Source: Candidatus Woesearchaeota archaeon (GTDB lineage: Archaea > Nanobdellota > Nanobdellia > Pacearchaeales > GW2011-AR1). From it: DNA of 64,000 bases. This document shows, piece after piece, positions 1 through 64,000 of the stretch (the first letter of the stretch is position 1; every line of letters starts with the position of its first letter). The notes under the pieces were generated by a model. It was not told the origin of the DNA and did no database searches. It saw nothing but the letters and a program-made list of their open reading frames with translations. The position numbers were made by a program, and so were the translations under genes. The stretch is taken from contig CAZHOH010000001.1 of the NCBI GenBank assembly GCA_964534185.1, forward strand, positions 19,669 to 83,668. Reading direction: 5' to 3'.

Positions 1-829
1 CGACGACGGAGAATATGATTGAGGTCTCGACTCCTTCCAGCCTTATCATCTTGTCCGCGATGACAGGCAGGCAGTCTCGCTTGGCCGCGGCGATGATCCC
101 GACGGTGCCCACGAACGTGGAGTCGCGCTGCTCCCAGTTCCCGTCCTTGTTTATCTCCTTCTCAAGCTCGAAGAAGTATCGCGGGTAGGGGTACCTCTCT
201 ATCTGACTGAGTTTGGCCCGGTCAATGAAGGCGCTCAGTTCCCTGGACGCCTCCCAGTCCCTGTCAGTGCAGGTGTCAGAGGTAAGGTCCTGCGTGTCGC
301 TGCGGATGCCAAAGAAAAGGGCGGTGGCGACCCTGGGGTCCAAGCTACTGGCGCTGGCGCTGGCGCCATCAGGCGTCTCATCCCCTTCTTCCTCGCGCCG
401 GATATGCCCGACTACCCCCTTGATCATCTCCCAGACGAGGGTGCTGGCCGAGCCAACCTGATCTATGATCGATATGCAATCCTTCTCCGACTCCTCAGAC
501 CTGTGATGGTCAATGACGAGTATGGGGTGGCCCTTCGGCTTGGAGTTAGCCGTCGTCGCGTCGACTATGACACATCCCTGATAGTTGTCGTTGTCATCCG
601 AGTCCTTTATCATCCCGACGTCGAGCGTGTTCAGCATGGTCTTGTTCTGCGGATGGGATATCTCGCCCGTATACAAGATCCTCGCCTTCCTGTCGAACGA
701 GAAGGAAAGCAGCCACTGCATCCCCATGGCCGCGCCGATGGCGTCGGGGTCCGGGGTTCCATGGGTGACGATAGCAACCGGAGAGTCATCAAGCGACCTC
801 AATCTGTCCTTGATCGCTTTTACGTCCAT
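1..829 (-). CDS. DHH-family phosphoesterase (NrnA/RecJ-like); C-terminus runs off the window
   Basis: Absent from the supplied ORF track because no stop lies inside the window. My own minus-strand translation from ATG 829-827 stays open to base 1: MDVKAIKDRLRSLDDSPVAIVTHGTPDPDAIGAAMG...CVIVDATT...ILVIDHHRSEE...VGSASTLVWE. These match DHH motifs I-IV. Plus-strand ORFs 404..850 and 585..857 are antisense shadows. Confidence 0.8.
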   Translation of the reverse strand, partial: MDVKAIKDRLRSLDDSPVAIVTHGTPDPDAIGAAMGMQWLLSFSFDRKARILYTGEISHPQNKTMLNTLDVGMIKDSDDNDNYQGCVIVDATTANSKPKGHPILVIDHHRSEESEKDCISIIDQVGSASTLVWEMIKGVVGHIRREEEGDETPDGASASASSLDPRVATALFFGIRSDTQDLTSDTCTDRDWEASRELSAFIDRAKLSQIERYPYPRYFFELEKEINKDGNWEQRDSTFVGTVGIIAAAKRDCLPVIADKMIRLEGVETSIIFSVV

Positions 830-886
830 GCCTGCCTCGCTTCCCTTTAACTGCTGACACCCTGGGGCAATTCGTCAGGCTACGAC

Positions 887-2461
887 CTAGGTCTCGAACT
901 CGACAAGGTAACGCAAAACGTTCTGGTCTTCTTGATAAACGATCCACTCGTTGTTCATCACATGGCTGTAATTCGCCTTGCCAAACACGCTGTGGCAACC
1001 CCCCGGGGGGGAGGTATACCCGCGCGGGCCTGGAGCCAGGAAGGGTTTCCCGAGGACGACGTCGCCGAGGAACATGAAGGCCTTGCGGCCTCGCACTGCG
1101 CCGCGCCCTCCGGACCAGAACGAGTTCTGTAGGCTACAGTATCCCGCGGCCTTCTTCCAGTCGTCGGCCCAGTACGTTCCAGGTCCGAACATGGCTCCTG
1201 TGATGGCTACGCCCACCAGCTTCTTCGGCATCATCAGGCTCTTGGACAAGATTCCGCTGACATTGACGGAGCGGGTGCCGTGGAACAGCAGGGCGGTTCT
1301 GGAGTCCCTATGGGCCGAGAGCGTCCCGTTCAGGTCGGGTCGCGAGCGAGGCGAGAACATAGGCTTCTCCCGGGAACTGGGCTTCTGCGCGGCAATCTGC
1401 GCCTGCTTGGCGTCGAACCGATGGCGGCAGGTCGGCTTGTTCGCCTCCCAGATGTTATGGACCTTCATTTGCCCAAGTCCCCTGTGGAGGTTTCGCGTCG
1501 CCCGGGGCAGGAAGTCCATGATCCACTTGCCTTCCCCCCGGGGGTCAAGCCAGCGCATCTCGAGGTCTATCCCATCCAGGGGATTGCGGGTCATGTCGTC
1601 GATGTCCTCGAGGCTGGTGGACAAGGCTTGCTCGAACGCGTCAAGGTCCTGTTGCCATGTCAGGATGTTCTTTTGCGACAGAACCCACGTGGACTCGTCC
1701 GCGCCGACGGGCTTGACCTTCGGGATGCGCGAGTAGAGCAGCCGACTGAATTCTCTCAGCCGCTTGTCCTTGACCTGACGGTCAGGGTCGTCGCCTACTT
1801 TCGACAGCCGCTTCAGGGCCTCCGTGAGGATGTGCCTACCTTCGTTGATGGCATCCTGGGTAGGGATGCTGTCGTCCGCCATCGAGTTGCGCGTGTAGTT
1901 GGCGGTCGCTACGTTTAGGTCGTGCATCAACTGCATGACCTTCGGATCCGGCAGGGAGTCCGCGCGCCTCGCCTTGCTCGACTTCTTGGTTTTCTTGGCG
2001 GGAGCGTCTCCCGTCTGAATCTTCTTCGCCCCGGGCAATCCGGTCGACCTGGTTGCCTGCGGGCGGACGAGGTAGCAGTCCTTGCCCTTTTTTGCCCGCA
2101 GGGCCTGTATCCCGGAGATCTTCGTCCATTCTCCGCGCTTGTCATTCTTGCTGTGCAGTTGCTTCTCGTATGCCTTCCGCGCCTCGTCCTCGCACATGGC
2201 CATGACGAACTGGAAGTCCGGACGGGAAGCGCCGGTGCGGCCCCACTCGAAATAGGCGTACCATTCCCCCGTCTGCTTGGATCTGACGACGGCCCCGTGG
2301 TAGAACTTGTTGGTGTCCCGTCCGTCCTGGGTGAAACATCCCAGGTCAGCGACCCCAGTGTCCTCGAACTCCCCATCCTTGACCGCAGGAGGGCCAAAGC
2401 ACTCGAAGTCATCGGGGCCATGGCAAGCAGGAAACTGACGTTTTGGTAGTTTGGTAGCCAT
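887..2461 (-). CDS. poly(ADP-ribose) polymerase-like protein (WGR domain + PARP catalytic domain)
   Basis: 524-aa ORF starting at ATG 2461. WGR motif GEWYAYFEWGRTGAS near the N-terminus. C-terminal PARP fold with an intact H-Y-E triad (LLFHGTRS, GPGTYWADD, NNEWIVYQ). Confidence 0.8.
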   Translation of the reverse strand: MATKLPKRQFPACHGPDDFECFGPPAVKDGEFEDTGVADLGCFTQDGRDTNKFYHGAVVRSKQTGEWYAYFEWGRTGASRPDFQFVMAMCEDEARKAYEKQLHSKNDKRGEWTKISGIQALRAKKGKDCYLVRPQATRSTGLPGAKKIQTGDAPAKKTKKSSKARRADSLPDPKVMQLMHDLNVATANYTRNSMADDSIPTQDAINEGRHILTEALKRLSKVGDDPDRQVKDKRLREFSRLLYSRIPKVKPVGADESTWVLSQKNILTWQQDLDAFEQALSTSLEDIDDMTRNPLDGIDLEMRWLDPRGEGKWIMDFLPRATRNLHRGLGQMKVHNIWEANKPTCRHRFDAKQAQIAAQKPSSREKPMFSPRSRPDLNGTLSAHRDSRTALLFHGTRSVNVSGILSKSLMMPKKLVGVAITGAMFGPGTYWADDWKKAAGYCSLQNSFWSGGRGAVRGRKAFMFLGDVVLGKPFLAPGPRGYTSPPGGCHSVFGKANYSHVMNNEWIVYQEDQNVLRYLVEFET

Positions 2462-2485
2462 TTCTTTCGTCTTCTTTTCCCAGGG

Positions 2486-3373
2486 TTACAATAGCCTGCT
2501 TCCTGTGAACTGCCAGTCCGTGAACAACTTCCCGTCCGGGAAGAAGATCAATTGCCGGATGACGTTCGTATCCGGCTCCAGCGTCAGGCAGTTCGACACA
2601 CAGACGTTTTGTCCCCGGAAGTCATAGACAGCGGCGCCGTGGGGCAGTGTGTAGAGCTTGGTCCCCTCCGTCTGAACATGCTCTTGAATAGCCAGACACG
2701 CGAGATCGCTGAGGCGATTCAAGTCGATCCACTTGTTGACCAACGGACTAGTGGTTGTCGCGTCCCACGCGGGTGTCACGGGCCTCCATGTCAGTTGCTC
2801 GACTTTGTTCTCCAAGCAGAAGTCCACGAGGCGCTCGAAGGCCTTCGGGCCATCAACGCCCCCCTTGATGCCGATCGTGGTATACCTTACGATCAGGCCC
2901 GCGTCATGGGCGCGCTTGATGGCGTCCTTCATGTCAAGGAGCTTCTTCCTCTTTGGCCAGTAGATCCTGTGGTTGAGGTCGGGATCCGATCCGACGTTGG
3001 ATATCATGATGGTAGTCATGCCCGCGCTGTACCAGTCGACAAGCATGTGCCCAACCCGATATCCTCTCCAAGTGGATTCCCCGAGGAACGCGCCGTTCGT
3101 TTGTAGTTCGACGAACGGGAATCGACCCTCGAGTTCCGCCAAGTAGGTGTATATCTGATTCGGATAGAGGGTAGGCTCCCCTTTCCCCGTTATGAGGACA
3201 TTGGTGATGCCGCATCTCTCGGCTATCTGCACCGCCTTGCGCAGGTTCCGTATGTTCAATTCGATCAGAACATCGCAGCCTTTGTTCGTCTCCGTCATGC
3301 GCGACACGCAAAACGGGCACTGCGCGTTGCAGGCCTTGGTCCCCGCGACAAGCGACATCGTCTGAAATTTCAT
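2486..3373 (-). CDS. radical SAM protein (subfamily unassigned)
   Basis: 295 aa. CxxxCxxC cluster motif CNAQCPFC near the N-terminus, followed by ITGKGEPTLYP. Confidence 0.7.
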   Translation of the reverse strand: MKFQTMSLVAGTKACNAQCPFCVSRMTETNKGCDVLIELNIRNLRKAVQIAERCGITNVLITGKGEPTLYPNQIYTYLAELEGRFPFVELQTNGAFLGESTWRGYRVGHMLVDWYSAGMTTIMISNVGSDPDLNHRIYWPKRKKLLDMKDAIKRAHDAGLIVRYTTIGIKGGVDGPKAFERLVDFCLENKVEQLTWRPVTPAWDATTTSPLVNKWIDLNRLSDLACLAIQEHVQTEGTKLYTLPHGAAVYDFRGQNVCVSNCLTLEPDTNVIRQLIFFPDGKLFTDWQFTGSRLL

Positions 3374-3466
3374 CTGACATTCTCCTTATGTTCAATCGTC
3401 GGATGGCGCGGACCCTGTACCCCCCCTACTCCGATCGACGGATACGTCTTCTTGTCCCCTCACGTT

Positions 3467-3673
3467 TTACGGGTCTGCCGCGTGGAGTTCGACGGGGGAA
3501 AGCGATTCGAGAGACACTGCCCCAGCCTTCCCGCGGAGCCACGCCACCTCGCCCCCCGACAACAGGTGGCCTATGTATCGAACCTCGTAGACATTATCGT
3601 CGTGCGGACCGCCGATGATCGGGTGGTAACGTACCTTCTGACCTACACGGCATTCTGACATTTTCACCCCCAT
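3467..3673 (-). CDS. small hypothetical protein (68 aa)
   Basis: ORF with ATG at 3673 and an alternative ATG at 3661. It overlaps the 3' end of the upstream ORF by 80 nt, so one of the two boundaries is uncertain. Confidence 0.4.
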   Translation of the reverse strand: MGVKMSECRVGQKVRYHPIIGGPHDDNVYEVRYIGHLLSGGEVAWLRGKAGAVSLESLSPVELHAADP

Positions 3674-4349
3674 GGTCTTTGGCCAAGTCGGAAACCTCTT
3701 TGGTGCGAGCGTCTTCTTTTCCTAGTTCCTGCTCGCAATAACGCGCGACCTTGACGATCCGTCTGGCAACGAAGTTCTTAAGCCAACTCCTCGTTGCAGG
3801 CAGCGCGTCTAGGTGGCCCATGACTTTGTTCGCATATTCCTGGCCTCCGATCAATACGATTGCGACGGCGGCGTTAGCAACAATGGCACTGAAATACGGG
3901 ATGTCAAGCAGCAGGTCGTTGGCATGAGATGCAAACACCTGAAAAAGAGTTTCCTCCAGGTTCGCATGAATATTGTCGGGGATAACGGTTGCCTTTCTCG
4001 CGACCATCTTGGTCGCCTCGCATACCAGAGCCTGGTTTTTCATGCTCATGAAACGAGCGATCACGTCACAGTCCAATGAACTACGGGAAGCCATCGCAAT
4101 GAAGAGCCTGACGCCTGCGGAGGTAAAAACATTCATGTATTCGTTGTCGCGATGCTTTTCCACGAAACTCACGACAGCATCCCTGAGCGGCTTCTCGCCG
4201 CGAGTCCACAAAGGAGCAAATGAATACATGTTGGCTAGGAACACCCCCTCGGCAGATAGAACCGCCCTGCCCTCCAAAGAGGGGTCAGTCATCTTGCCGT
4301 CAACAAACTGCTCGATTTCCCGCATCATCCGCTCGATTTTATCCGACAT
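3594..4349 (-). CDS. hypothetical protein (251 aa, helical)
   Basis: Long ORF with ATG at 4349, in the same orientation as its neighbours. No motif recognised. Confidence 0.6.
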   Translation of the reverse strand: MSDKIERMMREIEQFVDGKMTDPSLEGRAVLSAEGVFLANMYSFAPLWTRGEKPLRDAVVSFVEKHRDNEYMNVFTSAGVRLFIAMASRSSLDCDVIARFMSMKNQALVCEATKMVARKATVIPDNIHANLEETLFQVFASHANDLLLDIPYFSAIVANAAVAIVLIGGQEYANKVMGHLDALPATRSWLKNFVARRIVKVARYCEQELGKEDARTKEVSDLAKDHGGENVRMPCRSEGTLPPDHRRSARR

Positions 4350-4429
4350 CGTTATCTAGCCCCCGCCGATGAGCCAGAGGTACTCCGCTGGCCCCGGAGA
4401 GTCGTCGAACCGGGGCCAGCGGGACGTTG

Positions 4430-5317
4430 CTACTTGGCGGAAGCCAAATCTGCGGCCGGCTTGCGGACACGAAACATGCTTTCGTCGAACACCCGCGGGA
4501 AAGCCTCGCTCGTGGCGTAGCGGATCTGCTTCATGGGCTGCTCATTGGCCCAGGCGTTCATGGCCTTGACAAACAGCGCCAGCACGTAGTCTCGGAAGCC
4601 GCTGCCGTTGTGCCCCAGGCCCCTGTTGAGCCGAAGGATGGAACGGCGCAGTGCCAGCGACGGGCTGTCGGTCTCGAGGTTCACCCCCGTGGCCACCTCC
4701 TCGATGAAGGCGTCAGCTAGTTCCTCATCGTCCAGCGCGCGCATCAGGACGTACTTGCAGAACGCAGCCTGCGCGAGGCACCCCCCGATCTCGCGAAGGT
4801 ATTTGCCGGCGGGCAGGCGGACTGCGTCCCGGGCCTTCGGATGGCGCTCGAGCACGCTCATGATGTCGACGTTGCCCGCGCGGTTGCGGGCGATGTTCTG
4901 CGACGATCGGTTCTCGTAGCGCCAGATGTACTTCAGCAGCGCGGCCAGCGCGGTGGAGTTCGCCTCGCCCCGTATCTGCATGATGTGGGCCGCGGTCCTG
5001 CCCATGCCGCAGTCGATGGTGGCCTGCGCGTTGTCGTCCGTCACGCCGCGAACGACGATGGTCTCGATGCTCTGGCCTGACTCGATGATCGCTTGCAGAC
5101 GGTGCTGGCCGTCGATCAGATGCCCCTCCTCGTCAAAGGTGATAGTCTGGCCGTTGAAAGACCACTGGTTCATACGCATCTGATCCGCGTAGAACTCGAT
5201 GCGCCTCCGGGAAAGCTTGCGGTTCGCCTCCTGCGTTTCCAGCCACCGCTTGGCCTTGCGAGGTCCGACCTTCTCCCGGTTCGACTTGATGTACGTCCTT
5301 TTCTTGCTTTTGCCCAT
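4430..5317 (-). CDS. ParB/Srx-superfamily protein with DGQHR motif
   Basis: ORF 4430..5419 trimmed to ATG 5317, which has CAGGAG upstream. Motif LIDGQHRLQAI is typical of the ParB N-terminal domain and DGQHR (DndB-like) domains. Confidence 0.65.
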   Translation of the reverse strand: MGKSKKRTYIKSNREKVGPRKAKRWLETQEANRKLSRRRIEFYADQMRMNQWSFNGQTITFDEEGHLIDGQHRLQAIIESGQSIETIVVRGVTDDNAQATIDCGMGRTAAHIMQIRGEANSTALAALLKYIWRYENRSSQNIARNRAGNVDIMSVLERHPKARDAVRLPAGKYLREIGGCLAQAAFCKYVLMRALDDEELADAFIEEVATGVNLETDSPSLALRRSILRLNRGLGHNGSGFRDYVLALFVKAMNAWANEQPMKQIRYATSEAFPRVFDESMFRVRKPAADLASAK

Positions 5318-5414
5318 CTTCAGTCTCCTGTTTTCAAAAAGAAAAATACTATGCCCCAAGCGGGTTCCTCGAATGCGTCTATAATACACAAAATGCGGCG
5401 CACGCACAAGCGTC

Positions 5415-5459
5415 GGCAAAGAGGCCCCGGAGCAACCGGGGCCTCTTTGCCTTATTTTT
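5415..5459. terminator. strong stem-loop with T-tract (intrinsic-terminator-like)
   Basis: Perfect 16-bp stem GGCAAAGAGGCCCCGG / CCGGGGCCTCTTTGCC with a 5-nt loop. TTATTTTT follows it on the plus strand. On the minus strand, which is the sense of both flanking genes, only an A-rich run precedes it. Confidence 0.6.
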
Positions 5460-5492
5460 CAAACTCCTCAACGATAGCACCACCGCTATCGC

Positions 5493-5696
5493 TCAATGCT
5501 CGTTCTTCCGTTTCTCAAAGTAGCCCATCTCATCCGCCAGCGCCCCAATATAGCGCCCGTCCGCGTCAAAGCAGAAATGCGTCTGCGCCACGGAAATGCC
5601 ATGGTCTCCACGGTACACGCCATATTCGTTTCGCCATTCCTCAAGCCCTACTCCCATGCAGGTGAAGAAGGCAACGAATTCCTCGTAGTCCGTCAT
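5493..5696 (-). CDS. small hypothetical protein (67 aa)
   Basis: ORF 5493..5774 begins at a TTG. I trimmed it to ATG 5696 (MTDYEEF...), which has GGGAGC upstream. Confidence 0.4.
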   Translation of the reverse strand: MTDYEEFVAFFTCMGVGLEEWRNEYGVYRGDHGISVAQTHFCFDADGRYIGALADEMGYFEKRKNEH

Positions 5697-5770
5697 CGCT
5701 ATGCTCCCGATGCAACTCACAGTGGCCACCGTAGTGGAAAGCGGGTCACGCTGCCTCCACAGGGAGTGCC

Positions 5771-6562
5771 TCAACTACCGAACCCCCCCATGGCCGTCTG
5801 GCTGAAACTGGCGCCGCCCTGGGACGCGCGTACCGCGCTCTGGCTGAAGACCTGGAAGGCCTTCCTGACTTCGGTCTCGCTGTTGCCAGGGGTCAGGATC
5901 CACTCGTCCTGGACGCCCATCTGCTGGAAGATGCGCTTGAAGTCGGCCCCCGCGTCGTCCTTGATCCCCATGGCGGCAATGATGTGGCACTCCTGCCGCA
6001 ACATGTCCTCGACCAAGGGCTTGACGTCCAAGGCGCTGGATGAGGAGTGCTGGTCCGCTCCGTCGGTAACGATCAGGGTGATCGTCCGGGCCGGCACTCC
6101 AGAGTCCGCGAACTCGCGGTGCTTGGCCATGACCGTGCCCAGCAGGGCGATGGTCTGGTCGTACAGCGGCGTCCCCTTACGCGGGTCGTAGTTCTGCGGC
6201 GTCATGACCTCGGCGTCCTCCAGCTTCCGGTAGGGGAACAGCACGTCCCCGTTGAGATAGCGGGTGTGCGCCAGAACGGCGTCCGTCTGCTTCGATTTCT
6301 TCAGCGCATCCAGAACCAGGTTGTGCCCATCGATGACCGCCTGCTTGTTGCCTGCGAACTGGATCGACCCGCTGTCGTCCGGCATCATCGTCACCAGAAC
6401 GACCTCGCTGGCCTCCACGTCGTCGGCGGAGATGCCCAGACCGGCCTGAATCTGTGCCCCCAGGTCAATGGAGTTCAGGGCCTGCATCGACTGCAGGCTC
6501 AGATCCCCCTCGTCATGGGCTTGCTTGAATACCTCGCCCAAGTCTGCCACGTTGCTGCTCAT
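5771..6562 (-). CDS. von Willebrand factor A (vWA) domain protein, TerY-like
   Basis: Trimmed to ATG 6562, which has GAGGAG upstream. MIDAS motif DxSxS (MMPDDSGSI), plus GTPLY and a later TDGAD. Confidence 0.7.
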   Translation of the reverse strand: MSSNVADLGEVFKQAHDEGDLSLQSMQALNSIDLGAQIQAGLGISADDVEASEVVLVTMMPDDSGSIQFAGNKQAVIDGHNLVLDALKKSKQTDAVLAHTRYLNGDVLFPYRKLEDAEVMTPQNYDPRKGTPLYDQTIALLGTVMAKHREFADSGVPARTITLIVTDGADQHSSSSALDVKPLVEDMLRQECHIIAAMGIKDDAGADFKRIFQQMGVQDEWILTPGNSETEVRKAFQVFSQSAVRASQGGASFSQTAMGGFGS

Positions 6563-6584
6563 GATCGTCTCCTCGTTCGATGAA

Positions 6585-6668
6585 CCCCTCCCCCAACAAA
6601 CTCCGCTGGAACGGCTCGACACAAAAACAGTAAGCGTTGGCACGTTCGATTGGAGTCCGGGGGAGGGG
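6585..6668. other. 10-bp inverted repeat in the intergenic region upstream of the vWA gene
   Basis: CCCCTCCCCC (6585-6594) and GGGGGAGGGG (6659-6668) are separated by 64 nt. They lie in the 128-nt gap between the amidase stop and the vWA start. One arm abuts the vWA ribosome-binding site. Confidence 0.35.
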
Positions 6669-6690
6669 CTCGTATGTCGGTCAGCCTTAG

Positions 6691-7758
6691 CTACAGGCTG
6701 ATGCCATCCCATTCCTCGATGGGCTTGGTGGATCTGACGACATGCATGCCAGCGTCCTTGAATTTCTGGATCGCCGCTACGGCGTCGTCGGTAAAGTCCG
6801 CCACGAACCCTCCCTGGCCGTCAGGGATCGCGACCGAGCTCATGCAGTCCTCCATGATGTAGCACTTGCGCGCCAGGGACTCGTCCTGCGCGCGGATCTC
6901 GCTCAGCAGGTCGTCGATCGTGAACTTGACGCAGTGGCTCGCGGCCTGCCCCGCGATGATGACGGCGTCGCTGTCCAGCAGCGTGTTCAGAAACCGGGTG
7001 TTCTTCTGGCCCACCGGCTTGTGGTCCTGGGTTGCCAGAACCTCCGGGCGCAGGACGGAATAGTTCTCCGTCAGCAGGGCGCCCCCCTTGACCTCCAGAT
7101 CCCCCTTGGAGGACCGGGCGAAGGAATGGAAAGCCCGCGCCTCGGCGACTGTTCCCGCGAGCGCGTGTCCCTCAGAGCCGAGCAGGCAGTGGAAGGGCCA
7201 GAGGTAGAGCTGGTACTTGCCAGCCTTCTCCAGCTCCTGGCAGTAGTGCTTGACGTAGCTGACCAGCCACGTGTAGTTGCCGTTGCACAGCCACTTCGCC
7301 ATGGCGGGGTTGGGATTCAGCTTGCCTTCCGAGATGTCCTGGGTGGAGACGGTCGTGTGCGCGGCCGGGGCCTTGCCGTCCTCGCCGACCCAGAAGCTCG
7401 GGAAGAATACCTGGAACGGGAAGTGAGTGTCCATCGTGCAGGTCACGTCGGTGATGGCGGGGAGGTTCTTGTAGATGAACTCCGCTGTCCGCGCGGAGTC
7501 CTCGATCGCGCCGCGTCCGCCGCGGCCACCTACGTAGAGCGTCCCCTCGGGGAAGCAGAAGTCCTTCTGGGCGTCGATCAGCAGCAGGTGGACGCGGAAT
7601 TTGTCGGCGCCGGACGGAGCCACGCCATGCTTCTTAACCCACTCCTGCGCCTTCTCGAACAACATGGCCTCGTTCGGGCGGTAGCCCCACTTCTCGGCGG
7701 ACTTCGGGTCGTAGAAGTCAGGCAGGGGCAGTTGCTTGACTGGCGTCGCGGTGCTCAT
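6691..7758 (-). CDS. isochorismatase-family hydrolase, nicotinamidase-like
   Basis: Trimmed to ATG 7758, which has AAGGAG upstream. Motifs HLLLIDAQKDFCFPEGTLYV, MDTHFPF, and a catalytic-Cys context IIAGQAASHCVKFT. Confidence 0.65.
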   Translation of the reverse strand: MSTATPVKQLPLPDFYDPKSAEKWGYRPNEAMLFEKAQEWVKKHGVAPSGADKFRVHLLLIDAQKDFCFPEGTLYVGGRGGRGAIEDSARTAEFIYKNLPAITDVTCTMDTHFPFQVFFPSFWVGEDGKAPAAHTTVSTQDISEGKLNPNPAMAKWLCNGNYTWLVSYVKHYCQELEKAGKYQLYLWPFHCLLGSEGHALAGTVAEARAFHSFARSSKGDLEVKGGALLTENYSVLRPEVLATQDHKPVGQKNTRFLNTLLDSDAVIIAGQAASHCVKFTIDDLLSEIRAQDESLARKCYIMEDCMSSVAIPDGQGGFVADFTDDAVAAIQKFKDAGMHVVRSTKPIEEWDGISL

Positions 7759-7769
7759 CTTCTTCTCCT

Positions 7770-9614
7770 TCACTTCAAACTCAGGACGCCAACCTCCTGG
7801 CGCCCGGTGACGTACACGCCATTCTTCCCAGCGAAGAGATGGCAACCTTCATTCACGAACGGCTCCGTGTCGGGGAACTCCTTTTCCACCTCCAGTAAGC
7901 CGCCGTTGTTCCTGATCCGCCTCAAGCCCTCGTCAGAGGCGCTTAGCAGCATCTTGTCAAACGCCCACTTTCCCCTGATTCCGGATAGCCAGGGATGGTC
8001 GGCCTGGTCGGTCTGCTCCGTCGCCAGAACCTCGCCGTGGCGACTGACCACGTGGCATTCGTTGACCTTCCTCTTGCCCTGCTGCGTGCTCACGAAGAAC
8101 CAGCAGCAATGATCCCCGAAAAAGCAGGTCGAGTCTATCAGTTGGCCGCGAACCTTGACGTTGACGGAGTCGTTGATCTTTCCGTTGACGTCGAATACGA
8201 AGGCCACGCTCAACTGGCCGGCGCGATAGAAGCCCAGGCCGAACTCCGGGCCCACCCAGAAGAGGGTCTGGTTCCTCAGCACGTCGCCTATCCTCTTGTA
8301 TCCCAGTATATCATCACGATAGAGTACACCGTCCTGCAACCAGAACTTATCGCGCCCGTTGGCGTCGAATATGGGCAGGTTGCCGTAGAAGTCGACCGGC
8401 AACTGCTCCAACTTGCCATCCTTGTCCACGACCAGCGCCGGCTTCCCGGACATGCCAATGAGAGTCTGATTCCCGCAGATGCGAAAGCGCATCTGGTGAT
8501 GCGCGGACCCCTTGAGGACCTTTACTCCCCCTTCTCTCCAAAAATGTCCGTCTTCCCAATAGAGCCACCTCATCTGGCCATCCTGCATGGCGGCGAACAG
8601 GATGGTTCCCTTCGTGGAGAATATCTTCTTGTATTCCACGTTGCCCTTGACGACCTCCTTAACGAGCGGAACGACCTTCTGGCACTCCGGGCAGGACTTT
8701 CTCGCGTGCTCGAAGCCGCAGCCCGGGCAGACGCGCCACTGCGTGTTCAGCAACTGCAGCGGGAACGGACCCCGCGTGTCCTTCTCGAACACCTGGCGTA
8801 AGTAGTCCGCCAGGTCGTCCGGCAGGGACTTGAGGGGCCGCGCGGGCTTCGGGTACTTGACCTCCGAGTCAAATACCGTGATCCGGTGCAGGGGCCGCGC
8901 CGGGTGGGGCACCTTGCGCTTCTTGTCCTTGGGACGAAAAACCCCCCCGTATGGGTCAACGAACATCAGGGTCTGCATGACCATGACCGCGAAGGCGTAC
9001 CAGTCGGAGTCCTCGTTGTGGGGCCTGACCAGGACGGGCCTGTTCTGGCGCGCGTCGCACAGCAGGGGATCCACGAATCGCTCCGTGTAGACACGGCAGG
9101 GAAACGTCCTGAACTGCCAACTGTCAGCGTCGATGACGTAGGGCGTATCGCCTTTGACGAGGACGTTGAGGTCGTTGAAGTCACCAACCACCGCGTCCTT
9201 CTCGTGGATCGCCTCGACCACCTGGGCCAGTTTCTTCAGAATCCTGTTGACGACATTGTTGTTGACGCCATGCCGGAAGGACTTCTCTCCATAGCGGAGC
9301 AGAGGCTCTGCCCCCTCGACCATGTCCATCACGTAGCCAACGATCTTTCCTTTCCTGTCGGTCGCAACGTCCAGCGGGACGATGACGTTCGACGGCACCC
9401 CCCGGGGGAACTGGGTCAACTTCTGCTGGTGCTCCTCTATGCGAATCCTCGCGGCCTGGCGCTGGTCGACGGTCAGGTGGTCGGGATGGTTCTCTCCCTT
9501 GAAGACTTTGAGCGCGTGACCACCGGGGATCCGGTAGACGTCAGCTTCGCCGCCTTTGCCTATGCTATCGGTAGGAGCAACGCTTATGCGCTTGCTTCTG
9601 ACGTAGACTTGCAT
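7770..9614 (-). CDS. Ser/Thr protein kinase with Zn-ribbon and a repeat-rich C-terminal domain
   Basis: Motifs IGKGGEADVYRI...ALKVFK (Gly-loop and Lys), VVGDFNDLNVLV (catalytic loop) and VIDADSW (DFG-equivalent). These are followed by CPGCGFEHARKSCPEC and about 280 aa of beta-rich sequence. Confidence 0.75.
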   Translation of the reverse strand: MQVYVRSKRISVAPTDSIGKGGEADVYRIPGGHALKVFKGENHPDHLTVDQRQAARIRIEEHQQKLTQFPRGVPSNVIVPLDVATDRKGKIVGYVMDMVEGAEPLLRYGEKSFRHGVNNNVVNRILKKLAQVVEAIHEKDAVVGDFNDLNVLVKGDTPYVIDADSWQFRTFPCRVYTERFVDPLLCDARQNRPVLVRPHNEDSDWYAFAVMVMQTLMFVDPYGGVFRPKDKKRKVPHPARPLHRITVFDSEVKYPKPARPLKSLPDDLADYLRQVFEKDTRGPFPLQLLNTQWRVCPGCGFEHARKSCPECQKVVPLVKEVVKGNVEYKKIFSTKGTILFAAMQDGQMRWLYWEDGHFWREGGVKVLKGSAHHQMRFRICGNQTLIGMSGKPALVVDKDGKLEQLPVDFYGNLPIFDANGRDKFWLQDGVLYRDDILGYKRIGDVLRNQTLFWVGPEFGLGFYRAGQLSVAFVFDVNGKINDSVNVKVRGQLIDSTCFFGDHCCWFFVSTQQGKRKVNECHVVSRHGEVLATEQTDQADHPWLSGIRGKWAFDKMLLSASDEGLRRIRNNGGLLEVEKEFPDTEPFVNEGCHLFAGKNGVYVTGRQEVGVLSLK

Positions 9615-10408
9615 CTTCTCACCACCACTAGCGTCGTGTCGTCCGGCAGCAGGCCCTTCTGCTCTTCCAGAAGACGGTTCTCGTAATCCACCTTGCGCGA
9701 GTTCCTGTTGATCAGGCGCAGCCGTCGAGAGACGGCGAAGGAGTTCCTGAAGTAGCGGTCATCAGCCCAGAACTGGGAGAGAGCGCCAACCTCCTCGCTC
9801 TTCCCCGGGAGTCTCCGGCGCCTGAGTTCCGGGATGTTATCAACCCCGTCGGTCCCGACAAGAATGGACTCGATGTCCGCCGTCTTCCACTCCCAACGAT
9901 CGAAGGCGCTCCTGTCCCGCTGGTCCGGGTTCGTAACCGCGTATCCGATATAGGACGGCGCGTTGTTCTGGTCGATGGAATGAACGACGAGTCCCTCCGA
10001 CAAGGTGCAGCGGTTAATCAGGCCGTCCCCGCACGACAGCACGGTTGTCTTCTCGTCGTCCATGACCAGGACGATGGAGGTAAAGAGGAAGAAATCTGAG
10101 ACGGCACTCGAGAGGCTGTCACTGACCCATTCCGAGACCACGGACAACTTCGAGGCCACCTCCATGCGCAGCCTCTCCTGGTCGACGCGGCCCAGCCTCC
10201 TTTTCTGCGCCCATGCCGACATCACGAGCATGCGGGCCCCGAGCAGCGCGCCTGCCTCGCTATACCTCCCGCTGCCGCAGCCGTCGCACACGGCCGCGAC
10301 AATTAGGTTGTCGTCGGTCTTCCAGAAGTAGGAGTCTTGGTTGTTCCGGCCGGCCATCTCGTGATCGCGGCCCCTGACGCTCCCACCGGCAATTTGGAAT
10401 CCGTTCAC
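9584..10408 (-). CDS. PP2C-family protein phosphatase
   Basis: GTG start at 10408. Motifs RGRDHEMAGRNNQDSYF, AAVCDGCGSG, VGTDGV and DDTTLVVV. It overlaps the kinase start by 31 nt. Confidence 0.75.
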   Translation of the reverse strand: MNGFQIAGGSVRGRDHEMAGRNNQDSYFWKTDDNLIVAAVCDGCGSGRYSEAGALLGARMLVMSAWAQKRRLGRVDQERLRMEVASKLSVVSEWVSDSLSSAVSDFFLFTSIVLVMDDEKTTVLSCGDGLINRCTLSEGLVVHSIDQNNAPSYIGYAVTNPDQRDRSAFDRWEWKTADIESILVGTDGVDNIPELRRRRLPGKSEEVGALSQFWADDRYFRNSFAVSRRLRLINRNSRKVDYENRLLEEQKGLLPDDTTLVVVRRCKSTSEASA

Positions 10409-10504
10409 GGGTCAACTGCTTTCCTAAATGCGGCAACTCGTAGAAGTCACCAAGGATTGGGTTCTTGCCCGCAAGCGCACATGTACGTACGCTTTGACAA
10501 GAAC

Positions 10505-11506
10505 CTAAATGAACTCTACCCCCCGGGGGGACAGGCGAACGCGCCTTATCTTGATCGTCTCGCTCTCGTCAAGTTGCTCTTGCCAAGCATCCCGGGATAG
10601 GTCGATGGTTCTTTTGTCCTCGAAGAGGGCAGGCCCCGAAACCAACTCCAGAGGCACGTCTCCGATGAAGGCCCCCCAGGCCTCCAGCGGCTCGCTCTCC
10701 TCCATTAGTTGGAGCGCGCGGCGGAAGGCTGGCATCAGGCGGGCAATGTAAAACGCCCGGTGAACACCATGTTCGCTGTCGTCCGCAATCATATCCTGCC
10801 AACACACGTCCAGCGTATGTTTGTGTATGCGCAAGAGACAGTCATCCAGCTCTCCCTTGGGCAGGACAGCCGGGGTTGCAACGTTCTCCTGTTCCCGGAG
10901 AACCTTCCACTCCTTGATGATGCGGACGATGGGGTCGCTCGGGGGCTGCTTCTCAAGGTCTTCCTCCATCCACCCTTCATGCGTTGTGGCAAGGTGGTAG
11001 AACTCCTCCATGCTGCAGACGTCACATTCGGACGACTGACGGAGCGCGTCGAACAAGATGTCTCGCATGCGGCTGACGTTGGCGCAGCAGGCGGGCAGGA
11101 TCTTGCTCTCGCATCCGCAAATATCGACCCATGTTATGGCGGCAAGTTGGATGCTGACGGCCCTGAGTTGGCCCTCAAAGTCATGGTCATATATCGGTTT
11201 CAATACGGATTCGTGACGGCTCTCATCTACCTTCAATGCGACGCGCGCATCCATGTTGCGCATGGCCTCGTCGGTTTTGCGCTGCGCGGCCTGGACAGCC
11301 TGGTCTCCCATCTCCTCTACGGTGCGCCGCCCCTTGAAGGTCGCCCGGATCTCGTAGGTCACCCGAACCGCCTCGGCATAGCCGTGGTCCATCAGCCACT
11401 TCAGATCCTCCCACTCGGGATGGCTGCGCTCGGCATTTAACTGCTGCTCGTGAACCAGCCTCCGCAGGGTCGACAGACGTTGCTTCTTCTTCTCAACCAT
11501 GGACAT
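10505..11506 (-). CDS. hypothetical protein (333 aa)
   Basis: ATG at 11506 with AGGAGAA upstream. No motif recognised. Confidence 0.6.
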   Translation of the reverse strand: MSMVEKKKQRLSTLRRLVHEQQLNAERSHPEWEDLKWLMDHGYAEAVRVTYEIRATFKGRRTVEEMGDQAVQAAQRKTDEAMRNMDARVALKVDESRHESVLKPIYDHDFEGQLRAVSIQLAAITWVDICGCESKILPACCANVSRMRDILFDALRQSSECDVCSMEEFYHLATTHEGWMEEDLEKQPPSDPIVRIIKEWKVLREQENVATPAVLPKGELDDCLLRIHKHTLDVCWQDMIADDSEHGVHRAFYIARLMPAFRRALQLMEESEPLEAWGAFIGDVPLELVSGPALFEDKRTIDLSRDAWQEQLDESETIKIRRVRLSPRGVEFI

Positions 11507-11559
11507 TGCGGTTCTCCTAGGCCAACTGGGGCTGTCATGCCTCGCGCTTGACTGTGTTC

Positions 11560-11588
11560 AATATAGACCCCACGGAGATCAAAGGCAA
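11560..11588 (-). promoter_or_regulatory. candidate sigma70-type promoter (-35 TTGCCT, 17-nt spacer, -10 TATATT)
   Basis: Read on the minus strand: the -10 is at 11565-11560 and the -35 at 11588-11583. It sits about 55 nt upstream of ATG 11506. Confidence 0.35.
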
Positions 11589-11664
11589 GTTGGTCTGTAC
11601 AACGAGTCCATGAGGCGCCCTATGACAGCCCGCATTGTCCGCAATCCCAGCTTCAACGTACGAT

Positions 11665-12411
11665 TCACTCAAGGTTTTGATCATCCTGTTGCGGCAGCGG
11701 CAGTGGGCCAGGCGTATATTCAGCCTCGTCATGTTCTCGTCCGCAACAGGCGCACCAGTATGATCCATCGGCAGGGTCAAGATCGATCTGCCCACACTCA
11801 GGACAGCAAGTCGGGACACCACACCAGTCCGTCAGTTCCTCCAGTTCATATTCTCGGCCTATTTCGTCGTAGGCCCTGAATTTCTCGGGCACATGGCAGG
11901 TCCGCTTGACCCGTACAATCCCGTAGTGCCCTCGCCACAACGCGTGGCGCGCAGCATACAGCCCCTCGCATCGTGGCTGATGCTTCATGGGCTCCCATAT
12001 TTCGTCTGCTATCAAATTGCCTGCTTTCTCAAACTCGCCGTCTCGGTTTGCTTCAGCGTCTTGGTTGATTTCCTTGTCGAAAATCATTATGGCATCGACT
12101 TTCCCAGAGACGCATTGCGCCGAGCAGTTCAGGCCTATCCCCTGCGACAAGGCCACTCCCAGCATCGCGGTGTGTTGGCGTTCAGAGGTCTTGATGTGCT
12201 TCGCGGGGGCGTAAACGTATATACATACCTCACACTCAAGATCCTCGAAATTTACAAAGATCTTCTGTGGCCACAAGTTGTTAATGGCCCACTTGCGACA
12301 GACATCTCGCAAGACATTTAGTCTCCTCATCCACTTCCGATCAGCATCCTCATGCCTATGTCTCTTCTGGTACTCTTCCAGCAACTGCAAGATTTCGTTA
12401 GCGTCAGTCAT
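11665..12411 (-). CDS. hypothetical protein with C-terminal zinc ribbon
   Basis: 248 aa with ATG at 12411. It carries CPECGQ...CACCG near the C-terminus. Confidence 0.55.
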   Translation of the reverse strand: MTDANEILQLLEEYQKRHRHEDADRKWMRRLNVLRDVCRKWAINNLWPQKIFVNFEDLECEVCIYVYAPAKHIKTSERQHTAMLGVALSQGIGLNCSAQCVSGKVDAIMIFDKEINQDAEANRDGEFEKAGNLIADEIWEPMKHQPRCEGLYAARHALWRGHYGIVRVKRTCHVPEKFRAYDEIGREYELEELTDWCGVPTCCPECGQIDLDPADGSYWCACCGREHDEAEYTPGPLPLPQQDDQNLE

Positions 12412-12827
12412 TTATTGTCCTTGTAGAGCGGTATGCCATCGGAGCACGCCCCGTCATATTTCTCGGCACAAGACGAACAAACGTCTGCCTCGTAAACCGT
12501 GCCCCAGCAGTTCCAATCTATCCTGCGCTCGGCCACCGCTCCGCAGCAATGACACTTCAAGTCGAGATCCCACTTTCTCTTCGGTACGTAGGAGTGCCAC
12601 ATGAGTCCGTACCTGATGTCAAGGTAGGCCTTGTTCTCCTCTTCTTTCAGGTGCTCCTTGGTGGAACTGGCCGCCGAGAAGAAGTCTGTCGCCTCGACCT
12701 TCCCACGGGCACGACCCAACTTCCAAGCCGCCTCCAGGGCTCTCGCTATAGCCACGGACGAGTCGTCAAGGCCAAACCTCTTTAGCACCATCGGTATTTC
12801 GCGGAATTCCAAGCAATCTAGTTGCAT
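12408..12827 (-). CDS. hypothetical Cys-rich protein (139 aa)
   Basis: ATG at 12827 with AAGGAGG 8 nt upstream. ATGA overlap with the next gene. CHCCG...CSSC cluster. Confidence 0.55.
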   Translation of the reverse strand: MQLDCLEFREIPMVLKRFGLDDSSVAIARALEAAWKLGRARGKVEATDFFSAASSTKEHLKEEENKAYLDIRYGLMWHSYVPKRKWDLDLKCHCCGAVAERRIDWNCWGTVYEADVCSSCAEKYDGACSDGIPLYKDNK

Positions 12828-12927
12828 AATTCATGCCTCCTTACCTATATTATAGCGCGCCTTTTGAAAACAAGAAAGGGCCTCGAACGTTGTATAATTA
12901 AGACGGAGAGTATTAAGGAGTACAACA
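12828..12927. promoter_or_regulatory. divergent promoter region
   Basis: A 100-nt AT-richer gap between divergent gene blocks. TATAAT on the plus strand at 12893-12898. TATAAT on the minus strand at 12854-12849. The -35 elements are weak. Confidence 0.35.
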
Positions 12928-13188
12928 GTGAGTGACACGACGGACAAGAGTTTTCACGACGCGGGGCCGCTCATGCGGCCTCAGGTAAAGACCGACGGCG
13001 GCCCCTGGGCCACCCACAACATGCCCTGCTGCATTCATGCCGATTCGCACGCTGTATACGATCTTGGCACGGGCATATTCCACCCCTCCTGGAAGGCCCA
13101 GAAAGAGGGATGGGCCTTGGTGAAACTGCCCGGCTGGGCATGCTGGCTTCTCAAGAAGTACCGCATGCGGAACGGACCGCCTCGATAG
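12928..13188 (+). CDS. hypothetical protein (86 aa)
   Basis: GTG start at 12928 with AAGGAG 7 nt upstream. Confidence 0.45.
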   Translation: MSDTTDKSFHDAGPLMRPQVKTDGGPWATHNMPCCIHADSHAVYDLGTGIFHPSWKAQKEGWALVKLPGWACWLLKKYRMRNGPPR

Positions 13189-13288
13189 GGTCCGCGCGCC
13201 TTGGAAAGTTACTTGGGTCCGCGCCGGAGCACGGCGGCGTGACACTAAGTAAAAAAGACAGACTTTTGTCTTGACCAAGGAGCGCGCT

Positions 13289-13933
13289 ATGAGTAACCTG
13301 ACTTTCCGCTACCCCGACGACCCCGCACGGATGCCGGCGGACCAACTCCCCAGACTGGAGAGAATGAGTCCGGGTCTATGGTGGGGGTTTACAAAGGGTG
13401 ACGGATGGCGACGGCCTGCCTACTGCGAAGGGAGTGGAGTCTGGACGTTCCACTCGAAGCGCGGTGACGGAATCGAGGCCCGCAAGTCCCCTCCCAAGGG
13501 GCTAGTCGAACTTTTCTCCGCGATGGATTGGCCTGAAGGTATCGCCATCGACATGGAGTGGATGGGGCCCCGGCTACGGGAACATTTCCCAACCGAAGAC
13601 GACCACGAGTTCTGGATCTTCGACATGACCTACTGCGCGTGGAAATGGCAGGGAAAGACACCCTTTGCAAAAAGGTGGGTGCACCTGTCAGAAATCTTCC
13701 ACGACGCGGCCCGCGGCAAACCCGAGAACTTCCCCCGGGTGAGGCTGCTGGCGCCCTACAAGGAGAACCTGGCGCAGGCGTTCGAGCAGGAACAAGCAAA
13801 CCCCCTGTCCGAGGGCCTGGTTCTGCGGCACGTCCGAGGGCACCTCGTTGGCGACCTCAACGGACCCAGGAAGAATCCGGGCGCCATGAAGAAAGTAAAG
13901 TACCGGAACGCGAAAGAGAAGACTGCATTCTAA
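13289..13933 (+). CDS. minimal ATP-dependent ligase-like nucleotidyltransferase (no OB domain evident)
   Basis: Trimmed to ATG 13289, which has AAGGAG upstream. Covalent nucleotidyltransferase motifs: I TKGDGWR (KxDGxR), III IAIDMEWMG, IIIa FWIFDM, IV EGLVLRH, V AMKKVKYR. Confidence 0.55.
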   Translation: MSNLTFRYPDDPARMPADQLPRLERMSPGLWWGFTKGDGWRRPAYCEGSGVWTFHSKRGDGIEARKSPPKGLVELFSAMDWPEGIAIDMEWMGPRLREHFPTEDDHEFWIFDMTYCAWKWQGKTPFAKRWVHLSEIFHDAARGKPENFPRVRLLAPYKENLAQAFEQEQANPLSEGLVLRHVRGHLVGDLNGPRKNPGAMKKVKYRNAKEKTAF

Positions 13934-13949
13934 TTATGATTCCGAGTTG

Positions 13950-13970
13950 CTCCCGGGTTTTGCCCGGGAG
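13950..13970 (+). other. hairpin between the ligase-like and sigma genes
   Basis: CTCCCGGG-TTTTG-CCCGGGAG: an 8-bp stem and 5-nt loop. No T-tract follows, so its function is unknown. Confidence 0.3.
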
Positions 13971-13997
13971 ATGATTGAAAGAAAAAGGAGGATGACC

Positions 13998-14873
13998 ATG
14001 GGCAGAGGCAACGAGAAGGACGATATTCGCTTGTATCTCGAGCAAGCAGGGGAGTATGAATTGCTTACGCGCGATGAGGAGATGCGTCTCGCGAGGGCCT
14101 GGCGTGAGAACCATGACGAGACAGCACGAGAGAAACTTGGCTTGCATAACCTGCGTCTTGTCGTGAGCATCGCCGTCAAGTACACGTGCTCCTTCATGTC
14201 TCTCATGGACTTCATCCAGGAGGGCAACATCGGGCTGATGAAGGCGATCGACAAGTTCGACCCAGACAGGGGAAACAGGCTCTCCACCGTCGCTACTTGG
14301 TGGATATGGCAGTCGATCGGTCGCGCGGTAAGCGAGAAAGGCGGCAACGTAATCCGGCTCCCCGTCAATACGAGGAACATCCTGCACAAGTTCAGCAAGA
14401 CCAAGTCGGAACTCGCCCACAGTCTCATGCGCGACCCGGAAGACGAGGATGTCATCGAGGCGATGGACCTGTCGGAGCCCCAGGAGGCGTGCCTGAGGAA
14501 CGCTTTGGCTTCCAGGGTCGTCTCCGTGGAGGACGAAGAGAGTAGCTGCGGGATCGAGAACCTCTTCGGAGAGCTCGAGGAGAACATCTCTGAGTTCGAT
14601 GACTACCGGGTAAGGGACGCCATCAGCATTGCGCTTAACAGCAAGGAGCGCATGATCATCAGCCTCCGCTACGGGCTAGACGACGGCAAGCAACGCACGC
14701 TCGATACGGTGGGCCAAGAGCTCGAGCTGACGAGGGAGCGCGTCCGCCAGATCGAAAGCCAGGCCCTGGACAAATTGTCGCTCTTCCTGTCAGGGTCGCT
14801 TATTTATTTAAATCCACGCCACTCGGGCAAATCCGGCTTGCAGCAGGACTGCAAATCAGGAGTTGACTGCTGA
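13998..14873 (+). CDS. sigma-70 family RNA polymerase sigma factor
   Basis: Trimmed to ATG 13998, which has AAGGAGG upstream. Region 2 motifs NLRLVVSIAVKY and DFIQEGNIGLMKAIDKFDPDRGNRLSTVATWWIWQSI. Region 4 motif RTLDTVGQELELTRERVRQIESQAL. Confidence 0.85.
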   Translation: MGRGNEKDDIRLYLEQAGEYELLTRDEEMRLARAWRENHDETAREKLGLHNLRLVVSIAVKYTCSFMSLMDFIQEGNIGLMKAIDKFDPDRGNRLSTVATWWIWQSIGRAVSEKGGNVIRLPVNTRNILHKFSKTKSELAHSLMRDPEDEDVIEAMDLSEPQEACLRNALASRVVSVEDEESSCGIENLFGELEENISEFDDYRVRDAISIALNSKERMIISLRYGLDDGKQRTLDTVGQELELTRERVRQIESQALDKLSLFLSGSLIYLNPRHSGKSGLQQDCKSGVDC

Positions 14874-14874
14874 C

Positions 14875-15144
14875 CTAGCGGCCGCCCGCTAGCGACTGTA
14901 ACCAATTCTCCGTACCTATATTCACGCGACCACTCCAAAGGACCTCATCAAGGTCCTGATCAGCCACCTCTATATCCCAAGCTACCCGATCAGTCGATTG
15001 ATGGCCGGTGAGGACAATATTATCATCAGTCACCTGCCACATCTGCGGAATACCACTGCGATCCACTTCAAATGCAGTTGCCTTCCAAGGTCCACCAGAA
15101 GCCAACATCTGCACAACCGTAGGGCCGGTTGGATCCTCAGGCAA
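14875..15144 (-). CDS. hypothetical protein (89 aa)
   Basis: ORF with a TTG start at 15144. An internal ATG at 15108 is possible. It is convergent with the sigma gene. Confidence 0.35.
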   Translation of the reverse strand: MPEDPTGPTVVQMLASGGPWKATAFEVDRSGIPQMWQVTDDNIVLTGHQSTDRVAWDIEVADQDLDEVLWSGRVNIGTENWLQSLAGGR

Positions 15145-15169
15145 ATTATCAGCAATCCTATCGATTTCA

Positions 15170-15682
15170 TTAATCCGTCTTCGCCCCTTTAGGTACCCAT
15201 TCTACGAAGTCAGCGCAAATTTGATAAAATTCCTGACCCTCCTCATCAGGATGGTGGAACGACAATATCTGTATCCCCCGATACAGCCGTGTAGATTCTA
15301 CTGTGAGAAGCCTCCCCTTCAACTCCTCACCCCTTTTCCTGGCCCATTCCTTTTCTTCCTTCGTAGCCCTATCATCCCCTTTGGGCCAAGTCACTATCCT
15401 GAAGAAATCGCCCTTCTTGAATCTGTGAGACATCCTCAATCCTGCAGAGCCAATCTTGCCTCCTCCATGCCCCTTTTTTCCGGACTGCTTATCAAGATAC
15501 AACATCTTAGGAACAACCACCGAAGTATACTCACGTACAGTGTCCTCATCTGGCGAGAACTCACGATCATCTGGATCACAATAAACACGACAATAAGCCA
15601 AAAACCGCGCCTGCAGCTCATCATCAGTCTGCACATAATAAAAAGCGTCCTCACCACTATTCATCATAACCTGGATCAACAT
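15170..15682 (-). CDS. hypothetical protein (170 aa)
   Basis: Trimmed to ATG 15682, which has AAGGAG upstream. Confidence 0.55.
   Translation of the reverse strand: MLIQVMMNSGEDAFYYVQTDDELQARFLAYCRVYCDPDDREFSPDEDTVREYTSVVVPKMLYLDKQSGKKGHGGGKIGSAGLRMSHRFKKGDFFRIVTWPKGDDRATKEEKEWARKRGEELKGRLLTVESTRLYRGIQILSFHHPDEEGQEFYQICADFVEWVPKGAKTD
15455..15487. repeat. 33-bp direct repeat, copy 1 (inside the CDS)
   Basis: CTTGCCTCCTCCATGCCCCTTTTTTCCGGACTG. It matches 31 of 33 positions of copy 2 at 15708-15740. Confidence 0.8.
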
Positions 15683-15707
15683 AATTCTCTCCTTCCTTGC
15701 CCCTGGT

Positions 15708-15740
15708 CTTGCCTCCTCCACGCCCCTTTTTTCCGGGCTG
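15708..15740. repeat. 33-bp direct repeat, copy 2 (upstream of the same CDS)
   Basis: CTTGCCTCCTCCACGCCCCTTTTTTCCGGGCTG, located 26-58 nt upstream of ATG 15682. Confidence 0.8.
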
Positions 15741-15821
15741 GTGGGCGCAGTCCGGACTTAATAAAGACCTCCAAAGACCTCCTCCAAGACCTACCACCGG
15801 TTGCATATTAAAATGCATACT

Positions 15822-18065
15822 TCAGTTGTCAATTTCTTGATCCACGTCCACCCACTGGTTGGCCAAGGGGTAGATGACCTTCATGATCGCCTTGTCAATT
15901 CTATGGCTTTTCCCGTTGATCATGTGCCATATTACCCCCCTCAAAACGGCCGGGGCATCTTTCTGGGCGATTCCTAGCTTCTTCTTGGCCTGCGAGTCGC
16001 CCTTGTCGTAGTGCTTGGCCAGAAAGTCGTTGGCCATGGCCAAGATCCTAGACTTTGCCTCGTCGTACTGGGACTCGATCTTGTCCTTGTATTGCTCGGC
16101 CAGTTCGCGCATTTCCTCCGGAATCTCGGCCATTCGAGACTCCGAGACCTTGCCGTCCGACATCGCCTCCCACATCAAGATGGGCGAGAGGCCCATCATG
16201 ACCTTCGACATGTCCTTGTACCAGTCGGTCTTGACCTTTACCCTGCGGCCGTCCTGAAACCTTATGACGTACCCCTCGAAGTGCTTGGCTTTACTCGCCA
16301 CCTCCAGGCAGTCTTCCAGGCTCAGCGAGTCGTAGCGCCGAACGACATGCAAATCGGCCAGTCTGGCCCACTCCTCGACCAGGTCGCGCGGGTACTCCTC
16401 CCCGGTATGGCGGTTGAAGGCCGCCAGCACGTAGAGCCCCGTCTCGTCGTAGTCCAGGATGATCTTCTGGTCATGATTGATGATCTCGAAGACCAGCGTC
16501 GCCTCGTCCGGCAAGGCCGACAGGTTCTTGCGCGAGATGTACTGTGTGGCCCACTGCGACCCAGGGGAATGGAACGACCCCCGGCTGGCCACCTTGTACT
16601 CGCCCTGGTGGCGGTAGAGGACGCCAAGCCATCCATCCAGCTTCTCGTAGACCTCGTAGGGCTTGTCCCACGGGAGGTTCTCGCGAAGGGTCTCCTCGCG
16701 CTCCCCGAGGTTGAAGAACTTTGGAAACGCCCAGGCCACGCACTCCCCCGTCTCAAGATCATAGATGTGGCCACGGCAGTTCAGCGTCACGTCGTCCCAG
16801 GCGCGATCGAATACACACTGGTCGGTATAGGTGTAGATCGCCAGCCTGTCGTCGTCCGTCCTGTCCCCGCGCAGCAGGCCCGCCTCCATGTACGCCTCCC
16901 TGCGGGCGACGTGCTCGTGGGGGTTCTCCTTACACCCGGGGAAGGAGTTCGTCGCGTAGGCGCGCTTGGCCTGGACGTAGTGGGGCCGCTGGGTAGCGGA
17001 GTCCCAGAACTTCAGGTACCCGCCGAACACGCAGCCGCCGTCAAGGTGGGCGATGTTGTTATAGCATGGCCCCGCGGGGTCGGGGTTGTGCCCGAAGAAG
17101 ACCCTCGGGGCGTCGGACGGCCATAGACGGTTCCACAAGATCCCCGTCTGCGCGTCGAAGTAGGAGTCCCCTCCGTAGTAGCGCATGTAGAGGCAGTCGG
17201 ACCTGAACTGCTCGTCCGGGTCTCGCGTCGGGTCGAATCCCGCGTGGACAACGTAGCCATGGGGAACCCGGAGGATCAGTGGGCAGCCCTTGAGGAAGGA
17301 GACGAACTCATCCTTTACCTGCTCGCCGTCCTCGTCCTGCTGGAACGAGTCGATCGTTGCCTGCAGGCCATGGGCTAGCTTGACCGGGTTGCCCTTGGCC
17401 CAGCGCAGGAACTTGTCCTCGTGGTTTCCAAGGACCATGTGGAGGTTGAGGGACATGAGGTGTCGCACCACCCCCAAGGGGTCTGGCCCTCGGTCGATGA
17501 CGTCCCCTACCGAGACGAGCACGTCCTGCTCGGGACGAAACCCAAGCTCGACGAGGCCCTGCTGAAACTCGTCATAGCACCCGTGTATGTCGCCGACGAT
17601 GATGTAGCGGCGGCCCCCGATCTCATCGCGGACGTCCTTAACGAGGACGCTGCACGGGGCTTCGCCCTCTACTGTCAACTCGTCGGCCTCCCTCCTCGAT
17701 GGCGCCTGGAACTGCGAGAAGTACATGCCGAGGGCCTTTCCCGCGTTCTCCGGGCGCAGCGTGGGATGTTTGCCACGCGAGGCGATCCTCTCGCGGCACA
17801 CGTCGCAGTTCTCGTTCAGCCATACGATCTTAGTGTGATAACCGGCCTTCTTGGCGGGAGACAGGTACCGGCGCCGCTGCTGGCGATTGTGGTTGATGCG
17901 GTCGACGACGACGTTGTCCCCGCGCGCCACTGCCTCCTCGAACAGGCGCAGGTGATCCTTGCCCTGATCGTCCTGGGAAACCCGCACGTAGCCCTTGAGG
18001 TTCTTGTCGCAGTAAGTCGTCTTGCCCGACCCCTGCGGGCCAACCATCAGCACGAGATCGCTCAT
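15822..18065 (-). CDS. trifunctional RNA-repair-type enzyme: P-loop polynucleotide kinase + metallophosphatase + RNA ligase (Pnkp-like domain order)
   Basis: 747 aa with ATG at 18065 and AAGGAGG upstream. Walker A GPQGSGKTT. Calcineurin-like motifs GDIHGC, GDVIDRG and GNHE. C-terminal ligase motifs EKLDGW (KxDG), FEII, EGYVIR and KVKTDWY. Confidence 0.75.
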   Translation of the reverse strand: MSDLVLMVGPQGSGKTTYCDKNLKGYVRVSQDDQGKDHLRLFEEAVARGDNVVVDRINHNRQQRRRYLSPAKKAGYHTKIVWLNENCDVCRERIASRGKHPTLRPENAGKALGMYFSQFQAPSRREADELTVEGEAPCSVLVKDVRDEIGGRRYIIVGDIHGCYDEFQQGLVELGFRPEQDVLVSVGDVIDRGPDPLGVVRHLMSLNLHMVLGNHEDKFLRWAKGNPVKLAHGLQATIDSFQQDEDGEQVKDEFVSFLKGCPLILRVPHGYVVHAGFDPTRDPDEQFRSDCLYMRYYGGDSYFDAQTGILWNRLWPSDAPRVFFGHNPDPAGPCYNNIAHLDGGCVFGGYLKFWDSATQRPHYVQAKRAYATNSFPGCKENPHEHVARREAYMEAGLLRGDRTDDDRLAIYTYTDQCVFDRAWDDVTLNCRGHIYDLETGECVAWAFPKFFNLGEREETLRENLPWDKPYEVYEKLDGWLGVLYRHQGEYKVASRGSFHSPGSQWATQYISRKNLSALPDEATLVFEIINHDQKIILDYDETGLYVLAAFNRHTGEEYPRDLVEEWARLADLHVVRRYDSLSLEDCLEVASKAKHFEGYVIRFQDGRRVKVKTDWYKDMSKVMMGLSPILMWEAMSDGKVSESRMAEIPEEMRELAEQYKDKIESQYDEAKSRILAMANDFLAKHYDKGDSQAKKKLGIAQKDAPAVLRGVIWHMINGKSHRIDKAIMKVIYPLANQWVDVDQEIDN

Positions 18066-18083
18066 CTTGCCTCCTTGCCGGGT

Positions 18084-18112
18084 ATTCTACCAACGCACGA
18101 CAGGTTCGGCAA
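18084..18112 (-). promoter_or_regulatory. candidate sigma70-type promoter (-35 TTGCCG, 17-nt spacer, -10 TAGAAT)
   Basis: Read on the minus strand, immediately upstream of the ribosome-binding site of the kinase-phosphatase-ligase gene. Confidence 0.4.
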
Positions 18113-18122
18113 CAGCCGGAAA

Positions 18123-19112
18123 TCAATCGTCGATGCGGCTCAATAGGTCTGATTTGAGCGCGTCGGGCAATGCCTTCAAAATAAGCAGCCATTCCTCTGT
18201 GTTTTTGACGGGATGAAGAGTGAATATCTCGTTGGCCCTTGAAATGGCTTGATTTGCGACCCCGGGGCCTACGCGACCCTCAGCCACGTCGTAATGGAGC
18301 CTTTTCTCGTCCTCGTAATAGCAGACTCTCTCGGATAAAGGTTTGGTTTTTCGAGCCTCAAATCTAGCCTTTCTCAGATATATACCGAAGAACAACTCGC
18401 TGCTAGTAATCGTATTGTCACGCATGACGAGAGGGAATGTGTTGCCTGGGATCTCATTCAGGACGAGAGATACAGCCCTGCGTGATAGCCACCAGAAATG
18501 GCCCTGAAGAGAATGCAGGCAACCTATGTTAGGAACGTCTCTATGGTTCCTCTGCCATTGCTCCGATGCATTGTCGTACCTCTTTCTGATCAGTTTGGGC
18601 AGGTAGCGCACCAGTAAGCCTGACACGTCATACGGGGCAGCATCATGGCGCAAGATCAGGGTGTCCGGGTCTACGACGGCCAGAAAATCCGAGTCGCCCT
18701 GATTGATGAATTTACGAAAAATGTCCCTGTACGAGGAGAAGAGGTGATGCCTGTTGTCTCCGGCAAAGACGCTCAGCGGTAGTCCTACGTCGGGCAGTTT
18801 CCTTTCGCGACGCTGGCATATCCATACATTACCAACGTTTTGAAAGGCGGTAACGGCGAGCCTGAGGCATCTGTGGATGACCTCGTCCGGCTCGTCATAG
18901 ACCAAAGCAGCCACGTCTATCTTCATTTTTCTTCTAGGGGCGCCTCCCGTCGCAAGCACCGAACCGATCCCCTCGACCTCAACCTGCTTGGCCTTGGCCT
19001 TGGCCTTGGCCTTGGCTTTGGCCGGAGGATTGAGCGAGAAGCCCCAGCACCTCTCAGATCCGTAGGAGCAACCTCGTCCCCCGGGGGACGAGGTTTTTCT
19101 TTGTCGAGCCAT
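18123..19112 (-). CDS. leader-bearing protein, possible GT-A glycosyltransferase
   Basis: Starts with the shared leader MARQRKTSSPGGRGCSYGSERCWGFSLNPPA, then (AK)n. The body carries FLAVVDPDT (DxD-like). The functional assignment is weak. Confidence 0.6.
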   Translation of the reverse strand: MARQRKTSSPGGRGCSYGSERCWGFSLNPPAKAKAKAKAKAKQVEVEGIGSVLATGGAPRRKMKIDVAALVYDEPDEVIHRCLRLAVTAFQNVGNVWICQRRERKLPDVGLPLSVFAGDNRHHLFSSYRDIFRKFINQGDSDFLAVVDPDTLILRHDAAPYDVSGLLVRYLPKLIRKRYDNASEQWQRNHRDVPNIGCLHSLQGHFWWLSRRAVSLVLNEIPGNTFPLVMRDNTITSSELFFGIYLRKARFEARKTKPLSERVCYYEDEKRLHYDVAEGRVGPGVANQAISRANEIFTLHPVKNTEEWLLILKALPDALKSDLLSRIDD

Positions 19113-19159
19113 GTTGCCTCCTACCAGCCTGTTGGGATGCCGAGAGAAAAATCCCTTCC
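19021..19159 (-). repeat. conserved 5' UTR + leader cassette, copy A
   Basis: Covers about 45 nt upstream of the ATG (including GGTAGGAGGCAAC) plus about 31 codons. It contains the 26-nt perfect palindrome 19070-19095. A few mismatches separate it from copies B and C. Confidence 0.9.
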
Positions 19160-19167
19160 AGGAGATG

Positions 19168-19197
19168 TTACATTCAACTTCAAGTGGCCCGTATAAT
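19168..19197 (+). promoter_or_regulatory. candidate promoter giving a leaderless dcm transcript
   Basis: -35-like TTACAT at 19168-19173. -10 TATAAT at 19192-19197. Exactly 6 nt separate the -10 from ATG 19204, and there is no SD sequence. Confidence 0.35.
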
Positions 19198-19203
19198 TAC
19201 GGA

Positions 19204-20346
19204 ATGAACATCGTATCGCTGTTTACGGGAGCCATGGGGCTAGATCTGGGGCTAGAGGCCGCGGGCTTCCAGGCCGAGGTATGCGCCGACACCGACCGGT
19301 TCTGCCGCGAGACCATCGCCGCCAACAAGCCAGAGTCCAGGATCCTCGATGACGTCGCCAAGGTAACGATAGACACGGCGCCGCGAAACCCCTGCATAGT
19401 GGCAGGGGGGCCTCCCTGCCAGTCATGGTCGACGGCCGGCAGGCGCAAGGGGTTCGACGACCCCCGGGGGGAACAAGTCCTAGAGTTTGGGCGGGTGGTT
19501 GCCGACTTGCGGCCCCGCTTTTTCGTGATGGAGAACGTGCGCGGACTCACCTCCATGCTGACCGGCGACAACCGCTTGGCCATAAACGTCATAGAGGAAG
19601 AGTTCGAGTCCATCGGCTACAAGGTGGTCCGCGGCGTGCTGAACGCGGTCGACTATGGAACCCCACAGTTTCGGGACAGACTCATCATGATCGGATCCCG
19701 CGACGGCGAAGACATCTTCCTGCCATTGCCCACGCACTTCCAGAAACACCAGGAAGAAAGCATGAGGTGGGTGACTCTTGGCAAAGCCCTCCAGGGCATA
19801 GCCATAGATTCCCCGGGGGACTTCCAGGAATTCTCGCCCCGGCGCAAATCATGGCTGGAGAAGATCCCCCCGGGGGGGAATTGGAAGAGCCTGTCGGAGC
19901 AAGACCAGAGGAAGGCCATGGGAGAGGCCTACAACTCTGGGGGAGGCAAGACAGGCTTCTTCCGCCGGTTGTCCTACGACGAGCCCTCCCCGACGCTGGT
20001 GACCTCGCCGACGCAGAAATCCACGATTTTGTGCCACCCGGAGAAAACCCGCCCCCTAAGCACGCTGGAATACGCGCGGATACAGGACTTCCCCCGGGGG
20101 TGGAGCATACGGGGGAACACAACGGAAGTCTACAGGCAGATAGGGAACGCCGTCCCCGTCAGGCTTGGGCGCGCAATCGGGCAGGCGTTGCTCTCGACCA
20201 TGAGCAAAAGCCACGTGGTAAAGGCCTCCCGCGTGCGCAAAGACGCCAGCGAGGAAGAAAGGACGCCAGTCCGCCCGCGCAAGAGAGCGGAGGAAGAAGA
20301 GCTCACCAAAGCAGGCATGGAGGCCTGGGGGATGCAAGATGTTTGA
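19204..20346 (+). CDS. dcm: DNA (cytosine-5)-methyltransferase
   Basis: Trimmed to ATG 19204 (MNIVSLFTGAMGLDLGLE, motif I). Also GGPPCQSWS (motif IV), FVMENVRGL (VI), QFRDRLIMIG (VIII) and GNAVPV (X). Confidence 0.9.
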   Translation: MNIVSLFTGAMGLDLGLEAAGFQAEVCADTDRFCRETIAANKPESRILDDVAKVTIDTAPRNPCIVAGGPPCQSWSTAGRRKGFDDPRGEQVLEFGRVVADLRPRFFVMENVRGLTSMLTGDNRLAINVIEEEFESIGYKVVRGVLNAVDYGTPQFRDRLIMIGSRDGEDIFLPLPTHFQKHQEESMRWVTLGKALQGIAIDSPGDFQEFSPRRKSWLEKIPPGGNWKSLSEQDQRKAMGEAYNSGGGKTGFFRRLSYDEPSPTLVTSPTQKSTILCHPEKTRPLSTLEYARIQDFPRGWSIRGNTTEVYRQIGNAVPVRLGRAIGQALLSTMSKSHVVKASRVRKDASEEERTPVRPRKRAEEEELTKAGMEAWGMQDV

Positions 20347-21124
20347 CGATTTGAACGTAACCACCGAAGTAAAAAAGGCGTGGGTTAACCGATTCAAAGC
20401 ATTTGAACACGGAACTGCCTACCTTCTTCCATACAAGGTCAAACAGATCCGCAAAGTAGTTGTTCGCGCCGTGGAACCAGAATACGAACTTGAAATGTCA
20501 TCCGGTAACAAGGTTATAGCCGACCTAAAAAACCAACTGACGCCTTTCTTCTCGGTCAACAGCCAGCTAGACGCAATGCTCAGGCTTCCTGAGGAAACGT
20601 TGCGCGCAATCAAGGAGGCCGGACTGATCGGCAAGGGCATGGCCCGAAGGGACATGGTGCACCCTGGATTCTCGCGGCTGGAGGACGCCGTCTCCATCAA
20701 CGTCAAGACCATAGTCAAGTATCCCCGGGATACTGCCCTGATAATCGTGGTGTCCTGGAACAAGCCTTGGAAAGGCAGAATGGCCAATGATCCCGTCAAC
20801 TCAATCTACGCAACTACGGTCGGCAAGGTCAGGGACCTTGTTGCGGACCGGCCTCTTGTTCACTGTTACAAGAGACGTTTGCCCGTAAAGGACGGGGTCG
20901 AAGTATACCCGAGCACCGTGGAAGAGCTCTGTTACTCGCCGATCAATGACGAGAATGGAGAAAGAAACTCAGCGGCATCGGCCATTCTGGACATCAATGA
21001 CTTCAAAAGGATCGCGACCTTCGACCCCGATTGGCTTGAAGAAACAAAACGTGTTGGCGAACGCTTGCACGAACAAGCCCTTCAGGACAAGAAAAAAGAA
21101 CTAACCGACTTCCTGGGCTTCTGA
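20339..21124 (+). CDS. hypothetical protein (261 aa), translationally coupled to dcm
   Basis: ATG at 20339 overlaps the dcm stop by 8 nt. No motif recognised. Confidence 0.6.
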   Translation: MFDDLNVTTEVKKAWVNRFKAFEHGTAYLLPYKVKQIRKVVVRAVEPEYELEMSSGNKVIADLKNQLTPFFSVNSQLDAMLRLPEETLRAIKEAGLIGKGMARRDMVHPGFSRLEDAVSINVKTIVKYPRDTALIIVVSWNKPWKGRMANDPVNSIYATTVGKVRDLVADRPLVHCYKRRLPVKDGVEVYPSTVEELCYSPINDENGERNSAASAILDINDFKRIATFDPDWLEETKRVGERLHEQALQDKKKELTDFLGF

Positions 21125-21163
21125 TGTTAAAACGAGCCCCCTCCACGTCCCCCCGGGGCGCCA

Positions 21164-21327
21164 GGGAAGGAATTTTTCTCTCGGCATCCCAACAGGCTGG
21201 TAGGAGGCAACATGGCTCGACAAAGAAAAACCTCGTCCCCCGGGGGACGAGGTTGTTCCTACGGATCCAAGAGGTGCTGGGGCTTCTCGCTCAATCCTCC
21301 GGCCGCGGCCCCACGTCAGGCCAAGGT
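21164..21327 (+). repeat. conserved 5' UTR + leader cassette, copy B
   Basis: No mismatch noted by eye against copy C (reverse complement) over about 160 nt. It contains the palindrome 21229-21254. Confidence 0.9.
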
Positions 21328-23593
21328 CGAGGCCAAGGTCAAGGCCAAGGTCAAGGCCAAGAACAAGGAGGAAGAGACGGTCATCGAACTAGCCTCATTG
21401 AACCCGGACGTCGTCTACTCGACCCAAGGCGGCGGGTTCGGCGACCACTGGCTCCTCTGCGGCGCTCTCCTACAGGCAAGTGAACTGCATGGCAAGCCAT
21501 TCAGGCTGCGCCGGGGCAAGACGAGGGGTGAACCAAGGCCTTTCGCCGTGGACTACCAGGAGTACTTCGACACGCAAGGAGAGATCGTCGAGTCGGACAG
21601 CGAAGCCAAAGTCGTATTCTTCTCCAGGGATGGCGGCAAGAACGACCTCGAAAGGCTCATGAAAGACGGGTATGACAATCCTGTCCCGGAGCGCATCATC
21701 CCCTGGAACTACCTTTTCGAGGTTCCCCTTGCCAAGACAAGAAAAACACACCTTGGATTGCGCTCCAGGGTCATCGCCTATCAGTTCAGGGCCAGATCCA
21801 GAAAGGACATCAAGGAATGCGCCCCCGGGGAGGAGGATCGCTTCCTGGAGGAGGCGGCGCTCGCCGGCTATAGAACGATCGAGGTAGGGAAGCATGTCCC
21901 CTTGGATAGATGTTTGGAAGTTCTGTCATGGTGCGAGTTCTACGTCGGCATAGACACAGGACCTACCCACCTCGCGCTCAACGTCGGCGCGCCGACGTGG
22001 GTCGTCCGCAACGGCGCCGACCTTGACTTTACATACAAGCATAGGAACATCACCGCGCTTCCGCGCCTCGGGGACGCAGGCTCTCTCCTGACGGCCTGCC
22101 AGCCACAAAAGAAAGCCTCCTTCCTCGTCCCCTGCAAGAACCGCTTGGAGTTTGCCAAGCAGACTCTCCCTCTGCTGGATTTCTTCGTGGGACAGGGGCA
22201 CGAGGTCATATTCGTGGACTACGATTGCCCGCAACGATCAGGGGAGTGGGTCAAGAGCAACCATCCCGGCGTGACGGTCATCGAGGTAAAGGACAAGAAA
22301 AAGTATAACGCTGGAGAGGCTCGCAACCTAGCGGCCGCGGCGGCTAGGAACGACTGGCTTTGCTGGATGGACTGCGACATAAAAGTCCATCCGAACTTCC
22401 TGGCCGAGCTGTGCCGCCTGGAAAAAGGCCAGTTCCTGTTCTTCGCCAAGAACGACCTCGTCCCCCGCAGGGGGATGGGTGGCTTGATGGCATGCTCCCG
22501 AGACGCGTATTACGAAGCAGGAGGCTACAGCAGTTACTACGACGAGTACGGCGGCAAAGACATAGAGTTCAAGTACAGGCTCTTCCAGAACGGAGAGGAG
22601 CCGCTGCAAGTCAACCCGCTCTGCGTCGAGCACGTCCCGCACCCTGATCATCTAAGGGTTCAGTTCTACGACAAGAAGAACCGACGGCTCGCGATCAAGG
22701 ACAGCAACGCGGCGCTCAAGCAACGCATGCGGCACTTCGCAAAGAGAAACGAGCCACCCCCGTGGCAATTGAACTATGACAAGGCCGAGTACTCTCAGTT
22801 CTTCAACAAGGTCATCGTCAAACAACTTAGCCTTCATGTCACCGACCATTGCAACTTCAACTGCATCGGGTGCAACCACGCTTCCCCATACTACGAGCCG
22901 AACAATCTCGACCCGGTATGCTTCTCGGAGCCGCTCCAGAAACTGGGGGAATTCTGCTACGCCAAGGAAATACACCTAGTTGGAGGAGAACCCTTCCTGC
23001 ACCCTGACCTGTACGGATTCATCCGCTCCATCAAGGAGAGCAACAAGGTAAGCGACTTCATTCGCCTCTATACAAACGGCTTCTGGCTGTCAGAGCGCGG
23101 CCTGCTGCGTCACGCGCCAGTCCTCGACCAAATAGATGCGCTTCATGTCAGCATGCACCCCGAGTCCCCCGGGGGCGAGGTTGTTGAACAGATGCTGAGA
23201 ACGATCAAGAAGAAACATCACATAGTGGCCCAGAAACACCGTAACGACAGGTTTTACAAGGTCGGGTTTCGAGAATCCCCCGCTGGGAGAGGATCCTGTC
23301 CCGTCAAGAAGTGCATGCACCTGTTGCCTGACGGAAGACTGGTCAAATGTGCCGTCGCGGGCTACTACGCCCCGAAAAGCGAGGATGTTACGAAAGGCTT
23401 CATGGACCATTCCGGATCCGCTTTCTACGATGTGTCCCAGGGAAATTGCGAAAGCTTTGCCAAGTGGTATAATGGCATGGCTCAGTGCTGCAGGTTCTGT
23501 GGCTACGCGGAAGACTCCATACCATACGTGGGCAGAGTTGCAGGAGTTGGTCATGTCAAGAATCAGCGGAACAAAAGAGTGGGCGACGGATAG
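21212..23593 (+). CDS. leader-bearing multidomain protein: GT9-like (GT-B) + GT2-like (GT-A) + radical SAM domain
   Basis: 793 aa. Shared leader plus a K/V/A/E repeat linker. GIDTGPTHLALNVGAPTWVV is heptosyltransferase-like. FLVPCKN...IFVDYDCP...WMDCD is GT2/DxD. LHVTDHCNFNCIGCNH (CxxxCxxC, nt 22850-22873) with LVGGEPFLHP. Confidence 0.7.
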   Translation: MARQRKTSSPGGRGCSYGSKRCWGFSLNPPAAAPRQAKVEAKVKAKVKAKNKEEETVIELASLNPDVVYSTQGGGFGDHWLLCGALLQASELHGKPFRLRRGKTRGEPRPFAVDYQEYFDTQGEIVESDSEAKVVFFSRDGGKNDLERLMKDGYDNPVPERIIPWNYLFEVPLAKTRKTHLGLRSRVIAYQFRARSRKDIKECAPGEEDRFLEEAALAGYRTIEVGKHVPLDRCLEVLSWCEFYVGIDTGPTHLALNVGAPTWVVRNGADLDFTYKHRNITALPRLGDAGSLLTACQPQKKASFLVPCKNRLEFAKQTLPLLDFFVGQGHEVIFVDYDCPQRSGEWVKSNHPGVTVIEVKDKKKYNAGEARNLAAAAARNDWLCWMDCDIKVHPNFLAELCRLEKGQFLFFAKNDLVPRRGMGGLMACSRDAYYEAGGYSSYYDEYGGKDIEFKYRLFQNGEEPLQVNPLCVEHVPHPDHLRVQFYDKKNRRLAIKDSNAALKQRMRHFAKRNEPPPWQLNYDKAEYSQFFNKVIVKQLSLHVTDHCNFNCIGCNHASPYYEPNNLDPVCFSEPLQKLGEFCYAKEIHLVGGEPFLHPDLYGFIRSIKESNKVSDFIRLYTNGFWLSERGLLRHAPVLDQIDALHVSMHPESPGGEVVEQMLRTIKKKHHIVAQKHRNDRFYKVGFRESPAGRGSCPVKKCMHLLPDGRLVKCAVAGYYAPKSEDVTKGFMDHSGSAFYDVSQGNCESFAKWYNGMAQCCRFCGYAEDSIPYVGRVAGVGHVKNQRNKRVGDG

Positions 23594-24347
23594 CGTCAAC
23601 TGCTGCCTTGGCTGCAGCCACAACTGCAGGTACTGCTACGCCCGGGCCAACGCGATGCGCTTCGGCAAAATATCATCCCCCGGGGAATGGTCCGATGAAC
23701 AGGTCAATGACAAGGCCCTCGAGAAGAAGTTCGGGAAGAAGGCCGCGGGGCGACGGTTCATGTTCCCGACCACCCACGACATTACTCCCACGAACGTCGA
23801 CGCCTGTCTGAAACTGCTGAAGAACGTCCTCTCCCCCGGGAACGAGGTTCTGATCGTCAGCAAGCCCCACCTCGAGTGCATCTCGCGCCTGACCGACGAG
23901 CTGGTCCAGTTTAAGGGACAGTGCATGTTCCGGTTCACAATCGGGGCCTCTGACGACGACATCCTGTCGTTTTGGGAGCCAGGCGCCCCTGGATTCAAAG
24001 AGAGGTTGGATTCTCTGCGTCTCGCTCGCGACCGCGGGTGGCAGACCTCAGTCAGCGCAGAACCCATGCTTGACGCGGACAATGCCTACGATCTCTTCCA
24101 TGCCCTGGAGCCATGGGTCACCGACAGCATCTGGATTGGCAAGATGAACCGCATCACCCTTCGTGTCATCGACAATGATGACCCCCTGGTCTCGAGGCAC
24201 GTCGCGAAGATAGAGGCGGGCCAGACTGACGAGCGGGTGAGGCAGATTTACGAGATGCTGAGGAACGAGCCGAAGGTCAGGTGGAAGGAGTCGTACAAGA
24301 AGGTCACTGGGATCGAACTATCCCAAGAGGCCGGACTTGACATTTGA
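23553..24347 (+). CDS. radical SAM protein (COG1533/SplB-like by motif)
   Basis: Trimmed to ATG 23553, which has AGGAG upstream; it overlaps the previous stop. Motif NCCLGCSHNCRYCYA. Confidence 0.6.
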   Translation: MSRISGTKEWATDSVNCCLGCSHNCRYCYARANAMRFGKISSPGEWSDEQVNDKALEKKFGKKAAGRRFMFPTTHDITPTNVDACLKLLKNVLSPGNEVLIVSKPHLECISRLTDELVQFKGQCMFRFTIGASDDDILSFWEPGAPGFKERLDSLRLARDRGWQTSVSAEPMLDADNAYDLFHALEPWVTDSIWIGKMNRITLRVIDNDDPLVSRHVAKIEAGQTDERVRQIYEMLRNEPKVRWKESYKKVTGIELSQEAGLDI

Positions 24348-24599
24348 GCCAATCCTGTTGCATTTTGCAACCTCTCGCAAGGATTGTGCGTGAACTAGGT
24401 TGTGCGCCGCTCCCGTCGCTGGAGGCAAAACCTGTTCCATCGTTGTGACACAAACCGAGTAAACCATAGCCGGTTCCACGGGTGTAGGCACTACGTAGGG
24501 CGCAGGTTTCGTTGTCACGAAGTTAAGGATCTCGCGATTCCAGTTTTCAGTGAAGTTGGATAGATTCACACAGATATCAGGTGGCACGGTCTCTGGATG

Positions 24600-24938
24600 T
24601 TACGCAGCGCCCAAGTTCAGTTCTGACATGACGCTTGAAAGCTCATTTACTGAACCTGGCTTCTTGAGGGTATGGCCTGACCGACGGATGTCCGACCATA
24701 GAACAACGGTCGCGGAAATGCCATCAAGCTGTTGCTTGATCTCGTCTTCCTCCATGGAGACCGAGAGGTCGGCGAGAACCAATTGGTAGTCCTTCAGTTG
24801 TAGGCGCCTTCGTACCTCGTAGACATTTGACGCAGTGTCGATTACTGCGTTCAGGAGGTTCTCGGAAAGAATGCTTTGAATTTCCTTGGCATAAACCTTA
24901 TTTGTATCAACTACCAGAATCATGGTCGGTCTGCCCAT
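24600..24938 (-). CDS. stand-alone response-regulator receiver (REC/CheY-like) domain protein
   Basis: MILVVDTN..., LVLADLSV (phospho-acceptor Asp context), and a later KP motif (TLKKPGS). Confidence 0.5.
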   Translation of the reverse strand: MGRPTMILVVDTNKVYAKEIQSILSENLLNAVIDTASNVYEVRRRLQLKDYQLVLADLSVSMEEDEIKQQLDGISATVVLWSDIRRSGHTLKKPGSVNELSSVMSELNLGAA

Positions 24939-25506
24939 CACGGAAACTCCCTTCCCTCGACAGGATTCGCGTCTCTAAGGTATGCGCATTCGTCTCTGAT
25001 CTTTCTCTTCGGTCTTCCCTGTATTCTTTCCTTGTGAGGAAGTCCTTGCCAAATCCGACTAGGGTTTCTCGCGCATCGGCAAGATCCTCGCGCATCTTCT
25101 CCACTGTCTTGCCTATCGCGCACAGATCCCACTCTAGTCGCTCGATTACCTTGACGCTGACGGCCCCCTGCTCCTTGACCTTGGACAACTCGTCCTTCAG
25201 GCTGTTTATGGCATCGCTCAGGGAAGCACTGGTATGGTCTAGAACCTCCATTCTCTTCATGTAGACTTCGATTTCGATGACCTTATCGAAAACTCGCCCG
25301 AACTTCTGGGCCTTCTCCTCGATGATCGATACCTTCCCCTGTAGGCGCGGCAGTTCGCCGAGTTGCTTCTCCATGTTGCCCCAGCGTTTCTCGTCGCTGT
25401 TGCGAATGATCTTGATCAGCAACATGAACATGCCGCTGATGACGCCAACGGCGGCCAGAACCGTGGTCAGGTCCAGCGGGATTGTTACGTTCGCGTTTGC
25501 AAGCAT
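24907..25506 (-). CDS. membrane-anchored coiled-coil protein
   Basis: N-terminal hydrophobic helix TTVLAAVGVISGMFMLLI, followed by heptad-like charged sequence. Confidence 0.5.
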   Translation of the reverse strand: MLANANVTIPLDLTTVLAAVGVISGMFMLLIKIIRNSDEKRWGNMEKQLGELPRLQGKVSIIEEKAQKFGRVFDKVIEIEVYMKRMEVLDHTSASLSDAINSLKDELSKVKEQGAVSVKVIERLEWDLCAIGKTVEKMREDLADARETLVGFGKDFLTRKEYREDRRERSETNAHTLETRILSREGSFRDGQTDHDSGS

Positions 25507-25523
25507 TGGGTTCTCCCGGAGGT

Positions 25524-26159
25524 TCACCCGTATCTTCTATTCAAAGCAATGGTGTTCCTGTTGCCCTTACAATTCATCAATACCCATGAGCGAGCCGTCT
25601 CTACAATTCCAGCAATGTCCCTAATTCTTTTTAAGGCGTCGTCAAGTTCATCGTCGTCATCAATCCCGTTGAATGGGGAGACCTTGATCACCCTCTCCGC
25701 CGATACCCCGCTGGCCTCCATCTTGCGCTCTGTATTTGGGTGACCAACAGGAAGGTCGTCCACCAAGACGCCCTTCTCGAAGCGCGGAACAACGTCGTAC
25801 CTGTCCCGGCCAATGACGTCCTTGAACCAGCCATGGATTCCCATGGCTTCCATCGGATCTTTTTGGCCACTAGACGTTCCCATGGTCAGGCAATAGACGT
25901 CAGGGGTCATCGTCTTCACCGCCTCGACGAAAGCGGCGGCACCGGGGCGCATTGACACGAGGTGTCGGAATCCACCTCGCTCAAATATGGAAAAAGGAAC
26001 GTTGCAGTCCCTCTCCACCTCTCTTCTTAGTTCCTCTTCGTTCATGTTGAGGACATGCAGGCCCCCTAGGCCCGTCCTCCGGAACAACGGGTGAGACTTG
26101 CAGTATGACTGCAGTATCAGAGTATGGTCAAGATCTATGAACACACCTAAGTCAGACAT
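25524..26159 (-). CDS. HAD-superfamily phosphatase, FCP1/NIF (CTD-phosphatase)-like
   Basis: Trimmed to ATG 26159. DxDxT motif VFIDLDHTLI at the N-terminus, then VSMRPGAAAFV and VLVDDLP. Confidence 0.6.
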   Translation of the reverse strand: MSDLGVFIDLDHTLILQSYCKSHPLFRRTGLGGLHVLNMNEEELRREVERDCNVPFSIFERGGFRHLVSMRPGAAAFVEAVKTMTPDVYCLTMGTSSGQKDPMEAMGIHGWFKDVIGRDRYDVVPRFEKGVLVDDLPVGHPNTERKMEASGVSAERVIKVSPFNGIDDDDELDDALKRIRDIAGIVETARSWVLMNCKGNRNTIALNRRYG

Positions 26160-26290
26160 GGGATCGTTCCTGCTTTGATTCCTTCCGTAGCTTCTTTCCT
26201 TTTCTTTTGTTCCATAGCGCGCAGAAACAGTCCTTGAGGCCTCGAAAGGAACTGCCGACAAGTCAACGAACAGATATTTGAGGAGATGAT

Positions 26291-26998
26291 ATGCGATCCA
26301 TAGGCTGGATAGACAGAAACTGCCGCTTCGCGCAGATACTGGCCCCGGAGCAGGCCAAGCAAGTAGAAGAACAATTGCTCGCCCCCGGGGAGTCCCCTGC
26401 GATGATCGGGACTCCAGAGGTAAACATCATCGGTGACCATCCGGTCGACTTGAACGTCGGCGGCCACCAGATACACATCGACCTCACGATATCCAAGGTC
26501 TTCGAGGCTATAAAGTCGTACCTGCAGCAGATGCAATCCGCGCCCCTGACCGAACCGGATTTGGCCAGTCTGGCAGGAAAGATTGCCGACAAACTAGGCA
26601 GCATAACGACCGTGGTTGTAGGTGACTTCGGAGAAGGCGAGTTCGGACACGCTTCTTCCGCCACGCCTCATACAGTCTACATAAACTGGGATGGCATGAT
26701 ACGCCTCATACAAAACGCCTTGGACATGCAAGTGGGGCAACTGGCGGCCCAGATGAACGTCCCCCCCGAGGAGATCATCAAGGCTGACGGGGTCGAGGAC
26801 AAAGTGCGCATCAAGGTCGCTGAGCAACTTTTCGAGTGGGCCAAGAAAACGATCCCCCACGAGATGCAGCATGCCTCGGACTTCCAGGAAATTCTGCGGC
26901 AGATGATACTCTCCGGGGAGGGGGATCTGTCCCAGGCCTCAGAGGCGCGGGCCGAGCAACAAGAAGGAACCGCCGGAATAGCGACTGTCCCCATATAA
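26291..26998 (+). CDS. hypothetical protein with HExxH motif (possible Zn-metallopeptidase)
   Basis: GAGGAG ribosome-binding site. TIPHEMQHASDF motif. Confidence 0.5.
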   Translation: MRSIGWIDRNCRFAQILAPEQAKQVEEQLLAPGESPAMIGTPEVNIIGDHPVDLNVGGHQIHIDLTISKVFEAIKSYLQQMQSAPLTEPDLASLAGKIADKLGSITTVVVGDFGEGEFGHASSATPHTVYINWDGMIRLIQNALDMQVGQLAAQMNVPPEEIIKADGVEDKVRIKVAEQLFEWAKKTIPHEMQHASDFQEILRQMILSGEGDLSQASEARAEQQEGTAGIATVPI

Positions 26999-27051
26999 TC
27001 ATTGCATCGCGATTAGCCCACTTTTTCGCATCATTGACAGTGGAGAGAGAA

Positions 27052-27423
27052 ATGGAGACCAAGGACTGGATCAAGTCTAAGGTGGGAGACCGTGACGTGG
27101 TCGTCATGGAGCACCTGAGCAAGTTCATCGTGTGGCTCGGCGAGCACGAGCATTACTTCGCGGCGGGCCCAGAGGACAACCAGCCCGTGCCGATAGCATC
27201 CTCGCCCAAGAGCACTTCCGCCGAGGACATCAAGAAGTCCTTCCTGGGCCTGTGTCGAGAGAAACTGCTCGCGGAGATGCTCGTCTGGAACAAACTAGCG
27301 GAGAAAATGGCCGACGAGGCCGCGATCTCGGGGGACTGCCGGGTCACATACCAGGACATCCTGGATTTCCTTGGGAATCAGTATCAAGTAAGCCCGTACG
27401 AAGACAAGGAGGGTGACAAGTAG
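27052..27423 (+). CDS. hypothetical protein (123 aa)
   Basis: ATG at 27052 with GGAGAG upstream. Confidence 0.5.
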   Translation: METKDWIKSKVGDRDVVVMEHLSKFIVWLGEHEHYFAAGPEDNQPVPIASSPKSTSAEDIKKSFLGLCREKLLAEMLVWNKLAEKMADEAAISGDCRVTYQDILDFLGNQYQVSPYEDKEGDK

Positions 27424-27791
27424 TGGCTACTGCAACACTGTTTGTTAGGTTCAAGAGCGAGGAATTCGCCAATTCGCAATCTTTCGATCCAGACATCGTC
27501 TACCCCGTCTACGAGATTGACATCGAGGAAGACGAGCAAGGAGGGGCCTCAACGGTCTTCTTGCTCGCCAACAGATCCGGTGACTTCAAGTGGATAAAGA
27601 TGGATGACGTGCGAAGGGCATCTCCTCCCAGGCAAGGCGGCGGCAACAGTGGCTTCTTCAAGAAGGGCCAGCGCGACCGTCGACGGGATAATCAGGAAGA
27701 GAAGTCAGGCAACGTGAAGAATGACGCGAACCCATACGTGCGCCGCCACGGCAGCATCCTCGGGGGGCGAGACCCCGGTAGCCTGAGCTGA
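27423..27791 (+). CDS. hypothetical protein (122 aa, basic C-terminus)
   Basis: GTG start overlapping the previous stop. Confidence 0.45.
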   Translation: MATATLFVRFKSEEFANSQSFDPDIVYPVYEIDIEEDEQGGASTVFLLANRSGDFKWIKMDDVRRASPPRQGGGNSGFFKKGQRDRRRDNQEEKSGNVKNDANPYVRRHGSILGGRDPGSLS

Positions 27792-27843
27792 GAGGATGTT
27801 GTGCGTCGCTCCCCGAAGTAAAACGTAGCAAGGAGAGCGAGTC

Positions 27844-28221
27844 ATGAAACTTCCTAAGCCTGTGACAGTTCGTTACGCGCAAACAATCCCTGGGGTTCAG
27901 GGCATACCCGCGGCCCCTGCCGCGGAGCCGATGGTCGAGCTTGACCCAACCTTTATCGCCGAGGGCATCCAGAGCATGCCCGACGTGGCAAAGGACGTAA
28001 TCACTAACAACCCGGAACCCATGGTCGAGGTCATTAGCCGGCACCCCGAGGTGATTGCCAAAAACCCCGCCGTTATGGATTCGCTTATGCGTGACGCGAA
28101 CTTTCCTGTATACCTCTCGCACCAGCCCGCCTTCGTGAACATGATCGTGCAGAACCCGGCCTTCGCGCAGTGGCTGTCCACGCGCGCGGCCCAAGCAGCC
28201 CAAGCGGCAGGATATGCGTAA
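27844..28221 (+). CDS. hypothetical protein (125 aa)
   Basis: AAGGAGAG ribosome-binding site. Internal repeats NPEPMVEV / HPEVIAKNPAVM. Confidence 0.5.
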   Translation: MKLPKPVTVRYAQTIPGVQGIPAAPAAEPMVELDPTFIAEGIQSMPDVAKDVITNNPEPMVEVISRHPEVIAKNPAVMDSLMRDANFPVYLSHQPAFVNMIVQNPAFAQWLSTRAAQAAQAAGYA

Positions 28222-28225
28222 CCAC

Positions 28226-29638
28226 TCAGATAGTCCCGAACTTCTCCCCGGCGAGCGCCAAGACGTCAGGGTATAGAACCCCGAAGTTCGCCAGCCTCGC
28301 GTGGCTAAGGCCCCTCTCGAAGTGAATTATCGGGGGCTCGTTGCCCAGCGGATCAGAGATGATCCTGCTTGAGAAGTCGACCGTCGCGGGAACCGACGTC
28401 CAGAACCTGTTCATGGAGAAGTCGTCTTCGCCAACCTCGAACGACATCAGCAGGCTGACCTCGTCCATCGTCCTGTCAAGACTGATGTCCCCGGCTTCTA
28501 GGTGTCGCGACATTGCCTCGTACTTGTCAAGGATGCGCCCTGCCGGCCCGCCGTGAAGTCCTCCGTGCGGCATCCCTCCCACGGGGGCCGGGGACCCCGT
28601 CCGAGGGTCGGGCTCCGAGTATGCCGCCAGGACGCGGACGTACTTGTCCTGGAGGCCAGGCATCTTCTTCACGAATAGTTCCTGCCCGTGCCAGGACCCA
28701 AAAGCGCACCTCTCCCGGATGACAGGGAAAATGTCCGCCATGCTTGATTGCACCCAGGCGTCCGTGTCCATGAACAGCACGGGGGACTCCGGGGGGCATT
28801 GTCGAAGCAGGGGCCTGATGTCCAGGAACCTCTGAACCATCATCTTCCCCGGGGGAGGCCCCTTGGGACAGACCTCTACGCCAAGCCTGTCAAGGGCATC
28901 CGTTTGCCGCTGACCCAGGTCGCCATAGACGAGGTGCGCGATCCTGCCATGGTATCCTCCAAGCATCCTAAGGCTGACCGCTTGATCGATCGCCCATGGC
29001 CAGAAGTCGGGGGTATAGCAGCCAACCTGAAGGACATCCTCCCCGCCGTCCATGGGGCGCAGGTTGCCCCGGGACGGCCACTCGAGGCCGAGGGCGGAGA
29101 GCAACGCGCTACGGTGCCCCGGGCCAAGTCCGCCCTCCATCGACCCCAGCAACGCGGGGTCGACCACCCTCCCGGGGAAGTCACGCATCAGCTCGGCATG
29201 TCCATAGCCCGGGTCTCCATGTCCCATGTATGACTCGACGGGCAACAGGTATAGGTTGGGGAACTCGCGAAGGAGGTAGGATACGTACCTGGCGTATTTC
29301 TCTCCTAGGCCTCCCTCGTATTTGTTGTGAACCCTGCTCCTCTCGCTGACGTTCCTGTGGCCCGGCACGAAGTCACGGTCGCTCTCCACGGAGTCGCGAT
29401 ACAGGGTGGCGCCTACGCCGCAAGGCGGGAGCAAGTATACCACGAAGCGACAGTTGCGCGCGTTGCCGCGGAGCCACCTCAGGGCGATGTCGGCACATAC
29501 CGTGTAGGACTCGCCATGGGGACGGCCCGTCTTGCGCTCGCACCAGACCCAGTCTTGCCTGCCTGATCCAGACCGGGTCACCGCGCCAGCCAGCAGCGGA
29601 TCGATGTGCTCGCGAAGCCCAATGATGCCGTATCGCAT
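28226..29638 (-). CDS. hypothetical protein (470 aa), possible nucleotide-sugar transferase
   Basis: Long ORF with ATG at 29638. FMDTDAWV (DxD-like) is the only hint of function. Confidence 0.55.
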   Translation of the reverse strand: MRYGIIGLREHIDPLLAGAVTRSGSGRQDWVWCERKTGRPHGESYTVCADIALRWLRGNARNCRFVVYLLPPCGVGATLYRDSVESDRDFVPGHRNVSERSRVHNKYEGGLGEKYARYVSYLLREFPNLYLLPVESYMGHGDPGYGHAELMRDFPGRVVDPALLGSMEGGLGPGHRSALLSALGLEWPSRGNLRPMDGGEDVLQVGCYTPDFWPWAIDQAVSLRMLGGYHGRIAHLVYGDLGQRQTDALDRLGVEVCPKGPPPGKMMVQRFLDIRPLLRQCPPESPVLFMDTDAWVQSSMADIFPVIRERCAFGSWHGQELFVKKMPGLQDKYVRVLAAYSEPDPRTGSPAPVGGMPHGGLHGGPAGRILDKYEAMSRHLEAGDISLDRTMDEVSLLMSFEVGEDDFSMNRFWTSVPATVDFSSRIISDPLGNEPPIIHFERGLSHARLANFGVLYPDVLALAGEKFGTI

Positions 29639-29643
29639 GGGGG

Positions 29644-30600
29644 CTATTCCTGGGTCTCCCCCTTGTAGAGAGACGTGCCGAAGGAGTGCAGGTAGTCGGT
29701 GAATACAGACGTCGGGTCAGGATCGCTCCTGATGAGACGGGAGGTATACTCGCTCCTCGAGTCAATCATGTCTATGTAGTGCAGGGTCATCGCCTCGGTC
29801 GTCGCGGGGGCCACGGGCGACCCCCACTCGAGCTTGCCGTGGTGGCTCAGGATCATGTGCAGGACTAGCATCCTCAACTCCTGCGGGAACCCGTCGATGC
29901 CAGAGATGGCCTTGTCCACGTAGTTCGCCCCTAGGAATATGTGCCCGAGCATCACCACCGGGGGGGTTATCTCACGATCCAGGTAGTCCTTGTAGTTCCA
30001 TACCTTGCCAATGTCATGCAGCATCGCCCCCGCGACCAGGATGTCCTTGTCCAGCCTCGGGTTGGACTCGCAGAACGACGCCGCGGCGCGGGCCATCATG
30101 CAGGAGTGTTCCAGCAGACCCCCGCGGAAGCAGTGGTGGTTGTTGCGGGCGGCCGGGAGCTGGCTGAACTTCTGCCACAGTGGCAGCGACTCGAACACCT
30201 TCTTCAGGAGGGCCTTGAGGTGCTCGTTGCTAACCTCGTCGATGTAGTCGAGGAACTCGGTTCCAAGAGCGTCCAGGTCGAAGGAAGACGACATCACGAT
30301 GTCATTCATGTCGTACTCGGACTCCTCCGCGGGCCGCGCGTCCTTGATGGTCAAGCTGTTGATGTTCTTGTAGACGTCGACGTGCCCAGTCATCCGCACG
30401 ACGGTTCCGACGGGGAAGTTGCTTTTCAGGGTCTCCTGCGCCGCGTCCCACATCCGGCCCTCGATCTGGCCCGTCTTGTCGACGAGCGTGGCCTGGATGT
30501 ATTTCGACTGGTTCTTGGCCTTTCGCACGCGCGCCTGTGAGACGTAGAAGCAAGAATCGAATGCCTCCCCGCCGACGAGATCCTTGATCAATGTCTTCAT
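29644..30600 (-). CDS. OB-fold + HD-domain 3'-5' exoribonuclease, YhaM-like
   Basis: Trimmed to ATG 30600. GGLLEHSCMMARAA...AMLHDIGKV HD signature, with an N-terminal OB-like region. Confidence 0.65.
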   Translation of the reverse strand: MKTLIKDLVGGEAFDSCFYVSQARVRKAKNQSKYIQATLVDKTGQIEGRMWDAAQETLKSNFPVGTVVRMTGHVDVYKNINSLTIKDARPAEESEYDMNDIVMSSSFDLDALGTEFLDYIDEVSNEHLKALLKKVFESLPLWQKFSQLPAARNNHHCFRGGLLEHSCMMARAAASFCESNPRLDKDILVAGAMLHDIGKVWNYKDYLDREITPPVVMLGHIFLGANYVDKAISGIDGFPQELRMLVLHMILSHHGKLEWGSPVAPATTEAMTLHYIDMIDSRSEYTSRLIRSDPDPTSVFTDYLHSFGTSLYKGETQE

Positions 30601-30713
30601 AAGCTCCCTCAATTCCAGCGGAAAAGTCCGTTACCGATTCAGATTCTACTACAGGCCCACGCAAGAAGCAAGCCTTGCACGCGCCTTCGCGAATCCGCCA
30701 ACTTAAGGGGATG

Positions 30714-30989
30714 TCAAACTCCAGAAATGTACTGGCTTACTTTTGCCATGGAACTGAGGCGGTAGAGCATGCCGGAGCCGACGTGCTGCACGATTATGTC
30801 CTCGTCCTCCCTGACGGGACGAGGATCCCCGTGGAAGAAGTCGGGAAGTTCCCGGACCCGCTCGAGGCCAGGGGCGCGCGCCAGCGCGGCGTCAACCCTC
30901 TTTAGTTCCGCTCCTTCAACGCGGAATACCTCGAGTTGTCCAAGTTTGCCGGCCTCGATCTTTTCGTCGCTGAGAATGCCTGAGATCAT
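30714..30989 (-). CDS. hypothetical protein (91 aa)
   Basis: ATG at 30989 with AGGAGGAGG upstream. The longer ORF extending to 31136 overlaps the AKR gene. Confidence 0.45.
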   Translation of the reverse strand: MISGILSDEKIEAGKLGQLEVFRVEGAELKRVDAALARAPGLERVRELPDFFHGDPRPVREDEDIIVQHVGSGMLYRLSSMAKVSQYISGV

Positions 30990-31047
30990 GCTGAGTCCTC
31001 CTCCTGAAACACCCAACATTATATTCGAAGCACGTCTCACGCAACAC

Positions 31048-32214
31048 TCACTCGGGGAACGGCTCCCCGCCTTTCTTCTTCTTCTTGGGATGGCCATAGG
31101 GATGTATATACTTCTCGCCCTTCTGTGAAGGGGCATATCCCTCGGAGATGTCCGTTTCGAAGTCTGGGCCGCAGACCCGGCACTTCTTGCCGCGGTGCGT
31201 TGATCCCGGGGCGGGACTCATGCTGACCTGGCCCTGCTCCTCTTCTTTCTCCTTGGCGAACCGGCAACTGGCGAGCAGCCAGGCCTTCTCTAGCTCTTCT
31301 TTGGAGGAATATCCACCGAACTTGTCCCTGAAGAACGCGCCGCGCCGCGGGTAAGACTTGGCCAGTTCCTCGATCTCCTCTATCCGTTTGTTCTCCAGTT
31401 GCTCGAAGGACTTCGCTATGGCCACGTTCTCCTCGAGTTGGGCCACGGAGTCCACCCCGGCAATCACCGTGCTGACAGGCTGAGACAACGCATACGAGAG
31501 CGCTTCCCAGGGGGTGGTGACCCCGCCTTCGCGGAATATAAATCCTTGCGCAAAGACTTTCATCCCCACGACCCCCATGCGTCGCCGTCGCGCGGCCGGG
31601 ATCAACTCGTCGGAGAAGCTCGGCTTCACGTGGACGTCCGCCGGGTTTACCGGACACAGGACGACGTCGAAGGAATGGCGCCTCATGGCCTCTATCAGCA
31701 CCCCTGGGTTCTCGTGTCCGGTTATGCCCAAGAACCGCACCATGCCCTCCTCCTGGGCCTTGAGGAGCGCCTTCATGGCTCCGTCGTCGCCAAATATCTG
31801 ATCCAGTTCTTCGGGGGTGGCCAGGTGGTGCAACTGCCACAAGTCGATATGGTCGGTTCTCAGTCGCTTGAGCGATGATTCCAAGAGTCCCATGGACGCC
31901 GAGTAGGATCTGTTGTGCGTCTTGGACGCCAGGAAGACCTTGTCGCGGAACCCATCAAGGGCCTCCCCGTACGCCAGTTCCGAGGCATGGTGCTTGCCAT
32001 ATATCGGTGACGTGTCAAAATAATTGACGCCAAGTTCATACGCGCGACGTATAATGTCTATGTTGCATTTCGCCCCTGGGTTGGATTCTAGCGAGCCCTG
32101 GCCGCCAAGGGAGAAGATTCCGACCTGGTGCCCTGTCCTCCCCAAGGGGCGCTTGGGCATCCTTTTGGCCGCGGCGAAGCGGCAATTTTGCAGTACCCAG
32201 TTTGACGTGATCAT
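31048..32214 (-). CDS. aldo/keto reductase with Cys-containing basic C-terminal extension
   Basis: MPKRPLGRTGHQVGIFSLGG, ELAYGEAL and DHIDLWQLHH. I chose the start at ATG 32214 (AGGAGAGGAG upstream). ATG 32160 is also possible. Confidence 0.75.
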   Translation of the reverse strand: MITSNWVLQNCRFAAAKRMPKRPLGRTGHQVGIFSLGGQGSLESNPGAKCNIDIIRRAYELGVNYFDTSPIYGKHHASELAYGEALDGFRDKVFLASKTHNRSYSASMGLLESSLKRLRTDHIDLWQLHHLATPEELDQIFGDDGAMKALLKAQEEGMVRFLGITGHENPGVLIEAMRRHSFDVVLCPVNPADVHVKPSFSDELIPAARRRRMGVVGMKVFAQGFIFREGGVTTPWEALSYALSQPVSTVIAGVDSVAQLEENVAIAKSFEQLENKRIEEIEELAKSYPRRGAFFRDKFGGYSSKEELEKAWLLASCRFAKEKEEEQGQVSMSPAPGSTHRGKKCRVCGPDFETDISEGYAPSQKGEKYIHPYGHPKKKKKGGEPFPE

Positions 32215-32350
32215 GAATTCTCCTCTCCTTGAAGTTCGCAAGGAGCCGAAAGCAATCCTTGAGCCGCTAAAACTTGAGTGTGCATCGCATGATGTCATCA
32301 TGTACTAATGCCCCCTGGCAAAGAGGGCTGCTATGTGGTGATGCAATAGA

Positions 32351-32713
32351 ATGAAGGGTCAGCCATGCGAGAACCAGACAACGAAAGGAAATATCGTGGG
32401 GGACACAGAAGATACACAGGCGATCAATGAGGCGATCAATGAGGCCATCGAACTGAATATAATGGGACAGGTTGGAGATCGCGTTCCAGACTATTGTTCG
32501 TCGCTGGACGCCGTAGCGGAGGCAGAAGCCAAGGCAAGAGAGATGGGCCTATGGCACGAGTATGGAAGGGCGCTGAAGGATCTGCTCCTAGGCAACGCCG
32601 ACCTGCTTGTAATGAGCACCGAGCAGTTCATGACAGGAGCTGCGGCCACGGCCGAACAGAGATCCCGGGCCATCCTGTCCGCTGTTAAACAAGCAAGGAA
32701 AGGAAAGAAGTAA
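32351..32713 (+). CDS. hypothetical protein (120 aa)
   Basis: ATG at 32351. Its C-terminal tail SAVKQARKGKK is shared with the next gene product. Confidence 0.5.
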   Translation: MKGQPCENQTTKGNIVGDTEDTQAINEAINEAIELNIMGQVGDRVPDYCSSLDAVAEAEAKAREMGLWHEYGRALKDLLLGNADLLVMSTEQFMTGAAATAEQRSRAILSAVKQARKGKK

Positions 32714-32748
32714 TGGCCAGGAGATTCTTCTACGACACAGAGTTCATA
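32675..32748 (+). repeat. 74-bp direct repeat, copy 1 (gene junction)
   Basis: CTGTCCGCTGTTAAACAAGCAAGGAAAGGAAAGAAGTAATGGCCAGGAGATTCTTCTACGACACAGAGTTCATA. Confidence 0.9.
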
Positions 32749-33252
32749 GAATATCCACCCCTGTTGAAGGACGGTCGATCCCGGAAGGGAACGATCGACC
32801 TAATAAGCATTGGCATCGTGTCAGAGGAAGGGGAGACGTTCTACGCCATCAACAGCCACTTCGATCCGACCATGGCCAACCAGTGGGTGACCGACAACGT
32901 CCTCTCGAAGCTCCCCTCGAGGGAGTCGCCGGAATGGATGTCCCTGCCGGCCATGAAGAAGAGGGTGCTAGGCTTCCTGCGGCCATCGAATGATGACCCG
33001 GTCGAGTTATGGGCATACTACGGGGACTATGACCACGTGGCCCTCTGCTGGTTATTCGGATCCATGGTCGAATTGCCAGAGGGAATGCCAATGCTAACCA
33101 TGGATCTGAAGCAACTTGCCAAGCACCTCGGGGATCCTGACCTACCCGAGCAAGGGGAAGGAGAGCACGATGCCCTCGAGGACGCTAAATGGAACCTCGA
33201 GGTCTTCGAGTTTCTGTCCGCTATTAAACAAGCAAGGGAAGGAAAGAAGTAA
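32713..33252 (+). CDS. DEDDh-family 3'-5' exonuclease
   Basis: FFYDTEFIE (Exo I), YYGDYDHVAL (Exo II) and HDALEDAKW (Exo III, H-x4-D). Confidence 0.7.
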   Translation: MARRFFYDTEFIEYPPLLKDGRSRKGTIDLISIGIVSEEGETFYAINSHFDPTMANQWVTDNVLSKLPSRESPEWMSLPAMKKRVLGFLRPSNDDPVELWAYYGDYDHVALCWLFGSMVELPEGMPMLTMDLKQLAKHLGDPDLPEQGEGEHDALEDAKWNLEVFEFLSAIKQAREGKK

Positions 33253-33287
33253 TGGCCAGGAGATTCTTATACGACACAGAGTTCATA
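33214..33287 (+). repeat. 74-bp direct repeat, copy 2
   Basis: Same sequence as 32675-32748, with 2 substitutions and a 1-nt insertion. Confidence 0.9.
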
Positions 33288-33317
33288 ATAAGTTTGCCAA
33301 TGAGACCGTCGCCTTAA
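33252..33317 (+). pseudogene. truncated duplicate of the exonuclease 5' end
   Basis: MARRFLYDTEFI, then out-of-context residues and a stop after 21 codons. Confidence 0.6.
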
Positions 33318-33375
33318 GTCGACGGAGGAATCGGCACCTCCCTTGGTTTCTTGAATAAACACCTCGCGTTGTGCC

Positions 33376-33573
33376 CTACACGCTTAAAATTCCGCGCTCG
33401 ACCAAGCTGTTACAGACATCCAATGCTTGGAAATGCCCTATTTGCAAGTAATTGGATATGTCTTCGGCGTCTTTTCCGGGATTTGCCGTTAGGAAGCACA
33501 GAACGTCTTTTTCTGTACTGGTTAGCACATGTGATCGGTCGTAGTTTGTTCCGATGTTGCTTGTATAATTCAT
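33376..33573 (-). CDS. small winged-helix DNA-binding protein (65 aa)
   Basis: ATG at 33573 with GAGGAGA upstream. LTSTEKDVLCFLTANPGKDAEDISNYLQIGHFQALDVCNSLVERGIL is MarR/wHTH-like. Confidence 0.5.
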   Translation of the reverse strand: MNYTSNIGTNYDRSHVLTSTEKDVLCFLTANPGKDAEDISNYLQIGHFQALDVCNSLVERGILSV

Positions 33574-33596
33574 CACTCGTCTCCTCATCGTTAAGC

Positions 33597-35531
33597 CTAA
33601 AGCATCGCCTCGAACTCGTTCATTCCTATGATCTGTACGCCCAACTCGCGGGCCTTCTGAGCCTTGCTTTTCGTGCTGGACGTATCCTTGAGGACGAGGT
33701 AACTGAGTCCCTTGCTCACGCTCTTCTTTTCCTTGCCTCCCGCCGCTTCCAGACGTTGCCTCTGATCAGGATCCATTCGTACCCCAGAGAAGCAGAAGGT
33801 CTTCCCGTACAACTTGCCGTCGGACACCTCCTTCTTGAGCGGGGTCACCTTGATTATCCTGACCAGCCTCTCTATTAGATCCTTGCGGGACTGGATCGAC
33901 TCTGTAACCTCCTTGGCCGGCTCCTCGCCGAACGTTCCCTTCTCGCTGAATGGCTTTCCGACGAGATCCTTGGGTGCGAGGCCAAGATATTCCTCGACGG
34001 TATCGATGCCGATAAGGCGAGCGCGAGACCTGCCGAGCATCTTGATGGACAGCGATCCCATGAACATGTCGATCGGGAGTTCTCGCGTCTTGTCAATCTC
34101 TGACACGATCTTCTTGGCGTTGCTGCCGATGACCCCGTTGCCCACCGGGCACTTCGACACGCTGGCCTCGTCGAGCGAGTAAAGGTCATCTATGTCCTTG
34201 ACCAGACTCGCCTCGACCAGGGACCTGAGCGCCGTGGAGCCAAGTTGCTTGATGTCTAGCTTGTCAACCCAGTTCCTGATCCTCTGGAAGTAGAGGTCTG
34301 GGCAGGTGGGGTCGGTCACCAGCAGGCGCTTGCCCTCCCAGGACAGGTCGTATTCCTTGCCATCGGAGGCCTTCCATGCCCCCGGGGGAGGAAAGGGGCC
34401 GGCCGTGTTCTTCTTGGCCACCCTCGTTATGTGCGGGATGATGTCCCCTCCCTTCTCCACCTCGACGACGTCTCCGACGTTGATGTTCTTCTCGCTGACG
34501 TACTTGAAGTTGTTCAGCAAGCAGTGCGTAACGGTCGTCCCCGCTAGCCTCACAGGCTCGAACACGGCGGTGGGTATGATCGCCCCCGTTTGGCCGATGG
34601 TAAGCTCTATCGAGAGGATCTTGGACTCGGCCTTCTCCGTCTCGAACTTCCAAGCCACCTGCCCCCGGGGGCGGCTCCCCCCGTCGCTGTACCCCATGGA
34701 TTCCTGCTTCTCGAGGTCCTCGACCGCGACGACCATGCCGTCGATCTCGAACTCGAGTTCGACGCGGGAGTCCTCGTATCGCTTGCGGCACTTGACGAGG
34801 TCGTCCCAGGTCCGGCAACGGAACCACCGGATCGTCTCGAAGCCCATGGACTCGAGCGCCTTGAACTTGTGGCTCTGCTTCTTGAACGCAACCTCGGGGT
34901 GAACCAGGTCGAACGCCCGGAACGTGATGTGCTTGTTCGCGCTGGGGTCGCTCTTCGCCACGATGACGCCGTTGCCGCCGTTGCGGGGGTTTTCCTTGTC
35001 TGGGAGATGCTCCCTCCACGCGCTGACGGACAACTGGGCCTCACCCCGGACGATGACCTGAGCCTTGACGTCGATCTTCTCCGGCAACCCCTCCCACATG
35101 CGGGCGTTGCGGGTGATGTCCATGCCGATCTTGCCGTCGCCGCGGGTGGCAACGCGCCAGAGGCTGCCCCCGCGATAGACCGCCTCGGCGCTGGAGCCGT
35201 CAGCCTTGTCCGACACGATGACCTCGGGCTTGCCGGCCTTCTCGAACCATGCCAGGATGCCGGCCTCGTCCTTGGCCTTGTTCTGGCTTCCCATGTGCAT
35301 CAGAAGCCTGACCTCGTCCCGATGCCCGGAGACAGGGGCGCCGACCTCGCTGAAGAACGAGTGCCCCGGGGCCGCGCGCCGGAGCTCGTCGCGAAGCGCG
35401 TCGAACTCCGCGTCGGTCATCAGGGTCATGCCCGTATTGTAATAGGCCTCGCTGGCCGCCCTCAAGTCGGCAGCGATCTCGTCAGGGGACCTCCTGTCGC
35501 CTGGCCCAAAGTTGATTGCTGGATCTTTCAT
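33597..35531 (-). CDS. ligA: NAD-dependent DNA ligase
   Basis: YYNTGMTLMTDAEFDAL (domain Ia), adenylation Lys in SDKADGSS, OB motif GGDIIPHI, HhH region, and a C-terminal BRCT (GKTFCFSGVR). Start trimmed to ATG 35531. Confidence 0.85.
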   Translation of the reverse strand: MKDPAINFGPGDRRSPDEIAADLRAASEAYYNTGMTLMTDAEFDALRDELRRAAPGHSFFSEVGAPVSGHRDEVRLLMHMGSQNKAKDEAGILAWFEKAGKPEVIVSDKADGSSAEAVYRGGSLWRVATRGDGKIGMDITRNARMWEGLPEKIDVKAQVIVRGEAQLSVSAWREHLPDKENPRNGGNGVIVAKSDPSANKHITFRAFDLVHPEVAFKKQSHKFKALESMGFETIRWFRCRTWDDLVKCRKRYEDSRVELEFEIDGMVVAVEDLEKQESMGYSDGGSRPRGQVAWKFETEKAESKILSIELTIGQTGAIIPTAVFEPVRLAGTTVTHCLLNNFKYVSEKNINVGDVVEVEKGGDIIPHITRVAKKNTAGPFPPPGAWKASDGKEYDLSWEGKRLLVTDPTCPDLYFQRIRNWVDKLDIKQLGSTALRSLVEASLVKDIDDLYSLDEASVSKCPVGNGVIGSNAKKIVSEIDKTRELPIDMFMGSLSIKMLGRSRARLIGIDTVEEYLGLAPKDLVGKPFSEKGTFGEEPAKEVTESIQSRKDLIERLVRIIKVTPLKKEVSDGKLYGKTFCFSGVRMDPDQRQRLEAAGGKEKKSVSKGLSYLVLKDTSSTKSKAQKARELGVQIIGMNEFEAML

Positions 35532-35680
35532 GAAAAACTCTCCGAGGAGACCATCGCCTTCGGCGGCCAAACTCGTCGAGGACAAGGCCTCGACGATCGG
35601 TCCCCGGCGAAGCGCGAGCCGCCCCGGGGCCTAGCCCCGGGAATCCGCACCCTTCAGGGGGCGGAGGATGTCAAGTCTTG

Positions 35681-36670
35681 TTAGCTGCCGAAGCCTACGA
35701 TCGCGTTCTCGTCGCGATCGTCGATGGCGTCCTTCATACCCTTCAGGCGCTCCAAGGAGGCAGAATAGTCAGTCTGCCCCTGGATTACCACTGATATGAA
35801 TAGTTCCTTCAAGTGGGCAACGGACAGGCCGTCCGTATCCTCTGCCCACTGAACCAAGTCGTAGTCGTCGATGTTATCCACGTTACGAAACAGGTATTCC
35901 AGGTAAGACAGGCGATCATCCTCGCGAGGAAGCCCCACCTTGAGCCGACGGTCGAAGCGCGACGGCCTGTTGACGATGCGCGCGCCTAATTCACCCGGGT
36001 AATTGGTCGTGGCCAGGAAGACTATTTTGTGAACTTTGCCGACCCCGTCCAACAGGTTCAGGACCTCGCTCTCTTCGTGCTTATTCAGAATGGCCTCGAG
36101 GTCCTCCATCAGCACGACGACGGGGGTGTCCAGTTGAACGTCACGTATGACGCCCAGCACTTCCTTAACGATGCAAGGAGAAGCATCGAAGACCACGACG
36201 ATGCCTCCCATGCTTATGACCTGCTCGCATATGGCGCAGCACGCGGACGTCTTGCCGGATCCCGCGGGTCCCCACATGAGGATACCCCGCTTGTATGAAA
36301 GCCCATGCCGCCTGAAAACATCCTCCCTTTGCCAGAACGTCTGGATGTCTTCTATGATCTCGTCGGTCGGGGAGTCCTTGAACCGGATGACCTCCTCCTC
36401 CTTCATGGGCAGCCTCTCTAGGTAGACGCTATCAGGCAAACGTCTTGGCCCATAGACGCCCGGGGGCAACTTCGGGATCGTGTTACTTACGGGCAACAGG
36501 TTACGGCCGTTCTGCGTCCATTGCACGTAGGCGTTCGTATCTGCATCTGCATGCCTCGGTGTCTCGTATGCCTCGCATACCTCCTCTGTCTTTTGCCACT
36601 GTTTTGGATTTGGCGGGCAACTCACCGACAGGAGTTCTGTTAGCTCCGCTTCTTCTTGCTTTATGGACAT
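35681..36670 (-). CDS. AAA+ ATPase (classical AAA clade)
   Basis: Walker A GPAGSGKTS, Walker B VVVLMEDLE, and the second region of homology ATTNYPGELGARIVNRPSRFDRRL. Confidence 0.75.
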   Translation of the reverse strand: MSIKQEEAELTELLSVSCPPNPKQWQKTEEVCEAYETPRHADADTNAYVQWTQNGRNLLPVSNTIPKLPPGVYGPRRLPDSVYLERLPMKEEEVIRFKDSPTDEIIEDIQTFWQREDVFRRHGLSYKRGILMWGPAGSGKTSACCAICEQVISMGGIVVVFDASPCIVKEVLGVIRDVQLDTPVVVLMEDLEAILNKHEESEVLNLLDGVGKVHKIVFLATTNYPGELGARIVNRPSRFDRRLKVGLPREDDRLSYLEYLFRNVDNIDDYDLVQWAEDTDGLSVAHLKELFISVVIQGQTDYSASLERLKGMKDAIDDRDENAIVGFGS

Positions 36671-36679
36671 TTCTCCTCC

Positions 36680-36868
36680 CTACAACTGAATGCCCCGCTG
36701 CGCTTCCCAATCAGCTAGTTCCACGCGTTCTCGCTCAGCTCGTTCAAGGATATGGCGAGCAATTTGAAGGGCTTCTGCCCGGGAGATCGGGCGTCCAATC
36801 AAATGTTCAAACTGCTGACCGTCAATATGCACCTTGCCAGTTCCGTCTTGGTCAGTTGCTCCCATCAT
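36680..36868 (-). CDS. small hypothetical protein (62 aa)
   Basis: Tail of ORF 36680..37366, taken from MMGATDQ. It fills the gap between the Thg1-like and AAA genes. Confidence 0.3.
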   Translation of the reverse strand: MMGATDQDGTGKVHIDGQQFEHLIGRPISRAEALQIARHILERAERERVELADWEAQRGIQL

Positions 36869-37730
36869 CGTCAACTTCTCCCAGCAGCAGATCCGCGCGC
36901 TCCTCCCACGGAGAATCCGTCTCAGGCTCCGCGCCATAAAAAAGAACCTCCACCCTGTTCCTAACCTGTCGCAGCGGAGGAAGCACTGCCTCGTGATAGG
37001 CCCTCCTCTGGCAGACGACGGATGACGGCTCATCCCCAAGGGCGATCGCTCGCGTCTTGGTAACGGAAACTTCCCTGCGGATGAAGTACGTCCCCCGCTT
37101 GAAGAATCCAGGATAATCGTCCCAGTGGGCCCCTTCCTGCGAGAGCATGTCCCGTAACTGGTCGGAGTTCTTGTTGACGCACTGCTTGTGTGAGAAAACG
37201 GCGCGGGCGGCGCTCTGCACGCTGTTACGAGTCGCGTCCAACTCGCGCCATAGGATGCAGTTTGCTGCCTCTTCCAGCGACGGAACGTTCCATACGCGAC
37301 AGTCGAAGGAGGCGGTCTTGCCACAGAGCTCGGGAATGCCACCCTCCGCAGGCACGAAGCATCCATTCCTCTTGGTGTTTACCGCTTGGTTAAACTTGAC
37401 CGATGCCATGGCGGCGATGACGCTAACCATCTTCTGTATCTTGCCCCCGAAGAACAACTGTGACGCCGGGTGGTCCGCATGGAGTACGAGGCTGATCTCG
37501 TCGGACTGCGTATACGCGCACCTGGCCCCTGTTTCCTTGGCCAAGTATTTGGCCACCTTGGCCATGGCCACGGACATGCGCCTGTCGTATGGGCGCCCCA
37601 GCCCCCGGGTCATCCTGCTGAAACTGCGGCCATCGACTCGAATGCAAGCGGGCAGGCGAGGCATCAGCCTGCGGCCCGATTCCATCCGCTCGTATTCCTT
37701 CATCCTGTCGCCAATGTCAGTTTTGTCCAT
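36852..37730 (-). CDS. tRNA(His) guanylyltransferase Thg1-like protein (3'-5' polymerase family)
   Basis: GDRMKEYE, IRVDGRSFSRMT, RPYD and AYTQSDEISLVL. Start set at ATG 37730; the ORF track start at 37742 is a TTG. Confidence 0.75.
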   Translation of the reverse strand: MDKTDIGDRMKEYERMESGRRLMPRLPACIRVDGRSFSRMTRGLGRPYDRRMSVAMAKVAKYLAKETGARCAYTQSDEISLVLHADHPASQLFFGGKIQKMVSVIAAMASVKFNQAVNTKRNGCFVPAEGGIPELCGKTASFDCRVWNVPSLEEAANCILWRELDATRNSVQSAARAVFSHKQCVNKNSDQLRDMLSQEGAHWDDYPGFFKRGTYFIRREVSVTKTRAIALGDEPSSVVCQRRAYHEAVLPPLRQVRNRVEVLFYGAEPETDSPWEERADLLLGEVDDDGSN

Positions 37731-37803
37731 TTCCTGCTTCAATCCACCCCGGGGGAAACCTTACTTCGGAAGCCATTTTACCATCCCCCGGGGGCACGGC
37801 AAA

Positions 37804-38310
37804 TCAATAGACGTAGAAGAAGCTGGTTCTGTCGCCATAGTAACTGCGGATGGCAGTCTCGGCGTCGGGGAACGATCCCTTGCAGTTCTGGTTGGACATC
37901 ATCCACCACTTGTCTTCGTTGTCTCGCATGACGACGATGACGTGGCCCTTTCTTATGGAAACGTTGGTCTGTGCGCGTCTTACCTCGGGGTACTTGCCCT
38001 TGAGGACTTGCTCCGCCAACGCTGCCATGTCATCGCAGTCACCCGACTTGCGGGCGAAGGAGACCCATGGCCGGGAGGCATAGTCCAGGGCGCCGCCGAG
38101 GGGATCCCCCTTCCAGGCGAACCCTACCTCCTCGTACCAGTCCTCTAGGTCCCCAGCCGTGCGGCAGGACTCGCGAAGCCCCTCGAGCCCCTCTATCATC
38201 TTGGCCCGATCGTAGTACATCCTCAGGAACAGGGACTCAATCGCTGCAACGACGGAACTGAATATCGGCTTTGATATGTAGAACACGAGGAAACGGAGTA
38301 ATTTATTCAT
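37804..38310 (-). CDS. hypothetical protein, possible transglutaminase-like cysteine peptidase fold
   Basis: An N-terminal hydrophobic helix. SGDCDDMAAL (Cys), then a later GHVIVV (His). Confidence 0.4.
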   Translation of the reverse strand: MNKLLRFLVFYISKPIFSSVVAAIESLFLRMYYDRAKMIEGLEGLRESCRTAGDLEDWYEEVGFAWKGDPLGGALDYASRPWVSFARKSGDCDDMAALAEQVLKGKYPEVRRAQTNVSIRKGHVIVVMRDNEDKWWMMSNQNCKGSFPDAETAIRSYYGDRTSFFYVY

Positions 38311-38339
38311 TTTTTCCCCAGTAGGGTGGATGGGAATGC

Positions 38340-38939
38340 TCAACTCTTGCGGCGCTTTTTCTTTGGCCTTGGCCTTGGCATGCGCCTCGCTGGCCTCAAG
38401 TCCTCGCCTCTTAGCAATTTCAGGTGTTTCTCGATCATTCCTTTCTTGACGGGGCCGATTTTATCGACGAACAACACCCCGTCCAGATGGTCGATCTCAT
38501 GTTGTATCGCTTGAGACAATAGCCCCGTGGCGTTCATTCCCTGCTTGACGCCGGTCACGTCTTGGTATTCCACGGACACCTTCGAAGCCCGCCGAACGTG
38601 TCCCGTCACCTTCTGCAGGGGGAGGCTCAGGCAGGCCTCTTGCATGCTCTGCTCGCCAGACGACTCCACCACGACGGGGTTCACCATCGCGAAAACGCTC
38701 ATCTTCTCGCCATCGGGGACGCGAAGGACTATGATTCTCTTCGTCTCGCCAACCTGTGGCCCCGCGAGGCCAATGCCCCTCTCCAGCGACAGGGTATGAA
38801 GCATGTCGTGCGCGAGGAAGGCGACGGACTCGTCGAAGGACGTAACCTCCTTGGCCTCCCCCCGGAGGACGGGATCCGGATACGTGAGAATCTTCAGGGC
38901 GCTTGGCTGGCGCGAAGGCGCGGAAGAGGTATCGGCCAT
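38340..38939 (-). CDS. def: peptide deformylase with basic C-terminal tail
   Basis: GIGLAGPQVG, EACLSLP and HEIDHLDG. The tail is RRMPRPRPKKKRRKS. Confidence 0.9.
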   Translation of the reverse strand: MADTSSAPSRQPSALKILTYPDPVLRGEAKEVTSFDESVAFLAHDMLHTLSLERGIGLAGPQVGETKRIIVLRVPDGEKMSVFAMVNPVVVESSGEQSMQEACLSLPLQKVTGHVRRASKVSVEYQDVTGVKQGMNATGLLSQAIQHEIDHLDGVLFVDKIGPVKKGMIEKHLKLLRGEDLRPARRMPRPRPKKKRRKS

Positions 38940-38976
38940 GACTTCTCCGTTCTAGTCGAACATGTTAGGCGGCTCG

Positions 38977-41070
38977 TCACCACGTGGCGGCCAATCGAAA
39001 GGATAACACTCCGAAAGCGCACGCAGCAGCAACTGGGACGACGCCATTTCCCAGCAGGCGTAGCTGGTCTGTTCGACGCTCGTGGTCGAGTCTGTCCATC
39101 CCGGAGGCCACCCCATCAGCCATTCTACAAAGAGCGGGTTCAAGAAGCGGCTCGGCTTCAAGGACTTGCTCCCATTCCCTGAAGTCCCCTGGCCCCGGGG
39201 GCGCGAGGGGGAGGATTGTTCCAGATGGGCCTCGAAAACCTGCGACCACACCTTTGCCAGCGTCTCGACATGAACCTGATGGCTGCCGCTCTCCGACTGC
39301 CCCTTCCGAAGAACCTGCTCGACGCTCATAGCCCTGCCCCCGTTGGGCACGTTCGGCGTTGGCCAGAGACAGTTCCACACGTCGCTCCACATTTTCGCTA
39401 CGACCTGGAGGCTCGTCGGAGTCTTCCGGGGGCCTCCCTTCATGCGCCGCTTCATCGCCATGTGGGCCCCAGGGGTCTTGTTGTCGTCGTTCGCCACCGC
39501 CGTTGGCCACAGCGGCCCATTCTGCCGCCCGGAGGATGGCCTCTTCTCCCGGTCTCGCGCCGGCGATGAAGAGACGCTTTCGGACATGGCACAGTCCGAC
39601 TTCCGCCGCCGAGAATAGTCCTGCTTCAACGTCGTAGCCCAGGCCTTGTAGGTCTCTGGCGACCTCGTCGAAGCCGACGTTAACGTGGTTGGGTACGTTC
39701 TCGAAAAAGAGGACGCGGGGTTCTGCCTCCTGGACGATCCTCCTGACGCTGGGCCAGAGGTGGCGGGGATCCTCCTTGCCCTTGATTCTCCCGGCACAGG
39801 AGAACGGCTGGCAGTTGTGGACGACAGTTCCGTCTGCCACGTAAGACTCATCGTCTCGGACTGCGATGTTATAGACTGTGTCCTTGCCAACAGGGGCGTT
39901 TGAGCTGACGCGCTTCCATCCAAGACCTTGGTCGACGAAGGATGCACGATTGCGATCAGGGATGGACACGATCCATGACGGCCTTTGTCTGACGAGTCTG
40001 CCTTCGATGACCTTATCTTTTGCGCTTTGGCAGCATCGAACGGCAGCAATGACCCCAAATGCTCGCTGAGAGAGCAGAGCGACACTGAGAGCAAGGGCCT
40101 TGCTCGCGGACTGAACTCGACGAAATCCCCCCTTTCCAACAGGGTTCTTATGTGCTCCTCCGTCTCCAGACAAGCATCCCTCAAGCAAGGCCCTGGCCTT
40201 TCCCTCTCCGAGGGAAAGGTACTTTCCGGGGATACGCTTGCCGCGGGCATGTCGTCCGAATTGCTGCAAGAACTTGAAGAAACATGTTCTTGTAATGGCG
40301 AATCTGGTTGTTGTTCGCTCCTCGCTCCTGTAGGCGCTAAGCCCTGCTTCTTGTATTCGCCTTTCAAGTTCGTCTGCCTCTGGTCTGTTGCAACAGATGT
40401 TGACACGACCATTTCTGTGGGAAGGAGATTTTTGGAGCCAACCGTCAGCCAAGTACCTCCCGACGAGCCACCAGAATTCTTTTGATCGTTTGTCTGGGCG
40501 CACTGGAGGGAGAGCCTGAGCCACCCAATGCGCTCCGGTGAGTTCCTTTGCCTGCACCCAATCAGGGGAACCAAAAGATCGCTGTCTTCCCTTTTGTTTG
40601 CACCTAGCGAAGAAGGGGTGCTCTTCTGTGCATCTGATTCCCGGGGTTCCTTGCGCCTTGATTTCCCTGATTGGGGCACCGTCCTTGCGCATGACCGCTG
40701 TGACTGGCTTCCATCTGGCTCGGTGGGTAAGGACCAGATCTCCAACTCGAACGTCTTCGATGGGGACATATCCTCGCTTGCATAAGACGAGGGTTCCTGA
40801 GACGAAGCACGGGTACCCTCCAGTGACGCAATCCACGACGCCACGCCATCTTCTGCCGTCGAAGGTCTTGGCATCCGTCCAAATAGGCGCGTCGTCCAGC
40901 CGCCCTTCTTCCATGCGTGATGCCAGTACTTCGATGGCATATCCTTCCCTCTCCACGTAGCAGACGACGCGAGAGCCTCCGACCGCCATTCGGAGTCCGA
41001 GCTCGAGTCCGCCGCCGCCGGAGCAGAGAGACAGAACGTTGAAGGTACGTATGCCCACATCTTTGTTCAT
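38977..41070 (-). CDS. dcm: DNA (cytosine-5)-methyltransferase interrupted by an intein
   Basis: Exteins: VLSLCSGGGGLELGL (motif I), GGYP|...|CQPFSCAG (IV, split), LFFENVPNHV (VI), HVRKRLFIAG (VIII) and LLGNGVVP (X). The spliced product would be about 365 aa. Confidence 0.85.
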   Translation of the reverse strand: MNKDVGIRTFNVLSLCSGGGGLELGLRMAVGGSRVVCYVEREGYAIEVLASRMEEGRLDDAPIWTDAKTFDGRRWRGVVDCVTGGYPCFVSGTLVLCKRGYVPIEDVRVGDLVLTHRARWKPVTAVMRKDGAPIREIKAQGTPGIRCTEEHPFFARCKQKGRQRSFGSPDWVQAKELTGAHWVAQALPPVRPDKRSKEFWWLVGRYLADGWLQKSPSHRNGRVNICCNRPEADELERRIQEAGLSAYRSEERTTTRFAITRTCFFKFLQQFGRHARGKRIPGKYLSLGEGKARALLEGCLSGDGGAHKNPVGKGGFRRVQSASKALALSVALLSQRAFGVIAAVRCCQSAKDKVIEGRLVRQRPSWIVSIPDRNRASFVDQGLGWKRVSSNAPVGKDTVYNIAVRDDESYVADGTVVHNCQPFSCAGRIKGKEDPRHLWPSVRRIVQEAEPRVLFFENVPNHVNVGFDEVARDLQGLGYDVEAGLFSAAEVGLCHVRKRLFIAGARPGEEAILRAAEWAAVANGGGERRQQDPWGPHGDEAAHEGRPPEDSDEPPGRSENVERRVELSLANAERAQRGQGYERRAGSSEGAVGERQPSGSCRDAGKGVVAGFRGPSGTILPLAPPGPGDFREWEQVLEAEPLLEPALCRMADGVASGMDRLDHERRTDQLRLLGNGVVPVAAACAFGVLSFRLAATW
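39814..40809 (-). mobile_element. intein (332 aa) with LAGLIDADG homing-endonuclease domain
   Basis: Starts CFVSGTLVL (Cys1). Block B is CTEEHPF. LAGLIDADG-like motifs LVGRYLADGWL and LLEGCLSGDGG. Ends VVHN, followed by a +1 Cys. Confidence 0.8.
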
Positions 41071-41097
41071 TCCTGGCCCCTGTTGCCTGTAAATATT

Positions 41098-42120
41098 CTA
41101 CGGGGCCAGCCTCCTTTTGATTTCCTCGCGGACAAACACGCGCGTCGCGTCCAGTTTTTCCTGGAGAGTCATCTTATCCCGCTCCTTTCCCCAGTAGAGA
41201 ACGCTCACGTCGGGCCTGTCATGGAGCGGAAGCCATCCTGGCACGTATAGTCCCCAGAACTCGTCTACCGAGATCGCCGGCATACCAAAGGAAGGGGCAA
41301 GAAAGCCCCCGCCTCCCATGCTTAATGTAAACTCCGCCCCGCTCATTACCTCTAGCTGTCTCTGCAGGTACTCGGTTCGAACCGGCTTCTTCAGTGTCTC
41401 CAGAAACATAGTCTCGTTGCCAATCCTGTTACGGTCTACCCGATCCAGCCGATCTAGGCCCGTGTGTGGGGCCCAACCAACCCCGATGACTTCGTAGCCG
41501 TAGTGGTTGACCAACTCCTTTAATTCCAGCCATTCTAGGAAAGGCAGGCTCCTGCCTCCCGCCGTGCCACCAAACTCGTCTCCTTTCAGCCACCTTTCGG
41601 ACAAGCAGGGTATGAAGCACACGTACTTGCGAGGATCCTTCTTGACCCAGGACCAGTCCATCTTCGCATTGACCAGTTCCCTCGGGAAGTCCCTCCGCAT
41701 CTTGGAAAATAACTTCAGAACGGCGCTCTTTCCCGTCCCCTCCTTGGCCGGGAAATGATATGAATCGCTGAACTGGCTCCAAACCTCTTCCTTCAGGTCG
41801 TCAAGCCACTCGGAATGTATATTGACCTCGTCTCCGAGCCACCGCTTCAACAGGAAAGCTGGCCATATGCGGGTGACGCATACCTCGCCGAACTCACCGC
41901 CGTGAATGATGTTCCTAAGATCCAGATCTATCTTCTCCCTGGGACGGCGCAGAGGGGAGGCCTCAACCTCCTCCTCAACCTTGGCCTCAACCTCCTCCTC
42001 CTCAACCTTGGCCTGACGTGGGGCCGCGGCCGGAGGATTGAGCGAGAAGCCCCAGCACCTCTTGGATCCGTAGGAACAACCTCGTCCCCCGGGGGACGAG
42101 GTTTTTCTTTGTCGAGCCAT
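41098..42120 (-). CDS. leader-bearing GT9-like (GT-B) glycosyltransferase-like protein
   Basis: Trimmed to ATG 42120 (AGGAGG upstream). Shared leader MARQRKTSSPGGRGCSYGSKRCWGFSLNPPAAAPRQAKV, then an E/V/K/A repeat. MGGGGFLAPSFGMPAISV near the C-terminus. Confidence 0.6.
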   Translation of the reverse strand: MARQRKTSSPGGRGCSYGSKRCWGFSLNPPAAAPRQAKVEEEEVEAKVEEEVEASPLRRPREKIDLDLRNIIHGGEFGEVCVTRIWPAFLLKRWLGDEVNIHSEWLDDLKEEVWSQFSDSYHFPAKEGTGKSAVLKLFSKMRRDFPRELVNAKMDWSWVKKDPRKYVCFIPCLSERWLKGDEFGGTAGGRSLPFLEWLELKELVNHYGYEVIGVGWAPHTGLDRLDRVDRNRIGNETMFLETLKKPVRTEYLQRQLEVMSGAEFTLSMGGGGFLAPSFGMPAISVDEFWGLYVPGWLPLHDRPDVSVLYWGKERDKMTLQEKLDATRVFVREEIKRRLAP

Positions 42121-42168
42121 GTTGCCTCCTACCAGCCTGTTGGGATGCCGAGAGAAAAATTCCTTCCC
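42005..42168 (-). repeat. conserved 5' UTR + leader cassette, copy C
   Basis: Reverse complement matches copy B over about 160 nt. It contains the palindrome 42078-42103. Confidence 0.9.
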
Positions 42169-42372
42169 CCGGGGGGCGCGGGAGGGCGTCCATGGCATCG
42201 CCGAGGAGGCCAAGCCCTATGCGCTCCTGTTGGCAGTGACGCGAGACTCGGGTGCGTCGGCATTCGTCAACCTAGTTCAGGATCGGTATGACCTTCACGT
42301 ACCCGCGACGAGAGGGCCACAGCATGCACCATCCAAACATGATAGCCTCTGGCCTGTCGTACGAGATCTCGG

Positions 42373-43107
42373 TCACTCCGTATGCGGTGATTCTTGGGTG
42401 CATGACACTATCCTGTTGGCTGTGACATAGGACTCGGGGGTGCCAGCGTCGGTCCACTCCCCATCCAGGCAGGCGATCCGCAGCTTGCCCTCCCGAACGA
42501 ACTCCATGTTCAGATCAGTGACCTCTAACTCGCCGCGGTTGCTAGGCTGCAGCCTAGGCAACAAAGAGAAGGCATGCGGCGGGTAAAAATAGATGCCCGT
42601 CTGTGCCAGATTCGACCTTGGCTCCCGGGGCTTCTCCTCGATCGCGACGACGCGATCCTCGCTTACCTCGACCACCCCGTACCTGCGGGGATCCTCGACT
42701 TCCTTGACGAGAATCATGGCGTGGTCGTCGGGCAGCGCGTCGTAGGACTGAACGAAAGGAAGCAGCGGATCCGAGAATATATTGTCGCCAAGGAGCACGC
42801 AGAACCGATCCCTGCCGACGAAGTCGTCGCACAACATAAGCGCTTGCGCTATTCCGCCCGCCTCGTCCTGGATGCGGTAGGTCAGCTCGCACCCCAGTTT
42901 CCTTCCGGAGCCGAGGAGCGCCATGAAGTCCCCGGAATGCTCGGGTCCGCAAATGACCATGATCTTTCGGATGCCGCCCTCGATGAGTTTGGCCAAGGGC
43001 CACATGATCATCGGCTTCATGCCGACGGGCAACAAGTGCTTGTTTGTCACCTGCGTCAGGGGGTGCAGCCTAGTGCCCGTGCCGCCGGCAAGGATGATTC
43101 CTTTCAT
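42373..43107 (-). CDS. sugar-1-phosphate nucleotidyltransferase (RmlA-like, short form)
   Basis: Trimmed to ATG 43107. MKGIILAGGTGTRLHPLT, then LGDNIF. Confidence 0.75.
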   Translation of the reverse strand: MKGIILAGGTGTRLHPLTQVTNKHLLPVGMKPMIMWPLAKLIEGGIRKIMVICGPEHSGDFMALLGSGRKLGCELTYRIQDEAGGIAQALMLCDDFVGRDRFCVLLGDNIFSDPLLPFVQSYDALPDDHAMILVKEVEDPRRYGVVEVSEDRVVAIEEKPREPRSNLAQTGIYFYPPHAFSLLPRLQPSNRGELEVTDLNMEFVREGKLRIACLDGEWTDAGTPESYVTANRIVSCTQESPHTE

Positions 43108-43113
43108 GATGTC

Positions 43114-43119
43114 ATTATA
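43114..43119 (-). promoter_or_regulatory. -10 box TATAAT placed 6 nt before the ATG (leaderless arrangement)
   Basis: The minus strand reads CGTATAAT-GACATC-ATG. The spacing and CG prefix match those upstream of dcm at 19190-19206. No SD sequence is present. Confidence 0.3.
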
Positions 43120-43342
43120 CGTTGAAGGTTGGGAAATAGGCGCTGCGGTTGGACGAGCGCGCGGCGGAAGGCATGAGGCCACGGCAGTCGAGCGTGTGCC
43201 GGCATCCGCCTGCTACGCTGAACTGTTTGGCGCCGGGACTGATTTTTGTTCCCTAGGTTGGGCCGTTCTTTTCACTGCCGGCACGACGTATTTTCTTTTC
43301 AACAGTACTCCGCAGGGGGCGTTATTGGTCTAGCGGCCTTCG

Positions 43343-44059
43343 CTACCTTTGCCGGGTCGAGCATCCCAGGGCCTGATGGACGTATTCCTCCAGTGACTTC
43401 TGCGGCAACCTAGAGAGATCTAATCTCTTGGTGCATGTCGCTTTCAGCCCAATGGCCTCGAACTGCCGGAGGAGCCCCTCCCATGGAAGATAAAATATTA
43501 CGTTGCCCCCGTGGGAGACAATCAGGTTCCTAAGGTCGAGGAAGTCCGGGTTAATCCTCGTACAGAACACTTCTACGTGTGCGTAGCGAGCCAAGGGCCT
43601 GACGACGTCAATAAGACTGCGGTTAGACAGGCCCCTGATGTCAAACATTAGAGAGTACGGGACGTCGTCCGTGGGCACGTTCTTCGGGAGGCAAAAGGAA
43701 TCCACGAAGGCCACGTCGTCGCGGAAGACGACCAAGTGAGTCGCCCAGCGTCCATGAGGCAGCTTTCCCCCGAGGCATTCCTTTATAAGGGAAGAATCCT
43801 CTATTGCCAGGATGCGGATGGGCCGCCCGCCGGGGATATTCCGCTCAAGAAGGAAAAGGTAAGCGATTGGCCAGCCCAGCAGGACCGCGAGAAAGACGAG
43901 GAAAGGCTCCCAGTGCACCCCCGCGGGCCTCTTTCCATCGATGAACACTTGCTGAGCCCTGTACAACAGGACATCCCGGCACCGGCATGACGCGATCCAC
44001 GTCCCTAGCGCCAAGTAGGGCAACGACAGGGCGATCAGGACATACCACCCGTAATGCAT
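43343..44059 (-). CDS. membrane protein (238 aa)
   Basis: Two N-terminal hydrophobic helices. Its start overlaps the upstream stop (TGATG). Confidence 0.55.
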   Translation of the reverse strand: MHYGWYVLIALSLPYLALGTWIASCRCRDVLLYRAQQVFIDGKRPAGVHWEPFLVFLAVLLGWPIAYLFLLERNIPGGRPIRILAIEDSSLIKECLGGKLPHGRWATHLVVFRDDVAFVDSFCLPKNVPTDDVPYSLMFDIRGLSNRSLIDVVRPLARYAHVEVFCTRINPDFLDLRNLIVSHGGNVIFYLPWEGLLRQFEAIGLKATCTKRLDLSRLPQKSLEEYVHQALGCSTRQR

Positions 44060-44493
44060 CAATCTATCCTCAGGGCTTCAATCGCGAGGTCACGGAACAC
44101 GCTCTTGAACAAGTCGACCGAGACCTCCTTCTGTAGCTCCTTGGGAAGGTCGCACTCCTTGAACTCGGAAAGGATGACGTCGATCGCGTCCAGCGCCTCG
44201 GCGACCCTGGCCCTGAGGGCCTCCTTCAAGTCGTCGCTCATCCCGGCATCCCGCCGCGGCCTCCCCCGGGGAGGAGCTGACTTGGCGTCCTCTTCCGAGG
44301 CCTCCTCCAGGTCAGAGATGACGGGGTCCTCGTGGTTCAGGACCGTCTTGAATTCCTCCCCGTCCTTGGCGATGGCGTTGAGGTAGAGTCCTTCCTCCCG
44401 CAGTTGCTGGGTGGCCGCCTCCACGTCGCTCGCCTCTATCGACCCGGCCTTGGTTGCGCCGTCCTTGGTGAATCCCTCGTAGTTGAACTTCAT
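44059..44493 (-). CDS. acidic hypothetical protein (144 aa)
   Basis: ATG at 44493 with GGGAGA upstream. Confidence 0.5.
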   Translation of the reverse strand: MKFNYEGFTKDGATKAGSIEASDVEAATQQLREEGLYLNAIAKDGEEFKTVLNHEDPVISDLEEASEEDAKSAPPRGRPRRDAGMSDDLKEALRARVAEALDAIDVILSEFKECDLPKELQKEVSVDLFKSVFRDLAIEALRID

Positions 44494-44557
44494 TTCTCAA
44501 TCATCTCCCGGTCAAAACCATGGCCAACGATGCCATCGCCACTTGGCGGCAGCCAAT

Positions 44558-44965
44558 TCAGTTCCCTTCAGTTTTCCACTGGAGGCCCCACTGTATGTTG
44601 CGCGCATCGGCGTAGATGCCGAGCCTTTCCAGTTCCCCGAGCAGCGTGCCGTCCAGCATCAAGACCTCCCTCGGGTTCATCGGATCTGCCATCGTGATGC
44701 CGGCATGGGGCTCGTGCGCATGCTTGACCTCGAACCTTACCGCCTCGACGCCGACCGTGACGAAAGGACTCGTCATTGCCGTGGGCTTCGAGGGCCAGAT
44801 GAACCTGACCTTCGGGTTAAGAAGCCCGAACTTCTCCTGGATGCACTCCTTTATTTCCGCCCCCGTGGCGTCCCGACCTAGTTTGTCGGACTTCTTGTTC
44901 GCGGCCGCGAGGAAGTACTCTATGTTTACCTTGATCATCCGCATCAGAACCACGTCCGCCTTCAT
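44558..44965 (-). CDS. hypothetical protein (135 aa)
   Basis: ATGA overlap with the upstream gene. Confidence 0.5.
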   Translation of the reverse strand: MKADVVLMRMIKVNIEYFLAAANKKSDKLGRDATGAEIKECIQEKFGLLNPKVRFIWPSKPTAMTSPFVTVGVEAVRFEVKHAHEPHAGITMADPMNPREVLMLDGTLLGELERLGIYADARNIQWGLQWKTEGN

Positions 44966-46029
44966 TCTTGCTCCCCTATGGATACGCCGTACCTCTCCTC
45001 GGCCAGTCGCCGGTAGATGGCGGCTATTGCCTTGTAGTCCGGCTTCTTCCTCAGTCTGGTGGTCTTGGCCGCCTCCTCGATCCTCTCGTTGAGAGAATCG
45101 ACGTGGACCATCAGGTCATCATACGTCCAGCCACCGTCGCGAATGTGAAGCAACTCGGCCGCGTCCGGCCTGTACACGTTGACCTGGCAAGACTCGAGGA
45201 TCTCTAGCGCCATCCTGAGTAGCCTGACCAAGTGCATCGCATGCTTCGAGTCGTAGCCCGCCTTGGCCTCCAGCTCGCGCCTCTTCGGGTTGCGCTCACG
45301 GGCCCACCTCGCGTAGGCCTTCCAGTCACCCGCGGCCTCCTGGTACGCCTTCTCCCTGCGGACGGAGTCCCTGTACTCGGGCTGCACATACTCGTCTGGT
45401 ACCGAGAGGATGGCGCCCCGGTACTGCTGCGGCACGGTGGTCTCCTCGGGGAGGCCAAAGGCTTTCCGAGAGGGCTTTTCCTTCGGAGGGTTGAGCAGAT
45501 ACCGACGGTGGTTCTGGATGCGCCTCAACTGCGCGGTGGCGTAGCCCGCGAATGTAGAGCGCGCCTTCTGCGACAGGAACAGCCCCCTCGCGTCACGGAT
45601 GAGCCCCCATTCCTCGGTCTCGTGAAGGATGTTGCGGTCGACGTAGAGGAACTCAATGATGTTGGGGTTGCACTGCGCCGCCAGTTTTATGAACTTGCGC
45701 AGCTCCTGCATCTCCTCGTCCGCACCTGGCCTCCGAACCGTTCCCGCGGACCAGTTCATGTCTCCCTGGTCGACCTGCAGCGCGTGGCCTAGATGCCCCA
45801 TCGCGGAGTCCGGCAACCCCGCCTCCACGGCCTCCAGCGCCCCAACGATGTGATCATGCAGGGATCCCTGCCCGACGAACGACGTGTGGAATAGGTCGAA
45901 TGCGAGGCTAAGGGGAGCCATGAAGACGCCCCTGATGTCCTCGTCGGACTCGGGGGTGCTGGTTCCGTAGGCGCGGCTCCCGGATATGAAGCGGAATATG
46001 CAGTTGCGCGCGGCTTGCTCGTAGTTCAT
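44962..46029 (-). CDS. Pol-beta-superfamily nucleotidyltransferase, RlaP-like (RNA-ligase-associated family)
   Basis: ISGSRAYGTSTPESDEDIRGVF matches the GS-x10-DxD signature of the family I recall as PF10127. Confidence 0.6.
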   Translation of the reverse strand: MNYEQAARNCIFRFISGSRAYGTSTPESDEDIRGVFMAPLSLAFDLFHTSFVGQGSLHDHIVGALEAVEAGLPDSAMGHLGHALQVDQGDMNWSAGTVRRPGADEEMQELRKFIKLAAQCNPNIIEFLYVDRNILHETEEWGLIRDARGLFLSQKARSTFAGYATAQLRRIQNHRRYLLNPPKEKPSRKAFGLPEETTVPQQYRGAILSVPDEYVQPEYRDSVRREKAYQEAAGDWKAYARWARERNPKRRELEAKAGYDSKHAMHLVRLLRMALEILESCQVNVYRPDAAELLHIRDGGWTYDDLMVHVDSLNERIEEAAKTTRLRKKPDYKAIAAIYRRLAEERYGVSIGEQE

Positions 46030-46087
46030 CACGGATCCTCGCTAGATCGCCTAAAGGAAGGATATCCGCACGCGGCGTCCGTTGCAA

Positions 46088-46429
46088 CTACTTGCTCTTC
46101 CTGCCAAAGCCCCTGACCTGGGGAAGGCCCCCCACCCCCGGGAGACCGGGGATGCCGGGCTGCGGGGCAACCCTGCCCCGCAGCACCTTAGGGTCCGAGG
46201 ACGGCTGCTCCTCACGGGGAGTCCTTGACGCTGCGGCGAGCTTGTCGATTTTCTCGCAGACCTTGCCCTTCATCGACTCGACGTCGACGCCCGTGTCCAC
46301 GTCGCAGATCGCGGCGGGGACGAGGGTGACGGTGCGGTTCCGGGTCTCGAGCCGCACCGGCTGCTTGCCTTCCTGAAGCAGGCTCTCCTCCGGCACGGCG
46401 GCCATGAAAACGACGATCTTATAGGACAT
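46088..46429 (-). CDS. hypothetical protein (113 aa, Gly/Pro-rich tail)
   Basis: Only the last 113 codons of ORF 46088..47065 are used. ATG at 46429 with AGGAAGGAAG upstream. Confidence 0.45.
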   Translation of the reverse strand: MSYKIVVFMAAVPEESLLQEGKQPVRLETRNRTVTLVPAAICDVDTGVDVESMKGKVCEKIDKLAAASRTPREEQPSSDPKVLRGRVAPQPGIPGLPGVGGLPQVRGFGRKSK

Positions 46430-46458
46430 GCCTGTCTTCCTTCCTGCGAGCAGTCTAC

Positions 46459-47820
46459 CTACTCGCGCTTGAAATCGAGGTTGATCTTGTAGTTCCACGT
46501 CTTGCCGTGCTCCGGGTGCACCCCGAAAACGGACTGGGTTGGCCGCGACGCCTTGCGGAGCTGGTGCATCGAGTAGATGTCTCCCCCCACGAAACTGCCG
46601 TTGACCATGATCTCGCCGCGCGTCGTCTGCAGGTCGCTGAAGGAGTGAAAGTGCCCGAGGCAAAGGTAGTCGAAGGGCTTTCGCGTCGCTCCCGACACCA
46701 GGTTCTGCAGGCTCAGCTCCTCCTTGTAGATGGAGTTGATGTTCTGGGAGATGTAGTCGCCGTGAACAAGCAGGAACTCCCAGTCGTTGATGGTCTTCGT
46801 TTGCCACCATGCCTGTGAATAGTTGACGTTGATGTTCGGCCTGTTCTGCAGGAGGGCCTGCAGTAACTTGTACGATATGAGGTCCCAGTTGGCCGACACC
46901 TTGTCGGAGCTCTTCGAGACCCCCGCGCGCCCATGGTTGCCAAGAACTCCGTCGAACTCGACCCGCTCGAAGTAGGCGCTCCAGGCGTCCAGCATCTCGG
47001 AGACCACCTGCGCGGCCATGATGGCCTGCTGAGTGATGTCTAGCGTCGTGTAGGCCGGCCCCCACTCCCCCGCGAGGTTGGCCCCCTGGACAAAGTCGCC
47101 CAGGCCCATAACGTGCAGCACGGGCACCTGCCTGACCTCGCTGTGCAGGGACAGTATCTCGAGCACGGCGCTGCGAAGGTTGCTGGCCCTCTCCTTGAAC
47201 ACCTCGACGTCGTAGCCGCCGAGGCCACCCGTGTCCTGCGGGGAGAACTCCTGTCCCACGTGCAGGTCGGACAGCATGAGCACCATGTGCTCGTCGGAAT
47301 GCTTCTTATTTTTCGCCCTGTTGAGCGTCAGCTTTGGCAGGGCCTGGCGGGGCAGCGGGGTGGCGCTCCGCTCGATCGCCTCCTGGAGTTCGCGCAGGAA
47401 GGCCTTGTTGCTGACTTCCTTTCTCCGCACCTTGACGACATTCTTCGCGGCCTCCCTGTCCCGGACCGACTCGGCCTCCAGGTGCAGGACGTCGTCGTAG
47501 GTCATGTCGCACAACTCGGCCAGCACCTCGGCGAACCTATCCCAGTCGACGCTATTGACCTTCCTCGTGATCGTGGAGCGCTCGTAGCCGAGGGCGTCGG
47601 CCATCGCGGCATGGGACAGCTTGGAATTACTGGACACCAGCTCGTATAGGGCGACCATCTTTGGGGCGTCCCACGCGGCTGTCACGCCGGGCAGGCACGA
47701 GAACCGCAGCGGATCCTCCCCGTGCTTCTCCATGAACGCACTGACGGCGTCCACCCTCCGAGTTGACTTTCTCTTCGCCAGCCTCTTCCGAATGGCGTCG
47801 GCACGATCCTTCCTGTTCAT
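46459..47820 (-). CDS. calcineurin-like metallophosphoesterase with N-terminal HTH-like region
   Basis: MLSDLHVG, GLGDFVQG, GNHGR, VHGDY and LGHFHS. Start trimmed to ATG 47820. Confidence 0.65.
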   Translation of the reverse strand: MNRKDRADAIRKRLAKRKSTRRVDAVSAFMEKHGEDPLRFSCLPGVTAAWDAPKMVALYELVSSNSKLSHAAMADALGYERSTITRKVNSVDWDRFAEVLAELCDMTYDDVLHLEAESVRDREAAKNVVKVRRKEVSNKAFLRELQEAIERSATPLPRQALPKLTLNRAKNKKHSDEHMVLMLSDLHVGQEFSPQDTGGLGGYDVEVFKERASNLRSAVLEILSLHSEVRQVPVLHVMGLGDFVQGANLAGEWGPAYTTLDITQQAIMAAQVVSEMLDAWSAYFERVEFDGVLGNHGRAGVSKSSDKVSANWDLISYKLLQALLQNRPNINVNYSQAWWQTKTINDWEFLLVHGDYISQNINSIYKEELSLQNLVSGATRKPFDYLCLGHFHSFSDLQTTRGEIMVNGSFVGGDIYSMHQLRKASRPTQSVFGVHPEHGKTWNYKINLDFKRE

Positions 47821-48992
47821 TAAGATCTCCCTGGCAGGACTGATACGGGTAAAACGTCGCTCGCCCGGAACCATAAGTCTCGCCGAGCCTCGTCAAGGGG
47901 CAGGCTCTCGTCCAAGCCTCCCACTTTTTCCAGCACTGTTCTCCTCGCGACGAAACTATCGGGCGCGCCAGCGGCGAATATGTGGCCGGGGCCCTCCAGT
48001 GCCTTTAGTTGGGCCGCCAGCCGACGCGGTTCCTGCCTGTCGGCCAGCCAGACGTACTTGGTACGGGTCATCAAGAGGCCCAGGTTGAAGGCTCCCGTGT
48101 TGGATGCCCCCGGGGGTGGGACTACGGCCCTGACTCCCTCTGGCGCCGGCCCGTCGGATACGAGTGTGACCTCGAAGTCATGAAGGCCGCTTCCGCTCAG
48201 TTCCCTTGTGACCTTGGACAAGTCGTTCATACTGCCTATTATTACGATTCCCAATGTTGGGACCCGAAATTTGTCCACGTATTGGGAGGACAAGGAAAAT
48301 TCCCCGGCCTCCCCCATCTTCCTGAGGCGCGCCTCCACGACGTCCCTTAGCATGCAGGCCATGGAGTACGAGAACGGGCTGCCGCTTCCGCGCGAGGGCC
48401 CGCCTCCCCTATGGATGACGTTTGTCACGGCGTCGGCTTTGCCCGGCGCTCCGCACGCGATGTACATGCGCCCCCAGAAGTCCCAGTCCTCCATTTTTTG
48501 CAGGCTTTCGTCCCATCCCCCTACGAGCTCGAACGCCTTTCTCGTGTGGATGAACGATGAGACGGGCGCGATGTTCTGCGACAGGAGCGCGTCGGGGTCG
48601 TAATAGCGCTTCGGCCCGGGGTTGTTTGGCTCGGGGTCGGTGGTCTCGAAGCCGTCGGCATAGCGGAACAACGCCCGGGAGAAGGAGAACTCGTGGCTCC
48701 CTATGGCGCGGAGTTGTTCTCCCACGTAGTTCGGCAGCAGCTCGTCGTCGTCGTCGAGATAGCAGATGTAGTCCGCGGAAGACATCTTGACGCCGAAGTT
48801 GCGGGCGTAGGCAGGGCCCCTTCCCCCGGGGGTGGACAGGAGCCTGGTTCCAGGAACAGGATTCGGGGCACGGGGACCGTCGTTGACGACAATAATATCC
48901 ATCACCTTGACTGTTTGGTTCAATGCGGATTTGACAGCACGCCCAAGCAAATCCGGCCTGCTGTATGTCGGGATTATAATGGCTATATTCAT
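47820..48992 (-). CDS. family 2 glycosyltransferase (possibly two-domain)
   Basis: Trimmed to ATG 48992. MNIAIIIPTYSRPDLLGRAVKSALNQT, then YLDDDDELLPNY. Confidence 0.75.
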   Translation of the reverse strand: MNIAIIIPTYSRPDLLGRAVKSALNQTVKVMDIIVVNDGPRAPNPVPGTRLLSTPGGRGPAYARNFGVKMSSADYICYLDDDDELLPNYVGEQLRAIGSHEFSFSRALFRYADGFETTDPEPNNPGPKRYYDPDALLSQNIAPVSSFIHTRKAFELVGGWDESLQKMEDWDFWGRMYIACGAPGKADAVTNVIHRGGGPSRGSGSPFSYSMACMLRDVVEARLRKMGEAGEFSLSSQYVDKFRVPTLGIVIIGSMNDLSKVTRELSGSGLHDFEVTLVSDGPAPEGVRAVVPPPGASNTGAFNLGLLMTRTKYVWLADRQEPRRLAAQLKALEGPGHIFAAGAPDSFVARRTVLEKVGGLDESLPLDEARRDLWFRASDVLPVSVLPGRS

Positions 48993-49579
48993 TGTTTCCG
49001 AAAAGCCCGAAGAGCTTCTGTCCCTTCGAGACTTTCTTGAAGAACATTTATTCTGTCTGAGACTTCTGGCGATACCCACCAGTCCTCAAACGGGTACCCA
49101 TCGTTTCGGATGTCAGGCGCCGCCAAAACGTAACCACGCGCAAGAAAGATGCCGCGGGACGCGCCACGAAGATCATCCCCGAGCCTGTAAGAATCGTGCT
49201 CGAATGTTACGACGGAGAATTTATAGTCATCGAGTACGTCCGCCTCGATCTTCTTCAACGTAGACAACGAAGCGTCGTCTACATCAAGACTCAGGTAGTC
49301 TATCTGCGCGGGAAAGGATAGCCTACGAAAAAGCGACCCATAGTCTATGGATGTAGAGTCCCGCATAACTGCCTCGGAGCGCGGACGTTTCTTCTCGTAC
49401 GAGGCTCTTCTGCTCGCGTCCATGTCTACAAGGCATCCGCGCCAGCCATACCGGGTCTCCAGCGCGTATGTATTACTGATCTGAATGGGGTCTCCCGCTC
49501 CGATATCAACAAACGTTCCTTCCCTTTTGGCGTTGAGGCAAAAGACTACGAATTCGTCCTGTAACGCTTGACTTTGCAT
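48989..49579 (-). CDS. FkbM-type SAM-dependent methyltransferase
   Basis: TFVDIGAGDPIQISNTYALE...GWRGCLVD. Confidence 0.55.
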   Translation of the reverse strand: MQSQALQDEFVVFCLNAKREGTFVDIGAGDPIQISNTYALETRYGWRGCLVDMDASRRASYEKKRPRSEAVMRDSTSIDYGSLFRRLSFPAQIDYLSLDVDDASLSTLKKIEADVLDDYKFSVVTFEHDSYRLGDDLRGASRGIFLARGYVLAAPDIRNDGYPFEDWWVSPEVSDRINVLQESLEGTEALRAFRKQ

Positions 49580-50652
49580 TAGAAACCCAATACTTTGTTG
49601 GATACGACCTGGCTAACGTTATCGACCGCGTATTCCGGGGGTATCAACCACTTGGAATCATTGTCCCTTATAATACGAACGCAGCGCATGATGTCCTCTG
49701 GTAGGACACCGGATAAAATGTTACTGCCACACTCGATGGTTTCCGGGCGCTCTGTGGAATCGCGAATCGTAATATTGGGGATGCCCATGATGCAGCACTC
49801 TTCCTGAACGGTACCGCTGTCAGTTAGAACGAAGCAAGCCTGCTGCTCGAGTTTTACGAAGTCAAATAGCCCGAACGGCTGCAAGAAGTGTATTTTGTTG
49901 TCTACGAGGTCCTTGTCCATCTCCTCCAAGCGATTTCTAGTTCGGGGATGAACACTGCATACGACAGGGAGTTCGTAATCCCTTCGGATGCTTCCAAGGG
50001 AGTCCAGCAGATGTCTCAATCGAAGTTTGTCGTCGACATTCTCCTGACGGTGCATAGTAACCAAGCAATAGGATTCATAAAGTCCTAGGTCATCAAGAAT
50101 GCGTGACTCTGAGATTTTGTTTGCGTAGTATCGAAGTACCTCGGCGATGGGATTTCCCGTTACGAATATCCGATTACCTTCTATACCTTCGCGCAGGAGG
50201 TTACTTCTGCTTCTTTCTGTATAAGGCATCAGCACATCGCTCGAATGGTCTATGATACGTCTGTTTACTTCTTCGGGCACGCGGTCATCGAAGCACCTAT
50301 TGCCAGCTTCCATGTGGTAGACCGGGATGCCGAGCCTCTTGGCAACAATAGCCGACAATGCGCTGTTGGTATCCCCCAGCAAGAGGACGCGATCGGGGAG
50401 CTCCTCCTCCATTACCTCTTCGGACAAGGCAAGGATGCGGCCAATTTGTGCACCGAAAGTAGACTCTCGTATTCCAAGGAGACGATCCGGAGTACGAACC
50501 CCCAGCTCATCAAAAAATACGTCATTCAGTTTGGCGTCATAGTTCTGACCCGTATGAACTAGGACATGATCACACAACGCGTCTAACTTGGGGATTATCC
50601 GGCTCAACCTGATTATCTCAGGCCTGGTTCCGAGTAGTGTTAGAACCTTCAT
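49579..50652 (-). CDS. UDP-N-acetylglucosamine 2-epimerase family (FnlC/WbvD/Cap5G-like)
   Basis: MKVLTLLGTRPEIIRLSRIIPKLD, with length and motifs typical of WecB-fold epimerases. Confidence 0.8.
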   Translation of the reverse strand: MKVLTLLGTRPEIIRLSRIIPKLDALCDHVLVHTGQNYDAKLNDVFFDELGVRTPDRLLGIRESTFGAQIGRILALSEEVMEEELPDRVLLLGDTNSALSAIVAKRLGIPVYHMEAGNRCFDDRVPEEVNRRIIDHSSDVLMPYTERSRSNLLREGIEGNRIFVTGNPIAEVLRYYANKISESRILDDLGLYESYCLVTMHRQENVDDKLRLRHLLDSLGSIRRDYELPVVCSVHPRTRNRLEEMDKDLVDNKIHFLQPFGLFDFVKLEQQACFVLTDSGTVQEECCIMGIPNITIRDSTERPETIECGSNILSGVLPEDIMRCVRIIRDNDSKWLIPPEYAVDNVSQVVSNKVLGF

Positions 50653-51563
50653 CGGTTTCCTCCGTAAATCTTCCCCCTAGTTTTGATGCCAGGAAAATCT
50701 ACCCATTCATCCCCAAAATGCGCATAATCTTTTTCCGTCGTAATTCGAATCTCATGAACACACCCTGATTTCTTCAACTTTATGAATGATAACTTCTTAT
50801 AACTCTTGCGATCCAAAACCCAGATGCCACCATCAGAATGATTCCTCGCAGCACGGCTCCCATCCCATACTGACTGGCCCATGAGAATGAGATCTCGCGA
50901 AATAGCCAACCCACGAGTAAGGACTCTTTTCTCGGCTTGACAAAGAATTTCCCCTGACGAAGCCTCAATCAATTGTCCCCTGTTGGTAGCGCATACTAGG
51001 GTCTGGCCTTGCACGCGGCATACATTATGCGCCCACAAAGAAGCCTCCATCGAGATGTATTTCTCAATGACTTTTGTAGTTAAATCTACTATGAATATCT
51101 TGGAAGGGCGCTCCCAATTATGCGCACATACGTACAGTTTACCCCCCTTGACATAGACAGAGTTGAAATGGTTTCCGGTACCTTTTGGGCCTAGTCGATC
51201 CCATTTCTTATCATTGATCCAGAAGTTCTCATATTCTAGAGTTTGCGTATCAAGGATACCTATGGCATTCCGCCCCGTATTAGTACATATTACTTTGCCA
51301 TTATTGCAAACAATCTGGTGGGGCTGAGAAAGAAACGCGGCGGACGTTCTTCGAGCTACGGATACTGTTCCCTTTATTGAGTTTCTATATGATTCTTCCG
51401 TTCCGAGAGAAGCATTGTCTATGTTGCTATGCGAGAAGCACAGCCCCTCTCTTGTCCAAGAAATGCCATAGTATTCAGTACGACCGCTCTCGACTACTTC
51501 GTAGCGTCCCGTCTCAATATCAACCCAGAGGATATTCTTCGGACATGCAACCAATACTTCCAC
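50649..51563 (-). CDS. hypothetical protein (304 aa, beta-rich)
   Basis: GTG start with AGGAGAA upstream. Overlaps the next gene. Confidence 0.5.
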   Translation of the reverse strand: MEVLVACPKNILWVDIETGRYEVVESGRTEYYGISWTREGLCFSHSNIDNASLGTEESYRNSIKGTVSVARRTSAAFLSQPHQIVCNNGKVICTNTGRNAIGILDTQTLEYENFWINDKKWDRLGPKGTGNHFNSVYVKGGKLYVCAHNWERPSKIFIVDLTTKVIEKYISMEASLWAHNVCRVQGQTLVCATNRGQLIEASSGEILCQAEKRVLTRGLAISRDLILMGQSVWDGSRAARNHSDGGIWVLDRKSYKKLSFIKLKKSGCVHEIRITTEKDYAHFGDEWVDFPGIKTRGKIYGGNR

Positions 51564-51572
51564 TTTCTTCTC

Positions 51573-52262
51573 CTATGACAACGTCTTGATGTAGGCCTCA
51601 GCGAACCTTCTGCCCAGCATCCCCATCCCTTGGAAAGTATGGTGAAGTGCGTCATCCTTGAGAGGAATGTCATCCGTATTCAAACAGATTACTCTGTCCA
51701 GAACAGACGCTGCCTTATCTTGAGCGTCCCTTACATTGGGCCGAAACGGGAATCTCCCAACAGGAGGATTAACGCGACCCAAGAACAATGGTACGTCTGA
51801 GATATCCTTCCTCAACCGGGATACCAAGAGACGAAAGTTGTCCAAGTAAGTCATGGCTGCTGGCTTATACTTGCAGTCTCTTTCTCCTTGCATCCAGAAA
51901 ATGGCTCGTACACCATCCCCCTTCCGGTAAATACGACCAAACTCGCTGACGAGTTTTTGGTACATCGGGCCATCGGAAACGTTTTGGGTAATCGCAGCTC
52001 TTTTCTCGGTCCACTCGGGTGCCCATGCCAAGAGAGAAGTACCGTTCGCGGCGCACTTGAGTATCTTGACAGGTTCCTTTACCCGTTTTCGTATGTGTGA
52101 CGCAAATTCATACTCAGGGCCCGCAAAAGGAAGTTCACAAAAACCTTTTTTTTTGCCGTCCCAGTAAACTTCGACGCCATCTATTGAGTTGGACACCGTC
52201 CGGCTAGAAGAGCACGTACCTACCATGTTGGACTGTCCGGCAAGAATAAAAATATGAGCCAT
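51573..52262 (-). CDS. SASA/DUF303-type carbohydrate esterase (sialate O-acetylesterase-like)
   Basis: IFILAGQSNMVG at the N-terminus. Confidence 0.6.
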   Translation of the reverse strand: MAHIFILAGQSNMVGTCSSSRTVSNSIDGVEVYWDGKKKGFCELPFAGPEYEFASHIRKRVKEPVKILKCAANGTSLLAWAPEWTEKRAAITQNVSDGPMYQKLVSEFGRIYRKGDGVRAIFWMQGERDCKYKPAAMTYLDNFRLLVSRLRKDISDVPLFLGRVNPPVGRFPFRPNVRDAQDKAASVLDRVICLNTDDIPLKDDALHHTFQGMGMLGRRFAEAYIKTLS

Positions 52263-52265
52263 CGA

Positions 52266-53117
52266 CTATCTCCTGTTTGTCATGATATTGGAAGGAAGTT
52301 CATCTGTAGGCACAAAACCTAAATCAGCGAGTTCCTTGGTTTCTTTCGTCGCGACGGCAAACCAAAATGGCTCTTTTAGCCATGGTCTAGGCTCGCCTTC
52401 TGCAATGCCAATCTCATAGCCCGCCTCCTGGAGCGCCCTCAGGCCTTTCATGCGATACTCGAACATGCAATGGGACGATGACTTCATCGCCAAACAGAAT
52501 ATAGCCCCTTTGGCTATGACCATACTAGCACCCTGAATCGCATCCGTCTCCGCTCCATTGATCGTCAAGTTGACAAAATCAAATTCATATTTCTTGTACA
52601 AAGCATCAAGCGTTGTTGTCTCTACAGAAATTTTCGTACCGATTGCAAACTGGTCAACGAGGCTGCTACCGTTTCTAAGATTCTCGGTAACATTGAAGAT
52701 TTTCTCTCCAATGTTGCTCCATACAGCCGCTTCTACGACTTCCATGTTTTCTATCGAGTAGTCACGAATGTACTTCCTGACTACAACTACGTTTACGGGG
52801 TCTGGCTCTACTACAACTACATGACCAGTATGGCCAACAACCGCAGAAAATGCCATCGGCTGCGACATGCCTGCCTTGATTAAGCCCATCCAGGCCCCGC
52901 AACATACGACAGTATTACCTGGCACTACAAACTGATAGGGATGGAGCCGGGACAACCAGGAAGTAGATGATAGATAGTCCGCCCTATAGGATCCCGGCTC
53001 GCCACTCGACCTTAGTATTCTGGCCCTATTTTGAGGAGAAGGAGGAGGTCTCCCTCCCTCCCACATCTTCAAGTACGATCGCTGTACCCTTGTTTTTCTC
53101 TGAACATGGAATCCCAT
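52266..53117 (-). CDS. FkbM-like methyltransferase
   Basis: GNTVVCCGAWMG...VVVVEPDPVNV. ATG at 53117 directly abuts the upstream stop. Confidence 0.45.
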   Translation of the reverse strand: MGFHVQRKTRVQRSYLKMWEGGRPPPSPQNRARILRSSGEPGSYRADYLSSTSWLSRLHPYQFVVPGNTVVCCGAWMGLIKAGMSQPMAFSAVVGHTGHVVVVEPDPVNVVVVRKYIRDYSIENMEVVEAAVWSNIGEKIFNVTENLRNGSSLVDQFAIGTKISVETTTLDALYKKYEFDFVNLTINGAETDAIQGASMVIAKGAIFCLAMKSSSHCMFEYRMKGLRALQEAGYEIGIAEGEPRPWLKEPFWFAVATKETKELADLGFVPTDELPSNIMTNRR

Positions 53118-53867
53118 CTATAGAGTTCCTTTATAGCGACCAAGCCACTCGAACTGTTGAATATACCCATTTATTGTTTCCAGCATCCCGGGTTCCCACT
53201 TATTGTCATACCGGGTACAATTAGGTTTATTGAATACTACGGCAGTACACTTTTTTACATAGTCATCATGGGTTTCAAGCCCGAGGTACTGCAGTATGTT
53301 CTGGATCTCTCTCTCCGGGGCAACAATTAAGTCCTCCAAATAGACGTCCAAAACGTCGTACTCAGACTTGATACTACTTACCGTTTGGCTCGCCATCCGA
53401 AAAAGGTCACGCGCTGATGCTGCGCCAATCAATTTGGACCATGTTGCCAACGTATCGTATGGATTTCTGATTACATGTATCAACCGCAGGTCAAAACCCG
53501 TTTTTCGGGAGAACCGCCCCAAGAAGCCAGGATGCGCGTTGATGAATTCTGTAGAACTGAATCCCCTCTTGTCCCCTAGGAGAACCGGATTAGGCGATAC
53601 TATACCTTGATATAGGCCAGGTATCTGGTAACTGTAACCCAAAACGGGTTTACCCTCTGCTGATATCTTTTGGCCCTTCTTTCCAGCCCTCGCATGTGTT
53701 ACAGAGTTTTCCTTTATGGCCCGTACCATTTCATCCCTACCCACGGTCGAATAAAGAGAAATCGCATTGAGTTCATGGGATACTACGGCATCCTTGTGGG
53801 CGTCTATAATTGCCCCAACAAGGCTATGGCCCGTACGGGGGTTACCTATAAAGATCAGGAACTTCAT
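53118..53867 (-). CDS. sulfotransferase
   Basis: FIGNPRTGHSLVG resembles the 5'-PSB PAPS-binding loop. The length is typical. Confidence 0.55.
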   Translation of the reverse strand: MKFLIFIGNPRTGHSLVGAIIDAHKDAVVSHELNAISLYSTVGRDEMVRAIKENSVTHARAGKKGQKISAEGKPVLGYSYQIPGLYQGIVSPNPVLLGDKRGFSSTEFINAHPGFLGRFSRKTGFDLRLIHVIRNPYDTLATWSKLIGAASARDLFRMASQTVSSIKSEYDVLDVYLEDLIVAPEREIQNILQYLGLETHDDYVKKCTAVVFNKPNCTRYDNKWEPGMLETINGYIQQFEWLGRYKGTL

Positions 53868-53868
53868 A

Positions 53869-54969
53869 TTATGCTCCTTTCAACGTCTTGACGTAGCTGC
53901 GTATCTTATCACATATGAACCAAATATCTTTCGTTGGCAATTCGGGGTAGCTGGGGAACATAACAACCTCGCGAGATAGCAGGTGAGCAATCGATTCATC
54001 CGACGGTGCCAAATGCCTTAGGTACGGATGTTTGGATATGGGGACGAACATGGGCCTCGTATCAATGGAAAACTGAGTGAAATAGTCTTTGGCTCTTTCG
54101 TAAGACGGGTTGCCGACGAATTTGGCAGCGAATATCCAGTTGGCATGAGAGGTTCCCGGTTCAACCTCTTGCACCTGAATACCCTCCTCTGAATCAAGCC
54201 CCTCCTTATAGGCGTCGAATACCCTCGCCTTCTCTTCCTTTATCTGGTTCATGCTTTCCAGTTGCCCTAATAGAATCGCCGCTTGAACGTTCGTCATCCT
54301 GTAATTGGATCCCAAAATCTCATGGTGGTATAACTTGCTACCTTGGCCCTGTCCTCGAACCTTGCGAGCAAAATCAGCGACATCCTTGTCATTGGTAATA
54401 AAAGCCCCACCCTCGCCACTTGTTATGCTCTTGTTAGCGAAAAAACTCATGGCAGAACAAAAAGAGGCGCTCCCGGCCGGATAACCTTCGTAGTTGCCAA
54501 AAAACGCTTCACAGGCGTCCTCAACAAAAACCAGTTTTGGAAAGTTCTTCTTTAGCCTTGGAACGTTCATGACATTCCCGACGTTATGCACGATTAGTAT
54601 GGCATCGGCGTCTGCATCGGGCGGTAGATCGGCGTTCCATGTCCTCGGGTCTACGCCCATGACGCACATGTCATAGTGTTCGCGAACAAAGGAATTCCAT
54701 GCCGCAACAAAGACGCTATTCGGAACAAGAATTCTTTTGGCTCCCTTAAAATGGCGCAAGCAACGGGCTACAAGATTCATAGCCATCGTTCCACTGGAAG
54801 TCAAAAGGACATACTCTGCCCCCAAAATCTCAGACAGTTTCTTTTCGACGACAGGCGCATACTTGCCTCGCCACGAAATCCACCCCGATTGGATGGCCTC
54901 CGTAGCGTACTGGCGGCTCAGGGCCGGGACAAAGGGCCTATATACTGGAAACACGATGATTCCAATCAA
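53869..54969 (-). CDS. DegT/DnrJ/EryC1-family sugar aminotransferase
   Basis: SGTMAMNLV, VFVEDACEAFFG and SFFANKSITSGEGGAF (PLP lysine). The start appears to be a TTG coupled to the upstream stop. Confidence 0.8.
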   Translation of the reverse strand: MIGIIVFPVYRPFVPALSRQYATEAIQSGWISWRGKYAPVVEKKLSEILGAEYVLLTSSGTMAMNLVARCLRHFKGAKRILVPNSVFVAAWNSFVREHYDMCVMGVDPRTWNADLPPDADADAILIVHNVGNVMNVPRLKKNFPKLVFVEDACEAFFGNYEGYPAGSASFCSAMSFFANKSITSGEGGAFITNDKDVADFARKVRGQGQGSKLYHHEILGSNYRMTNVQAAILLGQLESMNQIKEEKARVFDAYKEGLDSEEGIQVQEVEPGTSHANWIFAAKFVGNPSYERAKDYFTQFSIDTRPMFVPISKHPYLRHLAPSDESIAHLLSREVVMFPSYPELPTKDIWFICDKIRSYVKTLKGA

Positions 54970-55274
54970 TAGGTCTTGTGTTTACGCTGTATATTTCTTC
55001 CATCATCAAGTTGCTCCCCCCGGGAACTGGCCTCAAGCAGTTGTACAAGATTTTCGTCTATCTCATCCATTAGTTGGTTGCGCTGAACATTGAGATCGCA
55101 TGCCTTCTTCAGACATGCCCAAAGCCTTTGTGCCCCATCTTCCGTATTCCAGTACTTGTCCTTGAATTCCTTGAAAGACATCCGCCGGATCTCGTAGAGG
55201 AGTTCCTGGTTATCCCACATCTTGAGGTCAACGGTAATCAACTTATCTATCAATCCACCAAACGTATCTGCCAT
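54966..55274 (-). CDS. hypothetical protein (102 aa)
   Basis: AAGGAG ribosome-binding site. LIDKLITVDLKMWDNQE resembles a small family seen in sugar clusters, possibly DUF4254. That is from memory only. Confidence 0.5.
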   Translation of the reverse strand: MADTFGGLIDKLITVDLKMWDNQELLYEIRRMSFKEFKDKYWNTEDGAQRLWACLKKACDLNVQRNQLMDEIDENLVQLLEASSRGEQLDDGRNIQRKHKTY

Positions 55275-55277
55275 ACC

Positions 55278-56474
55278 TTAGCTCCTTATATAGAAGCAGA
55301 TATTGTCTTTCTGCTTCATTCTCTCAAAACCAAGACTTTCGTATAACCTACACGCTCTCATGTTGTCTGCGTCTACACTTAAATGTATAGTACGAATACC
55401 TTTGGCTCGCGCATGCCTCAAAAGAGCCAGCATCATGGCGCGACCATACCCCCTTCCCTGTGCGCTTGGAATAATACATATACCCAACCAGGTTTTTCCG
55501 TCCTCCGGGTCTAAGTGCCCATAGGCAACGGGAGCATCGCCCTCGCGACACAGAAGCGTTACTTCATGACTGCGGATAATTGATGCTGGTCTCTTGTTAA
55601 AATATCTGAACGTTGACAGAGAATCCCCTGCAATGTCGAGGAATTTATGTACTTCGGGTTCTGTAGCTGACGTTATCTTGGTGGCAAATTTGACATCTTG
55701 CTTGAAGTCTTGCATGGTACAGGAATGTGCCAAACGATGGCCAAACATTCTAGGCAGCAACGAGTCAAAAACTGTATTCTTGAACCACGGTTCAGATACG
55801 ATACACGTCATCCTGCCTACTGCTGCTCCCAGTATTAGTCCGCCCCCTACCCCTATGCTTATGGAATATAGTGCGCGGCTCATGATGTATGTATCCTTCA
55901 TGAGTTTTTCCAAATTCGGAGCCGTCACCCCAAGACGCGGAACGGTCAGGTCAACAACATTACTGAGTCCCTTCAAATAATCATATGCGGAACTAAAATA
56001 TTCTCTGTACCTCAAATATTCTTGGTTTAGCTCAACGTCACGCTCTCCAAGCAAAACTACCTTGCATCCTTGTTTATCCAACAAGGGTACAAGTTCTTTA
56101 CATATTTGCCGGACGGTATCCTTGTGTATTTCCCGAACTTTCGTATTGATGCAGATATAGTCCCCTTCCGGTATCTTGGTCTTCTTAGTTAACCTGTCTA
56201 CAAAATCTATTGGTACTACCCTCTTTCTTGGCCCGTATTGATGCCAGTTCATCGCAGGGCCATCTTGTGCCCTTACGCTACAGTCAAAACAATCCTCTCG
56301 ATAGATAAGAGGCATAAACCCTTCCAAAAACTTGCTGTATTCCGAACCCCTGAAAGCCAAATATGCTACGTGGGGGAATACCAATATCTCTTCCTCGCTT
56401 GCCGCCATGGCGCGCAAAATGCTCCATTGACAAATCAGGTCACCGATCCCGACTCGTAGTCCGAATCTCTTCAT
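55278..56474 (-). CDS. GT9-like domain fused to C-terminal GNAT acetyltransferase
   Basis: Start set at ATG 56474 (ATGA overlap; MKRFGLRVGIGDLI). GNAT motif QGRGYGRAMMLALL near the C-terminus. Confidence 0.65.
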   Translation of the reverse strand: MKRFGLRVGIGDLICQWSILRAMAASEEEILVFPHVAYLAFRGSEYSKFLEGFMPLIYREDCFDCSVRAQDGPAMNWHQYGPRKRVVPIDFVDRLTKKTKIPEGDYICINTKVREIHKDTVRQICKELVPLLDKQGCKVVLLGERDVELNQEYLRYREYFSSAYDYLKGLSNVVDLTVPRLGVTAPNLEKLMKDTYIMSRALYSISIGVGGGLILGAAVGRMTCIVSEPWFKNTVFDSLLPRMFGHRLAHSCTMQDFKQDVKFATKITSATEPEVHKFLDIAGDSLSTFRYFNKRPASIIRSHEVTLLCREGDAPVAYGHLDPEDGKTWLGICIIPSAQGRGYGRAMMLALLRHARAKGIRTIHLSVDADNMRACRLYESLGFERMKQKDNICFYIRS

Positions 56475-57304
56475 CTTATTTCTCTTTTGACCTCGACAAC
56501 CGCAGTACGAAGTAACTGGAAAAACTTGCTTTTGTTGGTAGACATACTCCATGGGCCTCTCGCCATGTAGGCCGAAGAAGAAAATCTCCTGTGATAGACA
56601 TACTCAACTCGTCTTACGTCTGGTAACGCTTGCCATGCGCAAGTAGCAACAGACAAACCGCTCGAGATTCCGATAAACAAATGACACCTATTAAAAACGG
56701 GAATAATCTGCCTAATAGTAAAGTCATCACCACAATAAAAAACATCTTTCTTGTCAAGGCCTGTAATCGGATGCCTCGACTTGGCAAACCCTGCTTTGCT
56801 AGCAAAGAGGAAGTTGCATGCCCCTCCCTCTTTGCGACATATATTCATGACTACTCTGGTATCATTCTGAGTCCAGTTGCTTTGGCCTGACTTACAGAAA
56901 GTTTCCATCATTACATTTAGTCGACCTTCGGGAAGACCCGACATAAAACGGTCTGCGTTTTCGTCTTCCTGTTCTGTAAAGCAAAGATAAGGATGCCATT
57001 CGTCTATTGTCGGCGCGCCTACCGTATGCTTGGGAATGAATGCCAGCGGTATATTCTGCTTGACAAGTTTGTTGCCATAGGGGGTCGTTGAAAACTTGAG
57101 TATACCATCCGATGATTGAGAAGATGGTTTTCCTAACCTTACCTCGTCGATCTTGTCATTGTGAGCCAACATGTCCTGACAATGAGGATGAACAAACCAT
57201 ATCAGTTTGTGGTGTGGCCACAACTTGTCCTTATAGGGTAAAAGGCATGTTGAACATCCAACATCCCCGTTCCCCGCTGGAGCGACAATCCATACCTCCT
57301 TCAT
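56471..57304 (-). CDS. GT9-like paralog (277 aa)
   Basis: MKEVWIVAPAGNGDVG and FIGISSGLSVATCAWQ. Paralogous to the next gene. Confidence 0.55.
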   Translation of the reverse strand: MKEVWIVAPAGNGDVGCSTCLLPYKDKLWPHHKLIWFVHPHCQDMLAHNDKIDEVRLGKPSSQSSDGILKFSTTPYGNKLVKQNIPLAFIPKHTVGAPTIDEWHPYLCFTEQEDENADRFMSGLPEGRLNVMMETFCKSGQSNWTQNDTRVVMNICRKEGGACNFLFASKAGFAKSRHPITGLDKKDVFYCGDDFTIRQIIPVFNRCHLFIGISSGLSVATCAWQALPDVRRVEYVYHRRFSSSAYMARGPWSMSTNKSKFFQLLRTAVVEVKREIR

Positions 57305-58221
57305 CGGCGCATTGCCTCCCGGATTCTACTGATCAAATCCGCCTCGCTCGCAACGGTATAAGTCTGGCTCATTGAGATCGGCGACGTAGTTATCATTGGA
57401 TTGTTCGTATATTCTATTCTCTTTACCTTCGGATTAGCCTGCCACGCAGAGGTAATGACCGCTATGCCACTAGCTGTGCTTACAAATATGTCGCATTGGT
57501 TGTAAACCGTGACACACTGACGTACAGTAAAAGAGGAACAATCAGTTACACCGGGGCCAGCAAAGTTCTTATGCGATCCAGGGCTGGCAAAGATAAAGTT
57601 GCAGTTACCTGCGACTTGGCAACAAACACGCATTACTTGGACAGTCGTATCATCGTTCCAATTGCTTTGGTTTGATCCGCACTTTGTCTCCAGCATTACA
57701 GTCGTTTTGTACGGAAGGTTGGCTACAAACTTGCGCCCCCTCTCCCTCTCCTCCCGGGAGAAGCCGATGAACGGGTGAATTTGCATGCCGGATAAATAAG
57801 GGATGGCAGCACGCTGCGCAAGCACAAAGGGCGCGTTTAATTTATCGCAGTTGGCCCAAGGAGCGGGAAAATAACACAGATCTAAATCATCCAATATTTG
57901 GAACTTCTTTCGTTTCTTGTTAAGTTGCCCCAGCAAGGATCGGTCGGCGACGGAAAACGGGTGCCCCTCCTTGTTTTGACGATGACCCATTCTGGTATCC
58001 AGAATAGCCCTAGGATCACAATCTATTGTCCTTATGTCCAAGGTAACTGGATTATGAGCGACTATATCCGAACTCGCCGCATGTATGGATCCCGCTCGCT
58101 CTCTTGGGAGAACAAACCAAACAATCTTTGAGCCTGGCCACAACGCTTCCTTGTATTTGAGGCAGGCAGTAGCACCAGCCATGTCGCCGGAGGCCCATGG
58201 TGCGTAAATTCCTATCTTCAT
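57301..58221 (-). CDS. GT9-like paralog (306 aa)
   Basis: MKIGIYAPWASGDMAG and FVSTASGIAVITSAWQ. Confidence 0.55.
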   Translation of the reverse strand: MKIGIYAPWASGDMAGATACLKYKEALWPGSKIVWFVLPRERAGSIHAASSDIVAHNPVTLDIRTIDCDPRAILDTRMGHRQNKEGHPFSVADRSLLGQLNKKRKKFQILDDLDLCYFPAPWANCDKLNAPFVLAQRAAIPYLSGMQIHPFIGFSREERERGRKFVANLPYKTTVMLETKCGSNQSNWNDDTTVQVMRVCCQVAGNCNFIFASPGSHKNFAGPGVTDCSSFTVRQCVTVYNQCDIFVSTASGIAVITSAWQANPKVKRIEYTNNPMITTSPISMSQTYTVASEADLISRIREAMRR

Positions 58222-58231
58222 TTTGCCCCCC

Positions 58232-59083
58232 CTAGTATGGAGTTGGATCCACCGTCATTTCCTCGATCATTTGTTTCCAAGAGGGAGGGACATAGCCCGT
58301 CATATCCCTGAAGTATCGTGAATTCAGACTACGATCGCAGACTAATTCGTCATCACGGTCTACCTGTATGCCCAAGGACATGGCTTCGTTTACCATATAC
58401 AAAAGAGAATACTTATCTATAGGGTCTGAAGATACATGGTATAGCCCCGGGGGGACATCTTTCTCGATTACCATTCGGATAACACGCGCCATCTCTAACG
58501 TAGTAAGGCCCGTATATATGGCCCGAGAAAAGCCATTTACTTGCCCTCCCCTCTGGGATATGAACCACTCAAACAAACCGCTTGACGACCTCAGTTCCCG
58601 TCCTACAATTGATGTTCGCAGGGTTACGCAGGGAGCAATCTTGACTTCCCCCATTGCCTTGGTTTTACCATAAAGATCAACAGGATCGGTAGGACAATCC
58701 TCCGTATAGAATCCATTGTTACCACTAAAAACGCAATCCGTACTGATATGTACCATTCGGCACCCCGCCTCGAGACACCCTTTGGAGAGCACATGGGGCC
58801 ATAAAGCATTTATGCCAATCGACGGAATATACTCATTTGCCTCAGCTAATTGCTTTATGATGCCAATACAGTTAACTACGACATCTGGCTTAATCGCCAT
58901 TATTTCCTTAATAGCACTGGAAAATTGATCAGGATAAACTGACATCTTCATCATTTGAGTACCGCCCAGTATGGCCGGAGCCTCCTTTCTGACGGTTCCC
59001 CATACCTCGTAGTCCTCTCTCAGCAACTGGATGACCTTATGACCGAGCATTCCTGTCGCGCCTAAGATTGCAATTCTTTTCAT
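58232..59083 (-). CDS. RmlD-like NAD(P)-dependent sugar 4-reductase (SDR)
   Basis: MKRIAILGATGMLGHKV, and YGKTK (YxxxK). Confidence 0.75.
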   Translation of the reverse strand: MKRIAILGATGMLGHKVIQLLREDYEVWGTVRKEAPAILGGTQMMKMSVYPDQFSSAIKEIMAIKPDVVVNCIGIIKQLAEANEYIPSIGINALWPHVLSKGCLEAGCRMVHISTDCVFSGNNGFYTEDCPTDPVDLYGKTKAMGEVKIAPCVTLRTSIVGRELRSSSGLFEWFISQRGGQVNGFSRAIYTGLTTLEMARVIRMVIEKDVPPGLYHVSSDPIDKYSLLYMVNEAMSLGIQVDRDDELVCDRSLNSRYFRDMTGYVPPSWKQMIEEMTVDPTPY

Positions 59084-59155
59084 TCTGTTCCCTCGTTTAG
59101 CCCTACGTATCTGAATTGTACAGGTTCTTGGAAGTACGTTTTTCTCTTGTATAGT

Positions 59156-60100
59156 TTATATGCTTTTGTACTTTTCAACGGCGTCATTCACTTCAGGAAG
59201 GGAAAACTCCATGCGCCACTCCCTCTCAGAAATTACTGAGTTTGTTCTAGTCTCTCTGTTATTCTTCGCCTCATCCTTCAGTCTGGCGATCAACTCGTCA
59301 TCAAGTCCACCGACAGCGATTCTGGAACGTAAATCAAGATAGGCTGATCCCAGCCGATCCCCTACGTCAGTCATATGATCCTCGGCATAACCATAAACAA
59401 GATGGTATACGAGATCCTCGATGAACATCCCGTAAACCCCATCCTTGGAGGTCGCCCCCGAATACCTCGACATACTGAGACCAAGCTTTGACACAAGCTT
59501 CTTTCGATCAATGTACCAGTTGGCAACAACCCCTACGTCGGCGTAATCATTATCGAAGGGGGGAGGACTGGAACAGAATTCCTCGAACTCTCTGTTTTTG
59601 GGTTTGAATCCGGCTCGCGCTCTGATCTGAGGCCGCATGAAACCTACTTGCTGCGATACCTCCCGTATTAAACTCGTATGTGATACCCTGTAGTAGTTGT
59701 TGAGTTCAAAAAACTTCCCTTTGTGGGGATACGAAATGTCGAGTCCAGTTCTGTGCCCAACCATGCCAAAACCATGGTTCTCGATCATCTTTATCGGTAC
59801 CATCAACCAGTTGTCATGGATAGGAAAAGCATCACAATCAAGAGAACAAAGATACTTTCCTTTCGCATGATAACACCCAAAGTCTATTGGGTACCCTGCG
59901 TCAATCTTGGGCGCATGTATAAACCGAACTTTTGGAGAAAACTCGCAGGTCAATTCTTTGAAGACTTCTGATGTACTTTGGTCAACAACAAGAATATCAT
60001 GGTCTATTTTCGGGTGCATGTGCTTCTTGACCTGAGACAAGCATACGCGCAGCAACTTGGGCGTATCTGCGTGAGATATGAGCACCGTACAAGAAGTCAT
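59156..60100 (-). CDS. GT-A (GT2-like) glycosyltransferase, paralog 1
   Basis: CTVLISHADTP...ILVVDQS...LDCDAFP. Tandem paralog of 60097..61050. Confidence 0.6.
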   Translation of the reverse strand: MTSCTVLISHADTPKLLRVCLSQVKKHMHPKIDHDILVVDQSTSEVFKELTCEFSPKVRFIHAPKIDAGYPIDFGCYHAKGKYLCSLDCDAFPIHDNWLMVPIKMIENHGFGMVGHRTGLDISYPHKGKFFELNNYYRVSHTSLIREVSQQVGFMRPQIRARAGFKPKNREFEEFCSSPPPFDNDYADVGVVANWYIDRKKLVSKLGLSMSRYSGATSKDGVYGMFIEDLVYHLVYGYAEDHMTDVGDRLGSAYLDLRSRIAVGGLDDELIARLKDEAKNNRETRTNSVISEREWRMEFSLPEVNDAVEKYKSI

Positions 60101-61050
60101 TTTCTGCTCTCCTTCATCTTAGCAATCTTCAGGCCTATGGCATCCGGAGCATCAATAATCTTCCAAGGATTAAATCGAGTCATCTGACGAGGCTCGTTTT
60201 CCAGACGGCATGATTCCAGAAGTTTTCGAACGGCCACGTATCCGTCCTTAGATATGGCTCTTCTAACCTCGAACAAGCGCGTCTCAAGCCTTGACAGTTC
60301 TACCGGGGGCATGTGATCCTCAGCGTACCCAAAACCAAGGTGAAATACTAGGTCGTCGATGACCATGCCAAAAACCCCGTCGAAATAACGAGGGCACCTG
60401 CCCAATGATCGCGTCAGGCGCAGAGAAAGTTTTGTTCCTTTGCGTTGGCGGTCAAACAGCCAATTGGCTATGACTCCAGTATCCGCATATTGAGGATCAA
60501 AAGGGGGCTTTCCAGCGGATACAAATCGCTCGTAGTCTGTATTCTTCGGAACAAAACCTGCCTTGTCTCTTGCCCCTGGCCTCATAAAGCCTACCTGGTC
60601 GGATAGGAAGGATACATCAACGGTCTTGCATACCCTGTAGTAGTTGTTAAGTTCGAAGAACTCCCCCTTGTGGGGATATGCCCGATGGAGCCCGGTCGTA
60701 TGGCCAACCATCGAAAAGCCATTTTCTTGGATCAACCTGATCGGCAGAAGAAGCCATGACGTGTGGACGGGAAAGGCGTCACAATCAAGTGTACATAGGT
60801 ATTGCCCATTGGCCCGTTTGATACCGAAATCAATGGGATACCCAGCATCTACCTTTTTGCAACGCAATAGACTGACGTCGGAATTCTTGTGTTCGGAACG
60901 AACTTGATCCCATACGCGATCATCGCTTTGGTCAATGACAAGTACTTCCGTCTCAACATCCGGTGACTGACTTACTCGGATTCCCTCCAGACATGCCCGC
61001 AAGAGGCCAGGAGTATTTATATGCGATACTATGATAGTACAGGTAACCAT
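60097..61050 (-). CDS. GT-A (GT2-like) glycosyltransferase, paralog 2
   Basis: CTIIVSHINTP...VLVIDQS...LDCDAFP. ATGA overlap with paralog 1. Confidence 0.6.
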   Translation of the reverse strand: MVTCTIIVSHINTPGLLRACLEGIRVSQSPDVETEVLVIDQSDDRVWDQVRSEHKNSDVSLLRCKKVDAGYPIDFGIKRANGQYLCTLDCDAFPVHTSWLLLPIRLIQENGFSMVGHTTGLHRAYPHKGEFFELNNYYRVCKTVDVSFLSDQVGFMRPGARDKAGFVPKNTDYERFVSAGKPPFDPQYADTGVIANWLFDRQRKGTKLSLRLTRSLGRCPRYFDGVFGMVIDDLVFHLGFGYAEDHMPPVELSRLETRLFEVRRAISKDGYVAVRKLLESCRLENEPRQMTRFNPWKIIDAPDAIGLKIAKMKESRK

Positions 61051-61052
61051 GC

Positions 61053-62123
61053 CTACCTCAAAAGTTCCTCGGCTGTAGTTTGTGGCACCAAAAGGTCATT
61101 GGCAACCAGCATATTCTTCAGGGCTAACGGTTCGAGCAAATGATCTGCGGACGAAAAATGACGGTCAAGACGATCACCGGGACGATCAACCGCCAGTTCT
61201 GGAAGCGCAGAAGATATGGCCCAGTAGTTACCCAACCGCGCGGTTCTCGGGGCCTCCTCGTCCGAAACCAAGATCTCATGAACCTTCTCCCCGGGACGGA
61301 TGCCGACGACCCTCGTTTCAATGTCCAGATCTCCGATCAGGGCATCTACCAAGTTCGTTATTCGTGCCGAGGGGGCTACCGGTATTATCGTTTCCCCCGG
61401 CTTGGCATATTCCAGCGCGGCCATGACCGTCCGAACGGCATCGTCCAGCGTAAGCAAGAATCGAGTCATGTCCCGCGTCGTAATCGTTACGGGGCCTCCT
61501 TTGCTTATCTGTTCGTGGAAGAGGGGTATGACTGACCCCCGCGAAGATAATACGTTTCCATACCTTACGCAAACCATTCTGGTATCAACATGAATGTTTG
61601 CACTGATAATGGCCTTCTCTTGAAGGGCCTTGGTCATGCCCATGACATTGACTGGCTTACATGCCTTGTCTGTAGATACCGCTACAACAGTTTCTATGGG
61701 CAATCGAAAGTTCCTGATGGCATCAACTATGTTACATGGTCCCATGACGTTTGTAAGGACGGCTTCCTCAACGAAGTACTCGCAAGACGGTACTTGTTTC
61801 AGGGCCGCGGCGTTTACTACAATGTCTACGTCCTGCAAGGCGTTAGCAATCGACTTAAAATTGCGCACGTCACCGATTCGAAACTCAACAATGCGCTTAA
61901 AGTTGGAATAGATAACCTCATCTGTCGTTACTTTCTTATTGAGGTAAGCCATTCTCATAAAATGCTGCTTTGCCTCGTCCCTCGAAAAAACCACAATTTT
62001 CTCAGGAGTTCCATAACTACCAGACAGCAGGTGTCTAACTAGAACCTTTCCCAGGGATCCTGTTCCTCCGGTTATTAGTATTCTTTTTCCGTGTATAAGT
62101 TGTGGGTTTGTAACTGAATTCAT
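61053..62123 (-). CDS. UDP-GlcNAc 4,6-dehydratase/epimerase of the CapE/WbjB/FnlA/WbvB type
   Basis: KRILITGGTGSLGK. The usual SDR YxxxK is replaced by MxxxK (STDKACKPVNVMGMTK). GAGGAGG ribosome-binding site. Confidence 0.75.
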   Translation of the reverse strand: MNSVTNPQLIHGKRILITGGTGSLGKVLVRHLLSGSYGTPEKIVVFSRDEAKQHFMRMAYLNKKVTTDEVIYSNFKRIVEFRIGDVRNFKSIANALQDVDIVVNAAALKQVPSCEYFVEEAVLTNVMGPCNIVDAIRNFRLPIETVVAVSTDKACKPVNVMGMTKALQEKAIISANIHVDTRMVCVRYGNVLSSRGSVIPLFHEQISKGGPVTITTRDMTRFLLTLDDAVRTVMAALEYAKPGETIIPVAPSARITNLVDALIGDLDIETRVVGIRPGEKVHEILVSDEEAPRTARLGNYWAISSALPELAVDRPGDRLDRHFSSADHLLEPLALKNMLVANDLLVPQTTAEELLR

Positions 62124-62280
62124 GAAGCCTCCTCTACAAATATCCTTATACCGCAGAAATTACATTTGCACCTTACGGACAATTCTGTCTGGCCGCAGTA
62201 GTCGCACGCAGTTATATCGCCATGTACTACCGCTGCGCCACATCCCCGCGCATACGATTAGCGAGACGTCCTCTACCATC

Positions 62281-62973
62281 TCAACCCCTTACCTTGTCAT
62301 GGTCCTTCTTGAGGGCAACAAGCCTCCGGGGGAAGGGCATGTCCAGTTCTTCCTGGTAGCAGTAGGACGTGTCCAGTTCCACCGTGGGAGGGTTGCCGGT
62401 CAGATACTTGTTCAGGTGTGATTCGTCATGCCAGGCGGCAATGATGCCATTTTCCAGATCCTTGTCAATCCACCCTCGAATCTCCCGGGCCATTTGCAGC
62501 CACCTTTCCCTGCGACCGCCATTGAAGCCTCCCGCGTAGTAGTGCTTGCCATGCATACCCGGGGGCATATAGGCGCATGAGCGAGGATTCTTCTCGTAGG
62601 ACTGAGAAAAGAACTCCGGCTGCTTGTCCCAGAAGCCAGGGTGTATAGTAGCGACGAGATCGCCTAGGATCTCCTCTCCCACGTCCCCCTCGAACCTCAT
62701 GTCCGCGTCGCAGTAAAAAACATAGTCCATGTCTTGCAGACATGACTCGTTGTCTGTGAAGGCATGGTACCGAAGAAGCGTCGGGTAGGGCCATGGCCTG
62801 TGCCTATGAGGTACCTTCAGCGTTCCTTTTGGAACCGCATCGGCGTCCGTAAAGACAAACATGTGGGGATCATGGCCTGTTCCTGCCATGAAATGCTTCT
62901 TCGCTGACTCCCACAATGGCTCTACAAACTGGATGTACTTGTTGGTCGCGATGACCAGCAGACCTACGTTCAT
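62281..62973 (-). CDS. family 6 glycosyltransferase (ABO / alpha-1,3-Gal(NAc) transferase-like)
   Basis: Trimmed to ATG 62973 (AGGAGG upstream). LLVIATNKYIQFVEPLWESAKKHFM, FYCDADMRF (DxD), TIHPGF and AAWHDESHLNKYL. These closely parallel my memory of the vertebrate ABO transferase sequence. Confidence 0.8.
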   Translation of the reverse strand: MNVGLLVIATNKYIQFVEPLWESAKKHFMAGTGHDPHMFVFTDADAVPKGTLKVPHRHRPWPYPTLLRYHAFTDNESCLQDMDYVFYCDADMRFEGDVGEEILGDLVATIHPGFWDKQPEFFSQSYEKNPRSCAYMPPGMHGKHYYAGGFNGGRRERWLQMAREIRGWIDKDLENGIIAAWHDESHLNKYLTGNPPTVELDTSYCYQEELDMPFPRRLVALKKDHDKVRG

Positions 62974-62986
62974 GGCTCCTCCTGCT

Positions 62987-63679
62987 TCAATTTCCACGCC
63001 GTAATACTTCGTAGTGTTCGTGCTTCCGAATCTTGGCCCTTTCCTCGATTCGCGCCTGAAATGCCTCTCGCTTTTCCTCTGAGACCATCGCCCAAGCATG
63101 GTCAGCAGTTACTATGGCCCGACCATGATGTCTCGCCGCCTCGTCCACCGCACTTTTTACCCCTTGCCACCTACCTCCATAGTCATCGCCCGCGATCCTA
63201 CACTCGGGCCACGCGGAGATAACTTCCCGGATGTCTCTTTGCGCCTCCTCGTACGAGTGGCATGCGTCGACGTAGGCGAAGTCAGGGACTATCCCCATGG
63301 AAGAGGCCTCATGAATGCCGTCGATGGTGCCCGACCTCACCGGGATGATCCTCTGCCTGTAGGGCCAGCAATTGGCCAGAAACTGTTCGTAGAGCAAGGG
63401 CAACTTATTGATTGCGTCCTTGTCGTTGCTTGATCGTATGGAATCGTCTCCTTGCCAGTGATCAATCGCTATTACCGTTGACCTCACCGCCTTGCTCGCC
63501 AAGAAACGGGTTGATTTGCCTAGCCAGGAACCCAGTTCAACGATTATAGAAACATCTTCCGACAGAACAACGTCCAGCAGAGCTTTGTGGCACCAGCCGA
63601 ACCAGCCGTGGTCGTCAAAAGTCCGTTGAGGCTTACGCTCAGGCCACGCGTATTTCTCTCTAAGCCTATCTAGTGTCAT
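62987..63679 (-). CDS. class I SAM-dependent methyltransferase
   Basis: IVELGSWLGKSTRFLA...VIAIDHW. Confidence 0.6.
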   Translation of the reverse strand: MTLDRLREKYAWPERKPQRTFDDHGWFGWCHKALLDVVLSEDVSIIVELGSWLGKSTRFLASKAVRSTVIAIDHWQGDDSIRSSNDKDAINKLPLLYEQFLANCWPYRQRIIPVRSGTIDGIHEASSMGIVPDFAYVDACHSYEEAQRDIREVISAWPECRIAGDDYGGRWQGVKSAVDEAARHHGRAIVTADHAWAMVSEEKREAFQARIEERAKIRKHEHYEVLRRGN

Positions 63680-64000
63680 TACAGGGTGCTCCGTGCTTTT
63701 TGCATGATCTTTGGAACGGCAATGGCCTGTTCTTGGGAATAAAGACTTCCAATTTTCTGGTCATGAACCCTATGAAAGTAAAGCGGCGGTTCCGGCAAGT
63801 TCGCAAGGTCATGTTTTGCCGCGAGGCGTACCCATAGTTCGTAATCTTCTACATGGCGATGCTCGGGATTCGCAGAATACCCTCCTTCCGACAGTATGAC
63901 GTCCCGATTGTACATGACGCTTCCGTGGGCTATGGCGCAGGTATGTTTTAGTGCCGCCCGAACCTCAATCGGGGAGCAAGGCCAGTTCTCTCTTCTGTCG
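63679..64000 (-). CDS. glycosyltransferase family 2, C-terminal part (N-terminus beyond the window)
   Basis: The reading frame stays open from 63915 to base 64000 (...AIAHGSVMYNRDVIL...). EDYELWVRLA motif. Confidence 0.6.
   Translation of the reverse strand, partial: DRRENWPCSPIEVRAALKHTCAIAHGSVMYNRDVILSEGGYSANPEHRHVEDYELWVRLAAKHDLANLPEPPLYFHRVHDQKIGSLYSQEQAIAVPKIMQKARSTL

What the first reader, a model, noticed from the sequence alone, without database searches (positions are those of the whole stretch)
1..2461. Catalytically intact WGR-PARP adjacent to a DHH phosphoesterase
The 524-aa protein has a WGR domain and a PARP catalytic domain with the full H-Y-E triad. This predicts NAD-consuming (poly)ADP-ribosylation rather than a degenerate fold.

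It is the penultimate gene of the same strand block that contains the nicotinamidase-like gene. The product of one enzyme (nicotinamide) would therefore be the substrate of the other.

The downstream DHH enzyme could process pAp or nanoRNA, or (cyclic) oligonucleotides. WGR-PARPs in prokaryotic or viral genomes are sporadic, and their targets are unknown.
Basis: partly seen in the sequence, partly recalled or inferred. Interest (0 to 1): 0.65.

Follow-up and report, generated by a model that had tools for sequence, protein, structure and literature searches.

The report
Phage PARP enzyme beside unrelated phosphodiesterase
The window really encodes an intact PARP1-3-like DNA-break-sensing ADP-ribosyl transferase, one of a large family shared by huge phages and Planctomycetota, but its pairing with the neighbouring DHH phosphodiesterase is not conserved, and the recurring neighbours of this family are DNA ligases and ADP-ribosyl hydrolases.

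Summary
ORF 887-2461 (-) encodes a 524-aa WGR / helical domain / ART protein with H394-Y430-E505 and the W73-G74-R75 motif. All of these are invariant in 61-62 relatives. The structure model superposes full length on PARP1 and PARP2 WGR-CAT. The downstream gene (2-829, cut by the window edge) is an NrnA/GdpP-type DHH-DHHA1 phosphodiesterase.

- **DHH pairing:** none of 70 related PARP loci (30 lineages) has this DHH within 10 kb. In the closest relative of the DHH gene, similarity stops 15 nt before its start codon, and a divergent M50 peptidase lies upstream instead of PARP. None of 9 PARP-bearing phage genomes carries this DHH family. One distant huge-phage lineage does place a DHH 1-2.5 kb from a different WGR-PARP.
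- **Nicotinamidase:** the gene is real, but it lies 4.2 kb away behind a 16-bp hairpin and is never near PARP in relatives. It does share a genome with PARP in 2 of 9 PARP-bearing phage genomes.
- **Recurrent neighbours:** DNA ligases occur near PARP in 8 of 30 lineages, and ADP-ribosylglycohydrolases in 8 of 30.

WGR-PARPs in bacteria and jumbo phages are already in the literature. This is a new member of a known kind, of modest interest.

The parts
887..2461 (-). PARP gene, 524 aa (ATG 2461-2459, TAG 889-887): WGR / helical domain / ART ADP-ribosyltransferase
   Evidence: ORF. Pfam WGR and PARP. 794 homologues at 53-59% identity. AF2 model with pLDDT 78; Foldseek top hits are PARP1 and PARP2 WGR-CAT.
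2138..2335 (-). WGR domain (aa 43-108 by Pfam), with W73-G74-R75
   Evidence: Pfam PF05406, E 1.8e-6. G74 and R75 invariant, W73 in 59 of 62.
1598..1945 (-). Helical domain (aa 173-288), structural counterpart of the PARP regulatory (HD) domain. It follows a Lys-rich disordered linker (aa 146-172).
   Evidence: DSSP helices H173-193, H202-222, H233-245 and H266-281 in the model. PARP1 HD+ART chains align over about 400 columns, TMt 0.61-0.66. Pfam PARP_reg itself is not detected.
890..1474 (-). ART (PARP catalytic) domain, aa 330-524, with H394, Y430, E505, Y441 and the unusual Ala438
   Evidence: Pfam PF00644, E 8e-21. Alignment to PARP1. Residue counts.
2..829 (-). N-terminal 276 aa of a DHH-DHHA1 phosphodiesterase (NrnA/GdpP/CnpB type), cut by the window edge. 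Not functionally tied to PARP on present evidence.
   Evidence: Pfam DHH, E 9e-11. PDB NrnA, E 3.6e-6. Family profile matches GdpP, NrnA and CnpB at E about 1e-14. Full-length relatives are 335-390 aa, many with DHHA1.
830..886 (-). 57-nt PARP-DHH spacer with a purine-rich RBS-like stretch. No terminator-like site was found, so co-transcription is plausible. The synteny breakpoint versus the nearest relative lies at 844.
   Evidence: Sequence. Terminator scan. blastn of L071 against the window.
2486..3373 (-). Radical SAM protein (295 aa, CxxxCxxC), 24 nt upstream of PARP; not found near PARP in relatives
   Evidence: Pfam Radical_SAM, E 1.6e-10. Only weak MoaA, viperin and QueE core hits. Absent from all 70 loci.
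5415..5451 (.). Perfect 16-bp GC-rich hairpin directly after a stop codon, followed by about 120 nt of intergenic sequence. Likely transcript boundary between the nicotinamidase block and the PARP block.
   Evidence: Terminator scan. Sequence.
6691..7758 (-). Nicotinamidase-like cysteine hydrolase (about 355 aa from ATG 7758), 4.2 kb upstream of PARP
   Evidence: 3858 homologues at 60-65% identity, named nicotinamidase in Myxococcales and Planctomycetota. Motifs align to M. tuberculosis PncA D8, H71 and C138. AF2 plus Foldseek top hits are nicotinamidases.

Best explanation
The window is most likely part of a huge-phage genome. Gene 887-2461 is an accessory gene encoding a genuine PARP1-3-type enzyme.

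Proposed mechanism: the WGR domain recognises a DNA break or nick. This releases the autoinhibitory helical domain, and the H-Y-E ART domain then uses NAD+ to ADP-ribosylate itself, partner proteins or the DNA end. In relatives the mark is erased by an ARH-family hydrolase, and the system sits next to DNA ligases. This points to sensing or processing of breaks in phage DNA during replication, recombination or nuclease attack.

The DHH-DHHA1 phosphodiesterase next to it is a separate phage nucleotide or oligonucleotide phosphodiesterase that is adjacent only in this genome. The nicotinamidase is a separate transcription unit. At most it helps at genome level, by removing the PARP product and inhibitor nicotinamide.

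Shown: domain architecture, invariant catalytic residues, family distribution and neighbour statistics. Inferred: DNA-dependent activation, NAD+ use, the target, and the repair role.
For: Architecture and residues.

Strong purifying selection: mean column identity is 56% across phage and bacterial members, with the H-Y-E and WGR residues invariant.

Distribution: 26 IMG/VR contigs, 18 of them 160-533 kb, and 36 GTDB genomes, 35 of them Planctomycetota. The window protein groups with phage loci L002-L006 in an NJ tree and lacks the Ala/Lys-rich N-terminal tail of the bacterial copies.

Neighbours in 30 dereplicated lineages: a DNA ligase within 10 kb in 8, immediately adjacent in L001, L002, L003, L022, L035 and L057. 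ARH within 10 kb in 8. Either one in 13. DHH, nicotinamidase and radical SAM in 0.

In the cultured planctomycete Lignipirellula cremea, PARP is followed directly by RuvC.

The DHH is independent. Its homologues sit between DnaB and a PolA/gp32 block, or next to a NUDIX gene, in other phages. The synteny break lies at window position 844. One contig carries both genes about 170 kb apart (L028 and L096). No INPHARED genome carries both.

Phage-like context: PHROG hits, RNA-repair genes, methylases, LigA and many ORFans.
Against: There is no biochemical evidence.

Ala438 replaces the otherwise conserved nicotinamide-binding Ser.

No ARH, and no ligase closer than 31 kb, is present in this window.

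Most lineages (17 of 30) have neither ligase nor ARH nearby, and many loci share inherited synteny, so the counts overstate independent events.

No capsid, terminase or tail gene lies in the 64 kb, so the phage origin is itself inferred.

One distant huge-phage lineage (L104 and L107) also places a DHH-DHHA1 gene 1.1-2.5 kb from a different WGR-PARP. A loose PARP-DHH link is therefore not excluded.

The model has low confidence around the active-site loops (aa 409-453).
Confidence: 0.6

Rival explanations
1. One reading: PARP, the DHH enzyme and the nicotinamidase form one NAD+-consuming module. PARP releases nicotinamide for the nicotinamidase, and the DHH enzyme processes an ADP-ribose-derived or (cyclic) oligonucleotide product.
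For: PARP and DHH are co-directional and 57 nt apart, with no terminator-like site between them. A second, distant huge-phage lineage has a DHH-DHHA1 gene 1.1-2.5 kb upstream of another WGR-PARP, and these are the only two genes that locus shares with the 64-kb window. This window has no ARH, so another eraser would be needed. Nicotinamidase and PARP share a genome in LR756511 and LR756500, although each gene is rare (4 and 9 of 50,697 records).
Against: None of 30 PARP lineages has DHH or nicotinamidase within 10 kb. The nearest DHH relative (88% nt identity) has an M50 peptidase upstream, not PARP. None of the 9 PARP-bearing phage genomes has this DHH family, and none of the 4 DHH-bearing records has PARP. 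A hairpin and four to five genes separate the nicotinamidase from PARP. In the two genomes that carry both, the genes lie 44-55 kb apart. The extra DHH-PARP proximity is one lineage, roughly p = 0.1 by a crude estimate.
Confidence: 0.15
2. A host-takeover transferase. Like T4 Alt, ModA and ModB, the phage PARP modifies host proteins (RNA polymerase, translation factors) to redirect the cell. DNA sensing would be irrelevant or used only for localisation. This is the reading offered for jumbo-phage PARPs by Iyer et al. 2021.
For: Phage ARTs commonly act this way, and this role has been suggested for jumbo-phage PARPs (PMC7824862, read). The gene sits in an accessory region alongside a kinase/PP2C pair and a sigma factor.
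Against: The complete WGR motif and helical domain are retained under strong conservation. Ligases are adjacent, and RuvC follows PARP in a bacterium. Orthologues at 50-56% identity in Planctomycetota chromosomes cannot be host-takeover factors.
Confidence: 0.15
3. A weakened or non-catalytic copy. The Ser-to-Ala change at the nicotinamide-binding position has crippled NAD+ binding, and the protein acts only as a DNA-end binder.
For: Ala438 replaces a Ser present in 57 of 61 relatives. No close orthologue above 59% identity exists, which suggests a fast-evolving lineage.
Against: H, G, Y, Y and E are all retained. Three other family members also carry Ala at this position. The full-length ORF is intact with high GC3 (0.80), typical of the window's genes.
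Confidence: 0.07

Closest known systems
Eukaryotic DNA-damage PARPs (PARP1 C-terminal WGR-HD-ART module, PARP2, PARP3)
   Same: Same three-part architecture, W-G-R motif and H-Y-E triad, with NE[YW]IVY around the catalytic Glu. The full-length model superposes on PARP1 and PARP2 bound to DNA breaks, with Foldseek E down to 7e-17 and TM 0.5-0.6.
   Different: Only 16-20% identity. No zinc fingers or BRCT. Pfam PARP_reg is not detectable. A conserved about 40-aa N-terminal extension is packed onto the WGR domain. Ala stands at the S904 position. The gene is viral, and the nearby eraser in relatives is an ARH rather than a PARG.
Bacterial WGR-PARPs (Herpetosiphon aurantiacus, Clostridioides difficile CD160; PMC5966428, PMC8120803)
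   Same: WGR plus a helical domain plus PARP_cat, often without a Pfam-detectable PARP_reg. H-Y-E triad. Patchy, HGT-like distribution.
   Different: Those surveys list six phyla and 72 sequences and do not mention Planctomycetota. This family is centred on huge phages and Planctomycetota. The characterised bacterial PARPs are paired with PARG, whereas here relatives pair with ARH and DNA ligase. Direct sequence comparison with HaPARP or CdPARP was not possible with these tools.
PARPs annotated in cultured large phages (Klebsiella vB_KpM_FBKp34, Xanthomonas XacN1 and Xoo-sp13, Stenotrophomonas CM1 and RAS14)
   Same: Phage-encoded WGR-PARP_reg-PARP proteins of about 420-430 aa. The catalytic domains are 33-44% identical to the window protein.
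   Different: A different subfamily; only the C-terminal 25-32% of the query aligns. They have a canonical PARP_reg and different neighbourhoods, with no ligase, ARH or DHH annotated within 8 kb.
NrnA / GdpP / CnpB DHH-DHHA1 phosphodiesterases (for the downstream gene)
   Same: DHH motifs I-IV conserved. The family profile aligns over the full length with the GdpP catalytic domain and CnpB-type PDEs and over the DHH domain with NrnA, all at E about 1e-14.
   Different: In full-length relatives the DHHA1 GGGH motif reads GGK. Relatives lie in phage genomes, in replication or nucleotide-metabolism neighbourhoods. The substrate is unknown.

Membership tests
PARP1-3-type DNA-dependent PARPs (WGR-HD-ART) | WGR domain with the Trp-Gly-Arg motif | tested here: met
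   Pfam WGR, E 1.8e-6, 28.4 bits against a cut-off of 22. W73-G74-R75 present. G and R are invariant and W occurs in 59 of 62 relatives.
PARP1-3-type DNA-dependent PARPs (WGR-HD-ART) | Helical regulatory (HD / PARP_reg) domain between WGR and ART | tested here: met
   Met by structure only. The model has helices across aa 173-288, and HD+ART chains of PARP1 and PARP3 align over about 400 columns. Pfam PF02877 gave no hit.
PARP1-3-type DNA-dependent PARPs (WGR-HD-ART) | ART fold with the H-Y-E catalytic triad | tested here: met
   Pfam PARP, E 8e-21. H394, Y430 and E505 align to PARP1 H862, Y896 and E988 and are invariant in relatives.
PARP1-3-type DNA-dependent PARPs (WGR-HD-ART) | Nicotinamide-pocket Gly, Ser and Tyr (PARP1 G863, S904, Y907) | tested here: not met
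   G395 and Y441 are present. The Ser position is Ala438 in the window, but Ser in 57 of 61 relatives.
PARP1-3-type DNA-dependent PARPs (WGR-HD-ART) | DNA-break-stimulated NAD+-dependent (poly)ADP-ribosylation | not testable with these tools
   This needs an enzyme assay. Mono- versus poly-ADP-ribosylation cannot be read from the sequence (PARP3 has H-Y-E but is a mono-transferase, PMC5725667).
Reversible bacterial PAR system (PARP plus PARG) | A dedicated eraser gene (PARG, macro or ARH) linked to the PARP | tested here: not met
   phmmer finds no ARH homologue in the 64-kb window. Macro and PARG domains were not searched for specifically. Most of the larger window ORFs were scanned with Pfam and none showed one, but several small ORFs were not scanned. 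ARH lies within 10 kb in 8 of 30 related lineages.
DHH-DHHA1 phosphodiesterases (NrnA/GdpP type) | DHH motifs I-IV (DxD, D, DHH, D) | tested here: met
   PDPD, VDAT, IDHH and GIRSDT in the window fragment, invariant in the family alignment. Pfam DHH, E 9e-11.
DHH-DHHA1 phosphodiesterases (NrnA/GdpP type) | DHHA1 domain with the GGGH motif | tested here: inconclusive
   The window ends before this region. The 91%-identical P0121 has SGGKMG in place of GGGH. Pfam DHHA1 is recorded for a minority of the homologues listed.
Nicotinamidase (PncA/Pnc1, isochorismatase-like cysteine hydrolases) | Catalytic Asp-Lys-Cys triad and Asp/His metal site | tested here: met
   LLIDAQKDF, MDTH, WPFHC and ASHCVK align to M. 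tuberculosis PncA D8, D49/H51, H71 and C138. D62, D110, H112, H190, C276 and K224 are invariant in the family. Assigning K224 as the catalytic Lys is inference. Fold hits 1-5 are nicotinamidases. Pfam and NCBIfam scores are below their cut-offs.

The most novel reading that the evidence does not exclude
Huge phages (and Planctomycetota) carry a PARP-ligase-ARH break-handling module in which the WGR-PARP ADP-ribosylates DNA ends themselves (5'-phosphates, as PARP2 and PARP3 do in vitro; PMC5861426, PMC5725667). This would mark, protect or prime phage DNA ends for the adjacent ligase, with ARH as the eraser. Because the Planctomycetota clade is nested among phage clades, this viral lineage could be a source of cellular PARP1-3-like break sensing. 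In the window's lineage, which lacks an ARH, the adjacent DHH-DHHA1 enzyme might have taken over processing of the ADP-ribose-phosphate adduct.
Probability: 0.12. Interest if true: 0.75.

Novelty: new member of a known kind. Interest (0 to 1): 0.38.

Why it matters
None of the papers read here reports biochemical work on a phage-encoded PARP. This family is large, tightly conserved and easy to express. It offers a minimal WGR-HD-ART enzyme, with natural ligase and ARH partners, for asking what PARP-type break sensing does outside eukaryotes, and whether DNA rather than protein is the target. For the specific claim handed on (a PARP-DHH-nicotinamidase NAD module), the main result is negative. 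The adjacency is lineage-specific and should not be used to infer the function of either gene.

Tried and rejected
1. Looking up the window's own PARP on its source contig to read beyond the left edge: no gene with this product is on record.
2. megablast of window 1-12000 against the phage collection: no match.
3. Unbiased clustering of all ORFs around 68 PARP loci, to find conserved neighbours beyond ligase and ARH. The top clusters were antisense shadows of PARP or clade-specific proteins with no informative Pfam match: six without any hit, plus single Metallophos, HEAT_2 and Aldolase_II hits.
4. PADLOC: no defence-system match for PARP or DHH, and only weak radical-SAM-core hits to pVip for the upstream gene.
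5. tRNA and Rfam scans of the window: nothing.
6. A search for more members of the second (L107-type) PARP family in IMG/VR. The single-protein query found only itself, and the alignment was too divergent to search with.
7. ParB/DUF262-like genes as a shared third component between the window and L107: phmmer found no homology.
8. The DHH-like hit near PARP in the Pirellulaceae locus L063. It is the host's canonical NrnA (TM1595-like), on the opposite strand and in one locus only, so I treated it as chance.
9. Phage hallmark genes in the window: none were found among the larger unknown ORFs.
Full report
**What is in the sequence**

The minus strand of window 1-13278 is one run of co-directional ORFs. 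ORF 887-2461 starts with ATG and ends with TAG, and encodes 524 aa. Pfam places a WGR domain at aa 43-108 (E 1.8e-6) and a PARP catalytic domain at aa 330-496 (E 8e-21), both above the curated cut-offs.

phmmer against all PDB sequences finds PARP1, PARP2 and the tankyrases. It aligns LLFHGTR, GPGTYWADD..KxAGY and NNEWIVY to the PARP1 motifs that contain H862/G863, Y896, Y907 and E988. In window numbering the triad is H394, Y430 and E505, and the WGR motif is W73-G74-R75.

The next gene starts at ATG 829-827, 57 nt after the PARP stop, and runs off the left edge after 276 codons. It carries DHH motifs I-IV and hits Pfam DHH at E 9e-11.

**Placement of the PARP**

I built an AlphaFold2 model on a 25-sequence alignment (mean pLDDT 78, pTM 0.69). 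It shows a beta-rich N-terminal domain, a disordered Lys-rich linker (aa 146-172), a helical bundle (aa 173-288) and the ART fold.

The best Foldseek matches in PDB are full-length superpositions of about 540 columns. They fall on the WGR-HD-ART chains of human PARP1 bound to a double-strand break (8g0h, 7s6m, 4dqy) and on PARP2 (7aeo, 6x0l), with E values from 7e-17 to 5e-14. Catalytic-fragment entries of PARP1, PARP3 and PARP4 follow.

So the protein has the PARP1-3 architecture, including a structural counterpart of the autoinhibitory helical domain, although Pfam PARP_reg is not detected. Sequence identity to the eukaryotic enzymes is only 16-20%.

**One blemish in the active site**

The serine that hydrogen-bonds the nicotinamide carboxamide in PARP1 (S904) is Ala438 here (codon GCC). 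It is Ser in 57 of 61 relatives and Ala in 4. The low model confidence over aa 409-453 prevents a structural judgement. I treat the enzyme as probably active, possibly with altered NAD+ affinity.

**The family**

- The word-indexed database returns 794 proteins at E ≤ 1e-5, and the best non-self hits are only 53-59% identical.
- The exhaustive search of 50%-identity representatives gives 72 clusters at E ≤ 1e-30 and 387 at E ≤ 1e-10.
- The alignment is unusually tight, with mean column identity 56%.
- Related loci come from 26 IMG/VR viral contigs, 18 of them 160-533 kb, and from 36 GTDB genomes. All but one of those genomes are Planctomycetota (Pirellulaceae, Gemmataceae, Planctomycetaceae).
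- The best hit in GenBank phages is the 595-kb uncultured phage LR756511.
- Bacterial copies carry an Ala/Lys/Pro-rich N-terminal tail that the phage copies, including this one, lack.
- In a neighbour-joining tree, the window protein groups with the phage-like metagenomic contigs L002-L003 and the CRISPR-carrying huge-phage contig L004-L006. The Planctomycetota sequences form one clade nested among the phage clades. No support values were computed.

**Origin of the window**

The rest of the window fits a huge-phage accessory region:

- PHROG families, and two DNA methyltransferases (a C-5 cytosine methylase and a PHROG DNA-methyltransferase hit)
- a Pnkp-like kinase-phosphatase-RNA ligase, and an RlaP gene
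- a sigma-70 factor
- an SbcD-like exonuclease
- an NAD-dependent DNA ligase
- many ORFs without any family hit

No structural gene falls in the 64 kb, so the phage origin is inferred rather than shown.

**Is the PARP-DHH pair conserved?**

I searched the window's neighbours with phmmer against six-frame ORFs of 70 related PARP loci. After dereplication at 70% PARP identity these form 30 lineages. None has the DHH, the radical SAM protein or the nicotinamidase within 10 kb.

The closest relative of the DHH gene is on contig L071 (88% nt identity, 91% protein identity). Its similarity to the window ends at position 844, 15 nt before the DHH start codon. Upstream it has a divergently oriented M50 peptidase fragment, with no PARP.

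The same metagenome holds a contig (L072) collinear with window 8468-4868 at 85-90% identity. So a close relative of this genome exists. Yet no PARP above 59% identity is present in 5.8 billion proteins. PARP therefore looks like a variable accessory gene in this lineage.

In GenBank phages, PARP occurs in 9 records and this DHH family in 4, with no overlap. One IMG/VR contig carries both genes about 170 kb apart (L028 and L096).

There is one caveat. Among 33 IMG/VR loci retrieved with the DHH family, one lineage places a DHH-DHHA1 gene 1.1-2.5 kb upstream of a different, canonical WGR-PARP_reg-PARP on the same strand. This lineage comprises L104 (259 kb) and L107 (545 kb), which are mutually syntenic. 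These are the only two genes that L107 shares with the whole window. It is a single extra event. By a rough estimate (my inference) it has about a 0.1 probability by chance, so a loose link is not excluded.

**What the DHH is**

Full-length relatives are 335-390 aa, and a minority of those listed carry a recorded DHHA1 domain. A family profile matches the following at E about 1e-14:

- the GdpP c-di-AMP phosphodiesterase catalytic domain and CnpB-type cyclic-dinucleotide PDEs, over nearly the full length
- NrnA and the N-domain of family II pyrophosphatases, over the DHH domain

The canonical GGGH motif of DHHA1 reads GGK in the 91%-identical P0121.

In other phages the gene sits between DnaB and a PolA/gp32/5'-3' exonuclease block, or next to a NUDIX gene near a T4-type portal. 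DHH phosphodiesterases have already been proposed as jumbo-phage counter-signalling enzymes (PMC7824862).

**The nicotinamidase**

ORF 6691-7845 probably starts at ATG 7758. It scores below threshold in Pfam and NCBIfam. It nevertheless belongs to a family of more than 3800 proteins that NCBI names nicotinamidase, at 60-65% identity to Myxococcales and Planctomycetota.

Its motifs align with M. tuberculosis PncA D8, the metal ligands and C138. All of these are invariant in the family. The five best fold matches of its model are nicotinamidases from Acinetobacter, Leishmania and yeast.

The gene is real, but it lies 4.2 kb and four to five genes upstream of PARP. A perfect 16-bp hairpin follows a stop codon at 5415-5451, and about 120 nt of intergenic sequence lie beyond it. 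No relative has it near PARP.

At genome level there is a signal. Only 4 of 50,697 phage records carry this family, and two of them (LR756511 and LR756500) are among the 9 with PARP. The genes lie 55 and 44 kb apart in those two genomes. Genome size and relatedness confound this. Still, a role in removing the PARP product and inhibitor nicotinamide remains plausible. That role is an inference from nicotinamidase biology, not a tested result.

**What does travel with this PARP**

- A DNA ligase lies within 10 kb in 8 of 30 lineages. It is immediately adjacent in six loci: ATP-dependent in L001 and L022, NAD-dependent LigA in L002, L003, L035 and L057.
- An ADP-ribosylglycohydrolase lies within 10 kb in 8 of 30 lineages, in both phage and Planctomycetota loci.
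- The ARH next to the LR756511 PARP matches DraG-type and ARH3-type hydrolases about equally.
- In Lignipirellula cremea, the gene after PARP is RuvC.

A ligase at a random position in a 300-500 kb genome would fall within 10 kb about 5% of the time (my estimate). Six of 18 phage lineages is well above that, though shared ancestry inflates the count.

This window has LigA 31 kb away (33597-35585) and no ARH.

**Mechanism proposed**

By analogy with PARP1-3, the WGR domain binds a nick or break. The helical domain then unfolds, and the ART domain transfers ADP-ribose from NAD+ to itself, to partners or to the DNA 5'-phosphate. PARP2 and PARP3 perform that last reaction in vitro, and ARH3 reverses it (PMC5861426; PMC5725667).

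Architecture, residues and neighbourhoods are shown. Activation, target and role in phage DNA maintenance are inferred. I put 0.6 on this reading, with the DHH adjacency being incidental.

**Novelty**

Bacterial WGR-PARPs are described, and two were shown to be active (PMC5966428, PMC8120803). PARPs in jumbo phages have been noted and even drawn as DNA-damage sensors (PMC7824862, PMC9503650, PMC11662467). Cultured phages such as Klebsiella vB_KpM_FBKp34 and Xanthomonas XacN1 carry annotated copies.

Not described in the papers I read are the size of this huge-phage and Planctomycetota subfamily and its ligase and ARH neighbourhoods. This is a new member of a known kind, of modest interest.

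Noticed in passing
window 49579-63099 (-): Low-GC island (46-50% against about 59% elsewhere) of about 14 co-directional sugar-modification genes: UDP-GlcNAc 2-epimerase, SASA sialate-O-acetylesterase-like, FkbM methyltransferase, sulfotransferase, DegT aminotransferase, GNAT, RmlD-like reductase, two GT2, PseB/FlaA1-like dehydratase and GT6. It looks like a horizontally acquired glycan or nonulosonic-type sugar pathway in a phage-like genome.
   Followed up: partly
window 15822-18065 (-), 13271-13933 (+), 44962-46032 (-): RNA-repair set: a Pnkp-like P-loop kinase / metallophosphatase / T4-Rnl1-type RNA ligase fusion (747 aa), a small RNA-ligase-like protein, and an RlaP nucleotidyltransferase.
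   Followed up: no
window 7770-10408 (-): A 614-aa protein-kinase-like protein with a zinc ribbon overlaps a PP2C phosphatase gene just upstream of the nicotinamidase. The kinase-to-nicotinamidase stretch is collinear at 85-90% nt identity in a relative (L072).
   Followed up: no
window 5415-5777: A perfect 16-bp GC-rich hairpin (5415-5451) sits right after the stop of a 93-aa ORF (5493-5774). The 333-nt segment 5445-5777 that holds this ORF is absent from the otherwise collinear relative L072, so it is an indel.
   Followed up: partly
window 1148-1150 (codon of Ala438 in the PARP gene): The nicotinamide-binding Ser conserved across PARPs (PARP1 S904) is Ala here (GCC). Only 4 of 61 family members share this change.
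   Followed up: partly
L104 5914-9422 and L107 5950-10924: Two syntenic huge-phage contigs (259 and 545 kb) carry a DHH-DHHA1 gene and, 1.1-2.5 kb downstream on the same strand, a canonical WGR-PARP_reg-PARP of another subfamily. In L107 a DUF262/GmrSD_N gene directly precedes the PARP. In L104 the WGR part is a separate ORF.
   Followed up: partly
L035, L044-L066, L073 (Planctomycetota loci); alignment A1 columns 1-145: Bacterial members of the PARP family carry an Ala/Lys/Pro-rich, histone-H1-like N-terminal tail of 60-140 aa that is absent from phage members. The bacterial clade is nested among phage clades in an NJ tree. In L. cremea, PARP is followed by RuvC.
   Followed up: partly
L004 14960-21617: A 374-kb huge-phage contig with an orthologous PARP carries a type I-E-like CRISPR-Cas cassette (Cse2, Cas7, Cas5, Cas6e, Cas3, Cse1) starting 3.3 kb downstream of the PARP.
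   Followed up: no
L001 1165-2238; L011, L013, L018: A PRPP-synthetase-like gene lies 8-10 kb upstream of PARP in four huge-phage loci. A cREC domain protein lies in L074. These may be NAD+/ADPr metabolism genes clustering with PARP.
   Followed up: no
window 2486-3373 (-): A radical SAM protein sits 24 nt upstream of PARP, with only core-motif similarity to MoaA, viperin and QueE families. It is not found near PARP elsewhere, and its function is unknown.
   Followed up: partly

Follow-up and report, generated by a model that had tools for sequence, protein, structure and literature searches.

The stretch analysed here (the window) covers 64 kb of a contig whose length is at least 107.7 kb, with a GC content of 0.561 overall and 0.58 in 1-49 kb. 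It carries 17 full sites of CCCCCGGGGG, a short, GC-rich, self-complementary perfect palindrome of 10 bases whose C and G runs reach from C5G5 up to C6G7. An exact search recovers every one of the 17 sites that the original prediction had reported, and both of the C5 cytosine methyltransferases that it had named are real, the match of methyltransferase 1 covering the catalytic half only. These enzymes and the leader cassettes of the window are located as follows.

19204..20346, plus strand: C5 cytosine methyltransferase 1, holding three full sites and one C4G5
20339..21124, plus strand: orphan ORF of 261 aa that overlaps the methyltransferase 1 stop
38977..41070, minus strand: C5 cytosine methyltransferase 2, whose PCQ motif is interrupted at the catalytic Cys by an intein
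19020..19159, minus strand: leader cassette copy A, comprising a 5' UTR, a GGAGG ribosome-binding site, ATG and an N-terminal tag
21127..21381, plus strand: leader cassette copy B, repeat core 21164-21332
42000..42168, minus strand: leader cassette copy C, which matches copy B at 99% identity and lies directly upstream of methyltransferase 2

The full sites and one near-copy are listed below, together with the peptide encoded at the site (numbers prefixed L denote relatives).

999..1011: C6G7 site in the PARP/WGR gene (887-2461, minus), PPGG
1534..1544: C6G5 site in the PARP/WGR gene, DPRG
9398..9408: C6G5 site in gene 7770-9614 (minus), FPRG
10519..10530: C6G6 site in gene 10505-11506 (minus), close to its 3' end, SPRG
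19078..19087: C5G5 at the centre of a 26-nt perfect palindrome, AACCTCGTCCCCCGGGGGACGAGGTT, in cassette copy A, where it encodes SPGG at codons 9-12 of gene 18123-19112 (minus)
19461..19471: C5G6 site in methyltransferase 1, family-invariant DPRG motif; kept in L006
19866..19878: C6G7 site in methyltransferase 1 (IPPGGNW); CCCTCCCGGGGG in L006 and L008
20091..20100: C5G5 site in methyltransferase 1, FPRGW (derived); counterpart C5G4 in L006 and C4G3 in L007/L008
21237..21246: C5G5 in the middle of the 26-nt palindrome in cassette copy B, where gene 21212-23593 (plus) starts
23166..23175: C5G5 site in the glycosyltransferase/radical-SAM gene 21212-23593, SPGG
34379..34388: C5G5 site in the gene for NAD-dependent DNA ligase, PPGA; kept in L001
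34662..34671: C5G5 site in the same ligase gene, RPRG (conserved in the family); retained in L001
37746..37754: C4G5 near-copy, intergenic, its first base 39 nt ahead of the 37785 site, shortly upstream of where the Thg1-like gene starts
37785..37794: C5G5, intergenic between genes 37804-38310 (minus) and 36852-37742 (Thg1-like, minus)
42086..42095: C5G5 in the middle of the 26-nt palindrome in cassette copy C, where gene 41098-42123 (minus) starts
42166..42176: C5G6 (plus strand; C6G5 as read on the gene strand), 43 nt ahead of the conserved cassette C ATG at 42123; the equivalent in copy B is C6G4 at 21149-21158
48107..48116: C5G5 site in gene 47820-48992 (minus; family-2 glycosyltransferase), PPGA
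48823..48832: C5G5 site in the same family-2 glycosyltransferase gene, TPGG

Three of the sites (19078, 21237 and 42086) sit in a leader cassette of 140-169 nt that has been copied before three genes, a duplication with a hairpin that the original prediction did not mention. The copies have in common the N-terminal tag MARQRKTSSPGGRGCSYGSKRCWGFSLNPPA followed by a Lys/Ala-rich repeat. The entire 255-nt copy B block is missing from L007, where the downstream gene begins at a TAATG overlap. Since the three sites copy one repeat, the number of independent sites is ~15.

CCCCCGGGGG ranks first among the over-represented 10-mers of the window. The earlier assumption that C and G are each near 0.3 was fair, and the expectation of well below one site agrees with Markov models of orders 0-4 (0.19, 0.20, 0.09, 0.28 and 0.57), with 1.9 expected at order 5. 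Models of orders 7 and 8 yield the observed count, a circular result since the sites themselves belong to their training data. When synonymous codons are permuted inside each of 68 genes, with proteins and per-gene codon counts fixed, the mean falls to 1.78 (sd 0.87, maximum 7 in 1000) against 17 observed, and the excess therefore stands under the codon-aware null that had been called for, amounting to ~10 to 100 times over chance or codon usage. The reverse palindrome GGGGGCCCCC (G5C5) occurs 0 times in the window and GGGGCCCC once, and CCCCGGGG is found 30 times versus ~3 expected. The near-copies noted previously are likewise present (CCCCGGGGG and CCCCCGGGG, 22 each, 10 falling outside full sites). 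Spacing is mildly clustered rather than regular (P = 0.044 over the 49 kb of motif-bearing sequence), and, as described before for the AT-richer block, 49-64 kb holds no full site. GGWCC, AGCT and CAGCTG are depleted in the same DNA, so the contrast with palindrome avoidance holds.

With respect to reading frame, the sites are mixed, as the original prediction had claimed, the three frame offsets holding 4, 5 and 7 sites in the peptide test, where 42166 is counted as coding, or 4/5/6 coding plus 2 non-coding when 42166 and 37785 are both set as non-coding. Among the intergenic copies placed in 37743-37803, the full site at 37785 is truly intergenic and that at 37746 is the C4G5 near-copy. Peptide positions that permit the motif number ~19, and CCCCCGGGGG fills 15-16 of them versus 0.56 expected. 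The permissive peptides are themselves 3.4-fold in excess (19 versus 5.6 +/- 2.4 expected, with no higher number in any of 500 residue shuffles), and in 14 of 16 coding near-misses the full motif could be reached only by replacing an amino acid. One-nucleotide deviations are biased to the outer positions, with 9 versus 1.2 expected at positions 1/10, 8 versus 3.3 at positions 2-4 and 0 versus 0.56 at the centre. In places the amino acids have shifted towards the motif, the ligase having PPGA at 34379 where other relatives have PPKD, PPKE or APTH, and methyltransferase 1 having FPRGW where other family members have FPDxW. The sites in both genes align with homologues codon-for-codon and without gaps, and are therefore not insertions. 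The signal acts at the DNA level and not via codon or amino-acid usage; the proposal of selection or a mutational process on the DNA survives the codon shuffle, the permissive-peptide test and the near-miss analysis.

Two further relatives frame this result. The diverged relative L153 carries a sister motif, CTCCCCGGGGAG, with 12 copies of CCCCGGGG in 21 kb versus 1.1 (Markov) and 2.5 (codon shuffle) expected, spread over all frames and intergenic DNA. L156, with a GC content of 0.57 and homologues of both methyltransferases, has 1 of 16 permissive positions filled versus 0.68 expected, and serves as a same-GC negative control lacking enrichment.

We conclude that the DNA itself is under a directional pressure peculiar to this phage lineage. 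The pressure has driven nearly all protein-tolerated positions towards CCCCCGGGGG, choosing codons and in places changing amino acids, and purifying selection on proteins halts it elsewhere, leaving one-off near-misses. The recognised unit is the CpG-centred CCCCGGGG core with lineage-specific flanks (C...G here, CT...AG in L153). The explanation that we favour, at somewhat less than even chances, is that CCCCCGGGGG is a highly iterated palindrome (HIP-like) of a large, GC-rich, uncultured phage under this lineage-specific pressure, possibly coupled to methylation. The agent would be an enzyme or binding system that acts on DNA as a dimer and in a sequence-specific way, with its gene in the phage or the host, and near-motif sequences would be converted to the motif faster than the motif decays. 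The preferred version borrows from the model put forward for HIP1 of cyanobacteria and its variants: the embedded CCGG/CCCGGG would be methylated at cytosine-5, and this methylation would be coupled to a repair or nicking bias.

This coupling to methylation is possible and is partly contradicted by our data. CCGG is not avoided here, and related phages (L237, L002 and L159) avoid it strongly. All 7 of 7 between-lineage differences inside motif positions are C/T or G/A transitions, which carries little weight given a background fraction of ~0.6 and partly shared changes in L006 and L008. The deamination products are not depleted, either as CCTGGG/CCCAGG (47 versus 45-51 expected) or as CCCTGGGG/CCCCAGGG (4 versus 2.9-3.6 expected). 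No Vsr- or MutH-like gene was recognised in the 64-kb window, the ORF adjoining methyltransferase 1 having no vsr match; this orphan ORF (20339-21124) has no Pfam, NCBIfam or PDB match either, and its structure model is uninformative (pLDDT 32). Across 80 other loci with methyltransferase 1 homologues, CCCCGGGG is not enriched (7 versus 9.7 expected). L156 argues that the two methyltransferase families are insufficient for the enrichment, and L156 and these loci together show as much for the methyltransferase 1 family.

The best-placed alternative, which we nevertheless consider rather unlikely, is that CCCCCGGGGG is the binding site of a dimeric phage DNA-binding protein (e.g., a nucleoid, packaging or global regulatory protein), kept by functional selection and not by repair bias. 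A perfect palindrome of 10-12 bp with lineage-specific flanks is typical of homodimer sites, and non-coding copies pair around gene starts: 37746/37785 before the Thg1-like gene, and 42166/42086 flanking the start of cassette C. The intergenic copy of L153 likewise sits between divergent genes, and Xu et al. argue for selection in HIP1 (PMC5861425). However, the near-complete filling of permissive positions and the bent protein sequences are unlike ordinary operators, the spacing is not regular, and no candidate binding protein was identified. In orthologous comparisons with independent assemblies of close relatives, 3 of 6 sites are kept versus 1.5 expected, too few to separate selection from drive.

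An action at the RNA level, through hairpins, terminators, RNase or ribosome signals, appears very improbable. It would suit the three cassette copies, where CCCCCGGGGG stands at the top of a hairpin (-24.9 kcal/mol, z = -3.3) followed by a T-rich tract; these are the best terminator-like matches in 17-25 kb, and the hairpin reads as a putative intrinsic terminator on the strand antisense to the tagged genes. The other 14 sites, in contrast, have arms of only 5-6 bp and no T-tract, lie mid-gene in three frames and both gene orientations, and are not terminator-like; there is no Rfam family match. Spread by a small mobile or duplicating (MITE/REP-like) element deserves hardly any credence: three copies do lie within the 140-169 nt repeat, an insertion relative to L007, but this origin is refuted for 14 of 17 sites, which have no common flanks beyond the decamer and align to homologues without gaps. 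A by-product of composition, of Pro/Gly/Arg codon bias or of assembly, for which only the circular order-7 and order-8 models speak, is the least credible reading of all; it runs against the zero count of G5C5 and is refuted by the codon shuffle, the L156 control and the occurrence of sites in independent SRA assemblies of close relatives, which shows that they are not an assembly artefact.

Returning to the HIP-like reading, a stronger form of it, which we put forward as doubtful, is that this clade of large phages has its own sequence-specific genome-rewriting system, driving a 10-12 bp CpG-centred palindrome into every tolerated position and altering proteins. The specificity of the system would have shifted between lineages (C-CCCCGGGG-G versus CT-CCCCGGGG-AG), and at least one relative would lack the system. 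Were this true, the search for the HIP machinery could turn to a compact genome of ~100 kb that offers few candidate genes. The motif-bearing phage, the sister lineage with the same core and altered flanks, and the same-GC relative without the motif form a small natural comparison set, in which any gene that both motif-bearing lineages share and the third lacks is a candidate for the agent. Palindrome avoidance does not shape every phage genome, as avoidance of GGWCC and AGCT coexists here with extreme enrichment, and annotation and modelling of these phages should allow for motif-distorted protein sequences and codon usage.

Among known systems, DNA uptake sequences, Chi and KOPS are over-represented bacterial oligomers that are non-palindromic, strand-oriented and host-owned. 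CCCCCGGGGG is like them an abundant short word inside genes that shapes codon and peptide usage, but has none of those three properties. The cassette copies are built like intrinsic (rho-independent) terminators, their GC-rich stem of 11 bp being capped by a CCGG loop and followed by a T-rich tail, but they account for only 3 of 17 sites, and the hairpins are antisense to their host genes. In Escherichia coli, Dcm/Vsr very-short-patch repair leaves CCWGG enriched and CTWGG/CCWAG depleted. Such a methylation-coupled repair bias that raises the frequency of a methylase target is the kind of drive proposed here; however, the effect is modest in E. coli and the excess here is far larger, deamination products are not depleted and no Vsr-like gene was found.

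The existence of highly iterated palindromes in cyanobacteria was recognised about thirty years ago. Like CCCCCGGGGG, they are short GC-rich palindromes in 10- to 100-fold excess over composition and codon-aware nulls, present in all three frames and in non-coding DNA, with palindromic flank extensions that vary by lineage and in genomes encoding C5 methyltransferases. One-off variants gather at the outer positions, as they do for HIP1 (PMC4390886). HIP1 is GCGATCGC, with the alternate palindromes GGCGCC, RCCGGY, GCSGC and GGGATCCC (Elhai 2015, PMC4390886; Xu et al. 2018, PMC5861425); a periodic distribution on the kilobase scale is ascribed to such palindromes (Xu et al. 2018, PMC5861425), and their cause is disputed between a repair-driven by-product and selection for chromosome structure (PMC4390886, PMC5861425). 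The methyltransferases here are only candidate cognates, one relative having both families without the motif. The carrier here is a phage and not a cellular chromosome, and the sequence is a 10-mer, a C4G4 core extended to C5G5, rather than an 8-mer. CCCCCGGGGG resembles the unexplained HIPs of cyanobacteria, although its carrier is a virus and its sequence is new.

An exact search returned 17 copies of the C5G5 palindromic decamer CCCCCGGGGG in the window, with run lengths from C5G5 to C6G7, matching every site and coordinate of the original prediction. All 17 lie within 1-49 kb, where GC content is ~0.58, and the motif is indeed absent from the AT-richer 49-62 kb block (0 full sites, GC 0.47). 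Over the whole window, Markov models of orders 0 to 4 predict 0.19, 0.20, 0.09, 0.28 and 0.57 copies, and order 5 predicts 1.9; only orders 7-8, both trained on the sites themselves, come near the observed count. CCCCCGGGGG is the most over-represented 10-mer of the window, with its own overlaps as the runners-up. The opposite palindrome GGGGGCCCCC has 0 copies and GGGGCCCC has 1, indicating that the excess is not explained by a generic G/C-run or hairpin-forming property. The C4G4 core CCCCGGGG is found 30 times versus ~3 expected, and bare CCCGGG outside these sites shows no enrichment in the window (36 versus ~30). When synonymous codons were shuffled per gene in 68 genes (called in this analysis), with protein sequences and per-gene codon counts kept, a mean of 1.78 copies remained (sd 0.87, maximum of 7 in 1000 shuffles), one of which is a fixed intergenic copy. 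The count is therefore not accounted for by codon or amino acid bias, and the proposed DNA-level signal survives the codon-aware null that had been named as its check. We consider the excess itself a solid observation.

The 64 kb seen here belong to a contig listed at 107.7 kb or more, and the relatives compared are loci of 1.3-22 kb. The underlying samples are SRR21542050 and JGI 3300041085. The window is gene-dense (~90% in ORFs) and appears to be a section of a large phage, with identified genes encoding a sigma-70 family factor, a Pnkp/RNA-ligase fusion, an NAD-dependent DNA ligase, a PARP-catalytic/WGR protein, a Thg1-like enzyme, an Mre11-like exonuclease, RNase H, peptide deformylase, RlaP, radical-SAM enzymes and several glycosyltransferases. 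No structural genes or tRNAs were found in the 64-kb window, megablast of 24 kb gave no nucleotide match to phage and plasmid collections, and homologues of its proteins come from metagenome assemblies only. The PARP-catalytic/WGR protein (887-2461, minus strand, 524 aa) is unusual in a phage and has a weaker homologue in the related locus L004. The stretch 49579-63099 is a glycan and sugar-nucleotide island (GC 0.47) encoding UDP-GlcNAc 2-epimerase, FkbM methyltransferase, GNAT, GT2, Polysacc_synt_2 dehydratase and GT6, all on the minus strand; C5G5 is absent from this island, which shows the same GGWCC and AGCT depletion as the rest of the window. Several repeats are also present. A 74-nt direct repeat (32675-32748 and 33214-33287, 96% identical) copies the ribosome-binding site and first 12 codons (MARRFFYDTEFI) of an RNase H-like gene to a position just downstream of that gene. 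GCCTTG/GGCCTT hexamer repeats (18979-19035 and 38354-38386) give several proteins, peptide deformylase among them, Lys/Ala-rich tails that resemble histone H1-like DNA-binding tails, with a similar tail in the relative L153 (11215-11904). A 32-nt inverted repeat (13956-13987 and 44488-44519, 84% complementary), in which CCCGGGAG is found, sits immediately 5' of both the sigma-factor gene and gene 44059-44493 and may be a shared upstream element. Finally, a 34-nt direct repeat (15454-15487 and 15707-15740, 94% identical) ending in CCCCTTTTTTCCGG is located in the 15.1-15.8 kb stretch, where ORFs are only weak. Both of the C5 cytosine methyltransferases that had been claimed were found; they are listed here with their neighboring ORF and the copies of a repeated leader cassette.

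Methyltransferases, neighboring ORF and leader cassettes of the window
19020-19159, minus strand: leader cassette copy A
19204-20346: MTase1, C5 cytosine methyltransferase
20339-21124, plus strand: orphan ORF of 261 aa, overlapping the MTase1 stop codon
21164-21332, plus strand: leader cassette copy B (repeat); 255-nt block at 21127-21381
38977-41070, minus strand: MTase2, C5 cytosine methyltransferase with intein
42000-42168, minus strand: leader cassette copy C, just upstream of MTase2

Genes in 1-49 kb contain ~19 permissive positions, at which a peptide (PPG[GAVDE], [STPA]PGG or xPRG) can encode the motif through synonymous codons alone, and 15-16 of these are filled by the decamer, where the codon usage of these genes predicts 0.56. 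The permissive peptides are themselves enriched in 1-49 kb (19 versus 5.6 +/- 2.4, with none of 500 within-protein residue shuffles reaching 19), compared with 1 versus 1.2 expected in 49-64 kb. In homologue alignments, some sites are hosted by conserved residues (ligase RPRG, MTase1 DPRG) and others by residues changed in this lineage, with the ligase having PPGA where relatives have PPKD or PPKE, and MTase1 having FPRGW where relatives have FPDxW. The alignments have no gaps at the sites, indicating that the sites are not insertions, and dispersal by a mobile element of the REP or MITE kind was rejected for the bulk of them on this ground. Coding DNA of 1-49 kb contains 16 one-off variants; turning them into the full motif would alter an amino acid in 14 cases and be synonymous in 2. 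By position, one-off variants fall at the two outer positions 9 times (1.2 expected), at positions 2-4 8 times (3.3 expected) and at the center 0 times (0.56 expected). Permissive filling, peptide enrichment, changed residues, near-misses and outer-position bias together indicate a persistent DNA pressure towards the motif that is checked only by protein constraint. This pressure is directional and lineage specific, acts at the DNA level, as the original prediction of selection or a mutational process on the DNA itself had proposed, and has sufficient strength to determine codon choice and change protein sequences.

Three of the sites (19078, 21237 and 42086) form the center of one 26-nt perfect palindrome, AACCTCGTCCCCCGGGGGACGAGGTT, within the leader cassette, a 140-169 nt repeat with copies 97-99% identical, so that ~15 of the 17 sites are independent, which is still far above every null. 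The cassette gives three unrelated genes a 5' UTR, a GGAGG ribosome-binding site, a start codon and a shared N-terminal tag of ~58 aa (MARQRKTSSPGGRGCSYGSKRCWGFSLNPPA, then a Lys/Ala-rich repeat). The related locus L007 is without the entire 255-nt block 21127-21381, and its orthologous gene begins at a TAATG overlap with the preceding ORF, indicating that the cassette was acquired and is a duplicating module. Copies A and B, inverted relative to each other, flank MTase1 and its neighbor ORF, and copies B and C have an extra C6G4 or C6G5 ~45-55 nt upstream of the ATG. The palindrome has a folding energy of -24.9 kcal/mol (z = -3.3). Read antisense to the tagged genes, it precedes TTTTTCTTT, and copies A and B give the top terminator-like matches in a scan of 17-25 kb (copy C lies outside this interval). 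It had 0 matches in viral contigs. Recombination may have spread the cassette as a tag for protein targeting or DNA binding. An RNA-level function was rejected for the bulk of sites, and an Rfam search returned no family.

MTase1 and MTase2 have only the catalytic motifs in common, and PDB matches to MTase1 cover its catalytic half only. The MTase2 intein (~330 aa) interrupts the PCQ motif immediately before its catalytic Cys (GGYP/C...HN/CQPFS). The ORF overlapping the end of MTase1 has one orthologue only, with its position kept in L006, L007 and L008; it had no family or PDB match, its AlphaFold model has a pLDDT of 32, and it is unrelated to the ORFs that follow the MTase1 homologues of L153 and L156. 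This ORF could encode a nuclease partner of MTase1.

Among close relatives, both ligase sites are kept in L001 (ligase, 90.5% nucleotide identity), and one of three sites is kept in L006 (MTase1, 80.6% nucleotide identity), with the other two each one transition away; the three MTase positions covered in L007 and L008 are degraded versions. The recurrence of sites in independent SRA assemblies (L001, L006) rules out the assembly artefact that had been named as a possible refutation. Differences at motif positions among close relatives are transitions in 7 of 7 cases, which is weak evidence given a background fraction of ~0.6, and 3 of 6 orthologous sites are conserved versus 1.5 expected, a sample too small to discriminate between the models.

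More distantly, L153/L154, originating from a 122-kb JGI contig (GC 0.53), has seven genes in common with the window at 23-58% amino acid identity, including an MTase1 homologue. In 21 kb, L153 has 12 CCCCGGGG sites versus 1.1 (Markov) and 2.5 (codon shuffle, maximum of 6 in 500) expected, using all three frames and with one site between divergent genes, and no C5G5 at all. Its flanks favor T at -1 (14/24 half-sites) and C at -2 (16/24), giving CTCCCCGGGGAG, compared with C at -1 in 40/56 half-sites in the window; the pressure thus acts on a CpG-centered C4G4 core with lineage-specific flanks. Permissive CCCCGGGG positions are filled 25 times versus 3.3 expected in the window and 11 versus 0.96 in L153. 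The negative control is L156, from a 35-kb contig (GC 0.57) with Pnkp 58% and Thg1 49% identical and homologues of both methyltransferases, in which CCCCGGGG fills 1 of 16 permissive positions versus 0.68 expected. A compositional artefact was rejected for the bulk of sites on the basis of the codon shuffle and of this same-GC relative without enrichment. No motif sites were found in the AT-rich relatives L002-L005, and 80 further metagenome loci with MTase1 homologues (707 kb) contain 7 CCCCGGGG versus 9.7 expected. CCGG is strongly avoided in the related or MTase1-bearing contigs L237 (1-21035, from a 250-kb contig; 6 versus 48-100), L002 (1 versus 4-11) and L159 (0 versus 14, with GGCC at 1 versus 13), whereas it is not avoided in the window (283 versus 254-356) and has a normal count in L153. 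Restriction-site-like avoidance of other words (GGWCC 69 versus 133, AGCT 80 versus 127, CAGCTG 0 versus 6) coexists with the palindrome excess in window 1-49200. A scan of viral contigs for paired C5G5 sites yielded 24 loci, several of them tandem arrays; none had scattered sites or was related to the window. Among the matches listed for such pairs in GTDB genomes, we observed high-GC actinobacteria with no more than chance predicts, spurious poly-G/C assembly sequence and tandem arrays, and no host clue.

The responsible agent appears to recognize a palindrome of 10-12 bp and may therefore be a dimeric protein. We tentatively favor a methylation-coupled repair bias, as proposed for cyanobacterial highly iterated palindromes (HIPs; PMC4390886), which would drive sequences towards the motif. 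This model is favored by the CCGG/CCCGGG embedded in the motif, by the two C5 methyltransferases that the phage encodes, by the lack of CCGG avoidance in the phage although its relatives avoid this word, and by near-total permissive filling with clustered rather than regular spacing. Against it, L156 and the 80 loci show that having these methyltransferase families is not enough, a search of the genes recognized no repair nuclease, and the deamination products of the motif are not depleted. The main rival, that selection maintains the motif as the binding site of a dimeric phage protein, would account for the pairing of non-coding copies around gene starts; we regard it as possible but the less probable reading, and near-total filling with clustered spacing looks more like opportunistic drive than selection for site number or spacing. 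The comparison set of the window, L153 and L156 makes the mechanism testable.

With respect to known systems, a VSP signature was rejected, with no VSP-like depletion and no vsr gene, and so was a DUS- or Chi-type word, since these are non-palindromic and strand-oriented and CCCCCGGGGG is palindromic. In the literature, the decamer appears only in primers and unrelated constructs, and searches for HIP1 in cyanophages or over-represented palindromes in phages gave nothing relevant; we found no description of this word or of a phage-borne HIP-like element in the literature covered, which is incomplete. The closest known kind is the HIP, comprising HIP1 (GCGATCGC) and alternates of it (PMC4390886, PMC5861425). 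HIP1 shows no enrichment in the window (1 copy), and the window motif differs from HIPs in being phage-borne and in its sequence and length. Like HIPs, CCCCCGGGGG is a palindrome with an excess of comparable size, is present in all frames and in non-coding DNA, has variants biased to the outer positions, and shows palindromic extensions specific to lineage, as seen between the window and L153.

Follow-up and report, generated by a model that had tools for sequence, protein, structure and literature searches.

What does a single polypeptide that carries a P-loop kinase, a metallophosphatase and an RNA ligase do for the element that encodes it? The gene that raises this question lies at 15822..18065 on the minus strand of the window, by which we mean the whole 64,000-nucleotide (64-kb) stretch of DNA that was analysed; all of its features given below are on the same strand. 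It is complete: the ORF list of the window gives an intact ORF of 747 aa with an ATG start and a stop codon at 15822-15824, its GC3 (0.85) is typical for coding ORFs of the window, and the fusion is seen in three Pfam domains, in full-length homologs and in an AlphaFold2 model. A Shine-Dalgarno sequence, AAGGAGG (18070..18076), was read 4 nt 5' of the ATG. A promoter-like candidate, TTGCCG-17-TAGAAT (18084..18112) with a TG 5' of its -10 element, was found by consensus scan in the 57-nt gap between the upstream ORF and the fusion gene. It had been put forward as the gene's own promoter; the consensus match exists, but the scan returned 4 such sites in the 4.3-kb region versus 1.8 +/- 1.3 in shuffles, so that the site carries no statistical weight. 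We propose that the gene product is probably a self-sufficient RNA 'heal-and-seal' enzyme of a large phage-like element, its activities being predicted from sequence, and that its role is most likely counter-defence against host tRNA- or RNA-cleaving immunity.

All three domains score above the Pfam gathering thresholds in the 747-aa protein: AAA_33 (PF13671; aa 4-108, 60.8 bits against a cut-off of 27, 2.4e-16), Metallophos (PF00149; aa 153-330, 46.8 bits against 21.5, 6e-12) and RNA_lig_T4_1 (PF09511; aa 429-616, 75 bits against 28.3, 1e-20), which as profile matches are far beyond chance. The sequence-only reading had described a kinase-phosphatase-ligase fusion in one polypeptide; the domain order, the intact ORF and the active sites bear this out, and the motifs it quoted for the three modules were all found at the expected positions. 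None of the catalytic residues known from the reference enzymes is missing. An alignment of 18 family sequences at 22-59% identity contains 44 invariant columns, including K15, D32, D159, H161, D188, N214, H215, H274, H326, K475, E527, E597, K610 and K612; among the catalytic residues checked, the exceptions to invariance are kinase R93 and ligase F451, both at least 90% conserved. The AlphaFold2 model of the fusion has a mean pLDDT of 92.4 and a pTM of 0.56, the latter meaning that the relative placement of the domains is not predicted by the model. Its sole stretch with pLDDT near or below 60-79 (below 50 at residues 378-380) is the flexible linker from phosphatase to ligase (aa 373-400; 16866..16949), which is also gapped and variable in the family alignment.

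The first module (aa 1-140; 17646..18065) is assigned as a P-loop polynucleotide 5'-OH kinase by PF13671 and by matches to solved chains. It contains the P-loop GPQGSGKTT with K15 (aa 9-17; 18015-18041) and the predicted general base Asp32 (17970-17972), and residues G9, G14, K15, Q31, D32, D55 and R97 are invariant in the 18 sequences. Among solved chains, the Mucorales RNA 5'-OH kinases 9drz and 9d8a come closest, followed by the mammalian PNKP kinase, and the fold compares with the RNA 5'-OH kinases at a TM of 0.72 (Foldseek). The lid residues Arg93 and Arg97 align with R99 and R103 of RazKIN; the guanine-reading G-loop serine of RazKIN falls outside the region alignable with the fusion kinase. 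T4 PseT aligns with the fusion by BLASTP only over the first 36 kinase residues (E 4e-4). The nearest solved kinases also act on DNA, MciKIN phosphorylating both DNA and RNA (PMC11571804), and mammalian PNKP is a DNA repair enzyme.

The second module (aa 150-372; 16950..17618) is a binuclear metallophosphoesterase according to PF00149, the alignment with the Clostridium thermocellum Pnkp (CthPnkp) phosphatase 4j6o and Foldseek, and is predicted to be a 2',3'-cyclic phosphodiesterase and 2'/3'-phosphomonoesterase. It features GDIHGC (aa 158-163; 17577-17594), GDVIDRG (17487-17507), GNHE (aa 213-216; 17418-17429) and the further motif residues His274 and Gly325-His326; D159, H161, D188, D191, R192, N214, H215, H274 and H326 are invariant in the 18 sequences. 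The structure 4j6o aligns with the module motif by motif (6e-18). The top-scoring matches are Ap4A-hydrolase-like (2qjc at 1.1e-21; NCBIfam ApaH at 2e-23 and PrpE at 8e-23), and the Foldseek TM is 0.84 to 2qjc, 0.74-0.76 to 4j6o and 0.77 to lambda phosphatase; the substrate is therefore not fixed by homology alone. These relatives would suit a phosphatase acting mainly on nucleotides, namely Ap4A, Np4-capped RNA or the 2',3'-cyclic-phosphate-terminated signalling oligonucleotides of host immunity, in which case one protein would both degrade signals and ligate, or healing would be a secondary role. We consider this improbable, since the module lies between a polynucleotide kinase and an RNA ligase, an order kept in more than 100 clusters, since kinase and phosphatase together run collinear with bacterial Pnkp, and since the characterised phosphatase of CthPnkp, a member of the same clade, can be aligned with the module through the distinctive HGL..T segment, in which L234 and T237 are nearly invariant.

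The third part of the putative RNA-healing and -sealing chain consists of an Rnl1-type adenylyltransferase (aa 401-620; 16206..16865), assigned by PF09511 and phrog_562 (4.8e-63), and an all-alpha C-terminal domain (aa 621-747; 15825..16205), matched to T4 Rnl1 by HMMER and Foldseek. The former includes motif I EKLDGW (aa 474-479; 16629-16646) with the predicted AMP-accepting Lys475 (16641-16643), the motif III residue Glu527, motif IV EGYVIR (aa 597-602; 16260-16277) and motif V KVKTDWY (aa 610-616; 16218-16238). N-terminal of motif I are the Rnl1-specific residues Arg431 and Lys449/Phe450/Phe451, with F451 corresponding to T4 F77. In T4 Rnl1 numbering, R54, K75, K99, G102, E159, E227, G228, K240, K242 and Y246 are invariant in the ligase alignment (n=13), and the F77 equivalent is conserved in at least 90% of it. 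Among solved structures, T4 Rnl1 ranks first both by sequence (aa 411-719 against Rnl1 36-349 of 374; HMMER) and by fold (E 6e-20 over 352 columns of a 375-residue chain; Foldseek). The C-terminal domain of T4 Rnl1 is its tRNA-specificity domain; the corresponding part of the AlphaFold2 model is helical from 614 to 746, and standalone phage ligases match the fusion through aa 733. The ligase had earlier been judged closer to the Rnl2/PF09414 type. That assignment was rejected: PF09511 (Rnl1) scores 75 bits versus 32.8 for PF09414 over the same core, the C-terminal domain and the best sequence and fold matches are those of Rnl1, and no chain named Rnl2 occurs among the best 60 of 71 PDB sequence matches at E <= 1 or among the top 50 fold matches of the fusion. 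TIGR02308, the T4 RnlA equivalog, reaches 65.5 bits, below its cut-off of 242.25, indicating a distant Rnl1-type ligase and not an RnlA ortholog. The module is predicted to seal 3'-OH/5'-PO4 RNA in an ATP-dependent manner.

Could the substrate be DNA instead, the fusion cleaning 5'-OH and 3'-phosphate DNA ends and sealing them in phage replication or repair? The kinase matches the mammalian PNKP kinase (E 2e-5, and also by Foldseek), related kinases take DNA acceptors (PMC11571804), and the gene lies among DNA-metabolism genes encoding a C5 methylase, an NAD-dependent DNA ligase and an SbcD-like exonuclease. This reading is nevertheless very unlikely given that the ligase is of the Rnl1 type, with the equivalents of R54, K75 and F77 and the Rnl1 C-terminal domain, that no DNA ligase is found among its strong matches (the best is 3qwu, with E 0.49 by sequence), that the NAD-dependent DNA ligase already encoded on the element is complete, and that the phosphatase falls in the Pnkp/lambda-phosphatase clade and not in the HAD type of the DNA PNKPs. 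Neither objection that the sequence-only reading had named against itself applies: the ligase keeps its lysine, the metal ligands are in place, and the nearest relatives of the ligase are RNA ligases.

An RNA heal-and-seal enzyme invites comparison with the known repair systems. In bacterial Pnkp all three repair activities reside on one chain (PMC3675462), as in the architecture of the fusion, and C. thermocellum Pnkp likewise begins with a P-loop 5'-kinase and continues with a binuclear metallophosphoesterase, whose active-site motifs are identical. The proposal that the protein mirrors bacterial Pnkp is thus correct for its kinase-phosphatase half, in which aa 4-382 align collinearly with positions 10-429 of the 851 in TIGR04075, but the Pnkp-type ligase is replaced by an Rnl1-type one: the score is 113.5 bits versus a curated cut-off of 750, and profile positions 430-851 are unmatched. 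Reciprocally, an HMM of the Rnl1 segment has no match in 61 canonical Pnkp ORFs. Bacterial Pnkp also has the partner Hen1. A Hen1 profile was made from 40 aligned Pnkp neighbours at the 61 loci with a canonical Pnkp, and its identity was confirmed by PF12623 (4.4e-113); it matches 59 loci, and finds nothing in the 64-kb window, in the 18 listed sources (17 loci) with a fusion or split relative, or in any viral locus. The earlier remark that no Hen1 candidate is seen holds for the window and for these loci of the relatives. Full membership in bacterial Pnkp is rejected because both the Pnkp ligase half and Hen1 are missing. With no Hen1 accompanying the fusion, the 2'-O-methyl mark that protects against re-cleavage is not expected.

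The pair T4 Pnkp (PseT) and Rnl1 (RnlA) resembles the fusion in that healing is followed by Rnl1 sealing, in a phage and with no Hen1. The ligases are of a common type, the fusion retaining all essential Rnl1 residues as well as the C-terminal domain at about 24% identity to T4 Rnl1. The T4 pathway is made up of two proteins, whereas the fusion is one chain, and the phosphatases belong to different families: that of T4 is a HAD/DxDxT acylphosphatase (PMC3592404), and in place of the HAD/DxDxT 3'-phosphatase domain of PseT the fusion has the PF00149 metallophosphoesterase. The suggested logic of T4 Pnk plus Rnl1, end healing and then sealing, is supported. The fungal and plant Trl1/AtRNL enzymes (ligase-kinase-CPD) are also trifunctional chains that combine an Rnl1-related ligase with a P-loop kinase; the fungal Trl1 ligase structures 6n0t, 8rbj and 9r3w are significant fold matches of the fusion, whose kinase has its nearest match in the stand-alone RNA kinases that Mucorales use in the Trl1 pathway (PMC11571804). 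Their domain order is reversed relative to the fusion, and Trl1 healing employs a 2H cyclic phosphodiesterase leaving the 2'-phosphate that its ligase requires, whereas a 2',3'-diol is expected from the fusion, in which Pfam and NCBIfam searches gave no 2H domain match. In Capnocytophaga gingivalis, Pnkp1, Rnl and Hen1 form a three-protein heterohexamer in which Hen1 is required (PMC4411300). Healing and sealing are modular and on separate polypeptides there, as in the split forms of the fusion family, while the fusion carries its modules on one chain and Hen1 is absent.

The sequence-only reading implied that such a fusion is rare. It is instead common in metagenomes and already present in cultured phages: at 90% identity, proteins of this architecture form more than 100 clusters, with many metagenomic 'RNA ligase' proteins among them, and three segment HMMs match one ORF in order in the window and in L001-L006, L009, L010, L019, L046, L059 and L089. 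Family proteins are about 735-780 aa long with the three modules in identical order. Full-length homologs reach about 58-59% identity (E = 0), and the closest relatives (50-59% identity) are all uncultured. Full-length members from cultured phages include ORF008 of the lytic Staphylococcus phage Twort (754 aa), gp169 of the lytic Fusobacterium phage Fnu1 (738 aa) and the 'Phosphatase' of Lactobacillus phage 3-521 (781 aa). These show 22-24% identity to the window protein, are without the last ~60 residues of the C-terminal domain, and carry the labels 'RNA ligase' or 'phosphatase' only. On this homology the window protein is a member of a widespread family with predicted activities, known from sequenced phages. 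The RNA repair survey of Burroughs & Aravind 2016 probably lists the kinase-phosphatase-Rnl1 architecture; the literature searched yielded no biochemical study testing any member of the kinase-MPE-Rnl1 fusion family. The modules occur fused, as phosphatase plus ligase (L090), as kinase plus phosphatase (P0150) and as ligase alone (P0146 and many viral loci), and this fused-or-split occurrence argues that they act in one pathway. Split forms as adjacent genes were considered and rejected, since on the 2.4-kb contig of P0150 no ligase gene is called downstream of it; the P0146 contig is too short to show a neighbouring healing gene.

Some of these relatives raise a further alternative, that the fusion is a cellular housekeeping or stress RNA repair enzyme, for example of planctomycetes, and the window a chromosomal island or plasmid. 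MAGs of Gemmataceae, Gemmatales and Planctomycetota contain close homologs, one of which (P0040) is surrounded by sulfatase, secretin and RND-efflux genes on a contig of 135 kb; this apparently chromosomal Gemmataceae setting makes a cellular stress-repair role possible for some members. In the window itself, 49.5-63 kb is occupied by a polysaccharide-biosynthesis cluster, and the ORFs that were scanned with PHROGs included no recognisable capsid, terminase or tail gene. For the window protein we nonetheless judge this explanation unlikely. Gene content is common to the window and L169, a contig dense in small ORFs, at 46-63% identity and with synteny; full-length homologs are found on IMG/VR viral contigs; the relatives' contigs carry GroES/GroEL, PIF1, SbcCD, peptide deformylase and, on one related contig, a T4 rIIB-like gene, a set typical of large phages; and a single-motif scan of 185,579 species genomes gave, among the 80 loci listed, only a handful that match full-length, the others being canonical Pnkp.

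The proposed phage-like setting is thus supported by gene content and by the relatives' contigs, and the window looks like a large phage. The same element encodes a sigma factor and a peptide deformylase in addition to the C5 methylase, SbcD-like exonuclease and NAD-dependent DNA ligase. At the DNA level, megablast with the 8-28 kb part of the window gave no match to known phages, and scans of the 64-kb window found no tRNA genes or Rfam families. Other RNA-end enzymes are present, comprising Thg1-like, RlaP, OB+HD and Rv2179c-like exoribonuclease proteins and a mini-ligase. The Thg1-like gene (36852..37760, minus strand; PF04446, 2.6e-28), of the 3'-5' nucleotidyltransferase family for tRNA 5'-end repair, is a candidate accessory; its product is 49% identical to the Thg1 of L169, the contig with the closest fusion homolog. 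A second candidate (44962..46032, minus strand; PF10127, 8.8e-15; phrog_388, 2.7e-54) encodes an RlaP-family Pol-beta nucleotidyltransferase, from an 'RNA repair pathway' family, and a homolog lies ~0.7 kb upstream of kinase and ligase genes in the viral locus L096. These two genes may be linked to the fusion. ORF-level BLAST across 15 loci with a fusion or split relative revealed no conserved operon partner, the only recurrences, anywhere on the element, being peptide deformylase, one RlaP and one AAA protein; no RNase is encoded near the fusion gene. In L171, a homolog of the mini-ligase gene (13271-13933) lies 2.9 kb away from the fusion gene. The mini-ligase was rejected as an obligate partner because three other contigs carry it with no fusion gene nearby.

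We infer the following route for the three activities, acting on a broken RNA, most probably a tRNA that a bacterial defence nuclease has cleaved. At first, the metallophosphoesterase would open the cyclic phosphate and strip off the 2'- or 3'-phosphate so formed, which leaves a 2',3'-diol. The P-loop kinase would then move the gamma-phosphate of an NTP (ATP or GTP) to the 5'-OH, with Asp32 activating the nucleophile. Finally, the Rnl1-type ligase would react with ATP to form ligase-(Lys475)-AMP and pass the AMP to the new 5'-phosphate, which would be joined to the 3'-OH, while the helical C-terminal domain may, like that of T4 Rnl1, steer the enzyme to tRNAs broken in the anticodon loop. Because Hen1 is absent, the repaired junction would lack 2'-O-methylation and stay cleavable, a strategy of the T4 kind and not of the bacterial Pnkp/Hen1 kind. 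A more tentative extension, to which we attach limited credence, is that the fusion forms the sealing core of a phage tRNA 'trim, refill and reseal' pathway with the Thg1-like, RlaP and exoribonuclease-like proteins, and that its family is a domain-swap hybrid of Pnkp-type healing and phage Rnl1 sealing, which large phages came to share as a counter-defence module independent of Hen1. Should this be true, tRNAs would be restored even after nucleotide loss (RloC-type damage), beyond the reach of the classical T4 Pnkp-Rnl1 pair.

The finding overturns no current view. Phage RNA repair is a live topic, as many recently described antiphage systems cut tRNAs or other RNAs, and the family described here would provide healing and sealing in one Hen1-independent chain, common in large uncultured phages and also present in cultured Staphylococcus, Fusobacterium and Lactobacillus phages. 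The fusion together with the Thg1-like and RlaP genes is evidence that the element may invest heavily in RNA-end repair. Characterising one member would supply an annotation for hundreds of genes labelled only 'RNA ligase', and may reveal how the Pnkp and Rnl1 lineages recombined.

A single minus-strand ORF that begins with ATG and encodes a protein of 747 aa occupies window positions 15822-18065; its GC3 is 0.85, and a Shine-Dalgarno sequence, AAGGAGG, can be read 4 nt upstream of the ATG on the same strand. The kinase-metallophosphatase-ligase fusion proposed in the sequence-only reading is borne out by three collinear Pfam domains scoring over the gathering cut-off, namely an AAA_33 P-loop kinase (aa 4-108, E 2.4e-16), a Metallophos domain (aa 153-330, E 6.1e-12) and RNA_lig_T4_1 (aa 429-616, E 1e-20), and all of the motifs named in that reading lie where it placed them. 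Each domain is confidently predicted in the AlphaFold2 model (mean pLDDT 92.4); the arrangement of the domains is left undefined by a low-confidence phosphatase-ligase linker and a pTM of 0.56. Of the sigma-70-like matches in the region, the best is TTGACA-16-TAATAT (10/12; 15805-15832, minus strand), which overlaps the final codons of the fusion gene and lies upstream of a 183-aa ORF (15170-15721) whose sole family match is a weak one to phrog_18647 (function unknown).

The nearest solved chains to the kinase module are the Mucorales stand-alone RNA 5'-OH kinases 9drz (1.9e-10) and 9d8a (2.5e-8), followed by the mammalian PNKP kinase; by Foldseek, the Mucorales kinases reach a TM of 0.72 and that of C. 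thermocellum Pnkp reaches 0.62. Alignment of the fusion family shows that the P-loop, D32 (the counterpart of the 5'-OH-activating aspartate in related kinases) and the lid residue R97 are invariant, and R93 and R97 align with R99 and R103 of the Mucorales kinase RazKIN (PMC11571804). GTP is the favoured donor of these fungal kinases (PMC11571804); their guanine-reading serine falls beyond the stretch alignable with the fusion kinase, so its donor may be ATP or GTP.

The phosphatase module matches the 2',3'-phosphatase domain of C. thermocellum Pnkp (4j6o) with an E of 6e-18 and shares each of its motifs (GDIHGC, GDxxDRG, GNH[ED], HAG and GH), and residues D159, H161, D188, D191, R192, N214, H215, H274 and H326 are invariant in the family. 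It can also be aligned to lambda phosphatase and Ap4A-hydrolase-like proteins; a phosphatase directed at nucleotides, either Ap4A or cyclic oligonucleotides, is a reading to which we give little credence beside the motif-by-motif match to 4j6o. The NCBIfam model of bacterial Pnkp is collinear with aa 4-382 over its positions 10-429 of 851, on which basis the healing half is judged to be Pnkp-like as a two-domain unit.

The ligase had been placed nearer to Rnl2/PF09414, an assignment that we revise, since PF09511 (T4 Rnl1) reaches 75 bits where PF09414 reaches 32.8. The phage profile phrog_562 (RnlA) covers aa 403-735 (E 4.8e-63), and T4 Rnl1 is the top solved match both by sequence (aa 411-719 against Rnl1 36-349) and by fold (Foldseek, E 6e-20, 352 aligned columns). 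Sequence, model and fold comparison likewise recover the all-helical Rnl1 C-terminal domain. When the T4 rnlA product, taken from the T4 record, was aligned with 12 family members, R54, K75, K99, G102, E159, E227, G228, K240, K242 and Y246 (T4 numbering) were invariant and the position of F77 was at least 90% conserved; K475 of the fusion is the equivalent of the T4 nucleophile K99. We take the conserved residues to be those that mutagenesis has found necessary for T4 Rnl1 activity, with K99 accepting AMP. Within the Rnl1 family the fusion ligase is a remote member, not an RnlA equivalog. Repair of DNA ends, weighed against these RNA ligase matches, is a very improbable function for the protein.

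A Hen1 profile was built from 40 aligned copies of a conserved gene adjoining canonical Pnkp (61 fetched loci); one of these copies is PF12623 Hen1_L (E 4.4e-113). The profile matches 59 loci; it has no match in the 64-kb window, in agreement with the sequence-only reading, none in the 17 listed loci with the fusion or a split relative, and none in any viral locus. The supposed likeness to bacterial Pnkp stands for the kinase-phosphatase half but not for the Rnl1-type ligase, and membership of bacterial Pnkp was rejected, the tests for the Pnkp ligase module and for Hen1 both having failed. When the ORFs of the window were compared with 15 loci carrying the fusion or a split relative, no neighbour gene proved to be conserved. 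Because of this and the absence of Hen1, the fusion enzyme looks autonomous, and because Hen1 is absent the repaired junction should be unmethylated, by analogy with T4. Immediately upstream of the fusion gene, L003 (8193-8819) and L171 (7028-7909), loci otherwise unrelated to each other, both carry a histidine phosphatase gene (PF00300); the window gene has no such adjoining counterpart.

The window protein clearly falls within the Twort ORF008-like fusion family. In a word-indexed protein search its architecture and length recur in more than 100 clusters at 90% identity (top non-self match, 58% identity), and when 1.84 billion representatives were searched exhaustively, about 30 that match full-length were listed at the 50% clustering level. 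Full-length homologs in cultured phages, at 22-24% identity, include Staphylococcus phage Twort ORF008 (754 aa), Fusobacterium phage Fnu1 gp169 (738 aa), Alicyclobacillus phage KKP_3916 and many further Staphylococcus phages, with Lactobacillus phage 3-521 a full-length match by structure; they are labelled only 'RNA ligase', 'tRNA ligase', 'metallophosphoesterase' or 'phosphatase'. When one genome per species was scanned with a single peptide pattern, at least 80 loci matched, and the full-length matches among those listed are a few MAG contigs only (Gemmatales, Planctomycetota, Flavobacteriaceae and Lachnospiraceae), while at least about 70 others are canonical Pnkp, having kinase and phosphatase without the Rnl1 module. 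One homolog (P0040, Gemmataceae) has an apparently chromosomal setting, and stress repair in cells is an unlikely, if conceivable, role for some members of the family.

IMG/VR holds a few contigs with the fusion or with two-domain forms; a standalone Rnl1-type ligase that has the same C-terminal domain is found on about 70. Split forms also occur, with a kinase-phosphatase alone (P0150, a confirmed standalone gene) and a ligase alone (P0146), each about 50% identical to the matching half of the fusion. From this coexistence of fused, two-domain, standalone and split forms, the modules are judged to be mobile in evolution yet repeatedly coupled. In a Flavobacteriaceae MAG contig (L011 9320-10105) a homing endonuclease ORF of 261 aa, bearing two LAGLIDADG motifs, interrupts the ligase module of the homolog just past its KFWNL motif; an Rfam scan at the gathering threshold matched no intron family there.

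The proposal of a phage-like element is upheld by gene content but not by structural genes, none of which was recognised in the window; nor did we find a tRNA gene or a DNA-level match to known phages there. Content that fits a large phage comprises a sigma-70-like factor, a C5 DNA methylase, a PARP-WGR protein, an NAD-dependent DNA ligase, an SbcD-like exonuclease, a peptide deformylase, PP2C and NIF phosphatases, and radical SAM and glycosyltransferase genes. Five genes (46-63% identity) are shared with the contig carrying the closest fusion homolog (L169), on which small ORFs are densely packed, and a mini-ligase and sigma-factor block is syntenic with a contig that has a T4 rIIB-like gene (L173). 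In L003 the fusion relative adjoins PIF1 helicase, SbcCD and ClpB genes. In L171 it lies on a 557-kb contig (sample 3300041085) labelled as a Promethearchaeota (Asgard) MAG, which may be a mis-binned very large phage; dense phage-like small ORFs, GroES/GroEL, ClpS and a mini-ligase surround the gene.

Several other window genes deserve mention. The 524-aa WGR protein (887-2461, minus strand), with a poly(ADP-ribose) polymerase catalytic domain (PF00644, 8e-21), is of a type uncommon in phage-like elements. A 793-aa GT2 glycosyltransferase-radical SAM fusion (21212-23593, plus strand) and another radical SAM protein, encoded separately (2486-3373, minus strand), may be linked to nucleic-acid or sugar modification. 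About 13 same-strand sugar or polysaccharide genes (~49500-63100, minus strand) encode UDP-GlcNAc 2-epimerase, SASA esterase, FkbM methyltransferase, sulfotransferase, DegT aminotransferase, GNAT, RmlD-like, two GT2, Polysacc_synt_2 and GT6 proteins; GC falls there from ~0.58 to 0.46-0.50 (2-kb windows spanning 50001-62000), and the cluster was probably acquired separately.

The mini-ligase (13271-13933, plus strand; 220 aa) consists of a ligase-like nucleotidyltransferase domain only, with TKGDGW, EGLVLR and KKVKY, and its 20 bits against PF09414 are under the Pfam cut-off. Its family is a small one of 21 clusters of ~200 aa, and some of these carry the label 'ATP-dependent DNA ligase'. The mini-ligase adjoins a sigma-70-like factor in the window and in two fetched contigs (L173 and L174), and in L171 it is separated from the fusion gene by 2.9 kb. 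To our knowledge, it would be smaller than any functional ligase.

Further putative RNA-end enzymes in the window are a Thg1-like protein (36852-37760, minus strand; PF04446, 2.6e-28; 49% identity to the L169 copy), an RlaP 'RNA repair pathway' nucleotidyltransferase (44962-46032, minus strand), an OB-fold and HD protein (29644-30612, minus strand) and an Rv2179c-like 3'-5' exoribonuclease (32713-33252, plus strand), which with the fusion make up what is, as annotated, an unusually rich set. The Thg1-like gene overlaps a longer opposite-strand ORF without a family match, which longest-ORF calling would wrongly pick. A comparative survey of jumbo phages presents the combination of ligases, kinases, phosphoesterases and RlaP as one that counters attack on tRNA by the host, and remarks that in a few phages healing falls to calcineurin-like phosphatases (PMC7824862).

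[quoted passage not shown] In predicted function this is the pathway of T4 Pnkp and Rnl1, but carried on one chain, with the HAD phosphatase of T4 replaced by the healing half of bacterial Pnkp. We found no paper characterising the fusion family in a literature search that did not extend to Burroughs & Aravind 2016, a survey likely to list the architecture. The window gene adds a member to an already known, biochemically uncharacterised family; the fusion would not surprise specialists, but makes a good subject for an initial characterisation.
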